Of a stretch of 64,000 bases of DNA, positions 1 through 64,000 are shown piece by piece. Source of the stretch: Bilabrum cf. latius (Eukaryota). Below the pieces are notes generated by a model. That model was given only the letters and a program-made list of their open reading frames with translations, did not search any database and was not told the DNA's origin. How positions within the stretch are numbered: the stretch's first letter is position 1; every line of letters begins with the position of its first letter. The DNA lies in NCBI GenBank assembly GCA_965178125.1, contig OZ237754.1, positions 124,001-188,000 on the forward strand, written 5' to 3'. A program made the position numbers and the translations under genes.

Positions 1-1221
1 CTCTTCCTCCCTCTAGTTGGAGGGTAGCCCTGGGATGGCGGCAGGGGAAGGAGGCCAGGCGATCGGCGGGCTGCCCTGCCCGGACTGGACGAGGGGAGGC
101 GTGGCATCTGCCTGCACGAGCGGCACCTGGCTGGGGGTGCGGCTGGGTCCTGAGGCTGCGGTGTAGGGTGAGGATCCTTGTCCCACGGGCTCCGCACCGG
201 CCTCTGACTTGTTCTTCAAGTTCGCGTGCCCCGGGGTGCCGCCACCCACTGCCTGGTTCCCTGGACCGCTGGCATGCTCCACTGCCTGGTTCCCTGGACC
301 GCTGGCATGCTCCACTGCCTGGTTCCCTGGACCGCTGGCATGCTCCACTGCCTGGTTCCCTGGACCGCTGGCATGCTCCACTGCCTGGTTCCCTGGACCG
401 CTGGCATGCTCCGCTGCCTGGTTCCCTGGACCGCTGGCATGCTCCGCTGCCTGGTTCCCTGGACCGCTGGCATGCTCCGCTGCCTGGTTCCCTGGACCGC
501 TGGCATGCTCCGCTGCCTGGTTCCCTGGACCGCTGGCATGCTCCGCTGCCTGGTTCCCTGGACCGCTGGCATGCTCCGTTATGTCACTGCCCTCGGCAGA
601 GGCTGTGCGGCACACTGGCAGGCAGCCAGCGTGGATCGACCACAGCACTAAGAATGTAGCACCAATGCCGACAGGAAATACAGAGCTCCACCCAAGCACC
701 GGTCTCCAGCCCAAGTTTTCCACAAGGACCGCAAGCGGTGCCTGGGCGAGGAGGCTGCCAGCGAGCCCGAACATTATGCCCGCACCGGTCATTGTGCTAG
801 CAAGGCCGCTTGCTTTGAAATGCGTCTCGCTGAGCGTCACAACTCCAATCCAAGCTCCACCGACACCGGCGCCGACTAGTCCTCGAGCAGCTGCCGCCAG
901 TGCAAAGGAGCTCGTGGAGGCAAACCCCAAAGAACCAAGCGCTGCAGCGAACGCACAGCCTGCAAGTACGGGCAGGTGTCCGAAGCGCTGAAAGGCCCAC
1001 CCACATGGCAGCTAGACTGCAATATACGCATAGAAATACGTGGAGGAAAGAACGCCAACGGCGGAGCTATCAATTTTGTAGGCGAGCTGCAGGTCGTCCG
1101 ACACGACCGAGGGCGCCACTCGCTGGAAGAAACTATACGTAAAGAAAAGGGATGCAACCAGCCATGCTACCCAAATATCAAGGGGTGGGAGGTTCGATGT
1201 CGAGCTGCTCGTGGCTGCCAT
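1..1221 (-). CDS. MFS transporter, 3'-partial (runs off the left edge); in-frame TAG at 1012 and 13
   Basis: ORFs 1012..1221 and 13..930 are in one frame, joined via TAG: ...FFQRVAPSVV...STYFYAYIAV*LPCGWAFQRFG..., matching the MFS TM2 motif Y-x3-Q-x-P-x-G-x4-RFG; hydrophobic TM segments follow. Confidence 0.85.
246..575. repeat. Coding minisatellite, 10 x 33 bp (EHASGPGNQA[A/V]) in the MFS central loop
   Basis: Unit cc(a/g)ctgcctggttccctggaccgctggcatgct; 5 copies of each variant, in two blocks. Confidence 0.97.
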
Positions 1222-1540
1222 TATGTGGCTAGATTCGATTGCACAACTGTGTCCGTCATCGCTTCGTCACACACCGTGTGACGGCTCGGGGACACACTGT
1301 GGCCAAGGCCGCCAGCGGGCGTGATTGGCGACTTGTCCACCCCTGTGCAGAATAACCATTGCGGCCTAGAATATATCTGCATCGCAGGAGCCATTGACAA
1401 GGTAGCCTCGTTGCAACCATGATCACAGCATGATGGCAATTACTCTGACCACCCCCGGCCAATCCTCGCGCACCTTTGGGGTGCTGTCACTGCTGCACAC
1501 CCGAGCGCAGTATCGCAAGGCCGCACACCCTTAGTGCGGC

Positions 1541-4500
1541 TTATGACCCGCCCCTCCTGCGCCTCACCTCATCCGCGGGGTCCACCTCGGCCCCCGGCTG
1601 CAGCTGCTGCAGCACGCCCACCTCGATTGGAAGGTCGCCGGGCCCCTGCGGCTCCACGCTCCTCCCGTCCGTGAAACCGACCAGCTTCCAATCAAGCTCC
1701 GCCTTGTCACCCTGGAACACCGGCACGCGCAGCCGCCTCAAGTACGTTCCGCTGCGGGGGCACAGCATGCGCAGCGCCCGCGTCCTCCAGCCCATCTCGG
1801 ACTGGTGGTAGGCCATGCCAGGGATGCCCTCCACCTCCTCGTGGCGAGAGGCGTGCTTGGGCTGCTGGATCGCAGTCATCAGGTCCGCCTTGGTGGAGGC
1901 AAAGCTCAGCGCCGGATACGAGAACAGGCTCTGCACCCACACGTGCCTTCCCCTCCACCGCAGGCCCCTCCACGTGCTGTGGAAGGGGTGGATCTCACGG
2001 ACCCGCTGGTGCTCGAGCAGGGCCCGCCCAGCCGACTCGCCCTCACCAATCGTCACACCCGCCTCTTCCTGCAGCCACGACCGGATCCCCTCGACATCGG
2101 GAAGGTCTGGCTGCACCGCATACGGGGTCAGGCCAACGTGCGGCCGCAGTGAAAGCAGCAGGGCAGCCGCCGGCCCTCCCCATCGCAGCACCGCGGTATC
2201 GCGCAGCGACGTGCGGCCCAGCAGCTGCTCCCTGCCCCCGGCCGCGGCCTCGAAGGCCTTGCGCCCGCCCGCGATCAGCAGCCACTGGGCATACCCTCCC
2301 GCCTTCTGCGCGTCCCGCAGCGGCCCCGGGCTCTCGAAGTCGTCGCCAGGCTTGGCGAACCTGCACCAGGCAGAGCGGTAGAGCGCGTATGCCTCTGCGA
2401 AGGACCGCGGGACGGCCCTGGGATTGCCTGCACCGTCTGTGTCCCACTCAGTGGCCGCCTGCAGCCGGCTATCGACTGCCTGCTGCTCTTTCTTGGCTGC
2501 ATCCGAGGCCCCGCTGGCCGGCTCGGTCCTGCCGTCCGGGCTGCAGCCAGAATCGGTCAGCATGCGGTCCCGCAGGGTCGCAGCGGCCTCACCTGCAGAT
2601 TCCTCCTCCTCCTCCTTTTCCTCCCCGTCATCCTTCGAATCCTCGTCCTCACCATCGGCCATGCGCCACCAGCGCAGCGCCTCCTCTGCCCTCTGCCTCA
2701 TCTCTCCCCCATCGGTCTTGCCTCCCTGCAGGGCATGCTCCAGCTGCTCCAGGTCGCGACGGACGCACGCCGCATCTGGGGCGGGGCGGGACACGAGAGC
2801 GCGCATCCCTGCTGCTACGGGCCCCACCACCGCCCCCACGACGGTCTGCAGCCTCCTGAGCTGCCCGGCCGTGTACCGCACCAGCATGCGCCGGTACAGG
2901 AACGGCAGCGTCCTCCACTGAAGCACCCTCCTGGCCTCTTCCTAGTCCATGGGAAGGTCCGCAGCTGTCTGCGGGCCGTCCTCGCCGCCCTTGCCATTGT
3001 TCCCTGCTCGCCGCGCCTCCACCCTCCTGTCCACTTCCCGCGCCATCTCCTTGCTCTCGAAGGCGTGCACGTCCTCCACCGCCAGCTCCTCGCTGTCGGC
3101 GTCCAGCCAGTCGCCGTCGTCCATGGGCTCGTCGAACTGGTCCGAGGGGAAGCAGTCGCCCGCGTCGTCCTGTTCCCTGCCTCCATCCGCACCGGAGCCA
3201 GCGGCCCGCCCGGCAGCCGCCGCCCCATCCACGGCAGCGTAGAACGCGCCCGCCCTGCGAGCGGCCAGCCGTGCCATGTCGCGCGCGAATGCCACGAAGC
3301 TCCACAGCGCCTCCAGGTCTTCCTCCGTGATGGAGTGTGACGAGTGCGTCACCGTTCCCTCGAAGATCCAGGTGAGGTTCTCGGGCCCCCAGACCTCGGG
3401 CCCGCCCAGCCGGTGGGAGGGCAGCAGGTGCCTGGCGGTGCTCTCGTGCAGGTCGGGGTCCTGGCTGCGCCTCACCGCGGGCATGTGCGTGCCCATCCTC
3501 TCCTTGTGCCAGTAGTGGCCCGTGCGCGACCACTCCACGAAGGTGGTGGGGCGCAGGTAGTACAGCGAGGCGCGGACCCAGTCGGGCGGCGTGCTGGGGT
3601 CCGGGAAGGGCACGCTGTAGAAGAGCCGGTTGACGGGCTCGGCCGCGCCAAGGCACAGCCTAGCCTGCAGCCTCGCCCACACGCTCGAGTTGCTGGGCCC
3701 GTAGGTCCCCAGGTTGCCTCCCACGGAGAATACGTCGGAACCGTTGTTCCCCAGCGGGTCGTAGAAGATGGCCTGGTCCAGCCGCGGGTGCACGGGTGCC
3801 ACGAAGGGCGGCGTGCTCTTCTCATCCGTGGCCATGAAGCGGTACCTGAAGGGCCTCCACTTGAGCCCGCAATCCTCCTCCTCTGGATCCAGGTGCCTGG
3901 GGGCGGCCCCCAGCCTCTGCTCCTCATCATCATCGTCGTCGCCATTGTCGAGGGCGCTGTCTGCTTCCGTGCTCCGGCTCGAGTCGTCATCGTCACCTTC
4001 TTCCTCTTCGGCACCGCCTGCAGCCGCACCCCGGCGGCTGTCTCCGGCCGGCAGACCCGGCGCCTCGTCCTCCCTCGCTCCCTCGAAGACAACCACGTAC
4101 CTGGACGCTGGGTTTGCGTGCGGAGGGAACACACCGTACGCGTGGACGATGCGAAAGGGCTGCCAGAACCGGATCCAGTTCCTGAGGCCGCGCATGAAGG
4201 TGGGCCACTGCTCCAGCGAGGGCCAGTGCATCGCGGATAGTGTCACCCACGAGTTCAGGATGAAGAGGACCAGGAACGCAGGCAGGATCACGCCCAGTGC
4301 CACTGCGAGGAGCAGGGGCACCGACAGGGCCCGCGCGTGCACGACCACGGACCACAGGGCAGAGAAGAGCCCCCCCTCCGAGCCGGCTGCGGCGATGCTG
4401 GACCACGCCTGCGAAGGCAGTACGAGGCCGGTGGCGGCGGGGGTGGCGCCCAGCACGCAGTGGCTCCAGCGGGCAGTGAGGCTGTCCCGCCAGTCGAACA

Positions 4501-5476
4501 GCGGGATGCTTAGCACCGCGGTCAGCAGGTTAAAGTACCCGAAATTTCCCGTGAAGTGGATCCCGAACTGCAGTGCAATGAGCCCCAGCCCCGCGAGAAC
4601 CCTGGGCCAGCCCTGGAAGAAGGCCAGAAAGGGCACGGGAATCTCGATGATGAACATTACGAGCAGATTCACAATGTGCGCGGGGGCGGGGAGCGCGTTG
4701 TAGGCGGCCCAGCCCAGCAGGTTGGTCATGGGCATCCCTATGAAGAAGTTTTTGATGTACAGCTTGTCCCTCGGAGTGGTCCCTATGAACTTGAGCTTCC
4801 CAAACCCGACCATGAGCCTCCACAGCAGCATCCGCATGAGGAAGCTCACCAGCGGGTGCGGCAGGCTGGCAGCCGCGAGCGAGTCGGAGCGCAGCGGCGG
4901 CAGCCACATGGCAAGGAATGAAAGCTCCAGCGCGAGGGTGTCCCAGGGGAATGTTAGGCCCATCGGGACGTCCATCGAGAGCAGGCACACCCACGACACG
5001 ACGAGCAGGGCAGGGCTGCTGGCACCCCCGAATACCGCGACGTGCAGACCAGACAGCGCCCCCACAGCGGCCACCAAGTGGAGCATAAGGTCGGAACTGT
5101 TGATCCAAAACACCGACGGTGCGTTCAAGAACGCGTGCCACTGTGAGGGCAGGTCCTTCAGGGCACGCTTGAGGATGTCCCGCAGCGGACTCGCACCCCG
5201 CGCTCCCGCCCAGGGACCCACTTGAGGCAAAAATGTACCAAAGATCACAAACAAGACTGCACCAAAGCACCGAATAAATACCCCCCACACGAGCTCCGGT
5301 GGGATGCTCGTGAAGCTCTGCATCCCGATCCATGCGGGGTTCAGCCAAAGAGCAGTCCCATTCAGGGCATCTGGCCCGTTCTGGTCGATCAAATACGCAT
5401 TTTCATGCGTAGCGCATGTTGACACGTCGAGTGCGGGTCCTCCTATGGCGGCAACAAGGGCATCAATATACTCCAT
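1541..5476 (-). CDS. Lipase maturation factor (LMF) family membrane protein with a long C-terminal extension; in-frame TAG at 2942, stop TAA
   Basis: Motifs FPWDTLALE, RLMVGFGKLKF, TGNFGYFNLLT, AYGVF, APVHPRLD; ORFs 2942..5476 and 1541..2926 are in one frame. Confidence 0.88.
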
Positions 5477-5740
5477 TTCAATCCCTTAACTGGGAGCTGG
5501 CGCAGTAGGAAGAGGAGTTAACTCTGAGCTTCCAAAATCCGGGAAAAGCTCTGCGTAGCGCTAATAAACAGCTCCACACTGCGTATTGGGCGGCAAGCGT
5601 GGCAGCTAGTGGACAGCGAGGGACCCAGTCAGCGGAGGATCAACTTTACCAGAGCCAGGGTGACGTCAGCAGCACGCTACTTCTCGCTGCACTGTTCGTA
5701 ACTAGCAGTCACATGCAAATACAGATGTATTATGCGCCAA

Positions 5741-8700
5741 TCACGATAGATCCGACTCGAAGCCGTCATCTCGCTCGCTTTCGTTCGATCCGAGCGAGTG
5801 GAAGTCCAAGTCGACGTCCCCGAGCCCCCCACCAGCGGGTGAGCGTCCGAAGGCGGCACCGCGAGGCGCGTCCAACCGACCCCGGGCATCACCAGTTGTA
5901 TCATCAGAACTCGCTGACTGCATTCGCTGCCGTCCCACCAATGGAATTCCACTCCTGCCGAACGAAGACGCACCCTCCGCGGGACCCCCAGCCCCGGCAC
6001 CATAATCGTGCACTGCACCCTGCAGAACCACCTCATCGCCCAGCTCCCCTGAGGCGTCCAAATCTCCCGACCTGTCCAGCCCGCTGCTGTTCCCTGGATC
6101 CCTCCCACTCCTCACGGGCGACTCCGCCGCCGCCTCGCCCTCGGGGATCGCTTGCGGGTATGCCACCGGCTGCCGACTGGCCTGCTAGATGAGGGTCCCG
6201 TGGTGCCGCGCTGCGTGGACGGCGTGCAGCTGCGCCCGGGCGCTGGGAGCCCCACCTCCTCCAGTGCCTGGGACCGCCCCCGCGGCAGAAGCAGGAGAGC
6301 GCCAGCCCATGCCCGGTCCCGGTCCCGGGCCGGCCTCGCCCCACCGTCCACTCGAGATCTCAACGCTTCCGAAGGAGGAGCGGGGCAGGCGTGCGTCTCC
6401 CCCCTCACTCGTCAGGCGGTTATACGCCCGCGAGTCCCCCCCAGGTGTGCCCCTCCCAGGGGTGCCTCCCCCGACCCCGTGCCCATTCCCATTCCCATCT
6501 CTATCCCCATGCCCGACCACTGGGCTCCTCCGGGCAACAGGGGATGCGGGCGAGGAGCCTGTACCCATGGTGCCCATGGTGCCCATGGTTGGGGCTGGCC
6601 CTGAGTCGCCCTTGGAGGAGAGGGCGCTGGCTGGCCGGGGCCGTGCCTGTGCCTGTGCCTATGCCTGTGCCTATGCCTGTGCCTATGCCTGTGAGGGGGA
6701 CACCTCCTCACGTTGGGCCCTGCTATAATCATCGAGCTGGATATCCTCACACTACCCGCTCTCCTCTCCTTCAGGAGGGCTCCCAGGGACACCGCCGCTG
6801 CCGCTGCTCTCCACCCCCGGAGGCGGGAGTAGCATAGAGCGCCCCCCCACCCCCGGAGGCGGGAGTAGCATAGAGCGCCCGCCCAGCGACTGCATCGAGG
6901 TCTCGCGGCCTGCTGCGGCGACCCCTGCCCCACCTGCCGCTGGGCGGACAACACCACCTCCACCACCACCGTGTGGATGTCCCCAGACCGACCCGGAATG
7001 ACTCGTTTCGGCCCTGTCACGGGCGGTGCTGTGCCCTGGAGCACCCCCTGCCTGCAACCCCCTGCCACCGTCCATCTCTGCCTCCCCTGACCCGTGGGTC
7101 GCAGGCCGGCTCACCACGCTCTCACCCGGGATTGACCACGCGCTCGAAGCGGCGCCCCCCACAGGGGTGTGGCGCCCTCGGGCACGACTGCCGAACAGAG
7201 GCATCCCCACCGGCCCCTGGCCCTGCCCCTGGCTGTCCGCAGAGGTGCCCGCACCGCCCGCCCATGCGACCTGTCCAGCCGCCGCTACCTCGCTCACGAA
7301 AGTCTGCCCGCGGATGCTCTTCCGAGCCTGCCTGCTGCGGCGGCGGCCTAGCCGCTCTCTCGGCTGCGAGTAGGAGAATCCACCAATGGATGGAGCCACC
7401 GAGGAGCCCCGACGACCGAGCCCTCCGGGCGCGTCGCTCACGAATGACTCCACGGGCACGGCACCCGCTGGCTGCGTGCCGCCAGGGGCGTTCTGCTGCT
7501 GGCTGTGCTGACCCGCACGAGCACCAGCGCCCATCGGGGACTGCAAGGCAGAGAACCTCGCAGTTCCTGCGGCAGGGACAGAGGACACCAACGCGGGAGA
7601 TCCCATAGGCACGGCATTGCGGTGCTGCCAACCCGTGGTCTAACCCGCGAATCGCCGCTTGCTTATCCCCGCAGACACGGGCATGCTTCCCACACGCATG
7701 TCGAACGGCTCCCCCGGGGCACCCATGTTCCCATCGCGCATCCCGCCAGGAGCTGGCATGCTGCCCACCGCGGGCTGCATCAGATCATCCACCCTCCCGC
7801 TCGCCGCGTGCTTTTGCATGTCTGCCACACGCGCAGCCCCGGGGCCCCCGTCCAGCGGGACCGAATCCATCCTGGCCACCAGGCTAGGGTCATGGCGCAG
7901 CGAGCCGGGCCAGAAGGAGGAGCCCGCGGGAACCGACTCGCTTGCCGCCCAGTCGCGGTGAGACACAGCCACGTCGGCATCGGAGCCACGGCCCGGGGCG
8001 GGGATCCCTCCGATGGGAGTAGCCGCAGTACCCTGCCACCCCGAGGCTCCCGAGGCACCCTGCGCCTGCTGCTGATCGGCTGGGCTCGCGGGCAGGGCCG
8101 TGCGCCGGGCCCCTGATTGCGGGATCATCACGGCGCTGGCACCCGAATGTACGGGCGGGCGGGCCAAGCCATACCCCTGCACGGCAGCGGCCGATGCAGC
8201 AGCCGCAGAGGCGCCTGCGTAGCTCTCCGCAGATCCAACCAAAGGGTCATACCGGCCTTCCGCAACATCCCCCTATGCATAGTCGACATGATGTGACGTC
8301 AGTTCCGCAGCCGCCGCCTCCGCTGCTTTCCGCGCTTTGCGGGCCGCATCATCCGCAAGCTCCGAGACCACCAGCTCGGCCACCTGAAGGCGGAGCTGGA
8401 GCTGGCCCACCTCCACGATCCGGGGCGCCAGCGCCAGCGAGGCAGTGTTGCAGCTCCACTTGGTGCGAAGCATGAGCTGGCCGTGGTGCACGTACCTGCG
8501 AAGATCCGCGAACCGCCGGGTCAGGCGCAGCACGGCGGGCGGCAGCCTCAGCTTCTCCCCCTGCAGGCGGTCTTGCAGCTCCTGCTGCTCGGGGCCCGCT
8601 GCAACCGACCGTGAGGTGCTGTAGCTGCCGACCGAGTCCGCATCGGGGTGCCAGGGTCGGTGCAGCCCCCCTACGGCTGATTGCGCGCTGCCTGGTTCCT

Positions 8701-10023
8701 CTCGCTGGTACTAACGAGCGGGGGTGCGGAACAGCATCGAACTGCCGCCCGTCGAGGAGGAGGAGGGGGGGGCGTTCACCGTCGGCGTGCGGGGCGAGGA
8801 CAGGTCTGCAGCGCCGGATTGCTGCCGCAGCGACCCCGATCCTGCAGCCCGAGCCGCATGGCCCGAGCCCCGCGCGCCAGCTTCAGCCTCCCTACCACCG
8901 CCCGCCCCGTCCTGCGAGCTGTGGTAGTGGGCCGACCCACCCGGCCCCTCTGAAGCACCTCCCTGGTCCTAGTCCTCTTCGTCCGCAGTGCCACCAGTGC
9001 CCGCCGAAGCAAGGCTGGTGTTCCGCAGGTGTCCGCTTCCGCGGGTCCTGCCTGCCCGGCTGCCTGCGCCTCTCGTCCCAGTAGACCCGGAGTCTGCCAC
9101 CGAGCCAGAGGCGGCCCGTTGGTGCCTACTTCCAGGGCTGATGCCGCGCGCGTACCGCACCCCGCCGCTGGCTCCCGCCCCGCTGTCCCTGTCCCTGTCG
9201 TCCTCCAGGGTCACTGGTCTAGAAGTAGCGGTGGCGCGGGAGACCACCCTGGATCGCTAAAAGGCGGAGGCCTTGGGGGAGGCCCCGGAAGCAGGGCCGG
9301 CCCCGCTCCCGCTGCCCTGGCGAGGACTCTGTATGCGCTGTCCCCTAGGAGACCCCTTCACGGCGACTGCAGGGCTAGCTGGCGGAGGGTTAGCATGCTT
9401 GCCAGCCTGATCACGACCCGGCCGCAGCAGCAGTCGAGGCACCGTGGGCTTGTCGCGGTCTCGTTCCCCCTTGATCGAGATGCTTAGCTTTGTAACAGCG
9501 GGGGCGGCTCCACCGGACTCGTGTGCGGCATGCGTGCTAGAGCCGCCCTGGCTGCCCAGCTCCGCATGCTCTGCCGCACCTGCGCTTGAGCCTGTCCGCT
9601 CGTGCCTGTGCGTGCTGGCCGTCATGGCGTCCCCTGTGCGGGCCAGGGTCTTCACCAGCGCAGGGGTCGGCAGCTTGGCAAGTCTCTTGAGGCTGTCCAC
9701 CCGCCTCATCGCGGAATTCCCCTGCCCTTGCTTCCTGGCGCGCAGGTCCAGTCCAGTGGCGGGAATGGCCTGGGCGCCCTCCATGGCCCGCATGAGGTAC
9801 TCGGGCGCGGGGAAGAGAAACCCCATCACGGCCGCGACGCGGTTGGAGCTGTGGGGGTCCAGCGGCATCACGCGCAGGTCCAGGGTGTGCCTCAGTTCCT
9901 GCAGTGCACGGACCTTGACGGCCCACTTGCGGTCGGCTTCCTCCCCCCTGCTGCTGGGGCCACTGCCCTAAGTCGAGCCGCCCCCTTGGCTGCCCGAGCC
10001 ACCGTGCCTGGCGCCGCTGATGA

Positions 10024-10054
<31 letters not shown>

Positions 10055-13000
10055 TCGAACTGCGATCTCGGGCATCCTGCTTCCGCCACCGATGCCAGCG
10101 CCCACGGACGAGCCTCCACCCACGCTGGAGCCGCCCGTGCTGCGCGCCCCCGGCCACCCGACCCTGCCCTTGCTGCTGCTCCTCGCCAGGGCAGAGACCT
10201 CTCTCGCTTCTCGCATCATCTCGTGTGCGGCAGCACCGCCGTAGCCCGCAGTGCCCTCTACAAGCTCTGGCTCGCCGTCTCGCCCTTTGAAGGCGCCTCC
10301 TTTCGTACTCGTCACATCGCTGTTCTCCACGCCCTCAAGCCTGTCCGCGATTGCCACCAGCTGCAGATAGGTATCCAACTTCACTGCGGCCCGAGGACTC
10401 TGGGGGGGCCGGGCCCCTGCAGTGCGCTGCATCCCCGCGGGTGACCTCCCCAGCCGAGGGCCCACGGCAGTGCCTCCTCCTCCCCCGCCTCCATAGCCCG
10501 ATGCACCCGTGCCATAGGACCTGGCTCTCTGGGCCGGAGGGGCGGTCCGCGGGGTGCCTCTGCTGCCACCCACGAGCGGGCTGGCGGCAGTGGGCCTGCT
10601 TGCTCCACCGGTAGATGGCACGGCCTCAGTGGAGTATCCCCCCGGGGATGGCGCCCCTCCCCCATCGCCCCCACTGTCCCCGCCCCCGCCTCCGAGGGAG
10701 AAGAGGCTGCCCACGACTTCCCCTAGCCACTCGATGGCCCGATCCCCGGGCATCTTTGCCTGCTCCGACTCTTCGGGCGTGACGAACCGGCGCTCTCGGT
10801 CCGGGCGGGGCATTCCCCTGGCCCCCCCAGCGGTGGGGGACACCACGGGCTGAGGACCACTCGTCACAGTGCTCGCCTGTCTCCAGTGGGCCGGGACGGT
10901 ACCCGGTGCTCCATACCCGCGGCGCACTGCAGTGCGATGCATCGACGGCGTGGCGAACGCAGGGTCACCGGGACCCCTCCTGCCCATCCCTCGGGGGGAG
11001 GAGAATCGCTGCTGCCCCGGCGTGTGGGTGACACGCAAGGGGCGATCATGCTGAATGCGATCGTGCTGGTGCTGGTGCTGGTGCTGGTGCTGGTGCTGGT
11101 GCTGGTGCTGGTGCTGGTGCTGGTGCTGGTGCTGGTGCTGGTGCTGAGCGCCACGCGTGGTCGTGCGACCTCTGCCCATGCCCCTCCTGCCCCCCGGCTG
11201 CGGCGATAGCTGTGCCGTCACCCGGCTGCCCCCACCCGCCGGGCTGCGCCTCGGGTGCACCATCGTGCCGTGCACCCAGGTCCGTTGCATGGACCGGGGA
11301 CCCACAGACGACCGCGGCCCCACCCCAGTGCCACCCCTCGGCGCCGCCGGAGACCCGCTTCCTCCCGCTCCCGCTGCAGTTGCTGCCTTTTGCTTGGGCA
11401 CGGGACGGATCCCCCACCTCCTGTCCGCGCACAGAGGAGAGGCCTCTGCTCTCCTCTCCAGCTCTGCCCTGACCCAGGCCTCTGCCTGCTTGAGGGCCCC
11501 TCGCAGCACGTGCATGGCCATGGCGCGCCAGTGCAGTCGGGCGATGGCTCTCAGCTCCCCTGCCACCCAGTCCACGTCGATCCCGATGGAGGGGAGACCC
11601 TCGCTGCCGCTGCCTCGGTCGCTCTCGGCTTTCTCGCTGCCCTTCTCCACCGCATGCTCTGAAGGATCCCACGGCAGGTCGGCACCAGCCGAGGGACCCC
11701 TAGATCGAAGGATCCGACCTGCAGTGGAGGCTGCCAGCGGATCGCTCGATGCCTGGCGCTTGCCCCCTGACCCTGACTGGCTTTGGGGCACTACGCCTGA
11801 TATATCGGCATCGCCGGGGGCAGAAGCAGAAGAAAAGACGCCGTCCTGCTTTGCTCCAGAACCAGCACCAGCACCAGCACCCGACCCGGCTTCCCCGGCG
11901 GCCTCCGTCAAGGAGCGGGGGGACACGTCCGCCACCCGGTCGACGAGCGACTCCCGCGCCGACGACTCTCGGGTGCTCCTCTGCAACGCCCCCACCACCC
12001 CCCGCTGCTGCTGCTGCTACTACTGGGGGGGGTTGCCGCCTGCGCCCGTCGGAGGCAAGCCCCCGCGGCCGTCCCCCCGCCCGCGCGGCGCCCCCACCCA
12101 CGGCCTGCCCTCACCCCAGTCGTGCAGTCGCCTGCACAGCGCCTACAACCTCCTGACGCACTCCGCATCCTCCGCCCTCGCCCGCGCCGCAAGAGCCCTC
12201 CGGAGCCCCTTGAGCTCCTGGGAGGCCAGCTCGTCCCAGCGGTTCTGCTGGTGCAGCTGCCTCCTGAGGCGCGCCAGCTTGCGACGCACCGCTTTCACCC
12301 GCCTGCCACAGGCCAGCCTGAGCCCCGGGAGGTGCTCCACGGGCGCCATCTGGGCGTGCCTCTCGAGCTCCTGGCCCGCGACCTGCTCCAGCTGCACCGT
12401 GTCCATCGACTCGACCGAGGAGGACGAAGAGGAAGCCACGGAGCCTACAGCCGACTTTGAGCGGTGTCTTGCACGCTACCCTTGGGTGTTGCTCGGCTGG
12501 GCAGTCCCCAGGGACTGTTCGGGGAGGTTATCTGTCAACGCACCGTCGATGACTGGCGCCCGACCCGCTGACGCCGCGATCGTAGCGGGGCCGTCGTTTC
12601 CGGGCACAGCGCCACCATTCACCATATCAGAGTTAATGTGCTGGCTTGTGCTTTCTTTTGGCGCCGTAGTGGCCCCTGCAGGCGAACGGGCGCCGTCGCC
12701 AACGTCAGCCTCCCGAAGCTGCTGGAACAGGGCTCGAGTCACCGGAAGGGATGGAAGTCCGCCACTTGAAGGCCCTAGCTGCTCAGATACTTGTGAAGAT
12801 AACCCGCCTGGCGCATCTTGGCCTGGAGAGGCAGCCGCAAGCGATGCGTACCATTCCCCCTCTTGCGCTGCCGATTTAGTCACGCGGTCAACGTCCCAAA
12901 GCTAAGGCGCTTGCCGCTTCCCCGCTTTACAGGTGGTCTCAATGCGCGAACCCAGCCTCTATTCATGGCCATATTGCGGCCTTGGATAGTCGGTCGGCAA

Positions 13001-13276
13001 GTCTGTCGAGAGCTTCGCTCGGCGAGGCGAGACCGGCTTGCTGAACGGAGCTTGGGCACCCATCGACCTTGCCTCGGCCCTACTAATTCTGTTGCAGTAC
13101 CCTCCAGCTGTGGCTAGAACTACAGATGGTGCGGCCCCGCTGAGAGATCGTCGCCGTGGGTGCCCACGGGCCTTCGGCGAAACATTGGCTGCCTTCGGTG
13201 AGGCCCCACCAAAGTCGAGAGCGCGCGGCAGCACGTCGGCGTGTGAAGCAGCCCTCGCCCTGTTCACTGTTGACAT
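5741..13276 (-). CDS. Large (~2500 aa) low-complexity protein with short coiled coils, function unknown
   Basis: Eleven track ORFs (12959, 12476, 12143, 9968, 9257, 8969, 8273, 7640, 6752, 6185, 5741) share one frame; every internal stop is TAG and the terminal stop is TGA. Confidence 0.8.
11063..11146. repeat. (GTGCTG)14 microsatellite encoding a (QH)n tract on the minus strand
   Basis: Perfect hexamer run seen directly. Confidence 0.95.
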
Positions 13277-13459
13277 GATATCAGCAAGCAGAAAGGTTTG
13301 ATTCCATCGCTATTCAGCTGGAGTGTGTCCCACGCCACACCTGCCCACGCCCTTGAGATGATGACGATCCTGCCTGCCAAATTGGCACTGAAAGGACCAC
13401 ACCCATAGCTGCGTGCCAGCTTGGCGTCGTCAAAATAAGTGCATAAATCGTTTTCAAAG

Positions 13460-15205
13460 ATGGAACTCGGACAGGCGAGCCTGGAAGCACAGGAGCAACA
13501 TGCCAAGCTGCTGGACCGGGTGGCAGCCGAGCAGCGCGGCAAGTCTATGATTGTCCCTACAGACCCGGCCGAGGTGCAAATCATGCTTAGGGCGATTGGA
13601 GAACCAATTTGCTATTTTGGAGAGGGGCCAGGAGAGCGTAGATAGCGACTGCAGACGAAACTAGGCGCCGCAGCCGTAGCGAGGGACAGGGGGGAGACGA
13701 TCAGCGATGAGCTTGCGACTACTCTGGGTGCCGCTGCAACAGGGGATGGGGCTGCCATGGTATAGGCGCTAGAATCCGCATCGGGAGGCGGCAGGACGCT
13801 AGCAGAGGCCAAGAAGGCTGCCGAGGAGGCGGCAGCGCTCGCCGAGCGCCGAAAGCGAGAGCTCTTTTACGTGAAGGCGAGCGAGGCGCTGCAGCAGGCA
13901 AGGGTTGCCATCGCAGCAGATTCTTTGGCGCGAGCCAAAGCTCGGCTAGATTGCGAAGCGCAGACGACCCGCTGCTTGGAACGGCTGGCAGCCGCAGAAT
14001 CGGATGCTGCGCTCCCTCGGGACACGGCGTCCTAGCGCGCCATCGACTCGGTGGCACGAGCCGCCTGTGTGCTCGCCACCGTGCCGCGGCTGCGGCCAGT
14101 ACTCTCGGAGAACGCAGGGGACCGGCCGTTGCTTGGGCTGGACTGGTCCGGGTGCGGGCGAGCGCTCGTGGTGGGCGGTTTCGGGGCAGTTGCTCAGGTG
14201 TGGGACGCTCGCAAGCTCAGGAGGCGGGCCGTGCTGCGGGGCCACGACGACCGCGTGGTGGATTGCAGGTTTCACCCGCAGTTCGGCGGTCCCGGGTTCG
14301 ACCCCCGCCCTGGCTCTGGCCGTGTCTCCATCGCCACAGCCAGCGCAGACTGCACTGCCGCGCTGTGGGCCGCGGGCAGTGAGACGCCGCTGGCCAGGCT
14401 GCGGGGGCACGCCGGGCGACTGGCAGCCGTGCGCTGGCTGCCCCTCGGTGGCCACGTGCTGACCAGCTCGCACGACGAGACGGTTCGGCTGTGGGACGCG
14501 GGCACGGGGAGGTGCCTGCAGGTGCAGGAGGGGCACCACAGGCAGGTGCACGGCCTTGCGGTGCACCCCGACGGCGCGCTGTTCGCGTCGGGGGACTATG
14601 CGGGCGGGGCTCGGCTGTGGGACCTGAGGTCTGGGCAGTGCGTCTGGGTGGTGGGGGAGGTGAGAAGGAAGGTGCCAGTGGCGGGGGCTGTGACGAGTGC
14701 GACCGCGGGGGCGGGTGCGGGCGGGAATGGTGACGAGGACGGGGGGGTTGGTCCCACGGATGCCTCGCTGACCTCTGTACCTACGACTGGGGGAGGGGGG
14801 GGCCGTGGCAAGGCTGCGGTGCTGGAACGGATCCCAGCGCATGCGACCCAGGTGACCTGCCTCGATTTTCACAGGGACGGTTGGAGGCTGGCCTCGGGGG
14901 GCGCGGACGGCGCCGTGAAGGTGTGGGACATCCGCGCCTGCAAGAAGGTGATGGATCTGGCGGGGCACGGGTCCGTGGTGAGCAGCGTGCAGTTTGCGCC
15001 CAGGACGGGGGCGGTGCTGCTGTCCAGCAGCATGGACGGCACGGTGCGATTCTGGGGGAGTTCGGACGGAGCTCCGCTGGGGAGGGCAGTGGGGCATGAC
15101 GGCCGTGTGATGGGTGCGGCGTGGAGAGGAACGGACGACGCGAGGGTAGCTTCCATCGGGTACGATCGCACCCTCAAAGTGTGGGCGCACGACATGGACT
15201 TCTGA
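13460..15205 (+). CDS. PRP4: U4/U6 snRNP protein Prp4 (PRP4 motif plus WD40 repeats); in-frame TAG at 13643, 13763, 14033
   Basis: [56 protein letters not shown] and WD40 repeats, all in one frame; stop TGA. Confidence 0.9.
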
Positions 15206-15260
15206 ATCGAAAGGTGTGTGAAATACACAGTGTTTTATTTATTTATCTTGCTGAGAAAAA

Positions 15261-18200
15261 TCACAGCTCATCGGCACCACTGCGATCGTAGTACCCCGCC
15301 CCATCGTCCATCTGCTGCTTCTCGCGCACCTTGGCAGACAGCCTCTCGCGCATCGACTGGGCCTTCTGTCGGCGGGCCTTGCTCCTGGCGCGATCGGCGC
15401 TGCTGCCACTGCCCTGCCCCTGCGGCCCCAGACCCCTCTTTGCCCTCCTCTCCTCCCTCTCCCTCGCCCTCTCCTCCTCCTTGGCCTACTTTTGCAGCCT
15501 GCCCTGCACCGATTCTTCCAGCCGAGCACGGGCCCGGCCCCTCGTGATAGAGGCCTCCCGTTGCCGCTTTCCTTCGCTCGATGCGTCAACCTCCACCTCA
15601 GCCTCGAAGAGGTTCCGGCCAACCGCCAAACGATCCACCCGCCGCGCCCACCGGTAGTACTCCTAACCGTCAGTGCCGCCCGCGCCTCCCTCACTCGTCA
15701 CACCACCTGCCCCACCAGAGGCGGTGTAGCCCCCACCCCTGGCCACCCCATCCCCGGCCCCACCTCCGGCAGCGCGCCGCAGCACCCGGGCCCGCATGCC
15801 CTTCCGCCGCTGGGTCTGCTCCATCGACTCCCCGGTGTGTCCTCTAGTCGCGAGCCCAGCCCCGCCCATGGACCGCTCATCTGCCCCGAGGGCGCGCAGA
15901 AACTCGTCCGTCCCCCTCCCCGTGCCCTACCCCTACATTGCGCGGCGCCGCGCGGAGCGGAACGCGTCCTTCCGGATGTAGCCAGTGCTCGGGTCGTATT
16001 GGTTCAGCCACGGCTGCAGCTCCCGGGCCAGCGCAGTGCCCGCCCCGGCAGAGGAGCCGGTCCCCATCGCGTCCATCAAAACCTTGCGGTCCTGGGCGGA
16101 CCCCAAACTCCCTGCTTTCCACCCCTGTGAAGAAGATGATGACGAGGCCCCGCTGCCCCCACCGTGGATCGAGTGGCTCGCGCCCAGCTGCTTGGCTGCC
16201 TGCAGGCCGGCGCTCGACCTAATGCCCTGCGGGGGCAACCCCTTGGCGATCCGAAGCGCAGTGCAATACACCCGACGAATCGTCGCTTCGACGCCATCCC
16301 CAGCACCCGCAATGCCGTGCACCTGGGCAGCATGCCTGCGGGCAGCCGCCTGCACGGCCAGCCCGCGCATGCGTGGGGCGCCTGAGAAGCCCTCTGTCTG
16401 CACGGACGCAACCAGCCCCGCTGCCGCCGGCCCAGTGTCACAAAGACCCTGCAGCTTCTGGCACGCGCTCACATAGCCCCCCTTGCACCCCTAAAGCAGC
16501 TGGGGGGCGCTTCGCCTCGCTGCCTGCAGCGAGCCCGTCATGGCCATGGCGGGGCCTGCCCCGTCAAGCACAGCCCGCACCCTGTCGATCGTGGTGGGCA
16601 GCGCGGCCCCGGAGGGAACCTAAGCATTGCCGTGCGATGCACCCAGCGCGGCCTCTATGGCGGTTCTCTTCGCCTGCACCATGCTGGCCCCACCGCAGGA
16701 CCCCACGTCGCCCATGTGGCACCCCTGCAGGAGCGCCCGCTCCGCTCGGTCCAGGTCCCTGCGCATCGAGTCTCGTGCCACAGCAATGCGATGCAGCAGC
16801 ATGTCTGCCAGCCCCCCCGCGGGCTGGGTGCTGCCCGTCGTGCCATTTTCCTCCTCCTTCTCTCCCCAGCCACCAGCACCGCCCTCGCCTTCTTCGCCTT
16901 TGTCCACCTGGATCTCCATGGCCATGTCGATGGCACCTCTCGCGGCGCGGGCCTGCCTCGCACCCGCCCTCTCCGACCAGTAGACCCCTGCGGTCTGGCA
17001 GGCACGCACCCGCTCTTCTCGACTCACAGACACCATCGACACCTGGGGCAGCTGCAGACCAGCACGGTTCGCCGCGCGCTTGTTCCTCTGCTGGTGCTGC
17101 TGTGTCTGCTTGTCGCGATGCTGACTACCACCCGGCAGACGCACCTTGACCGCGTCCTGGCCACGCCTGCCGCCCCCTGATCCGCCGGTAGCCCCATGCA
17201 CACGCACCTGCATGCCGCCCCCACCTGCAGCAGCAGCCTTGCCACCCTTACCGCTGGCCACCTTCCCGCGCAGGCACGCGCCCTCTGCCCTCTGAATGAC
17301 CTCCCGCTGTGCCTCCATCCTGGCCTTGTACTGAGCCTTCTCCTTGGCTGTGTACGCCGCCACCGGGTCCAGCGCCTGCCCCTGCCCCTGCCCATTGTTC
17401 TCCGCCCCCCTCCCCCGCGGGCCGGACCGCCACTCACCACCGTCACCGTCCTCACTGAGGCCCGGATCCCGAGTGCCGCCCGCCCACTCCGCCTGCCGCA
17501 GCCTGTGCTGGGCATCCCCGTCCCCTCCGCCCTGCCCCTTGTTCCTCAGGGCCTTTCGCGCCCGCATGCGGATCTGCATCTCTCTCTCGCTCATCGGAGG
17601 GGGCGCCGCGCCGAAAGCTGCGGAACCTAGCCCCGTGGCACGCCTCGCCGCCGCCGCCCGCTGCACCTCTCTCCGCACCACGCTCTCCTCGTCCGCTGGT
17701 TGCGCCGCCACCATCCCCACCAGCTCCTCGAGGGCGAGGTCACCTCCTGACCTGGGCCTGTCCCTTCGTCCCCTGCTGGTGGCCCGGTCCTTGTCTCCGC
17801 TCCTGACTGCATGAGCCAGCCGCGCGAGCGCGTGCTCCACCCGTGGATCCGTGGGATCGAGCGTATCCAAGCCCAGCTCGGCGGCGTGCTGGGCAGAAAC
17901 ACCGGCCTGCCCCAGCATGGTCTCCAGGTCTAGGGAGCCGTCGAGGAAGAAAGATCCTGCATCTGCTGCGCCGCGAGGCCCCCCGTACTCGATCTTCCCG
18001 GCTCCAGCGTCGGTAATACTATTAGCGATCCGTTGCTCGCTCCTCTTCTTCTTCTTGCCGGCCTTCCTGTCCATCTTCTCCTGCAGCCGGCGGAAGACCT
18101 CCTCCTGGGGGGGCATGGGGCCTGTGACACGGGGCCGCGGAGGGGGGGGGAGAGGGGGGGGGTTAACAATCGATGGGGGTGTCATGTGTGACGAATGCGC

Positions 18201-18875
18201 GACGGCCTCTTCGTCCCACAGACCCCCCTTGCCCGCCGATCCGTTTGCTACCGATTGCAAAGAGACGCGGGCGTCTGCATCCGCTGCCACACGGACGTCT
18301 CCGCCTGATGGGAACGATGAAAAGGCGGAGGAGGAGTCGCTCAGAGCCTGGCGGGCAGATTCCGTGGCTCTTCGCCTCTCCATCAAGCGCCTCCTTCTTT
18401 CTTCCGACTTCTGCTCTCTGGCCCTTGGGGCGCTCGCCTCATCGCCATCGGCAACAAGGGCTCCTGCGCCATAGGCTGCCTCGTCGTCTGGCATACCTGC
18501 GCGAAATAGGCTTCGTTGAAGCGTACCCTCGTCGTCTGCAGTGTCTACCTCGTCCTCGTCTTCCATTGGCCTCCACTTTGGTCGTGGCTGCGGGCGCAAG
18601 TTAACGCTCCCGTCCCTGACATCGATCGCGGCAATCGGGTGATTCCCGTGGCTATCTTCGTACTCCTCTAGGACATCAACGATTTCGTCCATGCTGGCCC
18701 GAATACGATCCTCTAGCGGTGCCTGTGGACGTTCCACCGCGGTTGGTTTTGTCCGAATCAGGCTTCCTCCTCTACCGGCACGATGTGGCGAGAGAATACG
18801 CTTTCCGGTTGCTGCCAACGGTATACAGGCGAGTACTGCGCATGCAATCAAATGTAATGTTGCGTGTCTGGGCAT
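15261..18875 (-). CDS. Probable ER-lumenal protein (~1200 aa): N-terminal signal peptide, C-terminal ADEL; in-frame TAG at 16620, 16491, 15933, 15927, 15663, 15486
   Basis: Starts MPRHATLHLIACAVLACIPLAATG; read-through frame ends ...YYDRSGADEL-TGA. Confidence 0.8.
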
Positions 18876-19497
18876 CTTTGGTCGAGAGGTTCGAAAGCCA
18901 CCCCGGTCTCTCTACTGAAACCGAATAGGCGCTTCAACGCCGATCTTGAGGCTAAAGCAAGCTAGCACCCGCAGCAAATGATTATTACGCGCAATTTAAA
19001 TTGAGCTATTGCCTGCCGCTCCTCGATGCGCGATCACTTCTCTTGAGAATCGGCTCTGTAGCCCCAACGCCTCTCTGCCAATCCGGAGCCGCAGTGTGGG
19101 TCGCAATTGGTCGCACGTTCCGTTGCTCAAGTCTGAGTCCTAGACAGTGTAACTCTGGCCAGCTCACCCCCGTCCGCTCTTCACACTGGCACGACCGGCC
19201 TTAAACATGCCAGCAGAACTCATTCGTGCAACAGATCACAGTCGAAGGGCACGAATCTCAACAGCACAGTGGGTCGGCAAGCACGATGCACCAACAGCTA
19301 CGAGCCGCAACCGGGCCAGCACTGTCCACCGAGAACTGTTTGCCATGCCTCCTCCTTTCTTCTCGCAACGGGGGATGCCTGAAGTGGTACGTCCCGAGCC
19401 TGGATCGTGGGGGGATCTGATATTTTGTGGACTCAACTCAAAAGCGCACGCTATCACGAAGAAACATCTGGAACGAGGGTGCAGGATCTACCAGACT

Positions 19498-20208
19498 TCA
19501 CGCTTCAGCTGCAATGGCCTAAACCACCTAAGCTCCACCCTGGGGACCCATTTCCCCCTGGGGAGCGTCAGCATTCACGTTCCCTCCGGCGCCCGCTGCC
19601 GGCACCCCGTCCTGCTGCCCGTTCTGAGCCAACCCTGCCTTGACGTTGGCGATCGCCACGGCGAGGTTGTTGTTTTCGGCTGCCCCTACAGCCAGGCTGG
19701 CAAAGTCCTCCCGGACCGCCCTTGCGAGCGCCCGTTTGGCCTTCGCTGCAGCCCTCCTCGATCCCTTCGAGACAAAATCGAGGATCCTTGAGTGGTCCTG
19801 CATGACCCGTGAGTACATAGTGTGGTACACACGCTGTTCCCCGCGCACGTGCTGGTGCTAGGCGGCAACGGAGAGGCGAGCCTTTGCCACGGAAGACCAC
19901 GAGAGGCGCGCGTTGGCCGGACGAGTCGAAACCCGCCGCCCTTTGTCCTCCTACCTCTTCTTCCGCAGCTTATCGAGCACCTACAGGAACTCGACCGACT
20001 TCTCCCCGATCCCCCTCAACACGTCCACCACAAAGGGTACGACCCGCACGCCACTGCGTACCGCCCCTTTCTGCGTCCTCACGGTCCCAGGACACCACTT
20101 GTCTTCTCCTCCGATCCGGACGCCGAGCGCTCCGAGGTCGACGGGCCTGCCGTAGCTGGCCAGCTTCGTGGCATGCGCGGCCCGCAAAGTAGACAGTTCC
20201 GGGGATAA
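19498..20208 (-). mobile_element. 5'-truncated non-LTR retrotransposon fragment (C-terminal restriction-like endonuclease region, CRE/R2-type)
   Basis: Read-through translation AAHATKLASY...VVPFVVDVLRGIGEKSVEFL*VL...KARLSVAA*H resembles the RLE consensus K..KY...PF.VE..G..G..A..FL...RLSVALQ; five TAGs, ends TGA; no RT domain upstream. Confidence 0.6.
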
Positions 20209-20265
20209 GTTTTGTTGTGTGTGATTATCTCAATAAGTTATTTTCGGACGGTTATTTACGGACGG
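20204..20265. repeat. Dispersed 48-bp AT-rich motif, copy 1 (with its last ~14 bp duplicated in tandem)
   Basis: gataagttttgttgtgtgtgattatctcaataagttattttcggacgg; 45/48 identical to 30296-30343. Confidence 0.9.
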
Positions 20266-20913
20266 TTCCGGCGTAGTGCCTCAAAAGGTTCGCAGCATCT
20301 GCACTGTGCGCAAGGACGAGATGCTGGTGCTAGTGTACATATGTTTATGTTTATTATCAATTGTGTCGACAATAATCGGAGAATCTTTCTTTTGGAAGCT
20401 TCTCACTGCGTTGGCGACCATGTTTGGTAAGTTGCCGCACAGTTTTTGTGCAAGAACGCGTCGCTACCAGCTGCCTAAACGAGGAAACGAGTGTGATACA
20501 TTCTCTTCTACCCCATACAGGTATCCATATGAAAGAGGCCGCGCAAAAGCTACTGTTCATCCCTTTGCATTGGTTCTGGAACATGTTGAGGCAAGTGGGG
20601 ACGGAATGCTGCTCGGGCGGCTAAAACACCTCGCCGTGTCCGCGAGCAGCTTGGAATGCATGGACTCGAGGAGTGTATCCGATCTCATAGCTGTGGCGCA
20701 AGTGGATATCGACAGCATGCCCCTGGAGAACGGCGACCTGAATGGCGCCGGGTTGAAAGTCTCATACACTGGCAAACTCGGGGGAGAGGAAAGTGGTATC
20801 CGGGGCACAGCAAGACAAAATGATACCTAGAACCCTGTTCCATCCGTCCAGCTCGCGCTGCACGGTCGTCTGGACCAGGAAAGAACCGAGCAGCAGGAGC
20901 TCGCCCGGCTGCG

Positions 20914-21603
20914 TGGTCGGGGGGGTTCAAGGAGCCCGGGATCATCCGGTGGCCGGGTTTGGCCACCCCTGGATCCGCGAGCGAGGCCATCGTGTCCACG
21001 TTGGACATACACGTGACGCTCATGAAGCAGGCGGGCCTCCCCCTGCGGCCCGGCATGGTGTACGACGGCATCGACCTGGCGCCCGTGGTGGCCGGCACCG
21101 ACACTGTGGGTCACGAGAGCTTCTTCTTCTACCATGCGGCGCAGGCCAGCAACGCATCGGGCGAGCTGTACGCGGTGCAGTCCGGCGTGCACAAAGCGTA
21201 CTGGTTCACGTACGGAGAGGATCCCCCGCGTCCCCACAAGGGGGGCAGGCAGGACCCCCCGCTGCTGTTCAACCTGGACGTGGACGGGGGCGAGGACAGC
21301 CCGATCGATGCCTCGAGCCAGGAGTACCAGGAAGCCATGGACAGGATCTACAGGGCGAGGGAGGAGCACCTCGCCAGCATTGATCCCAATGTGGTGGACC
21401 AGAACGGGAGGGGGAGCGCCTCGTGGGCCGCCGTGTGCGCGGACCCGGACTCCAAGTCCAAGTACCCGCAGCACCCGAACTGCACGATCTCGCCGGAGAA
21501 CTGGAAGCCGGAGGATATTTGCGCATCTAAGTCGTGCCTGGCGGCGAACCCGACGTTCAAGGGGTATTGCGAGCACCCGGATGAAGCGAGCATGCTTGCT
21601 TGA
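20914..21603 (+). pseudogene. Arylsulfatase C-terminal fragment; catalytic N-terminus missing
   Basis: WSGGFKEPGIIRWPG, VSTLDI, DGIDL, PPLLFNLDVDGGE; in-frame TGA at 20821 upstream, and no CxPxR region recognised. Confidence 0.7.
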
Positions 21604-21739
21604 TCATTCAGCAGCATCTTGAGTGGATCGTTGGCGAGTTGAGTAGCGTGCTGAATATGATTTTGTCGTTGGTGGGATGTGCAACTGCGCGAACACGGCA
21701 CTGAATCCATTCTAAATTCACAAAGCATGAAGTGATTCT

Positions 21740-24700
21740 ATGTCAGGAAAGCGATCGAAATAGTGGGTAGCGGGGCGTTCACGCAACGCAGCGGATAGGA
21801 GTCGGAGATTCCCCGACTTGTTTCCAAGGGTGTCTGCTCGTTAGTGGGTTCTTGTGGACGCCCATGACGGCAGTTAGATAGCAGGCTCTCGGTAGAGTAT
21901 TCCCGGGTGTGTTGCATCAATGACGAAGATCGCGGTTGCTCTAGCTGCCGTCAATCTTGCTCACGCACTGCCGGGCCTTCTGACAGACATCGTTTCAGTT
22001 TCTCACGAGGCTGCCCGCACGGTGGGAACCACTGCCCACCTCCGCACCGGGGATCGTCTACCACTTCGAGACCTCCTCGCTGGCCTGCTGCTTCCTTCCG
22101 GAAACGATGCGGGGCGGGCGATAGCAGAGCACTGCGGGGCTCGAGCGCTGGCGGCCGGGACCATCCCCCCAGCCCCTCCGCACACCAGCAAGCACGCCAA
22201 GTCCAAGGCCAAGGCCGTGCATAGCGTCTCTCGAGCTGAGCACAAAGAAGGCCGCCGCGCGCTCGTCCGCATGCTTCAGTCATCCGGTGTGCGGTCCAGC
22301 CGCAGGAGCCCTCGAGGATAGAGACGGCGCAGGCGTGGCGGGGCAAAGACAAAGTCCAAGGCAGGGGCAGGGGCAGGCTGTGTCAGGGGAAGGGGCAAAG
22401 GCACGCGTAGAGCCAGGGCCAGCCCCCGTAAGATCCAAGCACCGGCCCACTGCCACAGCCCGCCCTCCCCGCTGCGACTGCACGGCCCTGCCTCGTCCAC
22501 CAATGGCAAGGAGATGGGCACCACTGCCCGACAGCTGCAGTTCGAAGCAGCAGCACCTGGAGCCTCGCCGGATACTGGACCGCCCGGCGAGGACTCTACA
22601 GAGATCAGCGGGGGCTCCCCTCTCGTACGAGTGCCCAAAGAGCCCGTGGCTCCGGAACATGCTGGCGATCGGCAATGTGATCCGCGACACCGGCAACGAG
22701 AAAGTAGAGTAGTGGGCCGGGGCGGTGTTCCGCTGGACTCGCATGTAGCAGACGCAGCCGCGCATCACGCGATGACGAGCGCGCTGTTGTGTTCCCCGCC
22801 CCGCCCGCTGCGTGCCACCGCTGAGGCTGACGGGTCCTTGGCTATGACGTTCGGGCGGGGCGTGCCGGTGACTGCTGTACAGGAGAACGGCGAGAGCGAG
22901 AGCGAGGACGAGGACGGAATGTCTGCAAATGTTGCTGCTGCTGGTGCTGCTGGTGCTGCCACCAGAACCCAACCGAAACCGAGCAGCGCATCCTCGGGGC
23001 AAGAGCCGCAGCACGGTCAGCCGATAGAAGAACCGGCAACCGCTCCACCGACGGCATGGGCAAGGCTGGGCGCCTACACCGCAGATCGAATGCCGGCACG
23101 GCAGCATGTAGCAGCCGAGAAAAGGCGAGAAGATGGCTCCTCTGCCCGGCCCCCCTCCACCCCACCACGGCGCGAGCCCTCGGGGTTTGGCTTCGGCACG
23201 CCGCCGTCGGCCAAGCAGCTGTCTCCAGTGCCCAGCCAGGCCCCCCTGTGGCAGCAGCTCCTGGCCACCCCTGCGCTCCGGCGGGAATGCAGCCGAGCAT
23301 TCGTCGCCTACATGAACCGAGTGGCCAAGGCATGCGGGTGCACTGGGACCCAGTTCGTGAACCCGCATGGGTTGGACTCCCGACCTGCCACCAAGCACCA
23401 GAGCACGCCTGCGGACATCGCTAGGCTGTGCATGCGAGCCATGCAGTCGGAAGTCATCGCAGGCATCGTGAAGCGCAGGATGCACGGGTGCTGGGTGCAG
23501 CGGAGGGTCCGCGAGGCGAAGCTGGGCGCGCTGGTGCGCGACTGCTCCTGGACTGAGAAGACGAGGAGGCGCTTCGGTGGCGAGGACGAGGCTGCCAGCA
23601 GGGTGCTCGCCGGGGCGGACGGCAGCGCAGGTATCAGCAGCGGCGAGCGGGCTCAACCCAGTGCCGTGCCGCCTAGGTCTCCAGGCGCTATGAGCGGAGG
23701 AGCCCCCACCCCGCTGCCGCCGCGGCGAGTTGCCATGCAGCCGGATCGCAGGGTGTGGTGGCGGCTTCGCTGGCGCAACACCAACAAGCTTCTGGTGGAG
23801 AACCGAGAGGCATCCCCGGCGCACCACGTGCTGGGCTGCAAGACGGGTGTCACGCACGCGGCGGGGCCCTGCCTGTGCTCGGTCTTCGAGCGGGGCGGGC
23901 GCCGTGTGGTCTGCGTGGTGATGCGGTGCGGCAACAAGGACCGGCGGTTCGCGGACTCGAGCGCACTCGTGCGCTGGGCGTGGCACAAGCTGGGAGTGGA
24001 TGGACCGGAGCACAGCCCAGCGGGTCCGCTGGAGGGGCACGGGCCGCTCGCACCACTGTGGGACGAGGACGGCGGCTGGCCCTCGGTTCGAGAAGCGGAG
24101 CCTGCAGCAGCTGCGAGCACAACGCGACAGGGGCAGGCGCAGGGCCAAGGGCATGCAGGTGACTTGTGTGCAGTCGAGGCAGCAGTTGTGCGAGAGCATC
24201 AGGAGCAGGAGCAGGAGCAGGAGGGTGTCCCCGTAGTGTCTGACCCGGCAGTCTCTCAAAATGGTGGTCCCAATGGGTCAGCTAGAGACGCAGTAGATCT
24301 AAAGGAGGAAGAAGGCAGCGATGCCGGTGGGTTTTCATCCGATGGGGAAGGGGCGGAGGACGACGAGGACGACGACAGCGACAGCGACGGTGTTGCTATC
24401 GAAGCCGATGAGGAGGAAAGCCACACGGGCAGCGATTCCGAAATCGTCACTGAGGATGCCGATGCTAGAGGCCGCGCCTGCCTGTCAGGCGATGGGTGGG
24501 CTAGCAATAGCGAGGGCGAAGGCGATTCAGACGAGCCAGACCCGGATTCACCTAGGTGCAGCGTGCCATCATCTAGATCGTCATCGCCTCTCCGCGGCCA
24601 CTTGAAACCGCGGTCGTCTCCTCTTGTCTCGCCGAGACCAGCACCTAAGCAGCAGGCGCCAAATCCAAAACATGCTGCCTAGCAGCTGCGAGCCGGGGGC

Positions 24701-25906
24701 TAGCAGGCCGGCAGTTTTGAGCTGCCGCGAATAGATGGTGCCCTTGTGGATAATGGAGCCACATCCTCGACATCCGGAGTGGGTAACTCTGGTCACAGTG
24801 GCCCCGCGGCACCGTCCTCCCCGCGGCGCGTGGGGTCGCGGCGGGGGTTGCAGCTGCGACGATCCATCGGCAGTGCAGCTTCAGGGGCCAGCGCCGATGC
24901 CGATGCTGGCGGAATTCCGGCGGCAGACGCGCGAAGGTCAAGACCGACCGAGCAGCCGCGGAGGGACTTGCCCTCGCAGACCCGCCCACATGTTTCCATG
25001 CAAGCTCGAGCACTGGAAGGGCCCGCGACAGCAAGGGACTCACGACCGGTGCTGGTGCACGTGAGCAGGCTGCCTCTCGCAGAGCTGAGGACGGGGGACC
25101 AGCATGACCCGCTGAAGCGATCGGTGAGCTTTCACGGCCCACCCAGAGCGCAAGACGGGTATGCTGGCTCGGAGGCACCGGCGGCGTTGCGTGCAGGTTC
25201 TGCACGTGCTTCCAGGAGCGGTCGCCATATTGCATCACAGTGGGCTAGTGGGCATCGCGTGACGAATGCAAGGGGGCGACCTGGTGTGGGCTTGCCCAGC
25301 AGCATGGTGTCCGCTCGAGCTTCAGCACTAGGTGCGGGTCGATCCAGATTGCTAGCTCCCGCCGCAGATGCGGGCGTGGGTGCGGGTGTGAGGCGGGGGG
25401 GCAGCAGCAGCAGCAGCCTGCAGTCGGAGTCAGGGGGTGTGCCTTGGTCCTGGGCTGCTCCTCGAGACATGCAGGCAGTGGGCATGGGGGTATCTCGGGC
25501 TTTCGGAGCACCGGGGCAGGGGCGGGGTACTGACGGCGGGCACAGTCCGGCGAGTGCCAGAGCCGGTGGTGGTGGTGCCGCTGGTCAGGGCACCATTGCA
25601 AACGCGAGTGGGCTAGGTGGTGCGCAGTGGGCAGGCGTGCGGGCGGGATGGGGGCGCGGGATAGCAGTGTAGCAGCAGCAGCAACAGCGCTCTGGGCCGC
25701 AGCCCCGACTCGGTGTCCTCGGCGTGGTGCGCGTGCAGAGGCAGGGTGTGAGCCGCCTCCAGCGGACCAGGAGGCTCGTGGCCTTCAGCCGCAGCAGGAC
25801 ACGGATTGCTGCCGCAGCCTCGAGAACAGATGATGTGCAGTCGGCTGCGGCTAGCGCACGAAGTTTGGGGCCGCCTGGCTTGGTAGCTCGGAGGATGCAC
25901 AGCTGA
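21740..25906 (+). CDS. D-Ala-D-Ala carboxypeptidase (peptidase S11) family protein with large low-complexity insertions; in-frame TAG at 21761, 21842, 21875, 21893, 22319, 24680, 24701, 25670
   Basis: VSAR*WVLVD, ASMTKI (SxxK), LPSGNDA (SxN), MNRVA, FVNPHGLD, NTNKLL, GCKTGVT..AGPCL in one frame; stop TGA. Confidence 0.88.
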
Positions 25907-26341
25907 CAGCGGGTTCGGTGTGGGCTTGCTTGCGACCATCTCGATCCCGCCCCGATTGGAATCAGGCCACACGCGCAGTGAGTGCCTGTTTCGGCAAGTC
26001 GAATCAAGGTACAGCGTACAATTTGCTTGTTTTGTCGTTGCGTGACAATACGATTAGCTGTTGTTGCTCAGCAGGGGTGCATTAGCACCTGCTCAGCCGG
26101 GGTGCGTTAGACTGGTCGGGTACCATCTGCGCTTCAATCGAGACATAGACGGCCGTGTCGTTCACTTCGTTAGCTACATAGGAGATTCATCAAATCGATG
26201 GCCACCCGGATCACGCGACGAGTGCTTCCTACCTGTGAAGCAGAACTGGCACCTGCGAGGCCCGTGCAAACGGCAAGTCCGACGACGAGCAAGACGCCCG
26301 CCCCGAAAGGTGTGCGCCAGTCACGATATTCTCAAAATCAA

Positions 26342-29300
26342 ATGTCACGCGCTGCACGGGTTCGGGTCGTTTGGATGGCTTGCGTTGCCGCAACGCTAGT
26401 TGCCGCCCGGGCTCCCACGCCTCGCGTGCGGCCTCTCGATGTGCTGGTGCCGCGCGGATCAGCTGTGGCAACACGGCTAGAGGCGGACGTGAGGATCCCT
26501 GACGGCGATGGCTCGGAGCTCAGCTTCCCGCTCCAGCTGTCCCCTCGCAGCGTCGGAGGCGCCAATGCGACGGTCCGCCGCGTGCTCGCCGTGTCCGTCC
26601 ACGGCATCTACCACCCTGCCGCGGCCGACCTGGAGATCGAGCTGCGGCACGCACCGTCCGGCCGAAGCGCGATGCTGGTGGGCGAGCTCTCTCCACTGGC
26701 CAGGGGCATCGCACCGCAGTTTGACGTGGCCGAGGCAGCCTCCCGGGCCGCCTCGCTGGGCAAGACCCTCGACCTGCCGCAGCTGCGGGGCCCAGGGAGC
26801 GCGGGGTCCACGACAGCGGAATCGGTCTCGTACACCCCCGGTCACATCTCGGAGCGGCTGAGCATCGGCCGCCCGCTCACCAGAGAGGCCGCGTCCTCCT
26901 CCTCGGCGTGGGGGGGCAGGCGCGGCGGGTCGCGCGCCGGCCCCTCCGACGCGGGCTTCGGAACCTCCTCCTCGGCAGACGCCGCCGCGCGTGCCGCCAT
27001 AGCATACGAAGAGGCCGCCAGGGGGCAGCCCGTGGACCTGGCCTTCCGCGACTCGGCCGCCAGGAACCTTCTCACCTAGCCCGAACCGGGATCGCCGGGA
27101 GACCACGGCGGCCGGCCCCAGCAGCAGACGGTGCTGGCGACGGGAGGACGAGGAGCCGCGGGCGCCTCCGTGGACGGTGACGCCAGCGCGTTTTTCAGCT
27201 CCGAGTCCGTGTCCCACACGGGCGTGCCCCCCGATTCCGGGTCCCCTTCTGCGTGGTGGGAAGCCCCGCTGGACCCAGCGCTGGCCGCCGACCCGGCGCT
27301 CGCGATCTCACTGGGGGGCCCCCTTGTGCACGAGCTCAGGATCTGGCCCCGGCGGCCCGAGCCGCGGGTGGGTGCTGTGCAGGTGATCCGCCTGCGAGCC
27401 GATGGGTCCCTGCTGGGGGGCTCCTTCCGGCTGCGGTGGAGCGCGCCGGGGCAGCCGGGGAACAACAGCGGGTCCATGACGGGGCCCATCGTGCCCGATG
27501 CGGTTGCAACCGTCGGGGAGGAGGACCCGGCCGCGCTGGCGGGCACGGGCCGGGCCCCCGGCGAGAGCCTGGAGGCCCGGTTGCTGGCACTCCCTGGGAT
27601 GCCCGCGATCGAGGTCACGAGGACCGTGCGCTCGGGGCCCGGGCTGGGGGGCGGGGGCGGGGCCGCGGTGGACTGGAGGGTCACGTTCCGCAGCCCGGGC
27701 CCCCAGCCCGAGGTGCGGGGAGGTGGTTCCGCAGGCGCGGCGTCGCTCCCGGACGGATCGGTCGAGCTGGCCGCGTCCGGCTTTGCCGGGGGCGATTTCG
27801 CGGCGGGCGACTCGTTCGGGCCCGGGTCGTGGTCCGGGACTGGGGCGCAGGGGCAGGCGGCGGTGGACCCCGAGGCTGGTGTGGGGAGGTTCGGCAGCGG
27901 CGCGGGTGGGGGATCCGCCGCCCTGGGCGCCTCTCGGACGGCCGTGAGCTCCCGCTGGACGGCTCCGCTGGTGGACGGTCCCGGCGCCAGGGTGGAGGTG
28001 TGGACCGAGAGGGAGGGGCGAGCGGACGTGACGCAGGGAACAGCGGACTCCGCAGGGGCAGAGGGTGCTCTCATCTCGGTGGGCGGATCTCTGGGCCCCT
28101 GCCGCGTGATGCTGCTGCCCTCTGCCCTGGGCGACGCGACGCTGGGCCAGGCGCGGTAGCAGGCCCTTTGGGAGGCGCAGCTGACGGGGGCAGAGGAAGG
28201 GGCCCAGGGAACAAGCATGGTGGGCCCGGAGGTCGTCCTCGAGGTGGGGGGCGACTCGGCTGCAGCGACCAGCGGCGCAAACCCCCCGACCAACGGCTCC
28301 TCCGCGCAGACCCAGTCGGCGAGCGCGGGGCAGCCAGGCGTGCGCGCACTCTGGGTGAGAGTACAGAGAGAGGACCGGCTGCCCCTGGCGCTGGCAGAGG
28401 TGGCTGCATTCGAGGCAGAGCCGCGGGCGTGGGGACCCTCGCTGGACCCGGAATCCCAGGGAACAAGGCCATAGGCACAGCCCTACCTTCCGCTCGCAGC
28501 TGCGGCCGCCCCAGCCCGGCCGCTCAGCCGGTGGGCCAGGGGAGACGCGGTGGTGGGCGGATTTAGGCAGGGAGGGGCCTCCTCGCCCTGGCTCGCGGGG
28601 ACGGCCCCTGTCTCTGTGCTGGCCCAGCAGCGGCTGGGTCCCGCCCTGTCCGGCGTGCCTGCGGCTGGCACCTGGGTGCTCGCCATCCGTGACAGGAGGA
28701 GGAGGAGGCTGGCCTCAGAGGGGGCTGCTGCCGCCGGTCGCGCCCCCACCTCTGCGGAGCGCGTGCTGGTGGAGCAGGGAGCTGGCTCACTCTCCGGATG
28801 GTCGCTGCATCTGGAGGTGTGGCCAGGGGTAAGCGAGGATCCGGATCCCGATGGGGAGGGAGTGCTGGTGCAGGCCATTGGTGGGGGGGGAGCTACGACG
28901 GGGAACAACGGGACCACTGGGGCTGCGTCGCTTGAGCTGTCTCCCAGCTCCGGCTCGCTGGCCGCTCCCCTGCTGTTCCCCGGGTCACCAGCCAACGTGA
29001 GCGCGTTTTCTGACGTCAGCTTCGAGGTGACCCGCCTGCCCGCCTTCGGCCGGCTCTTCGCAGGGACGCTGGCGGGGGCTTCGCTGCCCATGGCGGGCGC
29101 AGATGCGGCGGCTAGCGGGACGGGAAGCGGCGGGGGCAACGGCACGGCTGCGACTGCGCAGCGGCTGGGGGCAGCGGCGGCCGGGCAGTTGCTGCTAGCG
29201 GAACCATCCAGCGCGGTGCACCGCCAACCCTGCGGCCCCGCGCAGGGCGGGGCCGGGTGCCCACTGACGTTCGGACTGGGGCCGCGCGCCGCCCCCGTGG

Positions 29301-29767
29301 AGCCGCTCCCGCTGGTGCTGCCTCTCGCGCTCGGGGCCGCCTCGGCTGCCGGGGGGTACGAGCAGGGTACGGCGGAGGGGCAGCAGCCCGGCGAGGACCG
29401 GCTGGCGGGCCGGGGGCCGCTCCTGGGGCTGCAGCCGGGCCAGAGCGGGGGCGGGGGCGCGGCGGCCTTGCCGTCGCAGCGGCTGGGCGCGGGGACCTCG
29501 GCGCACGCTGCCGTGTACGAGCCGAGCGCGGGGTTCTTCGGCGAGGACGAGGCATGGGTTCGAGCTTGCGTCGGGGCGGGCGGGCAGTGCTCTCCAGAGG
29601 CGCGAATCTTATTTCGAGTCCGGAAATGCCGGTCTGCGAAATCAGCGCTGGGCGTGATGACGGGCTAGAGCAGCGGGAGCGGCAGCGCTTTGCAAGACGT
29701 TGCGCTGGATTCGGCTGCCGCTGATATTGCTTGCGCTTCAGATCGAGCTGTGCAAGACCGGTGGTAA
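26342..29767 (+). CDS. Secreted protein with a split proprotein-convertase P-domain-like fold enclosing an F-type lectin/discoidin-like domain; TAG at 27077, 28157, 28472, 29666; stop TAA
   Basis: Signal-like N-terminus; VSVHGIYHPAAADLEIELRHAPSG...GTWVLAIRD...GSLSGWSLHL; ASVDGD..SHTG..AWWE..IWPR..VRVQ..LALAEV; four track ORFs in one frame. Confidence 0.7.
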
Positions 29768-29889
29768 ATTGAAGGCGGCGTTGCAATCATACTGATGCGT
29801 CGCGACAATTTATATGGCAGGGATCCAGAGCATATAATCATTACAAAAACACTGTAATTGTAATCTCTAAAAAGCCAGCCTCGGTAATT

Positions 29890-29960
29890 GCTCTCATGAT
29901 GTAGTGGAAGCATGCCTGACTTCTAATCAGGTCGCCCGGGATCAAGCCCCGGTGGGAGTA
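29890..29960 (+). tRNA. tRNA-Arg(UCU)
   Basis: Cloverleaf: acceptor GCTCTCA/TGGGAGT, D stem ATGT/GCAT, anticodon arm CCTGA-CTTCTAA-TCAGG, T arm CCGGG-ATCAAGC-CCCGG; A20 Arg identity element; TTTT just downstream. Confidence 0.9.
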
Positions 29961-30031
29961 GCGATTTTGGCAACTTTTTATTATCGCTTAGGACGAGGCT
30001 CCGGTCTTCCAAGGAGAAGCTGAACCAGTAG

Positions 30032-30139
30032 TTTTGAGCTAGTGCTGGCCATTTTGCCAGAGAGGCCACCATGCGCTGGTGAGGCGATTCAAACATCATC
30101 CGTACGCAACGATCTCCATCCCTGGCCGGTCCTGCTTCT
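30032..30139. repeat. 108-bp direct repeat, copy 1 (copy 2 at 32341-32448)
   Basis: 104/108 identical by manual alignment; weaker similarity extends to 29988-30010 vs 32279-32301. Confidence 0.92.
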
Positions 30140-30295
30140 TCTTGCCAGTGGCGGCTCTGGTGCCACGGAGGAGCAGGTAGCCGATATCGGACCTAATGGA
30201 CTTCAGCAGGGACAGGATGCTAACGATGCACCCACGCATGGGCAACTCGCTCAAGCCGACCCGGACAGACCGGCGCCGAAAGTTGAAGAACTTTC

Positions 30296-30343
30296 GATAG
30301 GTTTTGTTGTGTGTGATTATCTCAATACGTTATTTACGGACGG
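30296..30343. repeat. Dispersed 48-bp AT-rich motif, copy 2
   Basis: gataggttttgttgtgtgtgattatctcaatacgttatttacggacgg. Confidence 0.9.
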
Positions 30344-30703
30344 ACCTATATTATTGCTTGCGAGAGCCAGTCCAACACCCGTCCAACTTGGCTAACGCTT
30401 CTATCGTAAATACTCTGTATATGTGAGGTAGTGCATCTAGGATGGTATCGTCCAAGAGACGGGTGCGAGAAAGAGCACCTGCCCTGGAAAGAGCCAGATT
30501 GATACAGGACGCATACCCAACCCCTTCTTTGCCGAATTGGCTATCAACGGGTGCGCAGTGATATATGGCTACATCTCTTGTTTTCCGTTTCCGTGATTGA
30601 CCTCTTCCTTCCCCACCCAGAGCAGAGACGTAACTTTGATTGCGTTGGTGTCGCCACCCGTCAGCACCAAAGGTATCCTCTGCTCCCGTAAGCGCATCTG
30701 AGG

Positions 30704-31840
30704 ATGCGTAGCCTAGCGGCGGTTGTTCTTGGATGTGTACTTCTGCATGGCGCTCAGGCAAGAGGTTCGCTCCGGTAGAACCGCAACAGAGCAGCGTCGT
30801 CAGAGAAGCCAATCACGTACTTCACCCGCGGTACCGGCATAAGGGTGCACGAAGATTTGCACGCGTTCAAGTGCGACGCCGGAAAGCTTCTTGAGAGGGA
30901 AGAAGCAAGAACGGATCATCTCCCCGCTGGAGAAATTCTGCCGCAGCGTCGCTGGCTCTACGCGAATGGCATCACGCTGCGCATGCAGCAGGACTGCAAC
31001 CTCGTCATATAGAGGGACGACCAGCCGATCTTCTCCTCCTACACGAGTGAAATAGCCAGTAAGTGCGCGCTTGTTATCACTGGAGACGAGTGCAGTACCC
31101 GGGGCGACCTGGCAATTGTTGACACTGAGACTGGTCAGTACATCTGGCGAGTGGCTTCATCGGTGTTGGGCCCTGGTGCAGACATGCTCAAGCTGCAGAA
31201 GGACGGAAACCTGGTGCTTTTCCTGCAGGGCGGACATATTGTCTGGACTTCGGACACCGCAGGCGCCACGGAGGAGAACAAGGACGACAAAGGCTTCGGC
31301 AAGCGCGCCACCCTGCTCAGCCTTGCGCTGTACCAGGATGACTCGATACATTCTTGCAATGTCCAGGGCATGAAGAAGCGCTATTGGGCAAATATGAAGA
31401 ATTTTCTCGGGCAGGGTTGGATTCTGCACCAAGGCGAGAAGCTGACGGATGACTATGGCTACCAGGGGAGCTTCGATCTCGTGGTGCAACACGACTGCAA
31501 TTTGGTCTTTTACGACTATTGGGGAAAGGTACGGTTCAGCAGCAACACACCCGGCAAGGCCAAGAAGTGCGCGCTCATCATCACCGGAGACGATTGCACC
31601 CACGCCGGCGACCTGGCGCTGATCGATCTCGACACGGGCAAGTACGTATGGGCCGCGCTCACCTCCTTCGCCAGAACTGCCAAGCTCCGCCTCCAGGTCA
31701 CCAAATAGCTGGCATTTATGTCCGAGATGCCGAACGGTGATCATGCAATCTTGTGGACCACTATGGACCGCTATCAGGAGACTGGCCGCAAGTACGTGGG
31801 GCCGCTCGATGGCGACCTCGTTGCCCAGTACATCTTCTGA
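30704..31840 (+). CDS. Secreted protein with two bulb-type (GNA, mannose-binding) lectin domains, 378 aa; TAG at 30776, 31010, 31706
   Basis: Signal peptide MRSLAAVVLGCVLLHGAQA; MQQDCNLVI, LQKDGNLVLF, VQHDCNLVFY (QxDxNxVxY-like); internal repeat CAL.ITGD.C...GDLA.D..TG.Y.W; stop TGA. Confidence 0.88.
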
Positions 31841-31849
31841 GATGGCAAT

Positions 31850-32293
31850 GATCTCAGGGGGATAGTGCGTGCTAGGCCGAGGCTTTGATCTCAGGGGGAT
31901 AGTGCGTGCTAGGCCGAGGCTTTGATCTCAGGGGGATAGTGCGTGCTAGGCCGAGGCTTTGATCTCAGGGGGATAGTGCGTGCTAGGCCGAGGCTTTGAT
32001 CTCAGGGGGATAGTGCGTGCTAGGCCGAGGCTTTGATCTCAGGGGGATAGTGCGTGCTAGGCCGAGGCTTTGATCTCAGGGGGATAGTGCGTGCTAGGCC
32101 GAGGCTTTGATCTCAGGGGGATAGTGCGTGCTAGGCCGAGGCTTTGATCTCAGGGGGATAGTGCGTGCTAGGCCGAGGCTTTGATCTCAGGGGGATAGTG
32201 CGTGCTAGGCCGAGGCTTTGATCTCAGGGGGATAGTGCGTGCTAGGCCGAGGCTTTGATCTCAGGGGGATAGTGCGTGCTAGGCCGAGGCTTT
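31850..32293. repeat. Perfect minisatellite, 12 x 37 bp
   Basis: Unit gatctcagggggatagtgcgtgctaggccgaggcttt; identical copies, no spacers. Confidence 0.98.
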
Positions 32294-32340
32294 GGTCTTC
32301 CGAGATAGTATCAATGCTCTGGGCGAAGCTCGACACGTGA

Positions 32341-32448
32341 TTTTGAGCTAGTGCAGGCCATCTTGCCAGAGAGGCCACCATGCGCTGGCGAGGCGATTCA
32401 AACATCATCCGTACGCAACGATCTCCATCCCTGGCCGGTCCTGGTTCT
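32341..32448. repeat. 108-bp direct repeat, copy 2
   Basis: Matches 30032-30139. Confidence 0.92.
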
Positions 32449-33172
32449 GCTTGGCATTACCGACATACACCTGCACCTGCGGGGCATGCAGGACTCGGCC
32501 GGTGCACCACGCCAGGGCAATGCTGGCGGGTTCTTCCGGTGCCGGTGCTACCTGAACCCCGAGCGGGTGCCAGGGCGAGCCGATGGGGTGCTGCTTCGCG
32601 TGGGCCGGCCACCCCCCCGCTTCCACAGCCTCGCTTGCTCCTCCGCGCACCAAGCCTTCCCCTAGACTGAGCGCGTCATGACCCTGCGCCCCCTTCTCCG
32701 ACTCCGAGTCCCCTCGCATCCCCGACCAGTGGCCCGCCTCCGTCCCTAGGAGCAAGAGCCCCACGAAGCCCGACGGGGTGTCCACAGAGCCCGTCATCCT
32801 CAGCTGCAGCAGGTCGGACTCGTGGCCGAGCACCCACTTGTTCCCTGGGTCTTCCTGCTCGAGAGTGCCCTCGTAGGGGAGCGCCAGCTGATGCCAGCCG
32901 CCGTCAGATGCTTCCGCCTCGAATGCCACGGCGGGACGGACGGGCACCTGCACGCCGCCTGGCATGGGGCTGCTGCCGCCCCCAGAGATCCATTCGTAGA
33001 GCTTCTTGCCGTCCGAAACAAGCAGCGACAGCGAGTCCCCAGACAACGGGTCGGTACGCACGCTGGCGCTCTGTTGCGCAGCCTGGCTCTCAACTCGCGA
33101 TGTGCCGTACGCAAGAGACACGGGACACGTATGGAACTGCGCCCGCTTTCCGCGGGCTGAACCAATTGACAT
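32405..33172 (-). CDS. Hypothetical protein (~255 aa)
   Basis: Open frame from ATG 33172 to TGA, divergent from the GH65 gene; no motif recognised. Confidence 0.4.
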   Translation of the reverse strand: MSIGSARGKRAQFHTCPVSLAYGTSRVESQAAQQSASVRTDPLSGDSLSLLVSDGKKLYEWISGGGSSPMPGGVQVPVRPAVAFEAEASDGGWHQLALPYEGTLEQEDPGNKWVLGHESDLLQLRMTGSVDTPSGFVGLLLLGTEAGHWSGMRGDSESEKGAQGHDALSLGEGLVRGGASEAVEAGGWPAHAKQHPIGSPWHPLGVQVAPAPEEPASIALAWCTGRVLHAPQVQVYVGNAKQNQDRPGMEIVAYG

Positions 33173-33496
33173 AGTGCTGTAGTTTGATGTTGCCGGGCCG
33201 ATTTTTCGTGCTGAGCTTCTCAAATCAACTGGGCCCGGTCTTTTCCGGGCGATGCAGATGCGTCCCAGCATCCCCGTGCTCCGGACGCCCAGCTGCTTGG
33301 CAGTTCCGGACAATCGCTCTCCCAAACGTCGAAGCATTGCAATGAGTATCTGACGCTACTTGAAATGAAGTCTTTGCGCGTACGAATCGATCCTTCCGAA
33401 TGATCACCAATGATTGCCGTTCCGAATCCAACAGGATCCTTCTTGGTCGCGCCCACACGCGAAACTACAAGCAACAATTCTCGTCAATTCTAAACT

Positions 33497-36247
33497 ATGA
33501 ATGTGTGTTTTATCGCTGGCTGCGTTGGTGTTGTGCTTTCGTAGCCTGTTCCCAGCTGGATCCCCCGGCAATGGCAACCTGGTTTCTTGTCGAGCGATCT
33601 TTTTCCGACGAATTCGTCGTCGATACAGCAGGACCTGATGCCAGCGATCGGAAACGGTTTTGTTGCAACTTTAGTGGACGCTGGGGTTGGGTATGGGGCT
33701 GGCATGTACACATACAAGGCTGCTGGGCACGCTACCAAGCCGAGTGCAGCGCAGCACTGGCACATCGGCGGTCAGCAATCAGCAGCAGCGGTCCCCAAGG
33801 CACGGCCATGGAGCGAACGAAAAGGCTCAAAATTGGCTGGTCGTGACGTAGAACACCACGATTCCACGACGACGCTCGGCATCCCGTTGCCGCTAATTGC
33901 GATCACAGCAGATGGGCCCCGCGGCTCCTGCGACCCAGGCGCGAATTGCAGACCGAGGAGTAGCTTAGGGTGGCAAGCAAATCAGTCAATGCTATCGGCT
34001 TTGGACGTGAAGAACGGGGCCTTCTACCGCCTGTATGAGCTGGGCGCCGGAGCAGCAGGCGATGCAGCGGGCAGGGGCCCCTCTGGCAGCCCGGCGAAGA
34101 ACCATCACTGGCAGGCTGCTGTTCCGATCCAGCTCTCTGCACGACGGTACGTCCATGCCATGCGGCCTTCCATCCTAGTGCTGGAGGTGAATGCCACCAA
34201 TGCGGGTTCCGGTGCTGCCCGGCTGTGGCTCAACACTACCTGGGGCAGCTGCGCGGAGGGGGCCACCTGCAATGTATCCGTTGAGCAGTTCCAGCGAGGC
34301 CAGACCGACCCGGATCAGGACCCGTGGCCAACGGCAGTGGGCGTGACCCGCGCGCTGCAGGCAGAATGGACCGGCCTGCAGCCCTGCACGGCGGTGGTGG
34401 TGGCAGACTCGCCCCCTGCCGGTACGTCCGTGCAGCTGTCGCCGGGGGAGACCCGGAGGATGGTGTTCCTCACCGCGGTTGCAACCTCGGCATACAACCT
34501 GACGGGACAGGGGGCGGCAGGAAGTAGCTCTGGTCCCGCGGCTCGGCTGGAGGCGTCGGCCCGCAGTGCGATGCAGGCAGCGAGGCAGGCGGGCCCATCG
34601 GCGCTGTGGCAGGAGCACGCGGCGGGATGGGCCGCGCACTGGGAAGACGGCAGCATCTCGATCGAGGGCGACCCATCCCTGGCCTCTGCGGTCAATGCTA
34701 GCCTGTACGCGATCTACCTGAGCCTGCGGGGGGGTGTCCGCGAGGGGATTTCCCCCGGCTCCCTTGCGACCCCCTCGTACAACGGCAACCGATTCTGGGA
34801 CATGGACACGTGGATGTTCCCGCCCCTGGCGCTGCTTCGGAGGGATGACCTCGCGGCGGGGCTGCTGCAGTACAGGCAGAACACACTCCCTGGGGCCGAG
34901 TACAAGGCGGCGTACAGAGGGTACGAGGGGGCCATGTGGCCGTGGCAGTCGGCGGGCACCGGGTTCGAGTGCCAGCCGTACCAGGAGGGCTACTACGAGA
35001 ACCACGTCTCGGGTGACGTGGCGGTGGCGCACGAGCAAATGATGGGGCTGCTGGATCGCGGCGCGGGGGCAGGCACCGCTGGGAGCTCTTCCCTTGTTCC
35101 CTGGCTGAGGGGGGCGTGGCCGCTGATCAACGCGACCGCGAGCTACTGGATGTCCAGGGTGTCACCCATGGCCCTGCCGCCGCTGTTCCCTGTGGATGGG
35201 GCCGAGGGTGTGGGCGGTGATGCTGGGTCGGACATCCGAATAGACTCGGCTGCCACCGGGGAACAGCTGTGGCCCGATGCTAATGCAACCGTCGCATCAT
35301 CTAGGAGCGCTCTGCCTCCGCGCGGCTCGGTTGCAGTGCTGGACGTGCACGAGGTCATGCCTCCGGATGAGATCCACTGGCCCGTGAACTCGTCAGCCTA
35401 CACGAACGCCGTCGCTGCCAGGTCACTGGTGCTGGGTGCAGCAGCCGCGAAGGTCCTACAGATGCAGGACAACGCGCCTGTGGCCCTGTGGCTGGACGCC
35501 GCCCGTCGGCTGGGCGTACTGTACAACGCCTCGAGCCAGATCCACCCCGAGTTCCTGGGTTGGACCGACAGGGACAAGGCCAAGCAGGCAGACGTGGTGA
35601 TGCTTGGGTTTCCGTTGCAGTGGCTGGGGCTCGGGCGGCGCCCCGGCTCGCAGTCCGCGGACCTCCGGTACTACGTGAATCACACCATCGACGATGGGCC
35701 TGCCATGACCTACGCCATGTTTGCGGTGGGCTGGCTGGACCTGGGGCGGCGAGACCTGGCTCTGGATCTGTTTCGGCGTGGGTACGCCAACGTGCACCTT
35801 CCGTTCAACGTGTGGCGGGAGACCCCCACCGGGGGGGCACAGCAGTTCGTCACCGGTGCGGGGGGCTTTCTGCAGTCCGTGCTCATGGGCTACGGCGGCC
35901 TGCGGATCAGGGCGCCGGACCCGGAGTCGGGGAGCTTGCCGCAACCGGGAGTCGACTGGTTCGCGCAAGCCCCTCCCCCGGCGCCAGCCTCTCGCATCAC
36001 CATGCGCGGGGTGGATGTGGGCGGGTGCAGCCTGCGCCTGACAGTGGAGGGGGCAACTGGCGGCGGAGGGGGCGTCAGCGCGGAAGAAGAGAGCCCATGC
36101 GCGGGGGGCAGGGTTGTCAAGCTGGCTCCGTGGGTGTCTCCCAGGGGAAGCGGACAGGTGCTGCCGGCTCGGGGCCCGCTCGGTAGGTACCGGCTGGACC
36201 TAGTGGAGGCAACCGGGCCAGTGGCCAACGCCGGGGGGCATGGCTGA
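33497..36247 (+). CDS. Secreted glycoside hydrolase family 65 protein (acid trehalase-like/PGGHG-like); TAG at 33542
   Basis: YNGNRFWDMDTWMFP, GAMWPWQSA, ENHVSGDVA, MPPDE, KQADVVMLGFPL, FVTGAGGFLQ; signal peptide MNVCFIAGCVGVVLS joined through TAG. Confidence 0.92.
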
Positions 36248-36420
36248 CGCGACAGCATGATTCGCTTGGACACCACAAAGGTGGGATAGCAAGAAGTCGA
36301 ATTTCTATGGCGGTGGATAAGATTTTCTTTCAAATTGCTCATGCTTTCCAGCGCCAGGCTACCATGGGTGTTACCGTAGTGCTACTCAGTCTGCTTTTGG
36401 ACCGGTCCGCCAGAACTGTG

Positions 36421-36460
36421 CCGTGCGATTTTGCCGAAAACCGTGCGATTTTGCCGAAAA
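36421..36460. repeat. Exact 20-bp tandem duplication in an intergenic region
   Basis: ccgtgcgattttgccgaaaa x2. Confidence 0.9.
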
Positions 36461-36776
36461 CTTCAAAGATATTTCCTAAACGCAGAGCGTCACAAAACTA
36501 CCGCTGACAAAAGAAAGTAAGGCACTCTGGAAGAATCCGGACCAGCTTTTGAACTTTAAATTGAAATAAGTAAGTATTTTGGTGCGGCACCAGGTCCACA
36601 GGGGCGCAAAATGCTAAGTGCACCGATGGCTTAGCTGCACTTTGAGAATCTTACAGAACTGTGTGGCCATTCTATCAGCATATTATGGCTATCTATTCCC
36701 ATTTCCTCTTAATCATAATTGTCTATCTAATACTACTTGTCCTAGTGCAACGCAGGCCGCATTCAGACGGCTCAAA

Positions 36777-38767
36777 ATGCCATTGCCAAACGATAACAAA
36801 CACCGAGTAGCACGTGCCAGTGGGCGTTCGAATCGTGCGTCCACAACTACGCGGAGTAAGCCGTTTTCTGCGGACGAGCAACGAAACCATATTGGTATTT
36901 GGGTGACCAACATATGGCAGCAGGGTGAAAGAGGCAGGGCACACGTGGACCGAACCCGACGGCTGGTCCAAGATCGCCTGAATACTGTCGAGCGTCGTGG
37001 GTACCTGTTGCAAGGTACGGCGGCCCAGTCAGACCAGAAAGAAATCAAACGTGAAAAAGAGAAGCTAACGAAGTCTCTTATTAGGAGCAAGGTGAACAAG
37101 GTGCCCTGGTTCGCTCCAATCTCAAAACGAATGACAGCGCAGTTGGGGTGAGCCGTCCCAGTCCAGTGTCTCAATTACCCGCACTGCTAGCCTCCTTCAC
37201 AATCCGCCCCACTCGCACAACACCTGCCTTTAATTTTTTTAATCGCAGCTCAACACAGAATCAATTCACCAAGTGGTTGGGGGAGAGGATGGTGCGCGCC
37301 GACAGGAGTGGGTTCCCGGACGTTCTGCTGCAACCACCCGGAAGTGTCCCAGCCGCTGCCCCCGCCACAGCCGAAGCCCCTCCGGCCTACGAGAGCACCG
37401 ATGATTCCAGGGGGTCTTTATGGAGGGCGTCCAGCCTGGTCGAGGAGGAGGGGGCGGACGAGGCTAGTGCAGGCCGAGCAGTGGTGGAGGACCCTTCACG
37501 GGACGAGCTGATTCGGCGAGCAATGCAATCAGCAATCGCTGCAAATCAGCACGTGCTGCGGCCAGCACCAGCAAGGCAGGGCGAGAGCACAGGAAGGAGC
37601 ACGAGCGTGGGATTGGATGGACCAGAAAGCACCCAGGCAGGCAGACCCGGGAGACTGTCGATTCGCTGGCGTCTGCCTGAAGCTGCCAGTGGCGGCGAGG
37701 AGGACGGTGAGGATGACGGTGGATTGACCCCGGCCAATTGGGGGTAGCGTGAAAATGAACTGGGCGTGCTTGGCTTAGAGCTTGAGGACTCTGGCACGGG
37801 ACAGGGGGATCCAGAGGGCACGGAGGACGTGCACAGCGCCGGGTCGGTCGGGACAGACGACCGATCTTCTTCACCGAGGGGTCTGGATGGAGACACCGTC
37901 CACTATGAATCGACCGGATTGGATCTAATTGGTTCGACAGAGACAAGTGCGAGGCAAGGGCAAGGGCAAGGGCAAGGGCAAGGGTGGGGAGGGCAGAAGA
38001 GGAGGAGGAGGATGTCAGTGGGAGTCGGAGGTGTTGGAGGAGGACAGGGATAGGCCCTTGGCGCCGGGCTAGCGACTTTCCCAGGGGTACCATATAGCAG
38101 CAGCAGCAGCAGCTGCAGCAGTAGCATTACCAGCGCAAGCACAGGCAGCAGCGATGTGCCAGCGACCATGTCGGGCGCGGGGGCCATGTCCTCGGAGTCT
38201 GCCTTGGCGATGGGAAGTGTAGACCAGAGCGATGCTGGGTCCGTAGATTCGTTTATGGGGGAGCTGCCGCTCTCGCGGGAAGTTCCAGGCGCGATTCCGA
38301 AGAACCTGTCTCTGGGAGGCGGCGGCCATGCAGTGGGCAGGGAGGTGAGCACACTGAGCTCTGCAATCTCGCAGGCTAGAGGGAGCGATTCCGATGCTGT
38401 GCAAGCGTCGGGATCGGCTGCTGCAGCCGCGGCTGCCAGGGGTGATGCTGGGATGGAGGCGGTCGCCAATCCCGTTCTTTTCGCGCCGGTGCCAGGCGGC
38501 GACGCAGTCGAGCAAGGCGAGCCGAGTGGGTCCTGGAGCTAGTCAGATATCGGCTCGGTGCCAACTTACTAGTCTGGAAGGGAATCCGCAATGTCCGGAT
38601 TTTCTTTGGACAGCATGGACAGCCTGGCAGGGACTCGCGCAAGAGGTCCTGCTGCTCTCGGCATGCCACCGTCTCGCGGCGGCCTTCAAGTCGCAGGCAA
38701 GCGAGCCCGTGCTGACGCTGCAGGCGCTGACTTACAGCCTTCCAAAAGACGAAGATAGGAGTCTTGA
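36777..38767 (+). CDS. Hypothetical protein, 2 exons (intron 37148-37248), basic N-terminus and low-complexity C-terminus; five in-frame TAG
   Basis: GTGAG...tttttaatcgcAG intron restores the frame; ORFs 37148, 37766 and 38156 are co-frame, joined by TAG; ends KRRR*ES-TGA. Confidence 0.65.
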
Positions 38768-38919
38768 CTCGTGCGCTTGCCGGGATCCTACCCAAGCGCT
38801 TGCAGCGGAGCACTTGCCGCGCGACTCCGAATCGATCTAAAGTTGCACAGTTTGTAATGAAGCAAGAATCCAGTACCATTTGATGAAAATTAGCTTATCC
38901 GTTTATATGCATGAGAATT

Positions 38920-41900
38920 TCAGGACTGGAGATCCTTCAACAGCTGCTCCTCGTATTGTCGTTGCTGTCGACGGCTCTCGTCAAACGCGACCTCCCTGGC
39001 GGCTAGAAAGGCATCCTGCCGCTAACTCCACCAACGCATGCCCCCCAATGCTTCACGAAGTCTGTACTACGCTGCAAATACGGGACTCATCACTGCTGGA
39101 CGGGCGGCGAGCAGCCGGCACGCCGTGCTGAAAGAGACTGTCCTCGCATCGCTGGCGGAATCGGCAGCTGCAGCCTCTGCGTGCGCGGTCTTGCTGGCTT
39201 CATCAACGGCCTCCTATATTAGAGCATTCACTTCTTGTGCTGCAGGAGCACTCGGCGAGTGCAGAGACCTTGCCAGCACCGCCAGCTCCTCAAGCGCCAC
39301 GACCTGGCTATCACGACCCGGGTCATGACCCGGGTCTAAGCCAGGACCCCCAAGAGGCACCACCCAAGAAGGACCTCTGGATGGGTCACCGTACAGGGTC
39401 CACCCGTCAATAGGCCTGCGCCGCTCGATTCCCGCCGCAGCGGCGCCACCCGCCCGTCTCCCCAGCACCCTCCTGATGAACCGCGGTGCGAGTACCAGCA
39501 GAGCCAGCTGCACCAGGGCTTTGGCAGGCAGCACGCAGAAGGTGCCGACCGTCTGCATGAACTCCGCAAAGGCCATGCCCTTCCTGCCTGATGGCACTGC
39601 CTGATCAGCCGCTCCACCGCCCTGTCTCCCGAGAGTTGCGATGCACTCCACCACGGTGGGTCTCGGCGCCACCTGCGCTGCCAGAAGTGCCTCCCGGATC
39701 GAGACACTCCCATCCATGTCCACGTCCAGCTTGCGGTACCGACCGTACAGCTCCCCTACGGCTTCCTCCGACAAGCCAATGAACTATATCGCGGACTAGG
39801 CGGCACGCAGCTCGCCCTCTGGAGGGCCCTTGCCGGTGTGCCCCAACAGTACCAGCAGCCTTCCGTGCATGGCCCTTGCCCTAGCGCGAAGGGCCTTGGC
39901 CTGGCTCAAAGCAGCGAGGTCGTTGGACCGCTTGAGCAACAAGAGCTCCGCTCTGGCTTGCGAAAAGGCGGCGCTCAGCAGCACGCCCTCCCAGCGCCGA
40001 GCCGCCGCCCTCATCGAGCCCACGGTACTGGGAACGTCAGGACATCCCGCATCAAACGAGAGCCACAGCTGCGCCCCTGGCCTTGTCTTCAGCTCCAGAG
40101 ATCCGTGCACCTTTCTGAACTCGAAGGCCTGGAACAAGTCGATCTGCTTGGCGGATGCGCGCCCGTCCAGGATCCTGAGCCCACGGATCGGCCTGCCTCC
40201 GCTCCCGTGCACAGTGGAGAAATGGGAGTTCGCCGACGTGGCTCGAGCTTGGTCTTCCCCTTTTCCTCTCTCTTCTATTGCCTGGGATCCTTTTCCTGGC
40301 TGCAGTCGATCCGGGCTAAACCACAGCGCCCTATGCCTGCACACGACCGGGTGCCCCGCGAACCTCACGCGAGCCTTTGCGGTGCTGGCAGCTGCCCCGC
40401 GCTCTGCCTCCGTGGAGCAGCCTCGAGGATTCGGTCCGATGCTTAAGGAGGACATGGCCTCCTCTGCAGACAGCGCCGGTTTTGCCCACAGCACAATCGG
40501 ATCCGTGCTCGGGTCTGGATCGTCGGGGCTGGCCGATGATCCGCTCGATCCGGGCCTCTCTTGAGCTCGTATGGCCTGTGCTTGGGCCTGCTGCATCAAT
40601 GCCGCAATGTCAATCGATGCTTCACCAGCGCTTGTAGTCACCCCGCCACGTCCGTGTGCCTTGTCGTCCTGCAATTGCGACACGAGCCCAGTCCCAGAGA
40701 TGGGGAAGTAGCACTCGGTAGGGGCACTCCCGGACAGAGCGCTCTGCTGCACTGCCATGGCCACGCTCTCGGCAAGCCCTGCCGTAATCACCAGGTCTTT
40801 GAACCCAAAGGCGATCTTTTCGTCAACGTTGGCGCCAGCTCTATCCTCTGCAGAGCTTGCAGACCCCCGCCTCACAAGGGTAGAGGAGCTCCCGAGGGGC
40901 AGTGACCCATCATGCATGCTCCGAAGCTTCCAAGGAGCTACGAGCGGCTGCAGGTATCGCTTGAATCCGTCCACATCGACTGTGGTCCCGTCTCCTGCCC
41001 ACGTTAGTACCGTACCGGAGCGTGAGAACACGGGCGGGGAATCCTCAGACTCAGCCTGCTCGCCGTACATGTAAGCATCGCCTGCTCCAGCGCCAGCGGC
41101 AGCGTAGGAATTTTCTATGTGCCACCTTAAGAACCTGCTGTGGTCTGAATCCGTGGCATCATTGTGAGTGGGTCTATCTCGTGCTATACTGTGCCCCGGC
41201 CCTTCAGCTCGCTCCGATGGCTAGGTAGCAGCAGCAAACGGAACCATGGCTAGGCTGGACCTGCGGTTCCTTTTCGTGCCCTCTTTGTGCCAAGGACTTT
41301 CACGCGATGCCTCCACCATTGCGAAAACCTCCTGTCTACCTCCCGAGAACAGTGCATTCGTCGATGGATCCGCACCATGCCCGCCCGCGTGCCCCTACAG
41401 TGCTGCCAAGAGGCTGCCTGGCTTAGACAGGTCTGTTGAGATGGCGGCGGATCCGTTAGGTAGTCCCTCATGACCTCCAGCCGAGGTTCCTGTAGCGACA
41501 GGCCGCTATCGAGCGTCAAGCACACTTCTGGGCAGGGGAACCAGTATGCGTTGATTCACTTCACTCGCGAGCTGCCCTGCCCTTTCTTCCACCATGCCCT
41601 GCGACTCGGCTGCTTGCTCCTTGGCTCGGTTCCGCAGCAGCGTCAGCTTGTCGAGATGTTGAAGCAGTCGGGACTCGTATTCACTGTGAGTGCGCGCGTA
41701 TAGGATGCCCCCGGCAATGCCGGCAAACGGATCCAGCATCTCGTCTCGGATGCCCACTCTGTTCCAGAACACGGGCGAGTCCTCCGCATCCATGGCAGCC
41801 TGAAGGATGAGCACCTTGTTGCGCACCGCCTCTGCCTATGGACCCCTGCGTTCCTTTTCATGCTGCACGATTTCCTTCCCAACCTTAGCTGGGTCTCCGT

Positions 41901-44900
41901 AGTATGGCGATATGCTTGCTAGCATCCGCAATCCGGCGGACGCCTCTTGTCTCAACCAACGAACTTCTGCTTGGGCTTGCCGATGCATCACCCACTTGAC
42001 TCGCCGTGTGTTTTCAGCTTCAAGATCTTGAAATGGTCCTACCCCATCTGCTGCGCCCTATCCCGAACTTCCTTTTGCACGAGGCGCAACATCTGCACCG
42101 CTCTAATCGCCATCATACGAGCGATTCGTTTCATCCCCACCCCTACCGTTGCCCGACAACCTGGCTCGTTTCGCATCTTTCGCCTCTTTGGCCGTCCTGC
42201 GCTTTGCTCTGGCCTCATCAAATTTGCGGAGGGCCACCTACCCCCCAGTCACCTCCTTGTCACGCAGCTGACTCTTCCTGCCACTCGTCCTCAGCGCGAC
42301 CGCCTCCATGGCACGGTGCATCGCCCAAGTGGGCCGCTTCCAGTGAGAGGTTCTGGACGCCACGTGGTAGAAAAAAGTTCTGCCCGAGCCGAATCCAATC
42401 TCCTTGTCATTGTCCACGTGCGCCTCCCAGTACCCAGGGAACATATCCATCGGAAACGATTTCTGTGCCGTCTCGTCGTCGATTGGATTCTCGATGTTCA
42501 GCAAGCTCTTGAGGTGCGCCAGCTTCTCCTACTCCTGCCGAGTGGCTTCATCCTCGGCTGCAATCCGGGAAGCCTCCTTGTCCAGCACGGTCATGCGGCC
42601 CACGGCCTTGTCTCTGTGCTCCAGCAGCTAGACGGCGGCCTCCCTCTCCGCGATGTCCTCCTTGCTGGTGCCCTCCAGCGCGTGCTGCACGTCAGTCTTC
42701 TTGGACTCTGCAGCGTTCGTCTCGAATATGATCCGCGCCCGCTCCAGGGCTGTGACGTCACTCTGCGCCGCTGCGCCGCCAGCCCCCCCGAACTGCAGCG
42801 CGAGCTTCGAGTCCTTCCCGAACAGCTTCTCGAAGTCCCAGTCGCGATCGTCCGTGATCTCGGCATCGTGGCTCTCGGGCAGTCCCCGTAGCGGCATGGG
42901 CGGAGGCCTCGGCGGCTGCTTCACCACCGGCTTGCGCACTAGCTGGAACTTGTCCACTACCCTGTGCCTTGTTCCTTCCATGCCGCGAGTGCGGGAGTGC
43001 TTCTGGTACTCCCGTCGAAGTGCGCGAGCGTGCTTGCGGTCTGCTTTCGTTAATTCTCGCCCTGCAAGACCATCTCGTCCTTGAGCAACGAGCTACTGAA
43101 GGGATTTTGCCGACTCTTTTTGTTGCAATCTGGCCTTCCGCTTCAGGTCTGCCTTTGACCTGCGCCGCTCGGCTGCTGCCTTGCGAGCGCTGGTCCTTCG
43201 TTCGAGCAGCAGCTGCTACTAGTTCTTGCTCGCTGCCTTGCGCTGCATCTCGCGCTAATATTCGCCGTCAGATGACGTCTCTCCTTCATCGCTGACGTAC
43301 TCCTCTGGTTGGCTCCTCTGCACCTGCATCCCAAACCGTGCGGCTGTGTGCCTGCCTGGCACCTCACTCGATGACCGTCGCGTGCTAGCACCTGAAGCCG
43401 GGCCCTTGCCTCTAGACGAACCCCTCGACACCGCGGAGTCGTCACTCACTTGAAAGCTAACAGTTCGATGCAAGCTGGACCGGCTCACCGCTCGAATCTA
43501 TTGGAGGCTAGAGTCCACGTTGACATCGCCGGAGGAGTACCGAGCCACGCTCTGTTGAGAGCCTTGTACAACGGCTGAGTCGCTCAGGGATTGATCGAAG
43601 AGGCCGATGTTGCTTGTTTGGCTCTGCATTTTGCGCGTCTAGTCCTACTCGCTATCTTCTTCACTGCCGCTATCAACGTGACGCGCGGTGCCAAAATCCA
43701 TTCGAACTCCAAACAGCCCGTACACCACCCCGAACCGTCGCTGCGGCTCGTACCAGAACCCAGGATTCCCAATGTCCTCGCCATCACCAGTGGCGGAGTA
43801 GTACTCGGTATTACGCAAAGAGACATCTGCGCGTGCTGGGCGAAATCTGGCGACACGATTTCGACGCTACGATTCCATGCTGCCTCTGGACTTGCGAGAC
43901 GTGCCCCGAGAGCGTAGTTGTGTCGGGCTGGGGCTCCTGCTTCGGCCGCGGCCCATGCCCCGGCTCGAGTTTTGGCTGCTTCTCGTTCGCCTCTGCCGCT
44001 TGGTCAGCACTAGAGCACACCCTCGTTTCTCGATCGCCGCCAGACGTGCCGCCAACAGCCGGCCCACTGCATCCTCCTTCTCTTGCTCCCGGCTCCGCTG
44101 CTGGAGCACCTCGACAAGTTTCTGCTCGTCCTTCGATCGAGTGGTAGCACGGTTGGAGGGATTTATTGACGCAACCAAGATGCGGTTCTGCTAGTCTGAA
44201 TGCTACTGCAGCAGTCTCCTGCGGCGATTGGCCCTATCCGCAGCACGTCTGGAGCGAAGCTCCTCCCTGTTCCCACCAGCAATCTGGTCGCCTATTTCGT
44301 CGTCTTCATCGTCAGTGTCCGCATCGTCCTCAAGCATCTGCTTCTCTTTCAGGTCATCCTCAACTGCCCTTGATGCTAGCTGTGCATAGCCGGACCTTCC
44401 GCTGCTGCCAGGTGGCCGATCCTGTTCTGACCTGATGAGTCGCAGCTGCTTCTCCATGTCCTCGTAAACGACCGGCTGCGAGATCCGCCCCAGCTACACC
44501 CCACCTTCAGTGACGGGATACTTTAGCAGTGCACCGGAATCGTTCAATGTCTGCATCCCGCTGGCCTGCAAGATGTGCTCGGCAACCTGGGCCAACATGG
44601 ACACTGGGTGTGGAGGCCGCTGGTTATGCTGGGCCTGCACCCTGCTGATGACGTACCGATTGTTGCGACGGAATCGAGCTGCCTCTAGCTCCATGCGCAC
44701 TCTTGTATACTCACTCAAGGCGCGTCTGTCATCCTAAGAGTGCCGCATAGTCAGCCGGACGAGCCCGCGCAATTGCTCAGCGCACCGTAGCAGCCTCTTG
44801 CCCTCAGTCACGCAGACCTGGCAGATCAACCTGCAGAGGCTCAGTGCTCGTTTCATGGCAGCCCTAGCCTCAACAAGAGCCGAGGTCATATATTCATGCT

Positions 44901-47900
44901 TGCGACGTGCCTCAACCACGGTCGTGTCCTCTCGAGTGGCACTAGGACCCGCATCCTGTCCAGCGGCAAGTGCGGCGGCCCGCCGGTCTTGCTGTGCCCG
45001 CTGCACGCGCAGCCTTATCTCGCTGTGCTATTGAGCGGATGCCTCCACGGCTTGCTGTGCAAGCCGGACTGCCTGTGCAGCGTGCGCAACCTGGTCGATG
45101 CCGCGCCCCAGCAACACTTCTGCCGTTCTCCCCTGCGATTGGATGCCCTGCAGAAGCGGGCCCTGGGCCTGGGCTCCGAGCAGCTCGAAGCTTGTTCCCG
45201 ATGCCCTGTCGCTGGCTTCCTCTTGCTGAATGGCGTCGATTCGCATCTCCAGGAGCTCGATTCGAGAGACCAGGCGGAGTCTCTGGTACTCTGGCTCGAG
45301 GTCGCTGCTCTTTGGCATGGACCGCAGCACCACCCGCATTACGGCGAGGGCGCGCTGGCACCTACGCCTCTCGACCGCAAGGGTGGCCGCCTTTGCTGCC
45401 TCGTGCTGCATGGCGTCTGACAGCTCCATCTTGATCTCCTCAGAAACTATGGCGGCCGCGCGCTGACGCATGGCCGACACGGCTTCGAGACACGAGAGGA
45501 TTCCGTTCATGGATCGACGCTAGTCTCGCTGCTCGCTGTGCTCTTGCAACTCGCCCATTCCCATCTGACCAGAAGCAAACTCGGCTATCTGGTCTCGACT
45601 CGCGCTGAGTTCTGATACGGAATGCAGCAGTGCCCGTGCCGGCTGTAATTGAGCATCTTCCTGGGGCTCGCGAGCGTCAGAGGACCCTGTCGGAGTGTAC
45701 CCTGACACTGGGTAGGGCGTACCGAGAGACTTGTTTGCTTCTCGCAATGGGATAGACCGGAGCCCAATCAGGTCTTCTTCGACCTTCGCCAGGCTAGATT
45801 CCACCATCCTGCGCAGAGGGTCGAGTCCACTTTGGCTGCCCCCTGCAAGCCTCTCGATGGTGTCGAACAGTCTGTCTGACAGTAGAGCGACCTTACGTTC
45901 GATTCCAGCGTCATTGTTCGATTGTTCTTTGTCGTCGAGTCCGCCGGAAAGTGCCCGCACATGGCTGTTGCGTGCAACGCGTGGCTGGAGGCGCAAGCAC
46001 TGCATCTGCACGGTGCGTATTGTCTCACGTGCGTCCTGCAACGAGCTAGAAACGAGCAGCACGAGCTCAAGGGGGTCCAAGCTCGCCTTGACACGGCCAT
46101 GGGCCCATTCAACGATCGCCTCCGCCCTGTCAAGTCCCGCATGTACTCGTAGCATGGCAGCAACGGCCATTGCCTGTCGCATGCGTGCCACCGACTGGGT
46201 CCGAAGGATCGCCCACTGCGCCATCCTGTTGGCTGTCGTACCCCCGGCATGCACGAACAGGGCGCTGATAGAAGCAACGTATGCCTCCAGCCTGCTTTCC
46301 TCCTTGGCTGCAGAGAGCGCGACATGAGCCGAGGACGCGATGGTGAGGATCTTGTACCTCTGGAAGGCCTTCTCGATCCGGCGCACCATCCCTCGACGCT
46401 TGCGAGTCTCCCTGGCGGACACGAGCCGGTGTTGGGCGGCCTCTTGCAGCTCTTTTTGCCTCTCAAACTGCGGGAGGGTGTCCTGCAGCGACCTTCGAAA
46501 GGCACTCACCATGCTTCTCGGCTGCAGCTCTTGGTTCATCTGGACCAGAAGGTGGTCCGTGCGGCCCAGAGGGAACAGCATCGATGTCTTGGAGGAGCGG
46601 GTACTCTCCAGCCCGGTTGCCATCAAGAACTCACCCACGGCAGATACGTCCGCTTTTCTCCTGTACAGGTAAGACTTGAACCTGCGCGGGCCCTTGCTGC
46701 GAACCTGGCCGATTGCTCCCTTTTTTTCGAGGATCGCCAGCGCCGACCTGTCTCGCTGCCCCAGGGCCTCCTCCTTCGATGCCCTCTCGGCTGCCTCCAG
46801 CTCGAGCGCGGCTTCCTCTCCCAACAGCTCCCTCAGGCTGGAGTTCCTGGCGTGTGCCGCCCTACTTTCCTCTTGTTTCTTCATGGCGCGCATGGCGGCG
46901 TGCCGGGACTCGGGACGGGTCTGAAACGCCATCACGTGCTCAATCTTAGGAAGGCCGAACGGATTGGAGTTGGACACCACCATGGTTTCCTTTCTGCTGG
47001 TGGCGAACCGGAGCTTGGGTGCCTGAGCATCTCTGCTGCCGGGACGATTGCTCGTGAAGTGGTCGCTGCCGGGTGTGCCTGGTACATGCTTCTGGCTGGA
47101 TCTCGGCTTGTAGTACTTAATGGTTCTGTCGGACACTTCGAAGTCTTGTCTGCGAAAAGGAGTCTTGCCGACTAGAATGGGGTCGATGCTAGCATGCAGT
47201 TGCGCCTGCTGCGAATGGATCCTGCTGCACTGGAACTAGTGCCGACCCAGCTCCATCAAGTGCCGCATGTCGTCTGGATCTCTCGCTGGTTGTCGCGGCC
47301 CATCACGCCCAATCATCACAGGTAGCCGCCGCTCTGGCTGCTGGGACTCTTTGTACGAAGGAAAGTGCCAGGTGGCTGGCAGTGCTTCGCCCTCATCAAC
47401 TTCTCTTCGCATCGGGACAAGTTCGCGTGACTGCGGACCTGCCTTGGACGCCTCGATCGCAACGGCCCTGGCCTTGCCGAGGGAGACTTGCCTCGTCTGA
47501 GCCTCCTTCCTGTATGCCATCTCACGCTGAATCGCAGCCGTGACTCCGATTGTGGTTGCAGACCCACCTTCTACCCACAGCTTGGCCTGACTACTGGATG
47601 CCAGGTGGAATCGGCCGTCTGGACCCTTGACGAGTGCGCTCGGCGTGCTTGGGCGGAGCCTTGCCTGTGCCTGCTGCATCCTAGCTCTGGATCCTGCGCT
47701 CTGCTGGCTGTCGCTGCTGCCTGGTTTTGACCTAGGGTAGCCCAGTAAGGCCCTTGCGTGCCTCTAAACATCTAGATTTGCCTCCATGCCATCCATCGCA
47801 CTTGCAAGCATGCCTCTTGGAGCATCCGATTCCGCCGATTGCAGAGGGAATGCTTCGTACCTGCGCTCTATGACCTCAGGCCCACTCTCTGGGAGCACCA

Positions 47901-50900
47901 CCTGCACCTTCAATCGGCCCCTCACGTCGTACTTTGGACCCAGCCCCATGCTTCGCTTGATGTGCCGGTCGTCTTCCCAGCGACCCATCAGCGCGGCAAT
48001 CCTCAGTCGCTCAAATCCGATGCGTCGGAAGCACGTGTGGCTAGACGACAGCATCATAGACGCTGCTAGCCGCTTGATCTGCGCCTCTCGCCGGGCCTCG
48101 ATTGCGCTGCGAATCCTACGCTCGCACCGTTTCAGGAACAGGCATCTGCGCCACCACAACTGCAACACCCTCGCTCGGTCGTTGCTGCGCCACCAGAGGA
48201 ACTCGCCCATCATACGAAACGCCTTGACGATAACTCGAGCAGCCCTGTCCACTCGTGCCCTCCGCTTCACCTCGACTCTCCAAGCGATGGTGTAAACGAG
48301 CCGCTTCTGCTTGCGCAGGCCGTGCAAGATGAGCCCTCGCATCTTATTCGCTGCGATTGCCTCCTGCGTCAGCTGCTGCTTCAGCGCCCTGCTTTCCCGC
48401 TCCAGACAAGCGCCCGGTATGGGCTAGAAGCCCAGAGCTGCAAACATTGGCGCTGGTAGGCTGCCGTCTGTTCTGGAACGCCCTCCTTGGGGTGCTCTGA
48501 TACTTGGAGCCTGAACAGTTCGAGCCACGACCTCCACGTTGGAGCGTCGAAGTGATGCTGTGCGAACGCAATCCATTCCAATTTGCGTGCATCCAGAAAC
48601 GTCAAGGCTGACTAAGTGTGGTGCCATCTCAAGCACAGCCTCCAGCTGCACAGGTTCCAAGGTCTTGCAGGCCCGCAGTGCGAGGCGGGCGAGAAATGGG
48701 AAGGCAATCTCAGTCTTGCTCTCGCTGTTGTTGGATTGCCTCGCCAGAGCCAGCTGTACGGCAGACTCAATCCTTGGCAGGTACTCCTCTTCATCCTCTT
48801 CCGCCTTGTCCCCCGCCTCCTCCTGCTCCTTCTCCTGCTAGTCCATGCCTATCTCAGGACTTGCCGCCAGGTTACGTCCCACCCTACTTGCATGCTTGTC
48901 TCGCGTGATATGCACGGACGCATCGGATTCGTCGTGCTATGTAGTTTGATCCATGGGGCACCTACCAGACAGATCCAGTTCCCGAAGCAACGGGAGACAC
49001 AGCCCAATAGCAGCCAAGTAGCTTCCAAAATCGCCCCTGTACGATTCGTCACCTGGTTCCACGCTAGGATCGGAAGCACCACCGCGTCTAGAACGGCGCC
49101 TGCTACCCTTCTTGTCTTCGGACGGACCACCTGCAGCCGCCCCCGCCTCCATCACCCGCAACATGCGGCACTGGCTCGCGAGGTAGAGGATTCCCCCGAG
49201 CGTGACTCTTCTCGAACACTGCCCCATCCTGATCCGCTGCAGGCCTCCCAGTGACTCGGCCACGCGGCAAATGCCAGCATCCGTCACCGAGGTGCATCCA
49301 GTGATGTCCAGTTCTTCGATGCCGGGGCAGGTCTCGCAGATCATACCCAGCCCATCGTCATCTAGCTGCCGCAAGTGCGCCCCGTGGAATACCCTGAAGT
49401 TAGCCATGGTCAGCCGCAGAGCCTATGCCAAGGCGCTGGTGAGTCGCACGCAGCCGCTCACCCTCAGGTCTCGCAGATCTTCGCAGTCTAGCACCAGGGA
49501 AGACACGTCGCTGTCTTCCACGCCAGCGCACCCGCTCAGATTGATCGCCGTCAGATTAATCCACACTGGCCTCAGGTGGTCAAGCCGGCGGAGCCTCTTC
49601 TCGTCTTTGTCCACCATGCGAGCAGGTGGCCGACCCGATGGGTAGTGCCGCACCTTAGCCTGGGTCTACGAATTGCTGCTGCGGCGATTCTTGCCTTGCC
49701 TCATCGAGTGGCTGAGCTGCGAGATGCTGGATCCCGCGGGCTGGTCCTCGATCGGTCGCGGGACCACAGGGCCATCCATGAGCAGTCCCGTCCTGCGAGC
49801 GATGTGCTCGGCTGCAGCCATGTCAAACAGAGGGGATTGCAGCCCGTCGCAGTACTCCAGCCTCATTTCCCGCAGATTCGAGCAGAATAGAGCGATTGCA
49901 GTCGTACTAACGGCAGTCAGTCGATGCGCATGCGCCGCTCGGATGGACCGTATGGCAGGGCTGTTTCTGCACAGCGACACGAGGACCTCATCCGTGACCC
50001 CAGCGGCGTAGCTCATGTCTATTTCTAGTAGAGGTGACTGCACCTCAACTGCGTATGGCCCAATGTGAGATGCTTGCAACGGCTGCTTGCCTGCGCCTGG
50101 CCCGAACGTACCGATTGGGCGGGGAGACTCGAATGTGTCCAGGATTCGGTCCGCGAACGGCAGCCTCCCCACTGGCTGCACTCCCAGCCCGCTTGCTCCT
50201 TCGATCCCAGCCGTGGCCATGCGCGCATCAGCCACGTGAGCGATAATGGGGGTCTAAGCTGACGATGTTGCACCGGAGGCTGGATCAGGTGCTTCAGGGC
50301 CCTTTGATTCGTGGCCGGTACGGCCAGTCTGCAGCTCCTGTTGCTAACTCTCACTGCGGGTAGCCAGCGCCAGCGCTCCGATTGGCAAGTATCCTCTGCC
50401 TAGGCCCCTGCAGGACAACCGCCGCAAGTCTACCATTTCCATCATGGCGATTACCAGCCCTCGGTTGGAGATCTTGGGGCACCATGACACGTCTAGCGTG
50501 TGCATCCTCTCTGTGGAGTCAGCCAGCGACTGCATGCTTCTGTCCGTCAGCCGGTTGCACCCCTCTACTCGGAGGCTCTGCAGGTCTGTACACCCCTTGG
50601 CAATGCAATCTAGAGCTGTATCTGTCAGATTGAGACAGTTTCGAAGGTCTAGAGTCACCACGTGCCTCATGTGGTCGATCCTGGGAAGCAGGCTGGCTGT
50701 TGTCTCGGTCACTGCCTGGCACCCCTCCACTCGTAGATGCCTGAGAGATGGCATGCTGCTCGCGAGCTGCAGCAGGGATCGCTCCGTCTATACCCTCCCC
50801 TGCTGCTCCCCGAGGATGATGCTCCTCGTCCTCGTGCGCGCGAGTGCTTCCACCATTGCAGGCACGGACTGCGGGCTCAGCCTCCAGCCCCTGCAGTCGA

Positions 50901-52422
50901 GCGTGGAAGAACCCTCCCCGATCCCCGCCTCTGGGTCGAGCAGCGCGGCATGCGTGCGCCCCGACTCTGCCAGGGACCTGAGCCTCGAGCTGAACGAGGG
51001 CTCCACTCCTCGATGGGGCGAAATAGAGGAGTATTCACCCCAGCGAGCCCCGCAACCGCACGCGCACAGCAGCTCCCCTGGCTCCCCCGTTGACCCTGCC
51101 ACTGCCAGGGCCTCCCGCTTGGCCTCGTGCCACCACTCCAGCGACATGGCGAGCTCTTCTTCTCGGCCACGATCCGTTCCGTCCGGGCTTGACCGAGCGA
51201 TTCGAATCTGCGCTGCCTGTGGAACCACCCCGTCGCCCGCCGTCGCCGTTACCACGCAAGGGTCCAGCCCCGCGAGGATGCTTCCGCTTGGACTCCTCAT
51301 CGCAGCCATGGTCAACCCGTCCAAACCGCCTCCCAGTGCACCCATCTCAAGCTCTCGCTGCTAGTGTCGCTGCTGCACCAACCGTTGCACTGCATTGCTG
51401 TACGGCACCGCGATTCTCGCCATATCCAGGAGGAATTCCGACCGCAGCAGCAGCTTGGATTGGGTCACCGCGCGGCCCCTGGCTCGCATCACCGCCCCGA
51501 GAGCCTCTTTGCCCCATAGTTTTGATTCCCGCGGGAACGATACCCACTGCAAAAATCTCTGTGCCCCGTTCCATGCGCCCTGTTCACCCCCCTGCTGCCG
51601 CATGACCTGCCCCAGCTCGGTTCCAGAGAGGTCGTTCCGGATGGTGCTCATTGCCTGGCGCAACGTGTCCGCTGCACCCCCTTGCCTCGCGTCTGGCTCG
51701 AACCGAGTGAGCAGAGCAGGGCTCGGATTCAGGTACAGCCGCTGGTAGGATCTGCTGGCGAGCTCAGCGGGGTATGGGCGGAGGGGCCAGACTCTCCGTG
51801 GGGCCGCGGGGTCCAGCGGGACTGGCATGGCGGGGGGACGATATCCTCCTAACAATGGGCCAATCGTGCCACTTGATTCTATCTGGCTTTTTCTGGGGGC
51901 ATGCCCTGAACTATGATGCGTTCCTGCGGCAGAGCCATTCCTGCTGCCGGCCGCCACTGCCAGCGATGATTGGGCAAGCCTGCCTCGTCTGTCGTGCACC
52001 GAGAGCTTGCCGCCTCCCTCAATACCGAAGGGAAGGCTTGGCAAGCATATTGCATTGTGCTAGCTTTCAACGAACGAAACGGAGCATCGCCCGTGATCGG
52101 CTGCACCTGCTGTGGCACCAATCGGAACGCGAGCACTGCTGGCCTCGCCGGCTTGCGGCTTCGGAGCCAGTGCGGTGAGATCGCGTGATGTCTCTGGGGC
52201 AATAAAACTGACTCCTCTCAACACACGTACAGTGTTTATGGAGGAGCCACTGCGCTTCCCAGCGAAGATACCCGCAGGAGCACGCTCACTTGCCTTGCCC
52301 GAGGACTCGCTCTGGTGCTCTCTGCTTCTGAACCCAGGATAGGCTATTGCTTGCTGGCCCGGCCGCTATCTGAGAGGGCTCTCTCTTATGATTCGAACTT
52401 CATCAGGCTCGGCTTGCGCCAT
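38920..52422 (-). CDS. Giant intronless ~4500-aa protein: cysteine-type LRRs, IQ-like motifs, coiled coils, WW domain, C-terminal EF-hand/calcineurin-B-like region
   Basis: More than 20 track ORFs share one frame; ~40 internal stops, all TAG, with no TAA/TGA between ATG 52422 and TGA 38920; motifs LDLRNCLNLTD, LDITGCTSVTD, WEAHVD..GRTFFYH..TSHWKRP, LDVDMDGSVS. Confidence 0.88.
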
Positions 52423-52683
52423 AATCTACCCTCTGTCCTTGAAGCGCCCATCCCTAGTTTCCGTTAGAGTCGACTGAGCCAAACGCGAGGATTTTCTTGC
52501 AATTGCAAGGTCTTGACGCGCAGCTAACCGAGTCTATTTTGGTCCATTTCGATTAGAGATTGATTTCATTCAGTTTGCGCAGTACTGTGCCTGAACGCTC
52601 ACTTCGGGCAGGTCTAATGTCATATTTGCTCGCAACAAAGTGCGAGCATGCATGCTGCTCGCCTCACTTTTCTGCAATCAGAC

Positions 52684-53112
52684 ATGGCATCTGCAACTGA
52701 GCATGGAAAAGATAGCTCAGTTAAACATTCTCCGCCCATGGTTGTGGAAGATGACGACACTGAATCCCCGAGTACACGAGCAACTCAAGAGCGGAGCGAG
52801 AAGGACAGCGCGGCGAAGCCGCCACCTTCCAATCTAACCCCCACTGGATGGCGGAAGGTGTATGCAACAGCTTCAAAGAGGCAATGTTTTGGAGCTCTAT
52901 TGAAAACAATTGATGATTTTCAGAAGTCAGATTGGCTGTCTCTAGAAGAAAAGGGAGAGCTAAAGGAGCTGATTCTCAACAGCAACGAGCGAACTCTGTC
53001 TGTGCTCGCTGCAGCCTTGGCATCGTAGTGCGAGCATTTTAGTGACGTAGATAGCTGCTGTCGATTCGTTGACACGCTCCGCTTGGTTTTGAAATGGAAG
53101 CAACTGATGTGA
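52684..53112 (+). CDS. Small hypothetical helical protein (142 aa); TAG at 53026
   Basis: ...EEKGELKELIL...AAALAS*CEHF...RFVDTLRLVL; stop TGA. Confidence 0.65.
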
Positions 53113-53195
53113 ATACGTGATGCTGTGTACGACCGAACTCTACAATCCCTGGCGCTCCTGCAAAGGCTTCCGTTGCCGCATCCATTGCAAATATC

Positions 53196-55700
53196 TTATT
53201 GACCATCCTTACTTGACTCTGTCACTGATTTTGCTGCACCTGTAGGATCTGCGCCCGGGCTGATGACGGTGGACGCGCCCTGGGCCACTCCGACCACGGG
53301 CGCGAATACCGTGCTAGTTGACACTGGCGCGCCCGCGCCGCTGCTCTGGATACCACCAACCGGCGCAAAGGACTGATAGGGGGCTGTGCCCCACTGCAAG
53401 GGCATAGTCGCGCTGCCTGCGCCGGGAGAGTAGACAGGCGGCAGATAACCGTCAGCGCTCCCCATGCTCCCCATGCTTCCTCCTGCAAGTGCTGGCCCGA
53501 TGCCAGCAGAGGTTGCCGCGCCGCCAGCGCTTCCCATCGTTGTCCCAACTGGCGGCATCACTGGCATGCCCATAGCCATCGGCATTCCCATGCCTAAGCC
53601 GCCCATGCCCCCCATCCCCATGCCACCCAAGCCCATGGGCATGCCCATGCTCATGGGCATTCCTCCCATTCCCAACGGCATGCCGTACAAAGTGGCCATC
53701 TGATGCGCCTGGTTCATTGCTCTCCGCTCGCCTCCTTTGCCCCAGTCCAGCCGCAGGGTCTGTCCATGCAGCTCAGTGCCGTGCAGGCTGTGGATGGCGG
53801 TGGCCGCGTTTTGCTTGAACTGAAACTCCACAAACCCGCAGTGCTTTCCATCCAGAACGTTTGCGTGCGACACGGGCCCGCACTGAGTGAACAGCAGATG
53901 AAGGTCCTCTGCAGTCGTGCGGTCCGACAAGCCTCCCACGAATACGGTGGTGTTACCCTGCGATGGGTCGGGGGGAGGAGAGGCCTGGTTTGCCCCGGGC
54001 ACCTCTCTCAGCGCCTCAATCACGCTCTCAGCTGGGGAGGCCACGGCGGTCTGCGGTGTACCCTGGTAGCCCATATGAGCCCCCCCCATTCCCCCGGCGC
54101 CAGTCCCCGCATGCCCGCCCTGCAAGGTGGCCGCCTGCACGCCAGGTTGCGGCGCCAGGCCCGGATCCTCCGCCGACGAGCCCAGTCGACGGGTGGATGA
54201 CTTTGGCGTGGCGTACCTAACTCGAATGGACGGAGGGTCCCCCTCAGCTTCCCCCTCGTCCTTTGTGCCCACCGCGCGTCCGTCCATGGCAAGGCGGGCA
54301 GCGGTCGCTTGCTCCACGGTGTCGAACCGCACGAACCCGTAGCCCCTGCTTCGACCTGTGTTTCTGTCCACCTGCACCACGGCCTCGGTCGCACCGAGCG
54401 GCCCGAACCACTCCATGAGCAGCTCCGAGGTCACGTCTCGCGGGAAGTCACCCACGAACAGGCTGCTTGAAGGGGCGGGCGGCGCGTTGTGCTGCTGCTG
54501 CTTTCTCCCCTTCGGAGAGGTGTTCCCCCGCCGCGGACTGCCCCCCTTAGACCTGCCTGCACTCTCCCCCCCTCTCGGGGACCAGCCAGAGCCAGAGCCA
54601 GAGATCGGATTGGCCTGCTGCTGCTGCTGCTGGTAGTAGGGCTGGGACTCCATCGAGCCGCCTTCCACCGCTGGCACAGGAGCTGCCACGAATGCGGGGC
54701 CTTGCCCTGGGGCCGCCATCGCCATGCCGTGGACGGGAGGGGCACCTGCCGGCATCGCCACGGGCGCATAGCCCAGTCCGTGCGGGGGATGGGGATGCGA
54801 CGGAGCAGCATACATGGCAGGCGCAGCACCTCCCATGGCTCCCATGCCCCCGCTGACACCTACAGATGCCGGGTACACCGGCATGTACGGCTGGCTCGAG
54901 TAGGCTGCAGTCGACTGATCCACCGGTCCCGCCGCGACGTACTGTGGCGGGAAGGCAGTTGGCACCTGCGCTGGGGAGTACCCTGCGCCTGCTGCTATCC
55001 CACCCTGCTGCGCTGAGCCCGCCCCTCCTGCCATGGGAATACCCTGCATGGCATAGGGATCGTGAATCCCGGCCGGGATGCCCTGAAGGGGCGGCACCGC
55101 TGCGACACTGTGCCGCGCACCGACCACAGGCGAGTGCACGCTGCTGGCCCCAGCTGTGCCCCCCCCCTCCTCGCCGACGTCCTGCGGGGGGAAATCGCCG
55201 GCGCTGTCCGCCTCATGATCCCCAAGCGAGGCCTGTCCCACGGAGTTTCCCCTTGAGATAACCCCTTCAGGCTCGCCGGCCCCGCTCTGCATCGAGGCGG
55301 TCAACCCCGATGCCTCCGGGGAGGCCGCGCCCGGGTCGGCGTACGCAGACGCCATCTCTGACAGTCTCCGGCGACCTTGGGACGCTTGCACTGGGGCGGT
55401 GCGTGCTTTTGATCGGGCACCAGGCGGCACATACTTCGAAGTGGTGACGCCGGCAGCCCGAGGTTGCCTCCGGCCGGAAGCAACCGCGACGCTGCCAGCG
55501 ACCGCTCCCTTGCCAGCGCGGTGTTTGCTGGTCCCACCGTCGACATCATCTGGGCTTTCGCCACCTCTTGGATATGCCGAGTCACTTAGGGGGCTACTCG
55601 TCCTCGCGGCATCTCTGAGTCCCGCCGAAATGGCATCGGGTTGACCCCTCGGGCTCTCGAGTGGGGCTGAAGCAGGCCTTTTCTCCTCAGCAACGTCCAT
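53196..55700 (-). CDS. RNA-binding protein with two RRM domains and low-complexity regions; stop TAA
   Basis: RNP2/RNP1 motifs LFVGDF...RGYGFVRF and NTTVFVGGL...KHCGFVEF...LRLDWG (NAM8/RBP47-like last RRM). Confidence 0.92.
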   Translation of the reverse strand: MDVAEEKRPASAPLESPRGQPDAISAGLRDAARTSSPLSDSAYPRGGESPDDVDGGTSKHRAGKGAVAGSVAVASGRRQPRAAGVTTSKYVPPGARSKARTAPVQASQGRRRLSEMASAYADPGAASPEASGLTASMQSGAGEPEGVISRGNSVGQASLGDHEADSAGDFPPQDVGEEGGGTAGASSVHSPVVGARHSVAAVPPLQGIPAGIHDPYAMQGIPMAGGAGSAQQGGIAAGAGYSPAQVPTAFPPQYVAAGPVDQSTAAYSSQPYMPVYPASVGVSGGMGAMGGAAPAMYAAPSHPHPPHGLGYAPVAMPAGAPPVHGMAMAAPGQGPAFVAAPVPAVEGGSMESQPYYQQQQQQANPISGSGSGWSPRGGESAGRSKGGSPRRGNTSPKGRKQQQHNAPPAPSSSLFVGDFPRDVTSELLMEWFGPLGATEAVVQVDRNTGRSRGYGFVRFDTVEQATAARLAMDGRAVGTKDEGEAEGDPPSIRVRYATPKSSTRRLGSSAEDPGLAPQPGVQAATLQGGHAGTGAGGMGGAHMGYQGTPQTAVASPAESVIEALREVPGANQASPPPDPSQGNTTVFVGGLSDRTTAEDLHLLFTQCGPVSHANVLDGKHCGFVEFQFKQNAATAIHSLHGTELHGQTLRLDWGKGGERRAMNQAHQMATLYGMPLGMGGMPMSMGMPMGLGGMGMGGMGGLGMGMPMAMGMPVMPPVGTTMGSAGGAATSAGIGPALAGGSMGSMGSADGYLPPVYSPGAGSATMPLQWGTAPYQSFAPVGGIQSSGAGAPVSTSTVFAPVVGVAQGASTVISPGADPTGAAKSVTESSKDGQ

Positions 55701-55753
55701 GACCCTTCAACAACTACGCAAGGCCAAAATAATATTGGTATTCTCACAACAAG

Positions 55754-56394
55754 ATGGTGAGTACCGATAGCAAGACCCGAGGACAGCCTGCGAACGGCAA
55801 GAACGATACAACGTGATCTTGTTGCACTTCGAGATTCGTAGCCTGAATCAGGCTGTCCGATGGACTACGACGGCAGAATCACCCACAAAGCGTATAAGTA
55901 TCAATTTCTTCTTGAATCGAACTCACGCAGCTGAAAAAGTAGGACCGGATCTTCAAAGCCGAGGAAATATCCTGCGCAGCAACGATTCGGGTCAACATCG
56001 GCAGGAGATTCACAGGTGATGGCAGCACTATTCTGCAAAAACCATGTCCATTTGGCAACACAATGATGTTCTGGCGGAGCATGCCGCTGGGAATTGCCCA
56101 TGGCCGCAACCACCCGAAGCAAGGCATGGCTCAGCGCACACGTGCACTAAAAATGCCGTAATTTCATCGCACCAGAGGAGCCAAATGCCTTCATCGCTCC
56201 TCCCAACGTTACCATATACTTCAAGTATCGCTTGACATTGTATAATTACAAGCATATGCACCGCAAGCGACACGCAATCGGTGGTGAGATCGAGAGGTGG
56301 CAGTTTTGGCGTGATCGCGGTGGTCTCACCAGTAAGTGGAGAGGACAAATGACGCAGCAATTGCCCCCAGTTAATAGATTATGCAGGTGTTTAA
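55754..56394 (+). CDS. Possible small multi-exon gene; exon model tentative
   Basis: ATG|GTGAGT at 55754, candidate acceptors at 55930, 56175 and 56386, donor GTAAGT at 56332; spliced frame could read MLKK*DRIFKAEE...EEPNAFIAPPNVTIYFKYRL... Confidence 0.3.
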
Positions 56395-56540
56395 GTAAAC
56401 CGGGACAATACGCCACAGGCGAGCTCCAGGGCTGCCTAATTATGCTCGGTAGCACCGTACGATCGGCGACGCAAGCTGGTCGCAAAACCCCGCACGGTTT
56501 CTGGCTAGCCTCTGGCCGGGGCGCGCGCGCTCACAATCGA

Positions 56541-57851
56541 TCAGAACAGCTCCCGCCCACCCCCGAGCATGTTTCCAGGCGTTCTCACGAGCACAATGTC
56601 CGCCCCGTACTGGATCCAGGCGGGGAGAACCGCAGGGACAGGCTCGTGATCGCCAGGGCCTGGCTTGCTGGCCGCATGTGACTCGCTGCTGCTCTTCCCC
56701 TCAATGCCCCCGCTCGTGCCACCAGAGGCTGGTTCCGAGGAAACCCGGCCGCTAACCACATCCTTACATATTTCTTGTTCCAGTGCGGCCTCCGTGTGAG
56801 CTGGAGCCCCCGACGTGCCCGGGACGGAGCCTTCACCCAACCCCGCTTGTGCTGGACTCGCCGCCTTCGCACCTGCTTCCCCGTGCCCGGGCCCATGCCC
56901 CGCCCCGCCGCTTCCGACCCCAGCTGTAAATTCCATCGTCCAAGGGATGGAGAGTCCGCCGCTGGAACCACCGCCCGGTGCTCCGCGCTCCTCCCCACCG
57001 TGGCCCCGAGCAGATGCTCCAGCAGTGCCGCCACGGTGCTCGCCTCCTCTCGTGGGGCTGCCCGGGGCTGCCAGCGCAAGCCGTGGCAGTGGTGCCACCG
57101 TCGGGATTACGAAAGGGGATATAGTCGTCACTGTAGCATCCACCAGCCCGGCCCCAGGTGCCGACCCACCCGGCTTCATGCCGCCACTGGAGCTGGCAGT
57201 GGCAACCGCGGCGTGTTGGTGCTCGCTGAGCAGTCCCGCGATGACGCGAGCCCCGCCTTCCACCATGAGCCGCTTCACTCCGATGGACGAAACGGCTGAT
57301 AGAATTGACTACCATGACAACGTGTGACGCTAGGGAACGCCGGTGCTGGATTCCTTCGGCGGGCTTGAACCTTTGATGCCGATGACAGCCACGCCACGTT
57401 CGCTGATCGCCTTGGCGCGAGCAGACCCGAGCTCCGAGGCTAGTACTGCCGCAGAGCATAGTAAAACAGGTTTTCGTGCAGGATCAGATAGTGATTTGAT
57501 CGATAAGGGGATCCTTAGGTGGGGATCTAGTATAATTGGCCTTGGACTAGGGCCGCGGACTAGCCTCGTGGTCAGCGATGGATTGTCGTTGACAGCCGTC
57601 CCTACTCCTACCAGAATACCATCATGCCAAGCACGGAGACTATGCGTCATTTTCCAAGACTCTCTCCCCGAAATAGGCACTGCTTTGCCGGACTTCATTG
57701 CAATCGATCCGTCCAGCGACTGCGCCCAAGTCAGAGTGACAAAGGGCCTCTCGTTGGTCCTTGATCTGGAGACGCCATCCCCATGCAAGCTGGTAAGTAG
57801 TTCAATGACGCTGTCTCGGGTTCCCATTAGCCAGTGCAATGAATGTTTCAT
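56541..57851 (-). CDS. RibD C-terminal / Rib7-like pyrimidine reductase (riboflavin biosynthesis); TAG at 57330 and 57309
   Basis: RPFVTLTWAQSLDGSIA, THSLRAWHDGILVGVGT..DNPSL, then through two TAGs to GVKRLMVEGGARVI; stop TGA. Confidence 0.9.
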
Positions 57852-57947
57852 GGAACGATCACGATTAGTTGCCAGCTCCGGATCGATCCAAACCAAGCCA
57901 CGTACGTTGCTGAAAGATCTGCAGTTACACGCTTCAGTAACCTCATT

Positions 57948-59889
57948 ATGGTATATGTGGATGCGCGTATTGCGGTGCAGGGAGGTTGGATCAATCCGAC
58001 CGTCAGGGCATGGGTAAGAAGACAATCACTGTGCCAAGTTTTGGTTGTTGTATCGAACTATTGTATCGTCCTCCCCATTGCAACGATTAAACGCGCCGCA
58101 GATGCTAGCAACACGTCCCTGGAGTTTTCCGGCGTCCTTTATTGCGGTCCTGCTTGCTGTTGGTGTCGCTAGTCGCTGCGGGGAGGAATGGGATTTCGTC
58201 GGCGTGGCTGCTGCGGCTACTGGCGGCACCCTGGTGCACGCAGCAGCGAACCTCATCAACACATACTATGATTATACTAGCGGTGTGGATCAAAAGGACG
58301 ATGCGGACGACAGAACGCTAGTGGACGGCGTCCTCAAGCCCGAGGACGTGATGCGGATGGCGCAGGCATTCCTGGCCGGAGCCCTCGCTTGCATCGCGTA
58401 CGTGGTGCAGCAGCACGCGGAAGTTCTCCCTCTCGCTGCCGTTGGGATCATCCTTGCCGTGGGATACACGGCGGCTCCCATCCAGCTGAAGCACCTGGGG
58501 CTCGGTGAGGCCACGATTTTCGCGTGCTTTGGTCCCCTGCTCTTCGCGGGAGCCTCGATTGCAGCCACGGGTACCGTCACGGCAGAGGTGCTGCTGGCGT
58601 CAGCGGCCTCCGGCATAGCCACTGTGGCCATTCTGCACGCCAACAACGCCCGGGATGTGGACGCGGACCGCCGCGCGGGTGCCTTCACCCTGGCCCAGAC
58701 GTGCGGGTTCGGAGGGAACCTGTTCGCGTACATCGTGATGATCGTGGGGGCGTTCGGGCTCGGTGCACTGACCATCGGAGCCGCTGTATCGGCTGGTGAG
58801 ACCAGGCAGACCATGGCTGAGACGGCCCAGGAGGTGGTAGAGAACATTGTGGGCGACGGTTCTAGGGGCGGCGGCCTGCTCTCCGTTCTCATGCTTCAGA
58901 GCCACCCCATGGTCGAGGCAGCCATGGGCGTGCCTCATGCCGCCATGCAGGGCGCCGCACGGCTGTCGCAGTTCCTCGCGGTGATCCTGTCGGACAGCAA
59001 CGTCAGCGTGGAGGGCATCGCATCCAGGCGGCTCAACGACGGAGACGTCTCCATCCTGTTCGGGCTCGGTGGGCTTGCTGTGTGCTCTCACTGGGGGGTC
59101 CGTCTACTGCTGCGGTTCTCTAGCAAGAAGCTCTTCTTCCTGCCCTAGCAGACTGCCCAGTTTGGGCTTCTGTTCGGGGCCGGCCTCGGGCTCGGGGTGC
59201 TGCCTCCTCGCGCGGCCATCCGCGGGCTGCTCGCCATCCTCTTCCTGCTGGGAGGCATCAACAACCTCGTCATGTGGCTGCACTCCCGCGAGCTCGTCCA
59301 CTCCAAGCTCGCCCTCGTCGTGCAGGGCATCCCGGCCCCGGCCTCCCACGCCGCCGCGCTGCTCACCAGCCTCGCCCAGATCGCAGCTTCCTCTTGCTTC
59401 CTCCTCGGTTTCTATGAGAAGCCAGCCGCGGTGGCTCTGGCGCTCTTCCTCGTGGCAGTGACACCCACCGTGCACAATTTCTGGGACGCAAACGTGCCCG
59501 GTGACCCGGAGTGGGGATCGCAGGCGAGCAGTGACAAGGTCGAAGCGACGCCTGCTGAGGCTGCATCCAACGGCACCAAGGGCAAGTCCAAGGGTAAGAG
59601 CAAGGGCAGGGGTAGGGCCGGGTCTCGTGCCCGCACTCGTAGGCAGTCGTCGGGCGACGACGAGAGTGAAAGCAAAAGCGAGAGCGAGGGGGGCAACAGC
59701 GACGATGAGGCAGAAGCGGCCCCGGGCGCGCAGTCGCACAGCGGCGGCGAGGGCAGCAGCACCGTCCGAGGCCTGGATGGCGCGGGTCCCGTGCCCACGT
59801 TCTTGCAGGCCTTCGACAACGAGTTCGTGCATTTCTGGAAGAACCTCGGCATGCTGGGTGGGCTGCTGGCATTCGTTGCCTTCGCATGA
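57948..59889 (+). CDS. UbiA prenyltransferase (UBIAD1/MenA-like) fused to a DoxX-family domain; intron 58014-58101; TAG at 59146
   Basis: RPWSF, NLINTYYDY..GVD..DDRTLVD, LHANNARD..D; LP*QTAQ; then FLVAVTPTVHNFW...FWKNLGMLGGLL; stop TGA. Confidence 0.85.
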
Positions 59890-60083
59890 GATTGCGGTCG
59901 GATCGGTTGCATTGGGAATACGATCCCCGGATACAATACTTGAGTCAGACAACTTGGCGAACGAATTTTTCCTGAGCGGGTGGCAATCGAGAAGTACAAA
60001 GGCAATATCTCTCTCGCTTCTCCACCCAAACCTAGTCCTACATTTCCACACGGACCACGGACCCAGTGCAAGTCGGCTTGTGA

Positions 60084-62020
60084 TCAAGTGGCCTCGCGAG
60101 CAAAGTTCTGCATGCCGGATCCCACGCAGGATACCAACACGGTATCCGTCGGGGCCACCTCCCACATGTCCTCCTTGCCGCTACCTGCAGCACTCTTGGA
60201 TTTCCCGGCTTCCCCATCGCCCTCGTCCTCGTCCTCGTCGCTGCTGCCCGAACCCGACTCACCGTCCTCATCGTCCTCGCCCTCTCCCTTGCTTCCAGTC
60301 ATAGTTCCGTCCTCACCCTCGTAGATGCCCCTCCGGCGCTTCTTGCGGGCGGCGCGTGCCTCTGCCTCCTTCTTGGCGGCGGCTGCCGCGGCACGTTTCG
60401 CCACCAGTGCGGCCGGCGTGGCGCCTGCCCTCTTCCGCAGGGTGCCCTTGGGCTCCGCCCTGAGCCTGAAGGACACACCCAGAAACAACTTGATCAGCCG
60501 CATCACGGTGACATCTCGCGCGGACAGCGGCCCCAGCCTGAGCCTGGACACGTCCTCGGGAGTTGCTGCCATGAGCACCAGCGCAAGAGGGCTCCAACAC
60601 GGATCCGCGCACCCGCCCCTGCGGATCACGTCACAGAGGAGAGAGGCAGCCTCCTTGCCCGCGTCTTCAGGAGCCACTGACTTGCCCCCGGCGGCGGGAC
60701 ATGCCTGTGCCCCATACACCACACCGCTCGTCGTCTCTGCTCTGATCGCGACGGTGTACCCGGGCGACTTGGGGCACTCTTTGGACGTGTGCTTGTGGTG
60801 GTCCGTGGCAAGGTAGACGTCTGGCAGCATGCGATTGAGCACGCCCCTGCGATAAGTGGGAATAGATAAATGGAGCAAGGCTTGGTACAGGTTGAGACAA
60901 CAAGCGATGCATGCTGTCGCGCTAGTGCAACAGGTTCGATGAACGCCAATATGATGTACCTTGCTGTGCTCTGCTGTGCGCCCTACTCCTCTCCCAGTCA
61001 GAAATCTCATGTGGAACCGGCATGTCGTCCCGGCGATAATGCGCCGGAGCTCTCTACAGGTGCGGCAATGAGGCGTGGCCCGCGCGCCTATCGTCATCCC
61101 GGGGTGGAGCGTGGCAGCAGCAGCAGCAGCCAGCAATCAATCAATCAATCAATCAATCAAGCGGGCGGGCAGGCAGGCGGGCAGGCAGTGCACAGCAGGA
61201 AAACACGGCACTATAGAACAGGCGGGCAAGCACTCGTTCGTTGAATCTCGTCGATCGCATGCGAACCCTCTCACCTGACTCCGTGCACAGCACGATTCGC
61301 CACCTGGGCAGAGATGCGGGAGGCCACCACGGTGCCCCGCACGCGCTTCACGAATCCCTCTGCCATGATGTGCACGGGCCGCAGCCGACGCACCACCGGG
61401 ATGATGGCCCTAACGACACCCCCGCCGGCTGGCAGCAGGCCTTTCCGGGCGTACTGCACGGCGGGCGCGTTCTCGCCGTCCATGCCGAACGAGGCGAGGA
61501 GGGGCAGCAGCACGTGCTGGACCGACTCGATGCTAGGATCCGTGGGTGTCTCTGTGGGGCCCACCAGCGTGATGCTCAGCGGCTTCTTGCCGAAGGGTGC
61601 CAGCATCAGGAGCGCCTCGAGGTAGTACGACAGGCCCCTCGAATTGCCGCACTTGAAGCGGTCCCGGATGGAGCCTCCGAGCACCACGCCGGGGCGGAAG
61701 CTCACCGCCGTGCCTGTTTCGTTAATATCCACCTTGGTTCCATTCGTGATGAGGTCAAGCAGCCGGAGCAGCGTCACCTCGTGGTCTCGCAAACCAATCG
61801 CAGAGACACTCCGATCTCGAATCGACTCGATGCGTACGGAGCGACCGGTCAGCACCGACAAGCAGAGGCGATACCTAAATTCATCACTGCCCTTAAACCT
61901 CAAAACCGAGCCGGGAGCGATATCTGATGCAGGCCTTACCTGCGCTGCTGCCGCACCGCTGGGGCCTCGTTTGGCGGCTCGGCTAGAAGCTGCGAAGCCA
62001 CGAGGCTTTGATGCAGCCAT
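60084..62020 (-). CDS. RCL1: RNA 3'-terminal phosphate cyclase-like protein; intron 60847-61274; alternative start at 62242
   Basis: FRYRLCLSVLTG, LRLLDLITNGT..INETGT, APFGKKPL, P.GGG.V, LPDVY, SPGY, PEDAG, CVGSG; GTGAG...AG splice restores VRGVLN. Confidence 0.92.
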
Positions 62021-62363
62021 ATCCGCAATAGAAGATGATCCATATGTAGCTTCTATGCTAGAACTCGAATCATATACCCCGCTCCCTCCTTCAGCGCCAC
62101 CTGGAGCCCAAGTTGCAGCAGCAGTCGAGCCATACGTCGCACCAGACACTTTCGAGCCTTTGCTACGCTTCTTTTGCCACATTGCTTCCCGTGCAGATGC
62201 AAGTGTGCCTTTGGGTAGGCTTGGAGGTATAACTTGTTCCATCACAATGCAATGGATTCCGCTTGTGCCATGGAAGCGACCTGTTGTTTGGTCTCCGCAA
62301 TTGAGGCATTTTCAGTTTGATCGGAGCATGCCGATTGGCAAGTCTGTGCTTGTCGCCACAAAA

Positions 62364-64000
62364 ATGCGGATACGGCGGAAAAATATCGCGAAGGATGGGA
62401 GCGGGAGCGTCGATATTCTTGCCGAGACTGCTGATGACATGTGGCACGTCCTAAACTTGGTCCAGGTTGGTGATGAGGTGCGCGCACCGACCTACAGGAA
62501 GGTGAGGAGGGGTGTTTAGCTTGCTTGCCATGATTTGAGTGTCAAAGGCACTTGTCTCCTCGTATTGAGCACGGCACAAATCCGGTGCAGGTTGCAAAGG
62601 AAGGTCTTTCGGGGTCCACCACAACAGAGAAGGTCGGTGTTACCCTCTCCGTGAAGGTAAGAACGCAGCGTCATTACACCAAAGCCGGTGCTGCACATGC
62701 ACTAGGACCAATACAAGCAGTGCAGCTAATTCTTTCGCAGGTTGAGGCAGTCGAATACGACCAAACCAGTACCACGCTCCGTCTGAAGGGCAAGGTGTGC
62801 AAGGCAAATAAATGGGTCCGGATGGGAGCATACCACACCCTGGAACTGTCGTCCAGTGCTCTCACGACAGGGGCACACAAATTTTCGCTGATCAAGCAGT
62901 TTTGGGACTCGATGCACCTCAGCCGCCTGCACTCGGCCACGTCCATCAAGCACAAGGCAGAGGTGGCGGCTGTGGCGGTGAGCGGCTCCGAGTCCAGTGT
63001 GTGCCTCATCACGGACGCCATGACCATCCAGCTGGCCTCGATCGAGGCCAAGGCCCCCTCCAAGCGGGCCAGCTCGGCAGACCGCCGCGACAAGGCCATG
63101 AAGGCGTACTACCAGCGGATCACGGACGCCATCGCGCACCACCTGCCCCTGGATCGGATCAAGGCGCTCCTCATCGCCGGCCCGGGGCACTTCAAGGAAC
63201 AGCTCAGGATGCACCTGCTGGAAGCAAGGGCAGCCTCCAAGGGCACCGACTCCCTGCAGGCGCTCGAGCCCTCGAAGATAGTCATGGTGCAGGCCATGGG
63301 CGGGACCAAGGCCACCGTGCAAGCGGCCCTGGCCGACCCGGGCGTGGCCCGGAATCTGTCCGATACCCGCGCGGCGGGGGACGTGGCGGCGGTCGAGGAC
63401 TTCTTCAAGGCCATGCGCGAAGACGAGGACCGCACGGCCTACTCGTTCAAGCACGTCCGCACGGCTCTTGACTCGGCCGCGGTTGACACTCTGCTGCTTG
63501 CCGACGATCTCTTCCGGTCCCCCGATGTAAAGACCAGGGCGGCGTACGTGGCGCTGGCCGATGAGGCGAAAGGGCAAGGGGTGTCGGTGAGGGTGGTCTC
63601 CGGGATGCACCCCGCGGGGCAGCAGCTCGCCATGATGAGCGGGGTGGCGGCGCTGCTGAGGTATCCTATGCCGCACCTGCAGGAGATGGTGGAAGAAGCG
63701 GAGAAGGACAGGAGGGAGGGGAGGAGCGGTGGTGCGGGGGCGTCTTCGGGCGCGGGGACAGGCGGTGCGTCAGCTTCCGGGGCCGGTGCAGACGCGCGAG
63801 ATGTGCTGGAGCTGGGGCGGGGACGGGAGGGCGCGTGGCGCGGGGGCATGGACGAGGACAGCTCGACAGAGGAGGAGAGAGAGTCGGTGCCTGACCACAG
63901 GGACCACAGCTGGCTCTTAGCGGCGCTCGAGACGAGAGCTGGGGCTGGGGCGGGCGTGGTAGCTGCGGGGGGCGACGCGGCTGCAAGCGCTGCGGCAGCG
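62364..64000 (+). CDS. PELO: Pelota/Dom34 ribosome-rescue factor, 3'-partial; introns 62502-62590 and 62657-62740
   Basis: DDMWHVLNLVQVGD.VRA.TYRKV, MGAYHTLEL, WDS, AGPGHFK, SGMHPAGQQL..SGVAALLRYP; phase-0 GT-AG introns. Confidence 0.93.

What the first reader, a model, noticed from the sequence alone, without database searches (positions are those of the whole stretch)
1..64000. Non-standard nuclear genetic code: UAG is a sense codon (Gln) while UAA and UGA remain stops
Seen in sequence: across at least 14 genes on both strands, conserved domains continue in frame through TAG, and no in-frame TAA/TGA was found in any reconstructed CDS. Reconstructed genes end in TGA (most) or TAA (1541, 29765, 53196). 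TAG falls at expected Gln positions: MFS YIAV*LPCG (Q-x-P-x-G), UBIAD1-like LP*QTA (LPQxTA), RLE RLSVAA*, and the EF-hand tail PVFAA*YRLR. Established: most eukaryotic UAR reassignments change UAA and UAG together (code 6); UAG-only reassignment is rare (table-15 type; e.g. Iotanema, a few ciliates). Inference: this may be an independent origin in a GC-rich non-ciliate lineage, requiring a tRNA-Gln(CUA) and an eRF1 that ignores UAG.
Basis: partly seen in the sequence, partly recalled or inferred. Interest (0 to 1): 0.97.

Follow-up and report, generated by a model that had tools for sequence, protein, structure and literature searches.

The report
TAG is a sense codon here
This GC-rich stretch of a eukaryote's nuclear DNA reads the stop codon TAG as an amino acid (most likely glutamine) while TAA and TGA still end genes, a rare change of the genetic code in an organism that could not be named.

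Summary
Reading TAG as sense turns a longest frame of 900 codons into frames of 4549, 2562, 1391, 1314, 1261 and 1244 codons. Freeing the commoner TGA gives at most 943, and freeing TAA at most 928. In the 13.6-kb gene, frame 0 holds 43 TAG, 0 TAA and 0 TGA; the other two frames hold 39/14/85 and 35/14/99.

Contigs of three runs join exons across six GT..AG introns. They match the DNA letter for letter over 22 in-frame TAGs, so splicing, editing and assembly error are excluded there.

TAA and TGA remain stops: 0 in frame, and 3 and 11 of 14 frame ends. Metagenomic relatives also carry in-frame TAGs.

The amino acid is less settled. Glutamine is best in the neighbour test and in summed profile scores (+9.2 bits, against Glu +4.8 and Ser +4.3). 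Raw homologue columns tie Gln with Glu.

No tRNA(CUA) or eRF1 lies in the window, so the mechanism is inferred. The lineage was not identified. It does not fit Amoeboaphelidium, the ciliates, Iotanema or the rhizarian exLh.

Verdict: a probable new member of the known UAG-only class.

The parts
38920..52569 (-). Frame of 4549 codons ending in TGA, with 43 in-frame TAG. LRR, WW and a conserved C-terminal domain. Unspliced mRNA contigs cover 44001-52559.
5741..13429 (-). Low-complexity frame of 2562 codons ending in TGA, with 18 in-frame TAG. These include TAGs inside a polyQ run (12019-12024) and a (CAG GCA TAG GCA)x3 repeat (6661-6687).
   Evidence: the N-terminus is 56% identical to a relative's frame in L001
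1541..5485 (-). Lipase-maturation-factor (LMF1) gene of 1314 codons ending in TAA, with one in-frame TAG at 2942-2944.
1..1266 (-). MFS transporter gene that runs off the window. It has a TAG at 1012-1014 inside the MFS_1 match and another at 13-15.
13460..15205 (+). U4/U6 snRNP PRP4 gene ending in TGA, with TAG at 13643, 13763 and 14033.
15261..18995 (-). Frame of 1244 codons ending in TGA, 7 TAG, no family found.
21731..25906 (+). Peptidase_S11 (D-Ala-D-Ala carboxypeptidase-like) frame of 1391 codons ending in TGA, with 8 TAG. Three of them (21842, 21875, 21893) lie in the domain.
25982..29767 (+). Frame of 1261 codons ending in TAA, 6 TAG, no family found.
29889..29962 (+). tRNA-Arg(TCT), the only tRNA gene in the window. 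It is not the decoder of TAG.
30692..31840 (+). Bulb-lectin-like frame ending in TGA, with 3 TAG. The TAG at 31010 sits where the gene's two other repeats have F and Y.
33494..36247 (+). GH65 glycoside hydrolase gene ending in TGA, with one TAG at 33542 in the presumed signal peptide.
37055..38767 (+). Frame of 570 codons ending in TGA, 6 TAG, no family found.
53196..55706 (-). Gene for a protein with two RRM domains, ending in TAA, no TAG. Two introns lie upstream (55788-55926 and 55972-56329). It has the highest contig depth.
56541..58025 (-). Riboflavin-pathway reductase (RibD_C, Rib7-like) gene ending in TGA, with TAG at 57330-57332 and 57309-57311.
58014..59889 (+). UBIAD1/MenA-like prenyltransferase fused to DoxX. 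Intron at 58014-58101, exon from 58102, ending in TGA. The TAG at 59146-59148 is kept in a spliced contig.
60084..62311 (-). RCL1 (18S rRNA biogenesis) gene with an intron at 60847-61274, ending in TGA, no TAG.
62361..64000 (+). Pelota (Dom34) gene with introns at 62502-62590 and 62657-62740. It runs off the window, has no TAG and is not eRF1. The start coordinate is approximate.

Best explanation
The window is nuclear DNA of a GC-rich eukaryote with few introns, and its cytoplasmic translation reads UAG as an amino acid. UAA and UGA are the only stops.

The amino acid is most likely glutamine (about 0.7). Glutamate is the main alternative.

Inferred, not shown: UAG is decoded by a tRNA with anticodon CUA. 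That anticodon pairs with UAG but not with UAA, and probably arose from a mutated copy of tRNA-Gln(CUG). In parallel, eRF1 has lost or weakened its recognition of a G in the third stop-codon position while keeping UAA and UGA.

TAG codons then accumulated by mutation, mainly CAG to TAG. They did so fastest in quickly evolving, low-complexity genes. The trait is shared with relatives known only from metagenomes.
For: SHOWN - TAG is sense.
- Only TAG read-through gives frames of 4549, 2562 and 1391 codons and so on. The TGA and TAA controls reach 943 and 928.
- The large gene has 43 TAG, 0 TAA and 0 TGA in frame, against 39/14/85 and 35/14/99 off frame.
- 101 in-frame TAG lie in 13 of 17 frame pieces, and 7 lie inside Pfam domain matches.

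SHOWN - kept in transcripts.
- Contigs of runs X5, X7 and X8 (two studies) skip six introns with GTRAG..GCAG ends. The contig of run X6 keeps three of them: two in full, and one apart from a skipped repeat. No X6 contig crosses the other three.
- X5 contigs lie on 44001-49600 and 49579-52559 with 0 other letters and 0 gaps, covering 21 in-frame TAG. X5 also covers 58101-59845, which holds the UbiA TAG.

SHOWN - TAA and TGA are stops.
- Neither occurs in frame in 18,337 codons. About 26 TAA would be expected if TAA followed the CAA:CAG ratio, about 17 of them in the large gene.
- Frame ends are 11 TGA and 3 TAA of 14.
- Further stop codons follow within 18-92 codons of the three TAA ends.

SHOWN - shared with relatives.
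- Locus L001 (PRP4 73% identical) has in-frame TAGs in a GH65-like gene, one of them opposite a Q of the window's GH65.
- A relative's predicted fragments P0008 and P0005 (81-90% identical) break exactly at the codon of window TAG giant-3578.

FOR Gln.
- TAG sits in CAG runs and repeats. 10.4% of its neighbours are Q, against 9.5% for CAG and 5.0% for GAG.
- In the neighbour-profile test Q is best, with H -4.2, K -6.6 and E -14.3 ln units. Samples of true E were called Q 0 times in 100, and true Q 96 in 100.
- Profile scores with TAG read as each residue, relative to X: MFS_1 gives Q +2.8, E +0.6, S +1.2, L -0.5; RibD_C gives Q +0.9, E +0.9; S11 gives Q 0.0, E -0.4, S +1.8.
- My own profiles of the large gene's homologues give Q +5.5, E +3.7, S +1.1, L -2.1.
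- My sums across all of these are Q +9.2, E +4.8, S +4.3, L -3.3 bits.
- Single columns: giant-4501 has Q in 5 of 6 lineages, UbiA-377 has Q in human UBIAD1, and PRP4-69 has Q in the closest relative.
Against: Against Gln specifically.
- Of 33 homologue residues aligned to TAG, 7 are E and 7 are Q, and 5 of the Q come from one column. Substitution profiles taken from the same alignments favour E over Q by 7.6 ln units, although the pairs are not independent.
- A per-column BLOSUM62 sum over 26 columns ties E (0), A (-0.5) and Q (-0.6).
- Single columns that do not fit Q:
  - giant-3444 has E in a 64%-identical relative with conserved flanks.
  - giant-3688 has E.
  - giant-4262 has D, D, D, E.
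  - PRP4-69 has E in human.
  - Dac-49 has V, V, I, V in 4 of 4 solved homologues.
  - MFS-85 has L in FLVCR2.
  - The lectin TAG lies opposite F and Y in the gene's own repeats.
- The neighbour signal is mostly Q self-clustering. With Q neighbours left out, Q drops to -4.5 behind I, K and R. The same signal could arise if TAG codons simply descend from CAG.
- Only Q, E, L and S were scored on all profiles.

Against the mechanism. No tRNA(CUA) and no eRF1 were seen, because the window holds one tRNA (Arg-TCT) and pelota only.

Open point. Frames were delimited by TAA and TGA, so this analysis cannot show whether TAG also ends some genes. For example, a TAG lies 2 codons before the TGA of frame 37055-38767.
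Confidence: 0.7

Rival explanations
1. UAG is a sense codon but encodes glutamate. It would be read by a tRNA-Glu-derived tRNA(CUA), as in the published UAG/UAR=Glu codes of some ciliates and of Blastocrithidia.
For: E is as common as Q opposite TAG (7 and 7 of 33 pairs). E appears in 6 of the 20 columns of that test, against 3 for Q. The empirical profile favours E by 7.6 ln units, and the per-column BLOSUM sum puts E first by 0.6. Columns giant-3444, 3688, 4262 and 4516 hold E or D. Several TAGs lie in acidic clusters, such as EED*DQ and DSE*D*T.
Against: The neighbour profile puts E 14.3 ln units behind Q, and still 3.3 behind Q when Q neighbours are excluded. The share of E among TAG's neighbours is 6.1%, like CAG (5.2%) and unlike GAG (8.7%) or GAA (11.0%). 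Summed profile scores give Q +9.2 against E +4.8 bits. The one deeply conserved column, giant-4501, has Q in 5 of 6 lineages, and UBIAD1 has Q.
Confidence: 0.13
2. UAG encodes another residue. Ser is one candidate, as reported for the green alga Scotinosphaera according to a passage of PMC11687900. Leu, Tyr or Lys are others.
For: Ser scores +4.3 bits in my sum, close to Glu, and beats Q on Peptidase_S11 (49.5 against 47.7). Many TAGs lie in S/G-rich stretches. Hydrophobic residues face TAG in 7 of 33 pairs. F and Y face the lectin TAG.
Against: In the neighbour test S ranks outside the top eight, more than 13 ln units behind Q, and L is at -10.2. The C-terminal profile gives Q 124.0, S 118.3, Y 115.6 and L 113.3 bits. 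In my sum over the giant-gene profiles, L stands at -2.1 and W at -9.4 bits. Adding the Pfam scores brings L to -3.3.
Confidence: 0.07
3. UAG has no dedicated tRNA, or has a dual meaning. It would be read through by near-cognate tRNAs, giving mixed Gln, Tyr and Lys, or it would stop or code depending on its position in the mRNA, as in Condylostoma or Blastocrithidia.
For: The residues facing TAG are strikingly mixed: E, Q, V, A, T, F and D. TAG is three times rarer in family-supported genes (21 of 8151 codons) than in the other frames (80 of 10,186). A TAG lies 2 codons before the TGA of frame 37055-38767. My analysis cannot see TAG used as a terminator.
Against: 43 TAGs in one 4549-codon gene would make the yield of full-length protein negligible unless decoding were efficient. 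TAG is not depleted in frame relative to the off frames. TAA and TGA end all 14 frames tallied.
Confidence: 0.08
4. There is no change of code. The TAGs would be assembly or base-calling errors, or would be removed by splicing or editing, or the frames would be pseudogenes or chance open frames of GC-rich DNA.
For: GC-rich DNA does give long chance frames. Antisense frames of 400-1100 codons are present.
Against: Contigs of four runs from three studies agree with the window with 0 other letters over the pieces listed. Spliced contigs keep 22 TAGs. A C-to-T artefact would also create in-frame TAA and TGA, and none is seen. The TGA and TAA read-through controls do not lengthen frames. About 106 TAA+TGA expected in the large gene are absent. 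Relatives show the same feature.
Confidence: 0.02

Closest known systems
Iotanema spirale (Fornicata): UAG=Gln, with UAA and UGA as stops (PMC5304391, abstract and section 9 read)
   Same: Only UAG is reassigned, probably to Gln, in a non-ciliate. UAA is kept as a stop. The predicted need is the same: a tRNA(CUA) and an eRF1 weakened for a third-position G.
   Different: There UAA is the primary stop codon. Here TGA ends 11 of 14 frames and TAA ends 3. The window is 60-70% G+C. Iotanema was known from a transcriptome only. Identity with this lineage was not tested by phylogeny.
Ciliates with UAG-only=Gln: Protocruzia tuzeti and two phyllopharyngean lineages (PMC11687900, passages read)
   Same: The code is of the same type (NCBI table 15).
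   Different: Those genomes are 27-54% G+C, with UAA the commonest stop and UGA the rarest (passages of PMC11687900). Here the G+C is 60-70%, TGA is the commonest stop, genes reach 13.6 kb, and introns of 84-428 nt have GTRAG..GCAG ends.
Rhizarian exLh (UAG=Leu) and Scotinosphaera (UAG=Ser)
   Same: UAG is decoupled from UAA outside the ciliates.
   Different: Leu scores worst of the residues tested on all profiles (-3.3 bits). Ser scores +4.3 against Gln +9.2. UAA is the dominant stop in exLh (PMC5304391, section 9). For Scotinosphaera I saw one sentence only, and the primary paper is not in the library searched.
Amoeboaphelidium protococcarum and other UAR=Gln codes (NCBI table 6 type)
   Same: A stop codon is reassigned to glutamine in a non-ciliate.
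   Different: There both TAG and TAA are read as Gln (PMC6299283 passage; PMC5304391 passage), and the genome is 40.5% G+C (PMC10608142, Table 1). Here TAA is absent from frames and ends 3 genes.
crAss-like and Lak phages using code 15 (search listings and abstracts only)
   Same: TAG is read as Gln while TAA and TGA stop.
   Different: Those are phage genomes read by bacterial ribosomes with phage suppressor tRNAs. This is nuclear DNA with spliceosomal introns.

Membership tests
UAG-only stop-to-sense nuclear code (NCBI table 15 type) | UAG occurs in frame inside expressed, conserved coding sequence | tested here: met
   101 in-frame TAG lie in 13 of 17 frame pieces, and 7 lie inside Pfam domain matches. 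22 are kept in spliced contigs.
UAG-only stop-to-sense nuclear code (NCBI table 15 type) | UAA is still a stop | tested here: met
   There are 0 in-frame TAA in 18,337 codons, where about 26 would be expected if TAA were sense. The large gene has 14 in each off frame. 3 of 14 frame ends are TAA.
UAG-only stop-to-sense nuclear code (NCBI table 15 type) | UGA is still a stop | tested here: met
   There are 0 in-frame TGA, against 85 and 99 in the off frames of the large gene. 11 of 14 frame ends are TGA. Reading TGA as sense does not lengthen frames.
UAG-only stop-to-sense nuclear code (NCBI table 15 type) | UAG specifies glutamine | tested here: inconclusive
   Q is best in the neighbour test and in summed profile scores (+9.2 bits against E +4.8). 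Homologue columns tie Q with E.
UAG-only stop-to-sense nuclear code (NCBI table 15 type) | A tRNA with anticodon CUA is encoded in the genome | not testable with these tools
   The only tRNA in the window is Arg(TCT). No genome is held.
UAG-only stop-to-sense nuclear code (NCBI table 15 type) | eRF1 N-domain is altered (GTS, NIKS, YxCxxxF and neighbouring residues) | not testable with these tools
   There is no eRF1 in the window. The eRF1-like gene is pelota (TIGR00111 151.7 bits against aRF1_eRF1 51.8).
UAG-only stop-to-sense nuclear code (NCBI table 15 type) | UAG is not used to end genes | not tested
   Frames were delimited by TAA and TGA, so the tally of 0 TAG ends follows from the method. 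It needs genome-wide gene models with C-terminal homology.
UAR=Gln code (NCBI table 6 type) | UAA is also read as sense | tested here: not met
   See the UAA rows above. Reading TAA as sense gives a longest frame of 928 codons.
Codes with no dedicated stop (Condylostoma or Blastocrithidia type) | UGA is also read as sense, and stops are recognised by position | tested here: not met
   No in-frame TGA was found. A dual role for UAG itself remains open.

The most novel reading that the evidence does not exclude
A so far unsampled, GC-rich, non-ciliate eukaryotic clade, whose relatives are seen only in metagenomes, reassigned UAG alone to glutamine independently. It did so in a genome where G-ending stop codons are not driven rare by AT pressure. 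That origin would not fit simple codon capture, and it adds a case of UAG/UAA decoupling with genomic DNA in hand.
Probability: 0.45. Interest if true: 0.85.

Novelty: new member of a known kind. Interest (0 to 1): 0.72.

Why it matters
Changes that split the meaning of UAG from UAA in nuclear genomes were unknown before 2017. They are still known from only a few lineages, most of them AT-rich ciliates (PMC5304391, PMC11687900).

A case in a 60-70% G+C genome, with TGA as the main stop, would test ideas on how such changes begin: codon capture under AT pressure, or an ambiguous intermediate stage.

For the two 2017 cases only transcriptomes were available, and the decoding tRNAs were merely predicted (PMC5304391, section 9). 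Here genomic DNA exists, so the tRNA(CUA), the glutaminyl-tRNA synthetase and eRF1 could be read directly.

There is also a practical point. Gene callers using the standard code cut this organism's genes at every TAG. The relatives' proteins in public collections are such fragments. Any annotation of this assembly needs the right code table.

Tried and rejected
Naming the organism failed.
- Two Atlas searches gave no usable taxon: PRP4-like clusters from diatoms, green algae and animals, and LMF1 clusters from Chlamydiota and chordates.
Run and organism names are coded.
- Aphelid hypothesis rejected: Amoeboaphelidium is 40% G+C and reads both TAG and TAA as Gln (PMC10608142, PMC6299283).
- Nucleariid idea (recalled, unsupported): nothing on their code appeared in the passages found, and Nuclearia thermophila is 44% G+C.

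Searches that gave nothing.
- The same tool on residues 2690-3200 of the large protein, with shorter lengths, found nothing.
- Genome contigs had no relative of pelota.
- The MFS piece had no solved relative at E<=0.01.
- L002 is an unrelated WD40 locus.

Run records. No RNA holder is listed, and the kinds of X5, X7 and X8 are guesses. I treat them as cDNA only because their contigs skip six introns. Intron-less DNA copies are not strictly excluded.

Parts without cover. The two RibD_C TAGs (57311, 57332) are under no listed contig piece, so nothing is claimed for them.

Uninformative scoring.
- Peptidase_S11 and RibD_C do not separate Q from E.
- My profiles of the middle and N-terminal stretches of the large gene vary by less than 3 bits, with no sensible order of residues.

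Other points.
- The +4 base after TAG (C 0.40) is close to that after CAG (C 0.36), so I draw no conclusion from context.
- Literature: the ten searches found no description of a GC-rich non-ciliate UAG-only code.
  - The Scotinosphaera and Heterolobosea (Mol Phylogenet Evol 2025) papers are not in the library searched.
  - Supplements were not opened.


Full report
WHAT THE WINDOW IS. The 64 kb are 60-70% G+C and carry eukaryotic nuclear genes:
- a U4/U6 snRNP PRP4 gene, RCL1, pelota and a gene for a protein with two RRM domains;
- LMF1, a GH65 hydrolase and a Rib7-like reductase;
- a UBIAD1/MenA-like prenyltransferase fused to DoxX, an MFS transporter and a Peptidase_S11 protein;
- several very long low-complexity frames.
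One tRNA gene, Arg(TCT), is present, and no other RNA family matched. No whole genome is held for the window.

THE OBSERVATION. Stop-to-stop frames under the standard code reach 900 codons. With TAG read as sense they reach 4549, 2562, 1391, 1314, 1261 and 1244. The same treatment of TGA, which is the commoner triplet, gives at most 943, and of TAA at most 928. The effect is therefore specific to TAG and is not a by-product of GC-rich DNA.

I delimited 17 frame pieces with 18,337 codons. They hold 101 in-frame TAG, in 13 of the 17 pieces and on both strands. 9 of those 13 have a Pfam family, and 7 TAGs lie inside the matched stretch of a domain. In the 4549-codon gene, frame 0 has 43 TAG, 0 TAA and 0 TGA. 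The two other frames have 39/14/85 and 35/14/99. TAG is thus as frequent in frame as out of frame, while about 106 expected TAA+TGA are missing.

NOT AN ARTEFACT, NOT SPLICED OUT, NOT EDITED. I laid contigs of four public runs on 44001-64000.
- Runs X5, X7 and X8 come from two studies. Their kind is not on record. They skip six segments whose ends are GTRAG...GCAG: 55788-55926, 55972-56329, 58014-58101, 60847-61274, 62502-62590 and 62657-62740.
- Their depth is very uneven. In X5 it is 105-160 over the RRM gene and 0.6 just beside it.
- The contig of run X6 runs through 58806-63496 apart from one skipped repeat (61106-61192). It therefore keeps introns 62502-62590 and 62657-62740 in full and most of 60847-61274. 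No X6 contig crosses the other three introns.
This is the pattern of cDNA set against genomic DNA.

X5 contigs lie on 44001-49600 and 49579-52559 with 0 other letters and 0 gaps. That stretch holds 21 in-frame TAG of the large gene. Another X5 contig covers the UbiA TAG at 59146. Contigs cannot exclude rare variants, so low-level editing stays untested.

TAA AND TGA ARE STOPS. Neither occurs in frame. If TAA were a second Gln codon used in the CAA:CAG ratio (162:625), about 26 would be expected, 17 of them in the large gene. Of the 14 frame ends tallied, 11 are TGA and 3 are TAA. The three TAA ends are followed by further stops within 18-92 codons and by sequence unlike the coding parts. Because I delimited frames by TAA and TGA, the absence of TAG among the ends is no evidence. 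Whether TAG also ends some genes is open.

WHICH AMINO ACID - FOR GLUTAMINE. This is the weak point.
- TAG lies inside CAG runs and repeats, for example CAG TAG TAG CAG CAG and (CAG GCA TAG GCA)x3.
- 10.4% of its neighbours are Q, against 9.5% for CAG and 5.0% for GAG. 6.1% are E, against 5.2% for CAG and 8.7% for GAG.
- A neighbour-profile classifier ranks Q first, with H -4.2, K -6.6 and E -14.3 ln units. Its controls: true Q was called Q 96 times in 100, and true E was called Q 0 times in 100.
- I scored profiles with TAG read as each residue. My sum over Pfam S11, MFS_1, RibD_C and three profiles built from the large gene's homologues is Q +9.2, E +4.8, S +4.3 and L -3.3 bits over X. The C-terminal profile alone gives Q 124.0, E 122.1, S 118.3 and L 113.3.
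- The one deeply conserved column, giant-4501, has Q in 5 of 6 lineages. Human UBIAD1 has Q opposite the UbiA TAG. The closest PRP4 relative has Q at PRP4-69.

WHICH AMINO ACID - AGAINST GLUTAMINE.
- The 33 aligned residues hold 7 E and 7 Q. Empirical substitution profiles favour E by 7.6 ln units, though the pairs are not independent.
- A per-column BLOSUM sum over 26 columns ties E, A and Q.
- Several single columns hold E, D, V/I, L or F/Y.
- The neighbour signal is mostly Q self-clustering, and it would also arise if TAG codons simply descend from CAG.
I put Gln at about 0.7, Glu at about 0.13, another residue at about 0.07, and mixed or dual decoding at about 0.08.

RELATIVES. The only close relatives found are unnamed predicted proteins from metagenomes and run assemblies.
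- PRP4 is 73% identical (P0001) and pelota 77% (P0002). Fragments of the large gene are 40-90% identical, and full-length homologues 24-34%.
- The contig of P0001 (L001) carries a GH65-like gene with in-frame TAGs, one of them opposite a Q of the window's GH65.
- Two fragments of a closer relative end and restart exactly around the codon of window TAG giant-3578. P0004 and P0006 are separate calls on one contig.
Standard-code gene callers evidently cut these genes at TAG. The trait is therefore shared by a clade, not peculiar to one assembly.

MECHANISM (INFERRED). A tRNA that reads UAG but not UAA must have the anticodon CUA. One base change in a tRNA-Gln(CUG) copy gives it. eRF1 must stop recognising UAG while keeping UAA and UGA. 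In Iotanema a T32G change in the GTS motif was proposed for this (PMC5304391, section 9). Neither gene is in the window: the eRF1-like gene at 62.4-64.0 kb is pelota. TAG is three times rarer in family-supported genes (21 of 8151 codons) than in the other frames (80 of 10,186). That fits codons that arose by mutation after the change, at tolerant sites.

COMPARISON AND NOVELTY.
- UAG-only codes are published for Iotanema, Protocruzia and two phyllopharyngean ciliate lineages (Gln), for the rhizarian exLh and some ciliates (Leu), and for Scotinosphaera (Ser) (PMC5304391; passages of PMC11687900).
- The window differs from the ciliates, Iotanema and exLh in G+C content and in having TGA, not UAA, as the main stop.
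- It differs from Amoeboaphelidium in G+C (40.5% there) and in keeping TAA as a stop (PMC10608142, PMC6299283).
- I could not exclude Scotinosphaera or an unpublished lineage, because the organism could not be named.
My ten literature searches found no GC-rich non-ciliate UAG-only code, but two relevant papers are outside the library. I therefore file the finding as a probable new member of a known kind.

Noticed in passing
window 20209-20235 and 30301-30327 (+): Two exact copies of a 27-base AT-rich motif lie within about 50 similar bases, both in gene-poor stretches. 0 copies are expected by chance. No Rfam family matches there. Its function is unknown.
   Followed up: partly
window 30032-30144 and 32341-32453; 31733-32398: 113-base direct repeats, 95.6% identical, flank the lectin-like gene and a tandem array of at least 13 copies of a 37-base unit. 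This may be the footprint of a mobile or duplicated segment.
   Followed up: no
window 180-641 (-): A 33-base tandem repeat of about 10 copies lies inside the MFS frame and encodes EHASGPGNQAA/V units.
   Followed up: no
window 62361-64000 (+): The gene with eRF1 domains is pelota (TIGR00111 151.7 bits, against aRF1_eRF1 51.8). It must not be mistaken for the release factor when the code is studied.
   Followed up: yes
window 58102-59889 (+): A UBIAD1/MenA-like prenyltransferase is fused in one frame to a DoxX domain, with a long insert between them.
   Followed up: no
whole window: TAG density is 0.26% of codons in family-supported frames and 0.79% in the others. The RRM, RCL1 and pelota genes have none.
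   Followed up: partly
L001 258-1994: In the relative's contig a GH65-like gene, read in two frames, lies between the homologues of two genes that are adjacent in the window (5741-13429 and PRP4). Gene order therefore differs.
   Followed up: partly
window 31010-31012 (+): The TAG in the first D(C/G)NLV repeat of the lectin-like gene sits where the gene's two other repeats have F and Y. TAC or TAT (Tyr) is one base away from TAG. Either this copy tolerates a change at that site or the gene is decaying.
   Followed up: no
window 55788-62740: All six introns seen begin GTGAG or GTAAG and end GCAG. They are 84-428 bases long and 45-57% G+C, lower than the exons.
   Followed up: partly

Follow-up and report, generated by a model that had tools for sequence, protein, structure and literature searches.

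UAG as a probable glutamine codon in the nuclear genome of a likely bicosoecid flagellate with a tyrosine-like CUA tRNA

Background

To our knowledge, UAA and UAG are nearly always reassigned together, and few nuclear codes uncouple them. One of these is the code of the fornicate Iotanema spirale (PMC5304391, PMC9161772), in which, according to the accessible text, UAG alone was changed to Gln and UAA was kept as a stop (table 15). Its eRF1 carries T32G, and its tRNA is only predicted, as a derivative of tRNA-Gln(CUG). The ciliates Hartmannula sinica, Trochilia petrani and Protocruzia tuzeti (PMC11687900) use the same table, UAG not being a stop, and UAG is a minority Gln codon in ciliates of that paper (18.5% and 31.8%). 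In its accessible parts, a suppressor tRNA is given as not detected for H. sinica and T. petrani, and in the accessible text of the UAG=Gln cases that we found no tRNA is in hand. Dedicated CUA-anticodon tRNA genes are described for the UAG=Leu TARA ciliates and for PL0344, which has UAG=Glu and UAA=Lys (PMC11687900, PMC10553269); these tRNAs are most similar to those of the inserted amino acid. The E. coli amber suppressors charged by glutaminyl-tRNA synthetase (GlnRS), derivatives of tRNA-fMet, tRNA-Trp and tRNA-Ser, have a non-Gln body with a CUA anticodon and U35, and were accepted by GlnRS after small changes at the acceptor end (PMC9976931).

The genome analyzed here almost certainly has a nuclear code of the table-15 type, as judged from its coding sequences, with UAG as Gln and UAA and UGA as stops. 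Its lineage is unrelated to Iotanema; with high confidence the organism is a bicosoecid (Bicosoecida, Bigyra, Stramenopiles). The TAG share of all TAG, CAG and CAA codons was 11.5% (778/6,778; long ORFs in 550 kb), and differences from the UAG=Gln ciliates are a GC-rich genome, TGA as the main stop, and a tRNA and an eRF1 that are both readable. A CUA tRNA gene is in hand, as in the TARA ciliates and PL0344, but its nearest body is that of tRNA-Tyr whereas the codon is Gln. The body is likewise non-Gln in the E. coli suppressors; however, those are bacterial laboratory mutants, whereas the case here is a natural, fixed eukaryotic code. T32 of eRF1 is kept, and the mechanism of the Iotanema type (eRF1 T32G with a Gln(CUG)-derived CUA tRNA) was not found.

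Results

The window, i.e. the whole stretch of DNA that was analyzed, comprises 64,000 nucleotides. A repeat with in-frame TAG codons is located in a long gene on its minus strand, which holds a further dipeptide repeat:

6644..6691, minus strand: (Gln-Ala)8 repeat in CAG/TAG-GCA spelling, TAG at 6685-6683, 6673-6671 and 6661-6659
5741..13276, minus strand: 2,511-aa low-complexity gene holding this repeat, ATG to TGA, with 17 in-frame TAG, 0 TAA and 0 TGA; no Pfam family
11063..11146, minus strand: (Gln-His)14 repeat, all CAG, in the same gene and frame as the 6644-6691 repeat

An earlier note had described an alternation of TAG and CAG in the first of these repeats and had taken it as homology-free evidence that TAG means Gln. 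The letters are exactly as described there: on the minus strand, the eight GCA codons are preceded in turn by CAG, TAG, CAG, TAG, CAG, TAG, CAG and CAG, and the TAGs (starts 6685, 6673 and 6661) are codons 2198, 2202 and 2206 of the frame 13276-5741. The meaning Gln was borne out by dynein homology (see below), but the strength given to the repeat was not. Tandem Repeats Finder revealed a period of 12, 4.2 copies and 97% match; thus the three TAGs would most simply go back to one C-to-T change that was multiplied by slippage. Under the standard code, the same C/T change would moreover leave the protein unaltered if either of two other frames were used, the minus-strand (Arg-His)n frame (CAC/CAT; open for 232 codons) and the plus-strand (Cys-Leu)n frame (CTG/CTA; open for 214 codons). 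For both reasons, the repeat taken alone is weak evidence for UAG=Gln, and the homology evidence is decisive. The repeat is best explained as a Gln-Ala dipeptide run of the ordinary kind, located in a long protein of low complexity, with TAG as a third Gln codon; as the (Gln-His)14 run indicates, dipeptide repeats of the Gln-X type are nothing unusual for this gene.

The enrichment of TAG near Gln that the note had proposed as a check was present to a modest extent in the window and did not discriminate on periodic runs over 550 kb. In 16 window genes (96 TAG in 17,521 codons), Gln occupied 17 of 192 positions at +-1 of TAG (2.05x, p=0.004) and 22 of 192 at +-2 (2.66x, p=3e-5), 6 of these 22 coming from the 6644-6691 repeat, and Glu, Tyr and Lys were not enriched next to TAG in these genes. 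The control codon TTG likewise had Gln at +-1 (22/288, 1.77x, p=0.007). When periodic runs were analyzed in 104 long ORFs of 550 kb, TAG occurred in 23 of them, flanked by Ala in 6 and by Gln in 5 (3 of these 5 were the 6644-6691 repeat); this test was too loose.

TAG was also found in frame in other genes of the window:

1..1221, minus strand: MFS transporter that continues beyond the window edge, TAG at residue 70 inside the MFS_1 match (25-190)
1541..5476, minus strand: LMF1-family gene, 1 TAG, ends with TAA
13460..15205, plus strand: Prp4-like WD40 gene, 3 TAG between the PRP4 motif and the propeller, ends with TGA
15261..18875, minus strand: 1,204-aa gene, no Pfam family, 6 TAG, ends with TGA
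21740..25906, plus strand: Peptidase_S11-domain gene, 8 TAG, residues 35, 46 and 52 inside the Pfam match (29-132)
38920..52569, minus strand: 4,549-aa LRR/WW-domain gene, 43 in-frame TAG, no TAA or TGA
56541..57851, minus strand: RibD_C gene, both TAG (residues 174 and 181) inside the Pfam match (36-210)

Contig pieces from four sequencing runs, three of them guessed to be RNA and one unlabelled, were compared with positions 1-20000. The longest listed X1-X3 pieces mostly started and ended near gene ends, were identical in letters to the genome, and none spanned the repeat; X1 was flagged as probably DNA. The X1-X3 pieces are at most a weak hint of expression. No RNA dataset was listed for positions 5700-13400 of the window.

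Beyond this locus, the proposed meaning of TAG held on every nuclear contig sampled, and 97 of the 104 long ORFs in 550 kb contained TAG. Among 19 ten-kb dynein stretches on 12 contigs, 18 were a single open frame of 3,331 codons with 3-49 TAG and no TAA or TGA. The 19 dynein genes hold 277 TAG, and for 192 of them 30 or more of the 149 homologues could be aligned. TAG columns with at least 70% conservation had Gln in 18 of 26 cases, those with at least 90% in 8 of 9, and the log-likelihood of the TAG meaning was +136 for Gln and -61 for Glu as the next best. Masked controls behaved as expected (CAG gave Gln in 52/59, GAG gave Glu in 84/91 and TAC gave Tyr in 63/80), and the Tyr share was 0.018 at TAG columns compared with 0.415 at TAC columns. 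The eRF1 gene itself contains two TAG, the first at a column that is Gln in 82 of 86 homologues, and an actin paralogue has TAG where another paralogue has CAG and solved actin has Gln. Two TAG-bearing sites are:

C14:636743-637840: actin paralogue
eRF1, residue 48

In the eRF1 gene of a related species (L077), which is 92% identical and shows 99 synonymous codon differences to the genome studied here (G000), TAG stands at a G000 CAG. The UAG=Gln code is common to this related species and to endogenous virophages.

Gene ends were fixed by conserved C-termini in a sample of 19 dyneins, 7 histones, 8 actin-family genes and eRF1, which is not a genome-wide count. All 35 distinct ends were TGA (27) or TAA (8), and none was TAG (0/35). 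UAA does not appear as a Gln codon (table 6): the dyneins had no in-frame TAA, and TAA ends eRF1, H4, actins and dyneins. A reading as pyrrolysine was not supported either, hundreds of UAG lying at Gln columns and the CUA tRNA being a standard cloverleaf; the label 'Pyl' that ARAGORN gave to it is presumably the default of the tool for a CUA anticodon.

If the repeat were translated in the Arg-His or Cys-Leu frame, or were intronic or non-coding, it would be uninformative on TAG. The silence of C/T in these two open frames is in line with that, as are a 2,511-aa protein without Pfam family and the small local differences in codon-usage score (Gln-Ala frame +4.9 vs -0.8 for the RH frame at 6415-6834, and +10.0 vs +3.8 at 6193-7110; both modest). 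Over the whole gene, however, the score was clear, with +244 vs -142 to -457 for the other frames. The Gln-Ala frame had no TAA or TGA for 2,562 codons. When the nucleotides were shuffled 1,000 times, the longest run free of both had a median length of 455 codons and never exceeded 974, and each of the five other frames over 5744-13429 contained 21-38 TAA and TGA. Against an intron, the 500 bases upstream contain one strong donor-like site, and no clean joint excising the repeat was found among the listed contigs of the four runs. We consider such an explanation hardly credible. That TAG is a true stop or an error, because the genes are pseudogenes, the assembly is wrong or UAG is edited to CAG by a U-to-C change, is a negligible prospect; support for it was searched for in vain. 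Essential genes on many contigs are interrupted by TAG only and never by TAA or TGA, in a second species TAG stands where the orthologue has CAG, and the listed contig pieces of the four runs show no letter that differs from the gene, although one run may be the assembly source and the RNA status is guessed.

UAG could also mean Glu, or a Gln/Glu mixture, since 6 of the 26 conserved TAG columns had Glu as their consensus vs 2 of 59 CAG columns, and L077 has TAG at a site where most homologues have Glu. But G000 has CAG at that site, and both the GAG controls and the negative log-likelihood of Glu argue against this meaning, to which we give very little credence. The excess of Glu is read as a consequence of TAG arising also by one change from GAG, and a partial Gln/Glu ambiguity may exist. 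Finally, UAG could be dual, Gln inside genes and a stop near transcript ends, like in the context-dependent codes of ciliates and trypanosomatids. TAG:CAR was 1:17 in the last 10 codons, a non-significant shortage, and 5:70 in the last 30 codons vs 398:2,584 (p=0.12, non-significant). TAG was not short over the last 60 or 100 codons, though, three dyneins have TAG 15-20 codons upstream of their own TGA, and the 35 homology-fixed ends lack it, which makes a dual meaning very improbable. The hallmarks of context-dependent stop/sense codes (tables 27, 28 and 31) were not found, and a small minority of UAG stops would still be compatible with the data.

The genome contains a candidate decoder of UAG:

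G000:C23:907607-907679, minus strand: tRNA with anticodon CUA, intact cloverleaf, 69.8 bits

It is the second-best RF00005 match in the genome and is flanked by TAG-containing nuclear genes. One copy was found by a search that intron-containing tRNAs would escape. A convincing UUA tRNA was not found in the genome, the sole 'TTA' prediction being a poorly formed repeat at relaxed threshold. The tRNA comparison left out the nuclear His, Leu, Cys and most Ser tRNAs (nuclear tRNA-His was searched for and not found). In this comparison, the CUA tRNA agreed with tRNA-Tyr in 6 of 7 pairs of the acceptor stem and 4 of 5 of the anticodon stem (10/12), including C1-G72, and tRNAs of different amino acids shared at most 8/12 (561 pairs). 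Among 35 other short-arm tRNAs, C1-G72 was found only in Tyr; unlike the CUA tRNA, both Gln tRNAs of the genome have G1-C72. The D-stem has 1 of 4 pairs in common with tRNA-Tyr and is identical to that of tRNA-Gln(UUG), as are G73 and A37, and the Tyr determinants A73 and G34 are absent while C1-G72 is kept.

According to the accessible text of PMC9976931, eukaryotic Tyr determinants include A73, C1-G72, G34 and U35, bacterial Gln determinants include G73, G2-C71, G10, U35 and A37, and Gln charging of amber suppressors is noted. Tested eukaryotic Gln determinants are not listed in that text, and Gln charging of the CUA tRNA is argued here from the bacterial ones. On these features, the CUA tRNA quite probably decodes UAG as Gln and is likely of tyrosine ancestry, which suggests a tyrosine amber suppressor that was turned into a Gln acceptor. 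A single nuclear CUA tRNA would decode UAG, and UAA would be left free as a stop because G is the only partner of a C at position 34. The CUA tRNA would most likely have arisen from tRNA-Tyr(GUA) through G34C, the change that makes the classic amber suppressor, and the loss of A73 and G34 together with the gain of G73, A37 and a D-stem of the Gln(UUG) type would have led to charging by GlnRS. In the E. coli tyrosine suppressor, a change of A73 to G makes GlnRS accept it.

UAG could be Gln with a CUA tRNA that came from tRNA-Gln or from a Gln/Tyr recombination, its likeness to Tyr being due to convergence or gene conversion. This is unlikely but has to be taken seriously, as all 4 D-stem pairs and G73 agree with tRNA-Gln(UUG), A37 is common to the CUA tRNA and both Gln tRNAs, and such an origin was predicted for Iotanema in the accessible text of PMC5304391. 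However, the acceptor stem has only 1/7 and 3/7 pairs in common with those of the two Gln tRNAs, as opposed to 6/7 for Tyr. Of 62 scored positions, 43 match Tyr vs 35 and 37 for the Gln tRNAs; C1-G72 is Tyr-like, as is the variable loop of 5 nt, and the acceptor stem is unmatched (at most 4/8 positions) in 20 CUA tRNAs of viruses whose anticodon arm is similar. A viral origin was rejected on the same comparison, as none of the 20 anticodon-arm matches had the acceptor stem. Alternatively, tRNA-Gln(CUG) may read UAG by first-position wobble once eRF1 ignores this codon, with the CUA tRNA remaining as a relic that is either silent or tyrosylated. The genome has two tRNA-Gln(CUG) genes, and C1-G72, a eukaryotic Tyr determinant, is retained in the CUA tRNA. 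But if a cognate tRNA charged with Tyr were expressed, TAG would be expected at Tyr columns, and the Tyr share at TAG columns is far too low for this (0.018); the CUA gene is moreover intact and high-scoring, with A73 and G34 lost. We regard this as improbable and keep to the Tyr-derived CUA tRNA as the Gln decoder.

In eRF1, T32, E55, S70 and Y125 are unchanged and GTS is intact, while positions 29, 30, 60, 69, 129 and 130 (human numbering) are changed. Recognition of UAG would have become poor by a route other than the T32G of Iotanema. Candidates are N129S/K130H in YxCxxxF, L69Q, S60V and G29A/N30D beside GTS, the exon-1/2 border behind the latter being read from GT-AG sites and not from RNA. 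Positions 69 and 129 have been tied to UAG or third-position G (PMC4381064, PMC3632111); in the accessible text, N30A was without significant effect (PMC4381064) and N129P alone was UAG-selective (PMC3632111). L69Q is also present in 4 of 86 eRF1 homologues, including that of the green alga Micractinium, and in wheat-type eRF1, which counts against a causal role. We rate the chance that the listed changes caused the loss of UAG recognition as slightly better than even. In GlnRS, 7 changes were found at columns with at least 85% conservation (118 homologues), none clearly tied to A36.

The nearest named relative in eRF1 and GlnRS searches and trees was Cafeteria burkhardae/roenbergensis (PMC6972860, PMC8547959), which, according to the accessible text, likewise has a GC-rich genome, mitochondrial UGA=Trp and AT-rich endogenous virophages. 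In the single-gene trees, GlnRS was sister to the Cafeteria clade (SH-aLRT 98) and eRF1 grouped with Cafeteria (85/91); a larger quick eRF1 tree placed it with Bicosoecida sp. CB-2014 (SH-aLRT 95). Identity to Cafeteria was 69% for eRF1 and 52% for GlnRS, which points to a different genus-level lineage. Cafeteria eRF1 keeps ARGNGTS, TASNIKS, L69 and N129, which are changed here, and in its accessible text the Cafeteria genome paper mentions a variant code for the mitochondrion only. The mitochondrion of the present organism has a tRNA(UCA), and TGA is read through; an 18S rRNA of 1,700 bp was found in the C12 array. Among 80 metagenome eRF1 loci, L077 was the only close relative. Six loci besides L077 and L119 had stops inside the match, either mixed TAA/TAG/TGA or in gaps, and were set aside as introns or misaligned stretches. 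For the endogenous pPolB and capsid, no relatives were confirmed in viral contigs.

Discussion

The account of code, tRNA and eRF1 as a whole is very probably the right one. A literature search, incomplete for subscription journals and supplements, found neither a reported nuclear code variant in bicosoecids or stramenopiles nor a published Tyr-derived Gln suppressor. We tentatively propose, at slightly less than even confidence for all parts jointly, that this is the first stramenopile nuclear code variant and that its origin followed a path not yet described. GlnRS would have captured a tyrosine amber suppressor (A73G, G37A, Gln-type D-stem), so that a stop became Gln on a tRNA-Tyr scaffold, perhaps via a Tyr or ambiguous stage. 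UAG would have been reassigned repeatedly in bicosoecids, or its reassignment would be older than one genus (L119), and giant viruses in which TAG is a Gln codon would have their missing hosts in these virophage-bearing flagellates.

As far as the literature search reaches, nuclear code change is thereby extended to stramenopiles, and the route differs from the predicted one by a Tyr-bodied tRNA and an eRF1 with intact T32. One contiguous genome yields tRNA, eRF1 and GlnRS together, and how UAG alone escapes eRF1 becomes directly testable. A natural eukaryotic eRF1 that ignores UAG and stops at UAA and UGA, for which the present one is a candidate, is a goal of amber-suppression engineering. 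Standard-code annotation cuts short most long genes of this bicosoecid lineage in marine datasets. According to the accessible text of PMC13524828, the hosts of all isolated giant viruses use the standard code; a flagellate lineage whose virophages are written in the UAG=Gln code is a concrete candidate host for giant viruses.

TAG is read as glutamine in the nuclear genes sampled

The window corresponds to C20:124001-188000 in a 48.6-Mb eukaryotic assembly (G000, 111 contigs), from which further genes were sampled. In the window, a frame of 4,549 codons contains 43 TAG without any other stop, and Pfam matches extend across TAG in the MFS_1, Peptidase_S11 and RibD_C genes. From each of 19 dynein heavy-chain genes, a stretch of 10 kb was taken. 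Eighteen of these stretches consisted of a single open frame of 3,331 codons that contains 3-49 TAG but neither TAA nor TGA; the nineteenth is interrupted at one point, by a gap of intron size. For an alignment with 149 of the 150 homologues found (one at 99% identity was left out), every one of the 277 TAG was masked, as was a random fifth of the occurrences of ten control codons. Among the 192 TAG covered by at least 30 sequences, Gln was the consensus in 28 of 48 columns conserved to at least 50%, in 18 of 26 at 70% or more and in 8 of 9 at 90% or more. The log-likelihood was +136 for Gln, -61 for Glu and -86 for Lys, and each masked control codon returned its known residue. The dynein alignment bears out the reading of TAG as Gln put forward in the earlier note. 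Of 6,778 Gln-type codons 778 are TAG, and 97 of 104 long ORFs contain it.

A mixed meaning of UAG is possible but improbable. Among columns conserved to at least 70%, Glu was the consensus more often at TAG (6/26) than at CAG (2/59). However, TAG is one change away from GAG and AAG, and actin paralogues exchange AAG for TAG at one site and CAG for TAG at another, so that such a Glu excess is expected of a young Gln codon.

All 35 gene ends fixed by homology were TGA or TAA, none TAG:
dynein genes: 16 TGA, 3 TAA
distinct histone genes: 5 TGA, 2 TAA
actin-family genes: 6 TGA, 2 TAA
eRF1 gene: TAA

In three dyneins TAG occurs 15-20 codons ahead of the stop; over the final 30 codons TAG is slightly scarcer, though not significantly so, and this is no longer seen when the final 60 are taken. 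One actin-related gene (L273, C29:39955-41193) has a single in-frame TGA within a stretch resembling an unspliced intron.

The Gln-Ala repeat and the neighbours of TAG

The alternation of TAG with CAG in a (Gln-Ala)8 repeat (window 6644-6691, minus strand) had been regarded as homology-free evidence for Gln. The 48 bases read exactly as reported, and the repeat is in frame in the following gene:
window 13276 (ATG) to 5741 (TGA), minus strand: 2,511 codons, 17 TAG, no TAA, no TGA

The run free of TAA and TGA is 2,562 codons long, compared with a maximum of 974 in 1,000 shuffles, and each of the other five frames contains 21-38 TAA/TGA over the gene region. Codon usage prefers the Gln-Ala frame modestly near the repeat and strongly across the whole gene. 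The protein is of low complexity, contains further Gln-X repeats, e.g. (QH)14, and matched no Pfam family. Although the conclusion drawn from the repeat was right, alone it proves little: with a period of 12 and 97% identity, the three TAGs represent one change that was copied, and under the standard code this C/T change is also synonymous in two other frames, Arg-His (CAC/CAT), which stays open for 232 codons, and Cys-Leu (CTG/CTA), which stays open for 214.

In 16 window genes with 96 TAG, Gln was enriched beside TAG 2.05-fold at ±1 and 2.66-fold at ±2, and no enrichment was observed for Glu, Tyr or Lys. An enrichment of the kind that the earlier note proposed to test was seen, but 6 of the 22 Gln neighbours at ±2 come from the repeat itself and the control codon TTG likewise has Gln neighbours. 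A periodic-run test over 550 kb did not discriminate between amino acids for TAG.

eRF1 and GlnRS

The release factor gene was reconstructed from its GT-AG borders:
contig C35: eRF1, four exons, 438 aa, two in-frame TAG

Among 86 homologues, 82 have Gln at the first TAG, and the second corresponds to human L69 (82 Leu, 4 Gln). In human numbering, the protein carries R28K, G29A, N30D, I35V, S60V, L69Q, E107Q, F117P, L126M, N129S and K130H; T32, S33, E55, NIKS, S70, Y125, C127 and F131 are unchanged. Residues 29, 30, 60, 69 and 129, altered here, are the usual ones in Cafeteria and Bicosoecida sp. CB-2014. L69 and N129 have been tied to third-position G, N30A being without effect (PMC4381064, excerpt), N129P is UAG-selective and K130 is linked to loop shape (PMC3632111, excerpt). 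On these results, N129S/K130H and L69Q would be the best candidates for the loss of UAG recognition; L69Q occurs in other eukaryotes too. Iotanema eRF1 has T32G (PMC5304391, PMC9161772, excerpts), which is absent here. UAG must be decoded as an amino acid at two positions before full-length eRF1 can be made, a dependence that might provide feedback.

GlnRS contains no in-frame TAG over 877 codons. Its gene (L200:1012-3144, contig C33) encodes Val for Ala in the FFGLAPG loop (Ala in 107 of 118 homologues), as in two close relatives; the loop has a role in anticodon binding.

A tRNA with anticodon CUA

A candidate decoder was detected with RF00005 and ARAGORN:
C23:907607-907679: tRNA, anticodon CUA, 69.8 bits

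It is flanked by nuclear genes themselves containing TAG. DNA and pattern searches, the patterns of which would miss intron-bearing tRNAs, found neither a second CUA copy nor a convincing UUA tRNA; tRNA scoring covered 63 of 780 candidates. In an arm-by-arm comparison with 35 other nuclear tRNAs of the short-arm type, which represent 16 amino acids but not His, Leu, Cys or Ser, tRNA-Tyr(GUA) was nearest, agreeing at 43 of 62 positions; the runner-up agreed at 37. Six of seven acceptor pairs and four of five anticodon-stem pairs are common to both, i.e. 10/12 versus a maximum of 8/12 among 561 tRNA pairs for different amino acids, and C1-G72 was found in Tyr only.

The departures from Tyr go towards Gln (G73, A37, G2-C71, D-stem). 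Eukaryotic Tyr determinants are A73, C1-G72, G34 and U35, of which A73 and G34 have been lost; G73, G2-C71, G10, U35 and A37 are among the Gln determinants listed for bacteria, tested ones not being given for eukaryotes, and amber suppressors with other tRNA bodies can accept Gln (PMC9976931, excerpt). The Tyr share was 0.018 at TAG columns versus 0.415 at TAC columns; as TAG is absent from Tyr columns, a working cognate tRNA must carry Gln. From the sequence we infer a tyrosine amber suppressor that would have been captured by GlnRS and would now insert Gln at UAG. The main rival, a Gln-derived or recombinant origin, draws on G73 and the D-stem, which are identical to those of tRNA-Gln(UUG), and on A37, which matches both Gln tRNAs, but the overall proximity to tRNA-Tyr(GUA) and C1-G72 speak against it. 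A viral source was rejected, since none of 20 viral CUA tRNA matches has this acceptor stem. Unlike here, an origin from tRNA-Gln(CUG) was predicted for Iotanema (PMC5304391, excerpt), and in two UAG = Gln ciliates no suppressor tRNA was found according to an excerpt of PMC11687900.

Several tRNA genes with anticodon CAT (L025, L035, L039, L047-L049; C3, C5, C7, C9, C25) have a body near tRNA-Pro(TGG), at C3:1096678, one lying 300 bp from it; this is apparently a second anticodon switch in the genome. Nuclear tRNA-Ile(GAT) and tRNA-Val(GAC) are present (L011, L044, L189), and Ala, Thr, Arg and Pro anticodons have A34; G34 in the Ile and Val boxes is unusual for eukaryotes.

Other features of the window

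Additional features were as follows:
249-578: near-perfect tandem array, 33 bp x 10, within the MFS gene
21740-25906, plus strand: bacterial-type D-alanyl-D-alanine carboxypeptidase domain split across a 1,388-aa eukaryotic protein
29889-29962: tRNA-Arg(TCT)
31849-32298: near-perfect tandem array, 37 bp x 12, directly after the B-lectin gene
60084-64000: RCL1-like and pelota genes, head to head, both apparently intron-bearing

Endogenous virophages

Eleven protein-primed PolB matches in the assembly exceeded the cut-off. Three AT-rich virophage-like regions (L230-L236) were inspected, with Sputnik-type major and minor capsid, pPolB and primase-like genes:
C12:912310-927912
C22:747739-764948
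C27:613197-630549

Over 29 ORFs from these regions, which include copies of a single element, TAG (184) is nearly as frequent as CAA (195) and CAG much less so (42), as would be expected if TAG were synonymous with them and the DNA AT-rich. Cafeteria carries such elements, thought to record giant-virus infection (PMC8547959, excerpt), and giant-virus isolates all come from standard-code hosts according to an excerpt of PMC13524828.

Lineage and spread of the code

The nearest named eRF1 is that of Cafeteria roenbergensis (69%). The eRF1 trees placed G000 with Cafeteria (85/91), a larger quick tree also with Bicosoecida sp. CB-2014, and in the GlnRS tree it was sister to the clade containing the Cafeteria cluster (SH-aLRT 98). 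The mitochondrial contig (C111, 38,401 bp; L050-L052, L076) has tRNA(UCA) and TGA is read through; the same applies to Cafeteria and Cafileria (PMC6972860, PMC6723347, excerpts). ARAGORN detected 10 tRNA genes there, fewer than in the Cafileria set (PMC6723347, excerpt).

In a metagenomic relative (L077), eRF1 is 92% identical with 99 synonymous differences in 236 codons, ends with TGA and has TAG opposite a CAG of G000; thus, the code is older than their split. Another eRF1, from a different bicosoecid-like subclade (L119:1-1290), ends with TGA and contains TAG in frame twice, in one case where its nearest relatives have Gln. Its N-domain is strongly altered, with heavily changed GTS and NIKS regions, and N129S is common to this subclade and G000. 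This is possibly a second UAG reassignment; a shared origin or a UAA-coupled code would also be compatible with this one contig. A group among the bicosoecid-like eRF1 sequences (P0004, P0006, P0007, P0008, P0391) has L69Q and N129S; the source of one member names it Symbiodinium sp. KB8. A second 18S rRNA gene, which differs from the first and lies on a short contig rich in repeats (L054, C95:6099-7900, 1,802 bp), is from another eukaryote in the assembly, presumably dinoflagellate-like.

The same codon table occurs in Iotanema, Hartmannula, Trochilia and Protocruzia (PMC11687900, excerpt). The literature searched, with subscription journals and supplements outside its coverage, contained neither a nuclear code variant in bicosoecids or other stramenopiles nor a natural Tyr-derived Gln suppressor; by term look-up, the available parts of a 2024 stramenopile review and a 2026 Halocafeteria genome preprint mention no nuclear variant. 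The UAG = Gln code of this lineage is thus probably unreported so far. The example that started the analysis is weak but its conclusion right, and it leads to a lineage that is new and whose tRNA was not the one expected.

Follow-up and report, generated by a model that had tools for sequence, protein, structure and literature searches.

A giant gene with 43 in-frame TAG codons points to UAG as a sense codon, probably for glutamine, in a GC-rich eukaryotic genome

A giant open reading frame interrupted only by TAG codons was found on the minus strand of the window, i.e., the whole 64-kb stretch of DNA analyzed. The window very probably belongs to the nuclear genome of a GC-rich, gene-dense, intron-poor eukaryote in which UAG is an ordinary sense codon, most likely for Gln, and UAA and UGA terminate translation. 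The giant stretch would accordingly be a single intronless gene giving one mRNA of ~13.6 kb and a scaffold-family protein of ~4,500 residues. This mRNA would be translated through all 41–43 UAGs, which may be decoded by a tRNA with the anticodon CUA (a derivative of tRNA-Gln) alongside an eRF1 without UAG recognition. Most TAG codons would descend from CAG by a C-to-T change where constraint is weak.

The frame runs from an upstream-closing in-frame TGA (52570..52572, minus strand) to the terminal TGA (38920..38922, minus strand), which is followed by an AT-richer 3′ flank. Its longest open form (38920..52569, minus strand) consists of 4,549 codons plus TGA and contains 43 in-frame TAG codons, no TAA, and no internal TGA. 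An earlier, sequence-only reading of this DNA had described a 13.5-kb single frame with ~40 TAG and no TAA or TGA; this description holds, as the interval 38920-52422 contains in this frame 41 TAG codons and the terminal TGA at 38920-38922, and no other stops. The strand, missing from that reading, is the minus one. Its count of twenty ORFs, all ending in TAG, was right about the ends and wrong about the number: there are 24 stop-to-stop segments of at least 60 codons, and the TAGs closing them range from 39214 to 52060. In the same region, the two other minus frames contain 99 TGA, 34 TAG, and 13 TAA, and 84 TGA, 38 TAG, and 13 TAA, respectively. Pooled, these make 183 TGA, 26 TAA, and 72 TAG, a TAG share of 72/281 (0.256); if this share is assumed to apply to the giant frame, the chance of 43 out of 43 stops being TAG is p ~4e-26. 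No comparable frame was found on the plus strand of this region, where each frame has 34–61 TGA. The probable start is the ATG at 52420..52422 (minus strand), which is residue 50 of the longest ORF and corresponds to the upper coordinate of the sequence-only reading. This ATG is favored over the one at 52567-52569 because the RNA-like contig of sequencing run X5 (see below) reaches only 52559.

A single real gene of ~4,500 codons occupies the interval 38920-52569 of the minus strand. By log-likelihood under a codon-usage model built from 10 other ORFs in the window, the giant frame was the best one in all 21 bins and positive in 20 of them. In run X5, two contigs, 38959-49600 (depth 21) and 49579-52559 (depth 13), span the gene with no gaps and no other letters; they are collinear with the DNA, and no joint lies inside the gene. 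Of the flanking X5 contigs, one stops at 38816 (depth 232) and one starts at 52686 (depth 135), and in the DNA run X1, a single 45-kb contig has an even depth of 13. From these contig breaks at gene borders and 10-fold depth steps, our guess is that runs X5 and X6 are RNA; X5 carries the automatic label "probably DNA," and none of the sequencing runs listed as containing this sequence is recorded as RNA. The X5 and X6 contigs end at 38959 and 38950, respectively, 28–37 nt short of the TGA stop, leaving the mRNA 3′ end uncovered.

An exhaustive HMMER search with the C-terminal 1,200 aa as a query gave 11 matches. The metagenomic protein P0005 (3,710 aa) is collinear with the giant protein, residues 465-1572 of the latter aligning with 308-1390 at 31% identity (E 4e-134), and further HSPs at 2919, 3351, and 4477 are among the matches listed. 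P0013, a cluster mate of P0005, is also 3,710 aa long. Another metagenomic protein, P0014, has 4,214 aa, begins with M, and contains no stops. As an independent replicate, a metagenomic locus, L001 (8,064 nt, GC 57%), has 29 TAG, no TAA, and no TGA in one frame of 2,688 codons; this frame matches residues 1445-3962 of the giant protein in a single HSP at 35.6% identity, and the two genes have no TAG position in common. The proteins of close relatives sit in public databases as 50-aa fragments. Such fragments are interrupted at stops: fragment P0006 (81% identity) stops just ahead of TAG codon 3578 of the window, and fragment P0003 (92% identity) stops where the window has CAA, Gln 3637. A word-indexed homology search for matches over the whole length and at near lengths gave none, which reflects its limited sensitivity, as P0005 and P0014 were obtained by the exhaustive search. 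When alignment A2 of the C-terminal domain was used as a profile, the search yielded just two proteins. In the ESM Atlas, the homologue P0015 gave leads only at a score of 0.80, to EF-hand clusters with Oomycota or Chlorophyta as the commonest taxa, which are unusable for taxonomy. Judged by sequence similarity, the giant protein belongs to a small, unannotated, lineage-restricted conserved family. The sequence-only reading had called its architecture unrecognized; it is indeed unannotated, but it is not unique. That reading had also named transcripts ending at the TAGs and orthologues split at these positions as findings that would speak against recoding. Both checks came out on its side: the contigs run across the TAGs, their RNA nature being deduced and not recorded, and the orthologues are not split there.

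Recoding extends over the window. In total, 95 in-frame TAGs were found in 15 ORFs (17,246 codons), with no internal TAA or TGA, and the terminators at 14 ORF ends are 11 TGA and 3 TAA. These ORFs were drawn with TAG as sense, so the absence of TAG-terminated genes partly follows from the method, and genes ending in TAG are undetectable by it. No ORF needs TAG as its end, the C-terminus having been checked against homologues for the giant gene only. TAA is not a sense codon: the giant gene has no internal TAA, vs. ~17 expected from its CAA/CAG ratio. Among the neighbors, a 2,553-codon ORF (5741..13402, minus strand) has 18 in-frame TAGs, including the run CAG TAG TAG CAG CAG CAG CAG and a (CAG GCA)n tract with three TAG GCA units. 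The gene for a Peptidase S11 (DD-carboxypeptidase-like; 21740..25906, plus strand; Pfam E 1.5e-26) has eight TAGs. Of these, codons 35, 46, and 52 belong to the conserved catalytic domain, where they precede the SxxK motif, and are spanned by PDB alignments, and the TAG at codon 1311 heads a CAG run. Both TAGs of the RibD_C reductase gene (56541..58025, minus strand), codons 232 and 239, lie inside the domain (Pfam domain 94-268, also seen in a PDB alignment). Additionally, TAGs were found upstream of the DoxX domain in one gene, three codons before the terminal stop in the ORF 37148-38767, and, at 31010..31012 (plus strand), at the Tyr of a sugar-binding motif of the bulb-lectin type (Y in the PDB chain 1bwu_Q).

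The window is 63.5% GC, gene-dense, and intron-poor; it has intronless genes on the kilobase scale and encodes long proteins of low complexity rich in Ala, Gly, and Ser. Its gene content is eukaryotic, including LMF1, RRM, Pelota, and RTC-domain/Rcl1-like genes. Pyrrolysine, which is a bacterial and archaeal system, was set aside as the meaning of TAG because of this content. At least one probable intron is present, splitting the RTC-domain gene at 61137-61270. No tRNA with the anticodon CUA was found in the 64-kb window, the only tRNA there being tRNA-Arg(TCT). eRF1 is likewise absent from these 64 kb; the gene at 62552-64000 that resembles it encodes Pelota (NCBIfam TIGR00111, E 4e-45).

As judged from alignments and sequence context, Gln is the likeliest meaning of UAG and a reasonably probable one. 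TAGs occur within CAG-based repeat tracts at four places in three genes. In a likelihood test with a self-derived substitution model, the 47 TAG-aligned residues gave Gln −1.0, Ser −7.8, His −9.6, Glu −14.1, Tyr −17.9, and Leu −41. The neighbor profile within the window also placed Gln first (+4.5), with Leu next (−2.3); this result was not replicated on L001 alone, where Gln was outside the top eight. In the column of codon 4501, Gln was found in P0005, P0010, P0011, P0012, and P0021, and Leu in P0014. By eye, P0009 has Gln at this column too. In the PDB alignments, the columns of the TAGs within the Peptidase_S11 and RibD domains are variable and carry no information on amino-acid identity. 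The translation by table 15 (TAG = Gln) adopted in the sequence-only reading is thus the best one, short of proof, with Glu as a possible substitute.

That UAG is sense but encodes another residue, with Glu as the main candidate and then Ser, Tyr, or Leu, is unlikely, although it has more in its favor than any other alternative. Nuclear codes with UAG as Ser, as Leu, and as Glu are among those reported in PMC11687900. In BLOSUM62 sums over four orthologues, Gln was first under two of the three filters, but under the strictest one Glu scored 20 vs. 17 for Gln. The columns of TAG codons 4262 and 4516 are mostly acidic in homologues, TAG codon 3444 is aligned to Glu in the relative P0002/L001, and of 22 giant-gene TAGs aligned with L001, 5 face Glu. 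In the reverse comparison, however, L001 TAGs face Glu in the giant gene at none of 25 sites and Gln at 4. For Tyr, the TAG at the conserved Tyr of the lectin motif is one site arguing against Gln, but the 106 TAG-aligned residues include only two Tyr and one Phe. All these candidates fall below Gln in the substitution likelihood (Ser by 7 nats, Glu by 13, Tyr by 17, and Leu by 40), and both the location of TAGs in CAG repeat tracts and the mostly Gln column of codon 4501 argue against them.

Far less probable is an ambiguous, context-dependent code, with UAG being sense inside genes and a terminator near mRNA 3′ ends, in which case the TAG at 39022-39024 might be the end of the giant protein. 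The RNA-like contigs do break off at 38959 in X5 and at 38950 in X6, without reaching the TGA at 38920, and the ORF calling is blind to genes ending in TAG. Contig ends are, however, poor markers of RNA ends, and every ORF reaches a TGA or TAA. TAGs are found as near to the terminal stop as 3 codons (ORF 37148-38767) and 33 codons, the latter being the distance of the last TAG of the giant gene, codon 4516. The segment past this codon is conserved in P0005, P0010-P0012, and P0021, with the common motif WW-x-x-x-x-x-F-x-x-A-R. Since this conserved C-terminal helix lies past the last TAG, translation must reach the TGA at 38920-38922.

A standard code with the TAGs removed as introns, or altered by U-to-C editing before translation, is highly improbable. 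No support for such removal or editing was found. Over the giant gene, the RNA-like contigs follow the DNA without any joint and, in X5, without any other letter; the 43 TAGs are single in-frame codons amid coding-type sequence, many of them within blocks aligning to orthologues. The standard code would cut the giant frame into 44 pieces, but pseudogene decay or a series of short, separate genes can practically be dismissed, given a frame without TAA, TGA, or frameshift across 13.6 kb (p ~4e-26), orthologues that are single long proteins, and a relative (L001) that at 36% identity is likewise TAG-only. Recoding as opposed to pseudogene decay, as claimed in the sequence-only reading, is upheld by the TAG-only frame, its coding codon usage, the uninterrupted orthologues, the TAG-only relative, and the domain-internal TAGs in neighboring genes.

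Read with UAG as sense, the giant protein would contain, from the N- to the C-terminus, a disordered N-terminus, a Cys-rich motif, FBXL-type LRRs, an IQ-like basic region, a long spacer with helical and disordered parts, a WW-like domain, and, at the C-terminal end, a helical domain containing an EF-hand-like loop. The Cys-rich motif C-x-C-G-C-G-x-R-W-G (51037..51066, minus strand) is conserved in P0005 and P0014. Several cysteine-containing (FBXL-type) LRR blocks occupy residues ~560-1340 (48550..50892, minus strand). They have both PDB and Pfam matches: FBXL2 with E 2.3e-19 in three stretches, FBXL17 with E 1.9e-13, and SKP2 with E 5e-6 in the PDB sequence search, and LRR_6 at 25 bits (cut-off 23.4) in Pfam. 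The earlier LRR claim is confirmed by the FBXL2 match. The giant protein and FBXL2, FBXL17, and SKP2 (PDB 6o60_C, 8uah_B, and 1fqv_A, respectively) have in common solenoid blocks of cysteine-containing LRRs. In contrast to these proteins, the giant protein is ~10 times larger, has no detected F-box, and carries WW-like and EF-hand-like modules (both sub-threshold). As no F-box family matched at E ≤0.01 in P0001, P0005, or P0014, the giant protein was not filed as an FBXL.

Three further modules named in the sequence-only reading, WW, IQ-like, and EF-hand, have matches that are all below the Pfam cut-offs. The basic helical IQ-like region (48040..48387, minus strand) is covered by the BLASTP alignment to P0005 that is both the longest and the highest in score, and Pfam IQ matches only this orthologue, at 18.8 bits (cut-off 20.3). 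The WW-like domain, residues 3379-3415 (42325..42435, minus strand), matches Pfam WW with E 3.8e-4 and 20.9 bits (cut-off 26.9); the relative P0017 reaches 24.6 bits, and the region is kept in P0005, P0008, and P0002. The conserved C-terminal helical domain (38923..39822, minus strand; alignment A2) includes an EF-hand-like loop (39691-39726, residues 4282-4293), which is canonical-looking in the window sequence. Pfam EF-hand_1 was found in the relatives P0015 and P0010 only, sub-threshold. Free-standing homologues of this domain are 245–331 aa long. The C-terminal 1,200 aa, modeled with AlphaFold2, gave a mean pLDDT of 48.9, with values mostly of 60–90 in the C-terminal domain and <50 over most of the rest. 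A Foldseek search of the PDB with this model gave no match at E ≤0.001, only weak calcineurin-B/CHP matches at E ≥0.08. A dystrophin-type module was not found, as ~870 residues separate the WW-like domain (3379-3415) from the EF-hand loop (4282-4293) and there is no ZZ match. The weak domain matches suggest that the giant protein may be a protein-protein scaffold, possibly a Ca2+-responsive one.

Codes of this kind, with UAG as sense and UAA and UGA as stops, are already known, and the present GC-rich genome would add one more to them. In the nuclear code of Iotanema spirale (Fornicata), UAG is reported to mean Gln, while UAA, the primary stop, and UGA terminate (Panek et al., 2017, PMC5304391). 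I. spirale resembles the present case in being a non-ciliate with UAG alone reassigned, probably to the same amino acid, and UAA kept as a terminator. It differs in its primary stop, whereas TGA is the main one here (11 of 14 ORF ends), in a gene-dense window of 63.5% GC; no evidence of relatedness between the two was found. The same code variant (NCBI table 15 type), with UAG = Gln and UAA not reassigned, is described for Protocruzia tuzeti and two phyllopharyngean ciliate lineages (PMC11687900). The window differs from these ciliates in having 63.5% GC, long low-complexity proteins, and intronless genes of kilobase length. A high AT content is usual in ciliate genomes. As here, UAG and UAA are decoupled in other reported UAG-only nuclear codes, such as those of the rhizarian exLh (Leu) and Scotinosphaera (Ser) (PMC5304391; PMC11687900); in the present case, Leu is rejected (−41 nats) and Ser is less likely (−7.8 vs. 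−1.0 for Gln). A stop codon has also been captured for Gln in the UAR = Gln codes reported for Ulvophyceae, hexamitin diplomonads, Streblomastix, and Amoeboaphelidium (PMC11687900). Unlike in these codes, TAA is not sense here, with no internal TAA in 17,246 codons and three ORFs ending in TAA. In the literature that we searched, no GC-rich eukaryote with UAG = Gln turned up, which does not prove that none is in print.

Nuclear codes splitting UAG from UAA are rare, a handful of lineages being named in PMC11687900, and such codes show that the translation machinery can distinguish both codons. A GC-rich, non-ciliate-like case would be useful in having diverged relatives with the trait along with others that keep the same gene stop-free. 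Such relatives would help to test whether the reassignment originates from mutation pressure, near-cognate reading by tRNA-Gln, or changes in eRF1. Gene callers using the standard code shatter genes with UAG as sense, and the giant gene offers 43 test sites for proteomic confirmation. Tentatively, and with more doubt than confidence, we suggest that the organism of the window, that of L001, and the source of P0003 and P0006 form an unreported deep clade of GC-rich, intron-poor protists that independently reassigned UAG alone to Gln, with the stop-free relatives (P0005 and P0014) placed beside it. If so, this clade and those relatives would be a comparative system for the decoupling of UAG and UAA in a GC-rich genome.

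On the minus strand of 38920-52422, one reading frame contains 41 TAG codons and just one TGA, at 38920-38922. The two remaining minus-strand frames of this interval contain 99 TGA, 34 TAG and 13 TAA codons and 84 TGA, 38 TAG and 13 TAA codons, respectively. No such open frame was found on the plus strand of this region, where each frame has 34-61 TGA codons. When TAG is read as a residue, the ORF, herein called the giant gene, extends over 38920-52569 (minus strand; 4,549 codons, 43 of them TAG, with neither TAA nor internal TGA), and its upstream limit is the TGA at 52570-52572. This agrees with the sequence-only reading, in which a single frame with about 40 TAG codons and neither TAA nor TGA was proposed. 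Under the standard code, the frame would be cut into 44 pieces. All 24 pieces of at least 60 codons end in TAG, at positions spanning 39214 to 52060; the earlier claim of about twenty long ORFs is thus correct for their TAG ends, and their number is corrected to 24. The chance that 43 of 43 stops are TAG is about 4e-26, assuming the stop codon make-up of the other two minus-strand frames (72 TAG among 281 stops).

Codon usage was analyzed with a model trained on ten of the window's remaining ORFs. The giant gene frame had the highest log-likelihood in 21 of 21 bins (216 codons each) and a positive one in 20, the sole exception being the first bin, which covers what is probably 5' UTR together with an N-terminus of low complexity. 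The GC content at codon positions 1, 2, and 3 is 0.64, 0.51, and 0.67. A word-indexed homology search with the full-length giant protein yielded no match. When its last 1,200 residues were used in an exhaustive HMMER search, 11 proteins were recovered. One of these, the metagenome homolog P0005 (annotated as a hypothetical protein, 3,710 aa), is collinear with the giant protein: residues 465-1572 of the latter align to its residues 308-1390 (31% identity, E 4e-134), and among the matches listed, further HSPs follow in the same order at giant protein residues 2919-2970, 3351-3426, and 4477-4526. Its cluster mate P0013 likewise has 3,710 aa. The metagenome homolog P0014 (4,214 aa, a cluster mate of P0008) begins with Met and spans the whole architecture. 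In a MAFFT alignment, the overall identity is 26-28%. In relatives, a single unbroken ORF therefore encodes this protein; the sequence-only reading had asked whether orthologs are full-length or split at the TAG sites. The closest relatives are instead represented by short database fragments: P0006 (50 aa, 81% identity), which terminates one residue ahead of TAG codon 3578, and P0003 (51 aa, 92% identity), which terminates at the CAA codon for Gln 3637 of the giant gene. Together, the data support one hidden giant protein encoded by this frame.

A metagenome locus, L001 (8,064 nt, GC 57%), is the contig encoding the fragments P0002 and P0004. One of its frames has 29 TAG, no TAA, and no TGA across all 2,688 codons, while the other five contain 29-68 TGA apiece. 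The translation aligns to giant protein residues 1445-3962 in a single HSP with 35.6% identity. The locus therefore represents a second, clearly diverged organism having the same gene, again with TAG only. None of the TAG positions of L001 (29 TAGs, 1-8064) is shared with the giant gene in the aligned part, and turnover of TAG codons is therefore fast.

The gene content of the window is eukaryotic, with genes for a lipase maturation factor (LMF1), an RRM protein, Pelota, and a split RTC-domain (Rcl1-like) protein. Other genes encode a GH65 hydrolase, a MenA-like UbiA-DoxX fusion, a bulb-type lectin, and a Peptidase S11 homolog. Besides these, a single RNA gene was identified in the window, tRNA-Arg(TCT) (29889-29962, plus strand). 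In total, 15 ORFs (17,246 codons) contain 95 in-frame TAG codons and no internal TAA or TGA, and 14 ORF ends are formed by 11 TGA and 3 TAA. One of these 11 TGA codons, at 61271, is probably within an intron: the Rcl1-like gene of the RNA 3'-terminal phosphate cyclase family (60084-62245, minus strand) comprises two ORFs, 61271-62245 and 60084-61136, and the gap between them, 61137-61270, is probably an intron, the only candidate among the 15 ORFs.

TAG codons were also found in or next to conserved domains. The Peptidase S11 (DD-carboxypeptidase-like) homolog (21740-25906, plus strand; domain parts at residues 29-132 and 674-746) has TAG codons 35, 46, and 52 in its domain, upstream of the SxxK motif; a low-complexity insert of about 540 residues separates the N- and C-terminal domain parts of this eukaryotic homolog. 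TAG codons 232 and 239 lie inside a RibD_C domain, and the only TAG of the UbiA-DoxX gene (58045-59889, plus strand), codon 368, is located between the two domains, upstream of DoxX. The genes for LMF1 and GH65 also have one TAG each, and the RRM protein, both RTC-domain ORFs, and Pelota have none. In the giant gene and other long low-complexity ORFs, TAG makes up 0.5-0.95% of codons. The TAG-only frame, the coding-type codon usage, the TAG-only frame of L001, and the TAGs in conserved domains all favor recoding over pseudogene decay, as had been proposed from the sequence, and support TAG being a sense codon in this organism. TAA is not a sense codon, since the CAA/CAG ratio of the giant gene (64/164) predicts about 17 TAA alongside its 43 TAG, and none is present.

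The amino acid encoded by TAG is probably Gln. Three genes have TAG codons within repeat tracts built on CAG, at four places in all: two TAGs between one CAG and four CAG codons; three TAG GCA units in a (CAG GCA)n tract, which may reflect one mutation that was later amplified; one TAG before five CAG codons; and TAG GGG TAG GGC, in a set of proteins where Gln-Gly repeats are common. In the alignment of the giant gene with L001, the residues opposite TAG (n = 47) are Gln (7), Ala (6), Arg (5), Pro (5), Glu (5), Ser (4), and others. With a substitution table derived from this same alignment, Gln has the best likelihood (-1.0), followed by Ser (-7.8), His (-9.6), Glu (-14.1), Tyr (-17.9), and Leu (-41). 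The sequence neighborhood of TAG in the window (±3 residues) is closest to that of Gln codons (+4.5; next Leu, -2.3), a result not replicated on L001 alone. In the column of TAG codon 4501, Gln is found in P0005, P0010, P0011, P0012, and P0021, as well as, by eye, in P0009, and Leu in P0014. The stop position of P0003 being a Gln codon in the giant gene also speaks for Gln.

Glu is a less likely alternative. BLOSUM62 sums over four orthologs rank Gln highest with two of the three quality filters, and the strictest filter gives 20 for Glu vs. 17 for Gln. Against Gln, TAG codons 4262 and 4516 are in columns with mostly acidic residues in the homologs, and TAG codon 3444 is opposite Glu in the relative (P0002/L001). 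Tyr and Leu were rejected overall (BLOSUM62 sums from -62 to -158). A single site, TAG codon 103 of the bulb-type lectin gene (31010-31012 in ORF 30704-31840, plus strand), fits Tyr better than Gln: it takes the place of the Tyr in a sugar-binding motif (Q-x-D-x-N-x-V-x-Y) that is intact in all other respects, and PDB chain 1bwu_Q has Tyr there.

Contigs from four sequencing runs matching the window (X1, X5, X6, and X7) were compared over 38000-53500. None of the runs holding giant gene sequence is recorded as RNA; X5 and X6, from one study, are RNA by guess, and X5 is automatically labeled 'probably DNA'. In X5, the giant gene is covered by contigs 38959-49600 (10,642 nt, depth 21) and 49579-52559 (3,005 nt, depth 13), both with no gaps and no other letters, and the flanking contigs end at 38816 (depth 232) and begin at 52686 (depth 135). 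In the DNA run X1, a single 45-kb contig covers everything at a flat depth of 13. The breaks at both gene borders and the ten-fold depth steps, unlike a genome assembly, suggest that X5 and X6 are transcriptome-like. If they are RNA, the giant gene is one intronless transcription unit with TAGs unedited in RNA. Contigs cannot show true RNA ends; those of the giant gene end 28-37 nt before the TGA stop (38959 in X5 and 38950 in X6 vs. 38920). Contigs of the convergent neighbor gene extend to 38816 (X5) and 38873 (X6) (interval 38874-38959), and among those listed, no loose contig ends were found where the giant gene and neighbor contigs stop. The X5 contig reaches 52559 and leaves out the ATG at 52567-52569; the more likely start is therefore the ATG at 52420-52422, which lies at the upper coordinate of the sequence-only reading. 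A CAG/CAA-rich microsatellite at 38094-38134, in the 3' part of ORF 37148-38767, draws in numerous unrelated contigs from each of the four runs, which inflates depth there. X7, from a third study with another organism label, contains three identical pieces of the 5' part of the giant gene (50122-52322, depth 2); the organism is therefore present in another sample too.

Of the modules first listed for the giant protein, the LRRs were recovered, and WW, IQ, and EF-hand remained below threshold. The LRR part matches the PDB sequences of FBXL2 (E 2.3e-19, three stretches), FBXL17 (E 1.9e-13), and SKP2 (E 5e-6), and Pfam LRR_6 is above the cut-off; no F-box was found by Pfam search in the giant protein, P0005, or P0014. 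WW reaches 20.9 bits in the giant protein and 24.6 in P0017 (cut-off 26.9), IQ 18.8 bits in P0005 only (cut-off 20.3), and EF-hand_1 about 17.5 bits in P0015 and P0010 only (cut-off 25.4). A canonical-looking D-x-D-x-D-G loop is found at giant protein residues 4282-4293. The last ~300 residues form a conserved helical domain, with free-standing homologs of 245-331 aa. This domain is the main well-predicted part of the AlphaFold2 model (pLDDT mostly 60-90; whole-model mean 48.9), which also contains long helices of low confidence, and its Foldseek matches are weak and calcineurin-B/CHP-like (E 0.08 or more). From these weak domain matches, a protein-protein scaffold, possibly Ca2+-responsive, is a tentative proposal.

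A literature search of incomplete coverage found no report fitting this case. UAG-only nuclear reassignments have been described for a rhizarian (Leu) and Iotanema spirale (Gln) (PMC5304391) and for Scotinosphaera (Ser), Protocruzia tuzeti (Gln), and phyllopharyngean ciliates (PMC11687900). The code of the window organism follows the same logic, whereas its genome is of a different type, being compact, nearly intronless, and 63.5% GC. The window organism also appears to be part of a clade whose members are deeply diverged from one another.
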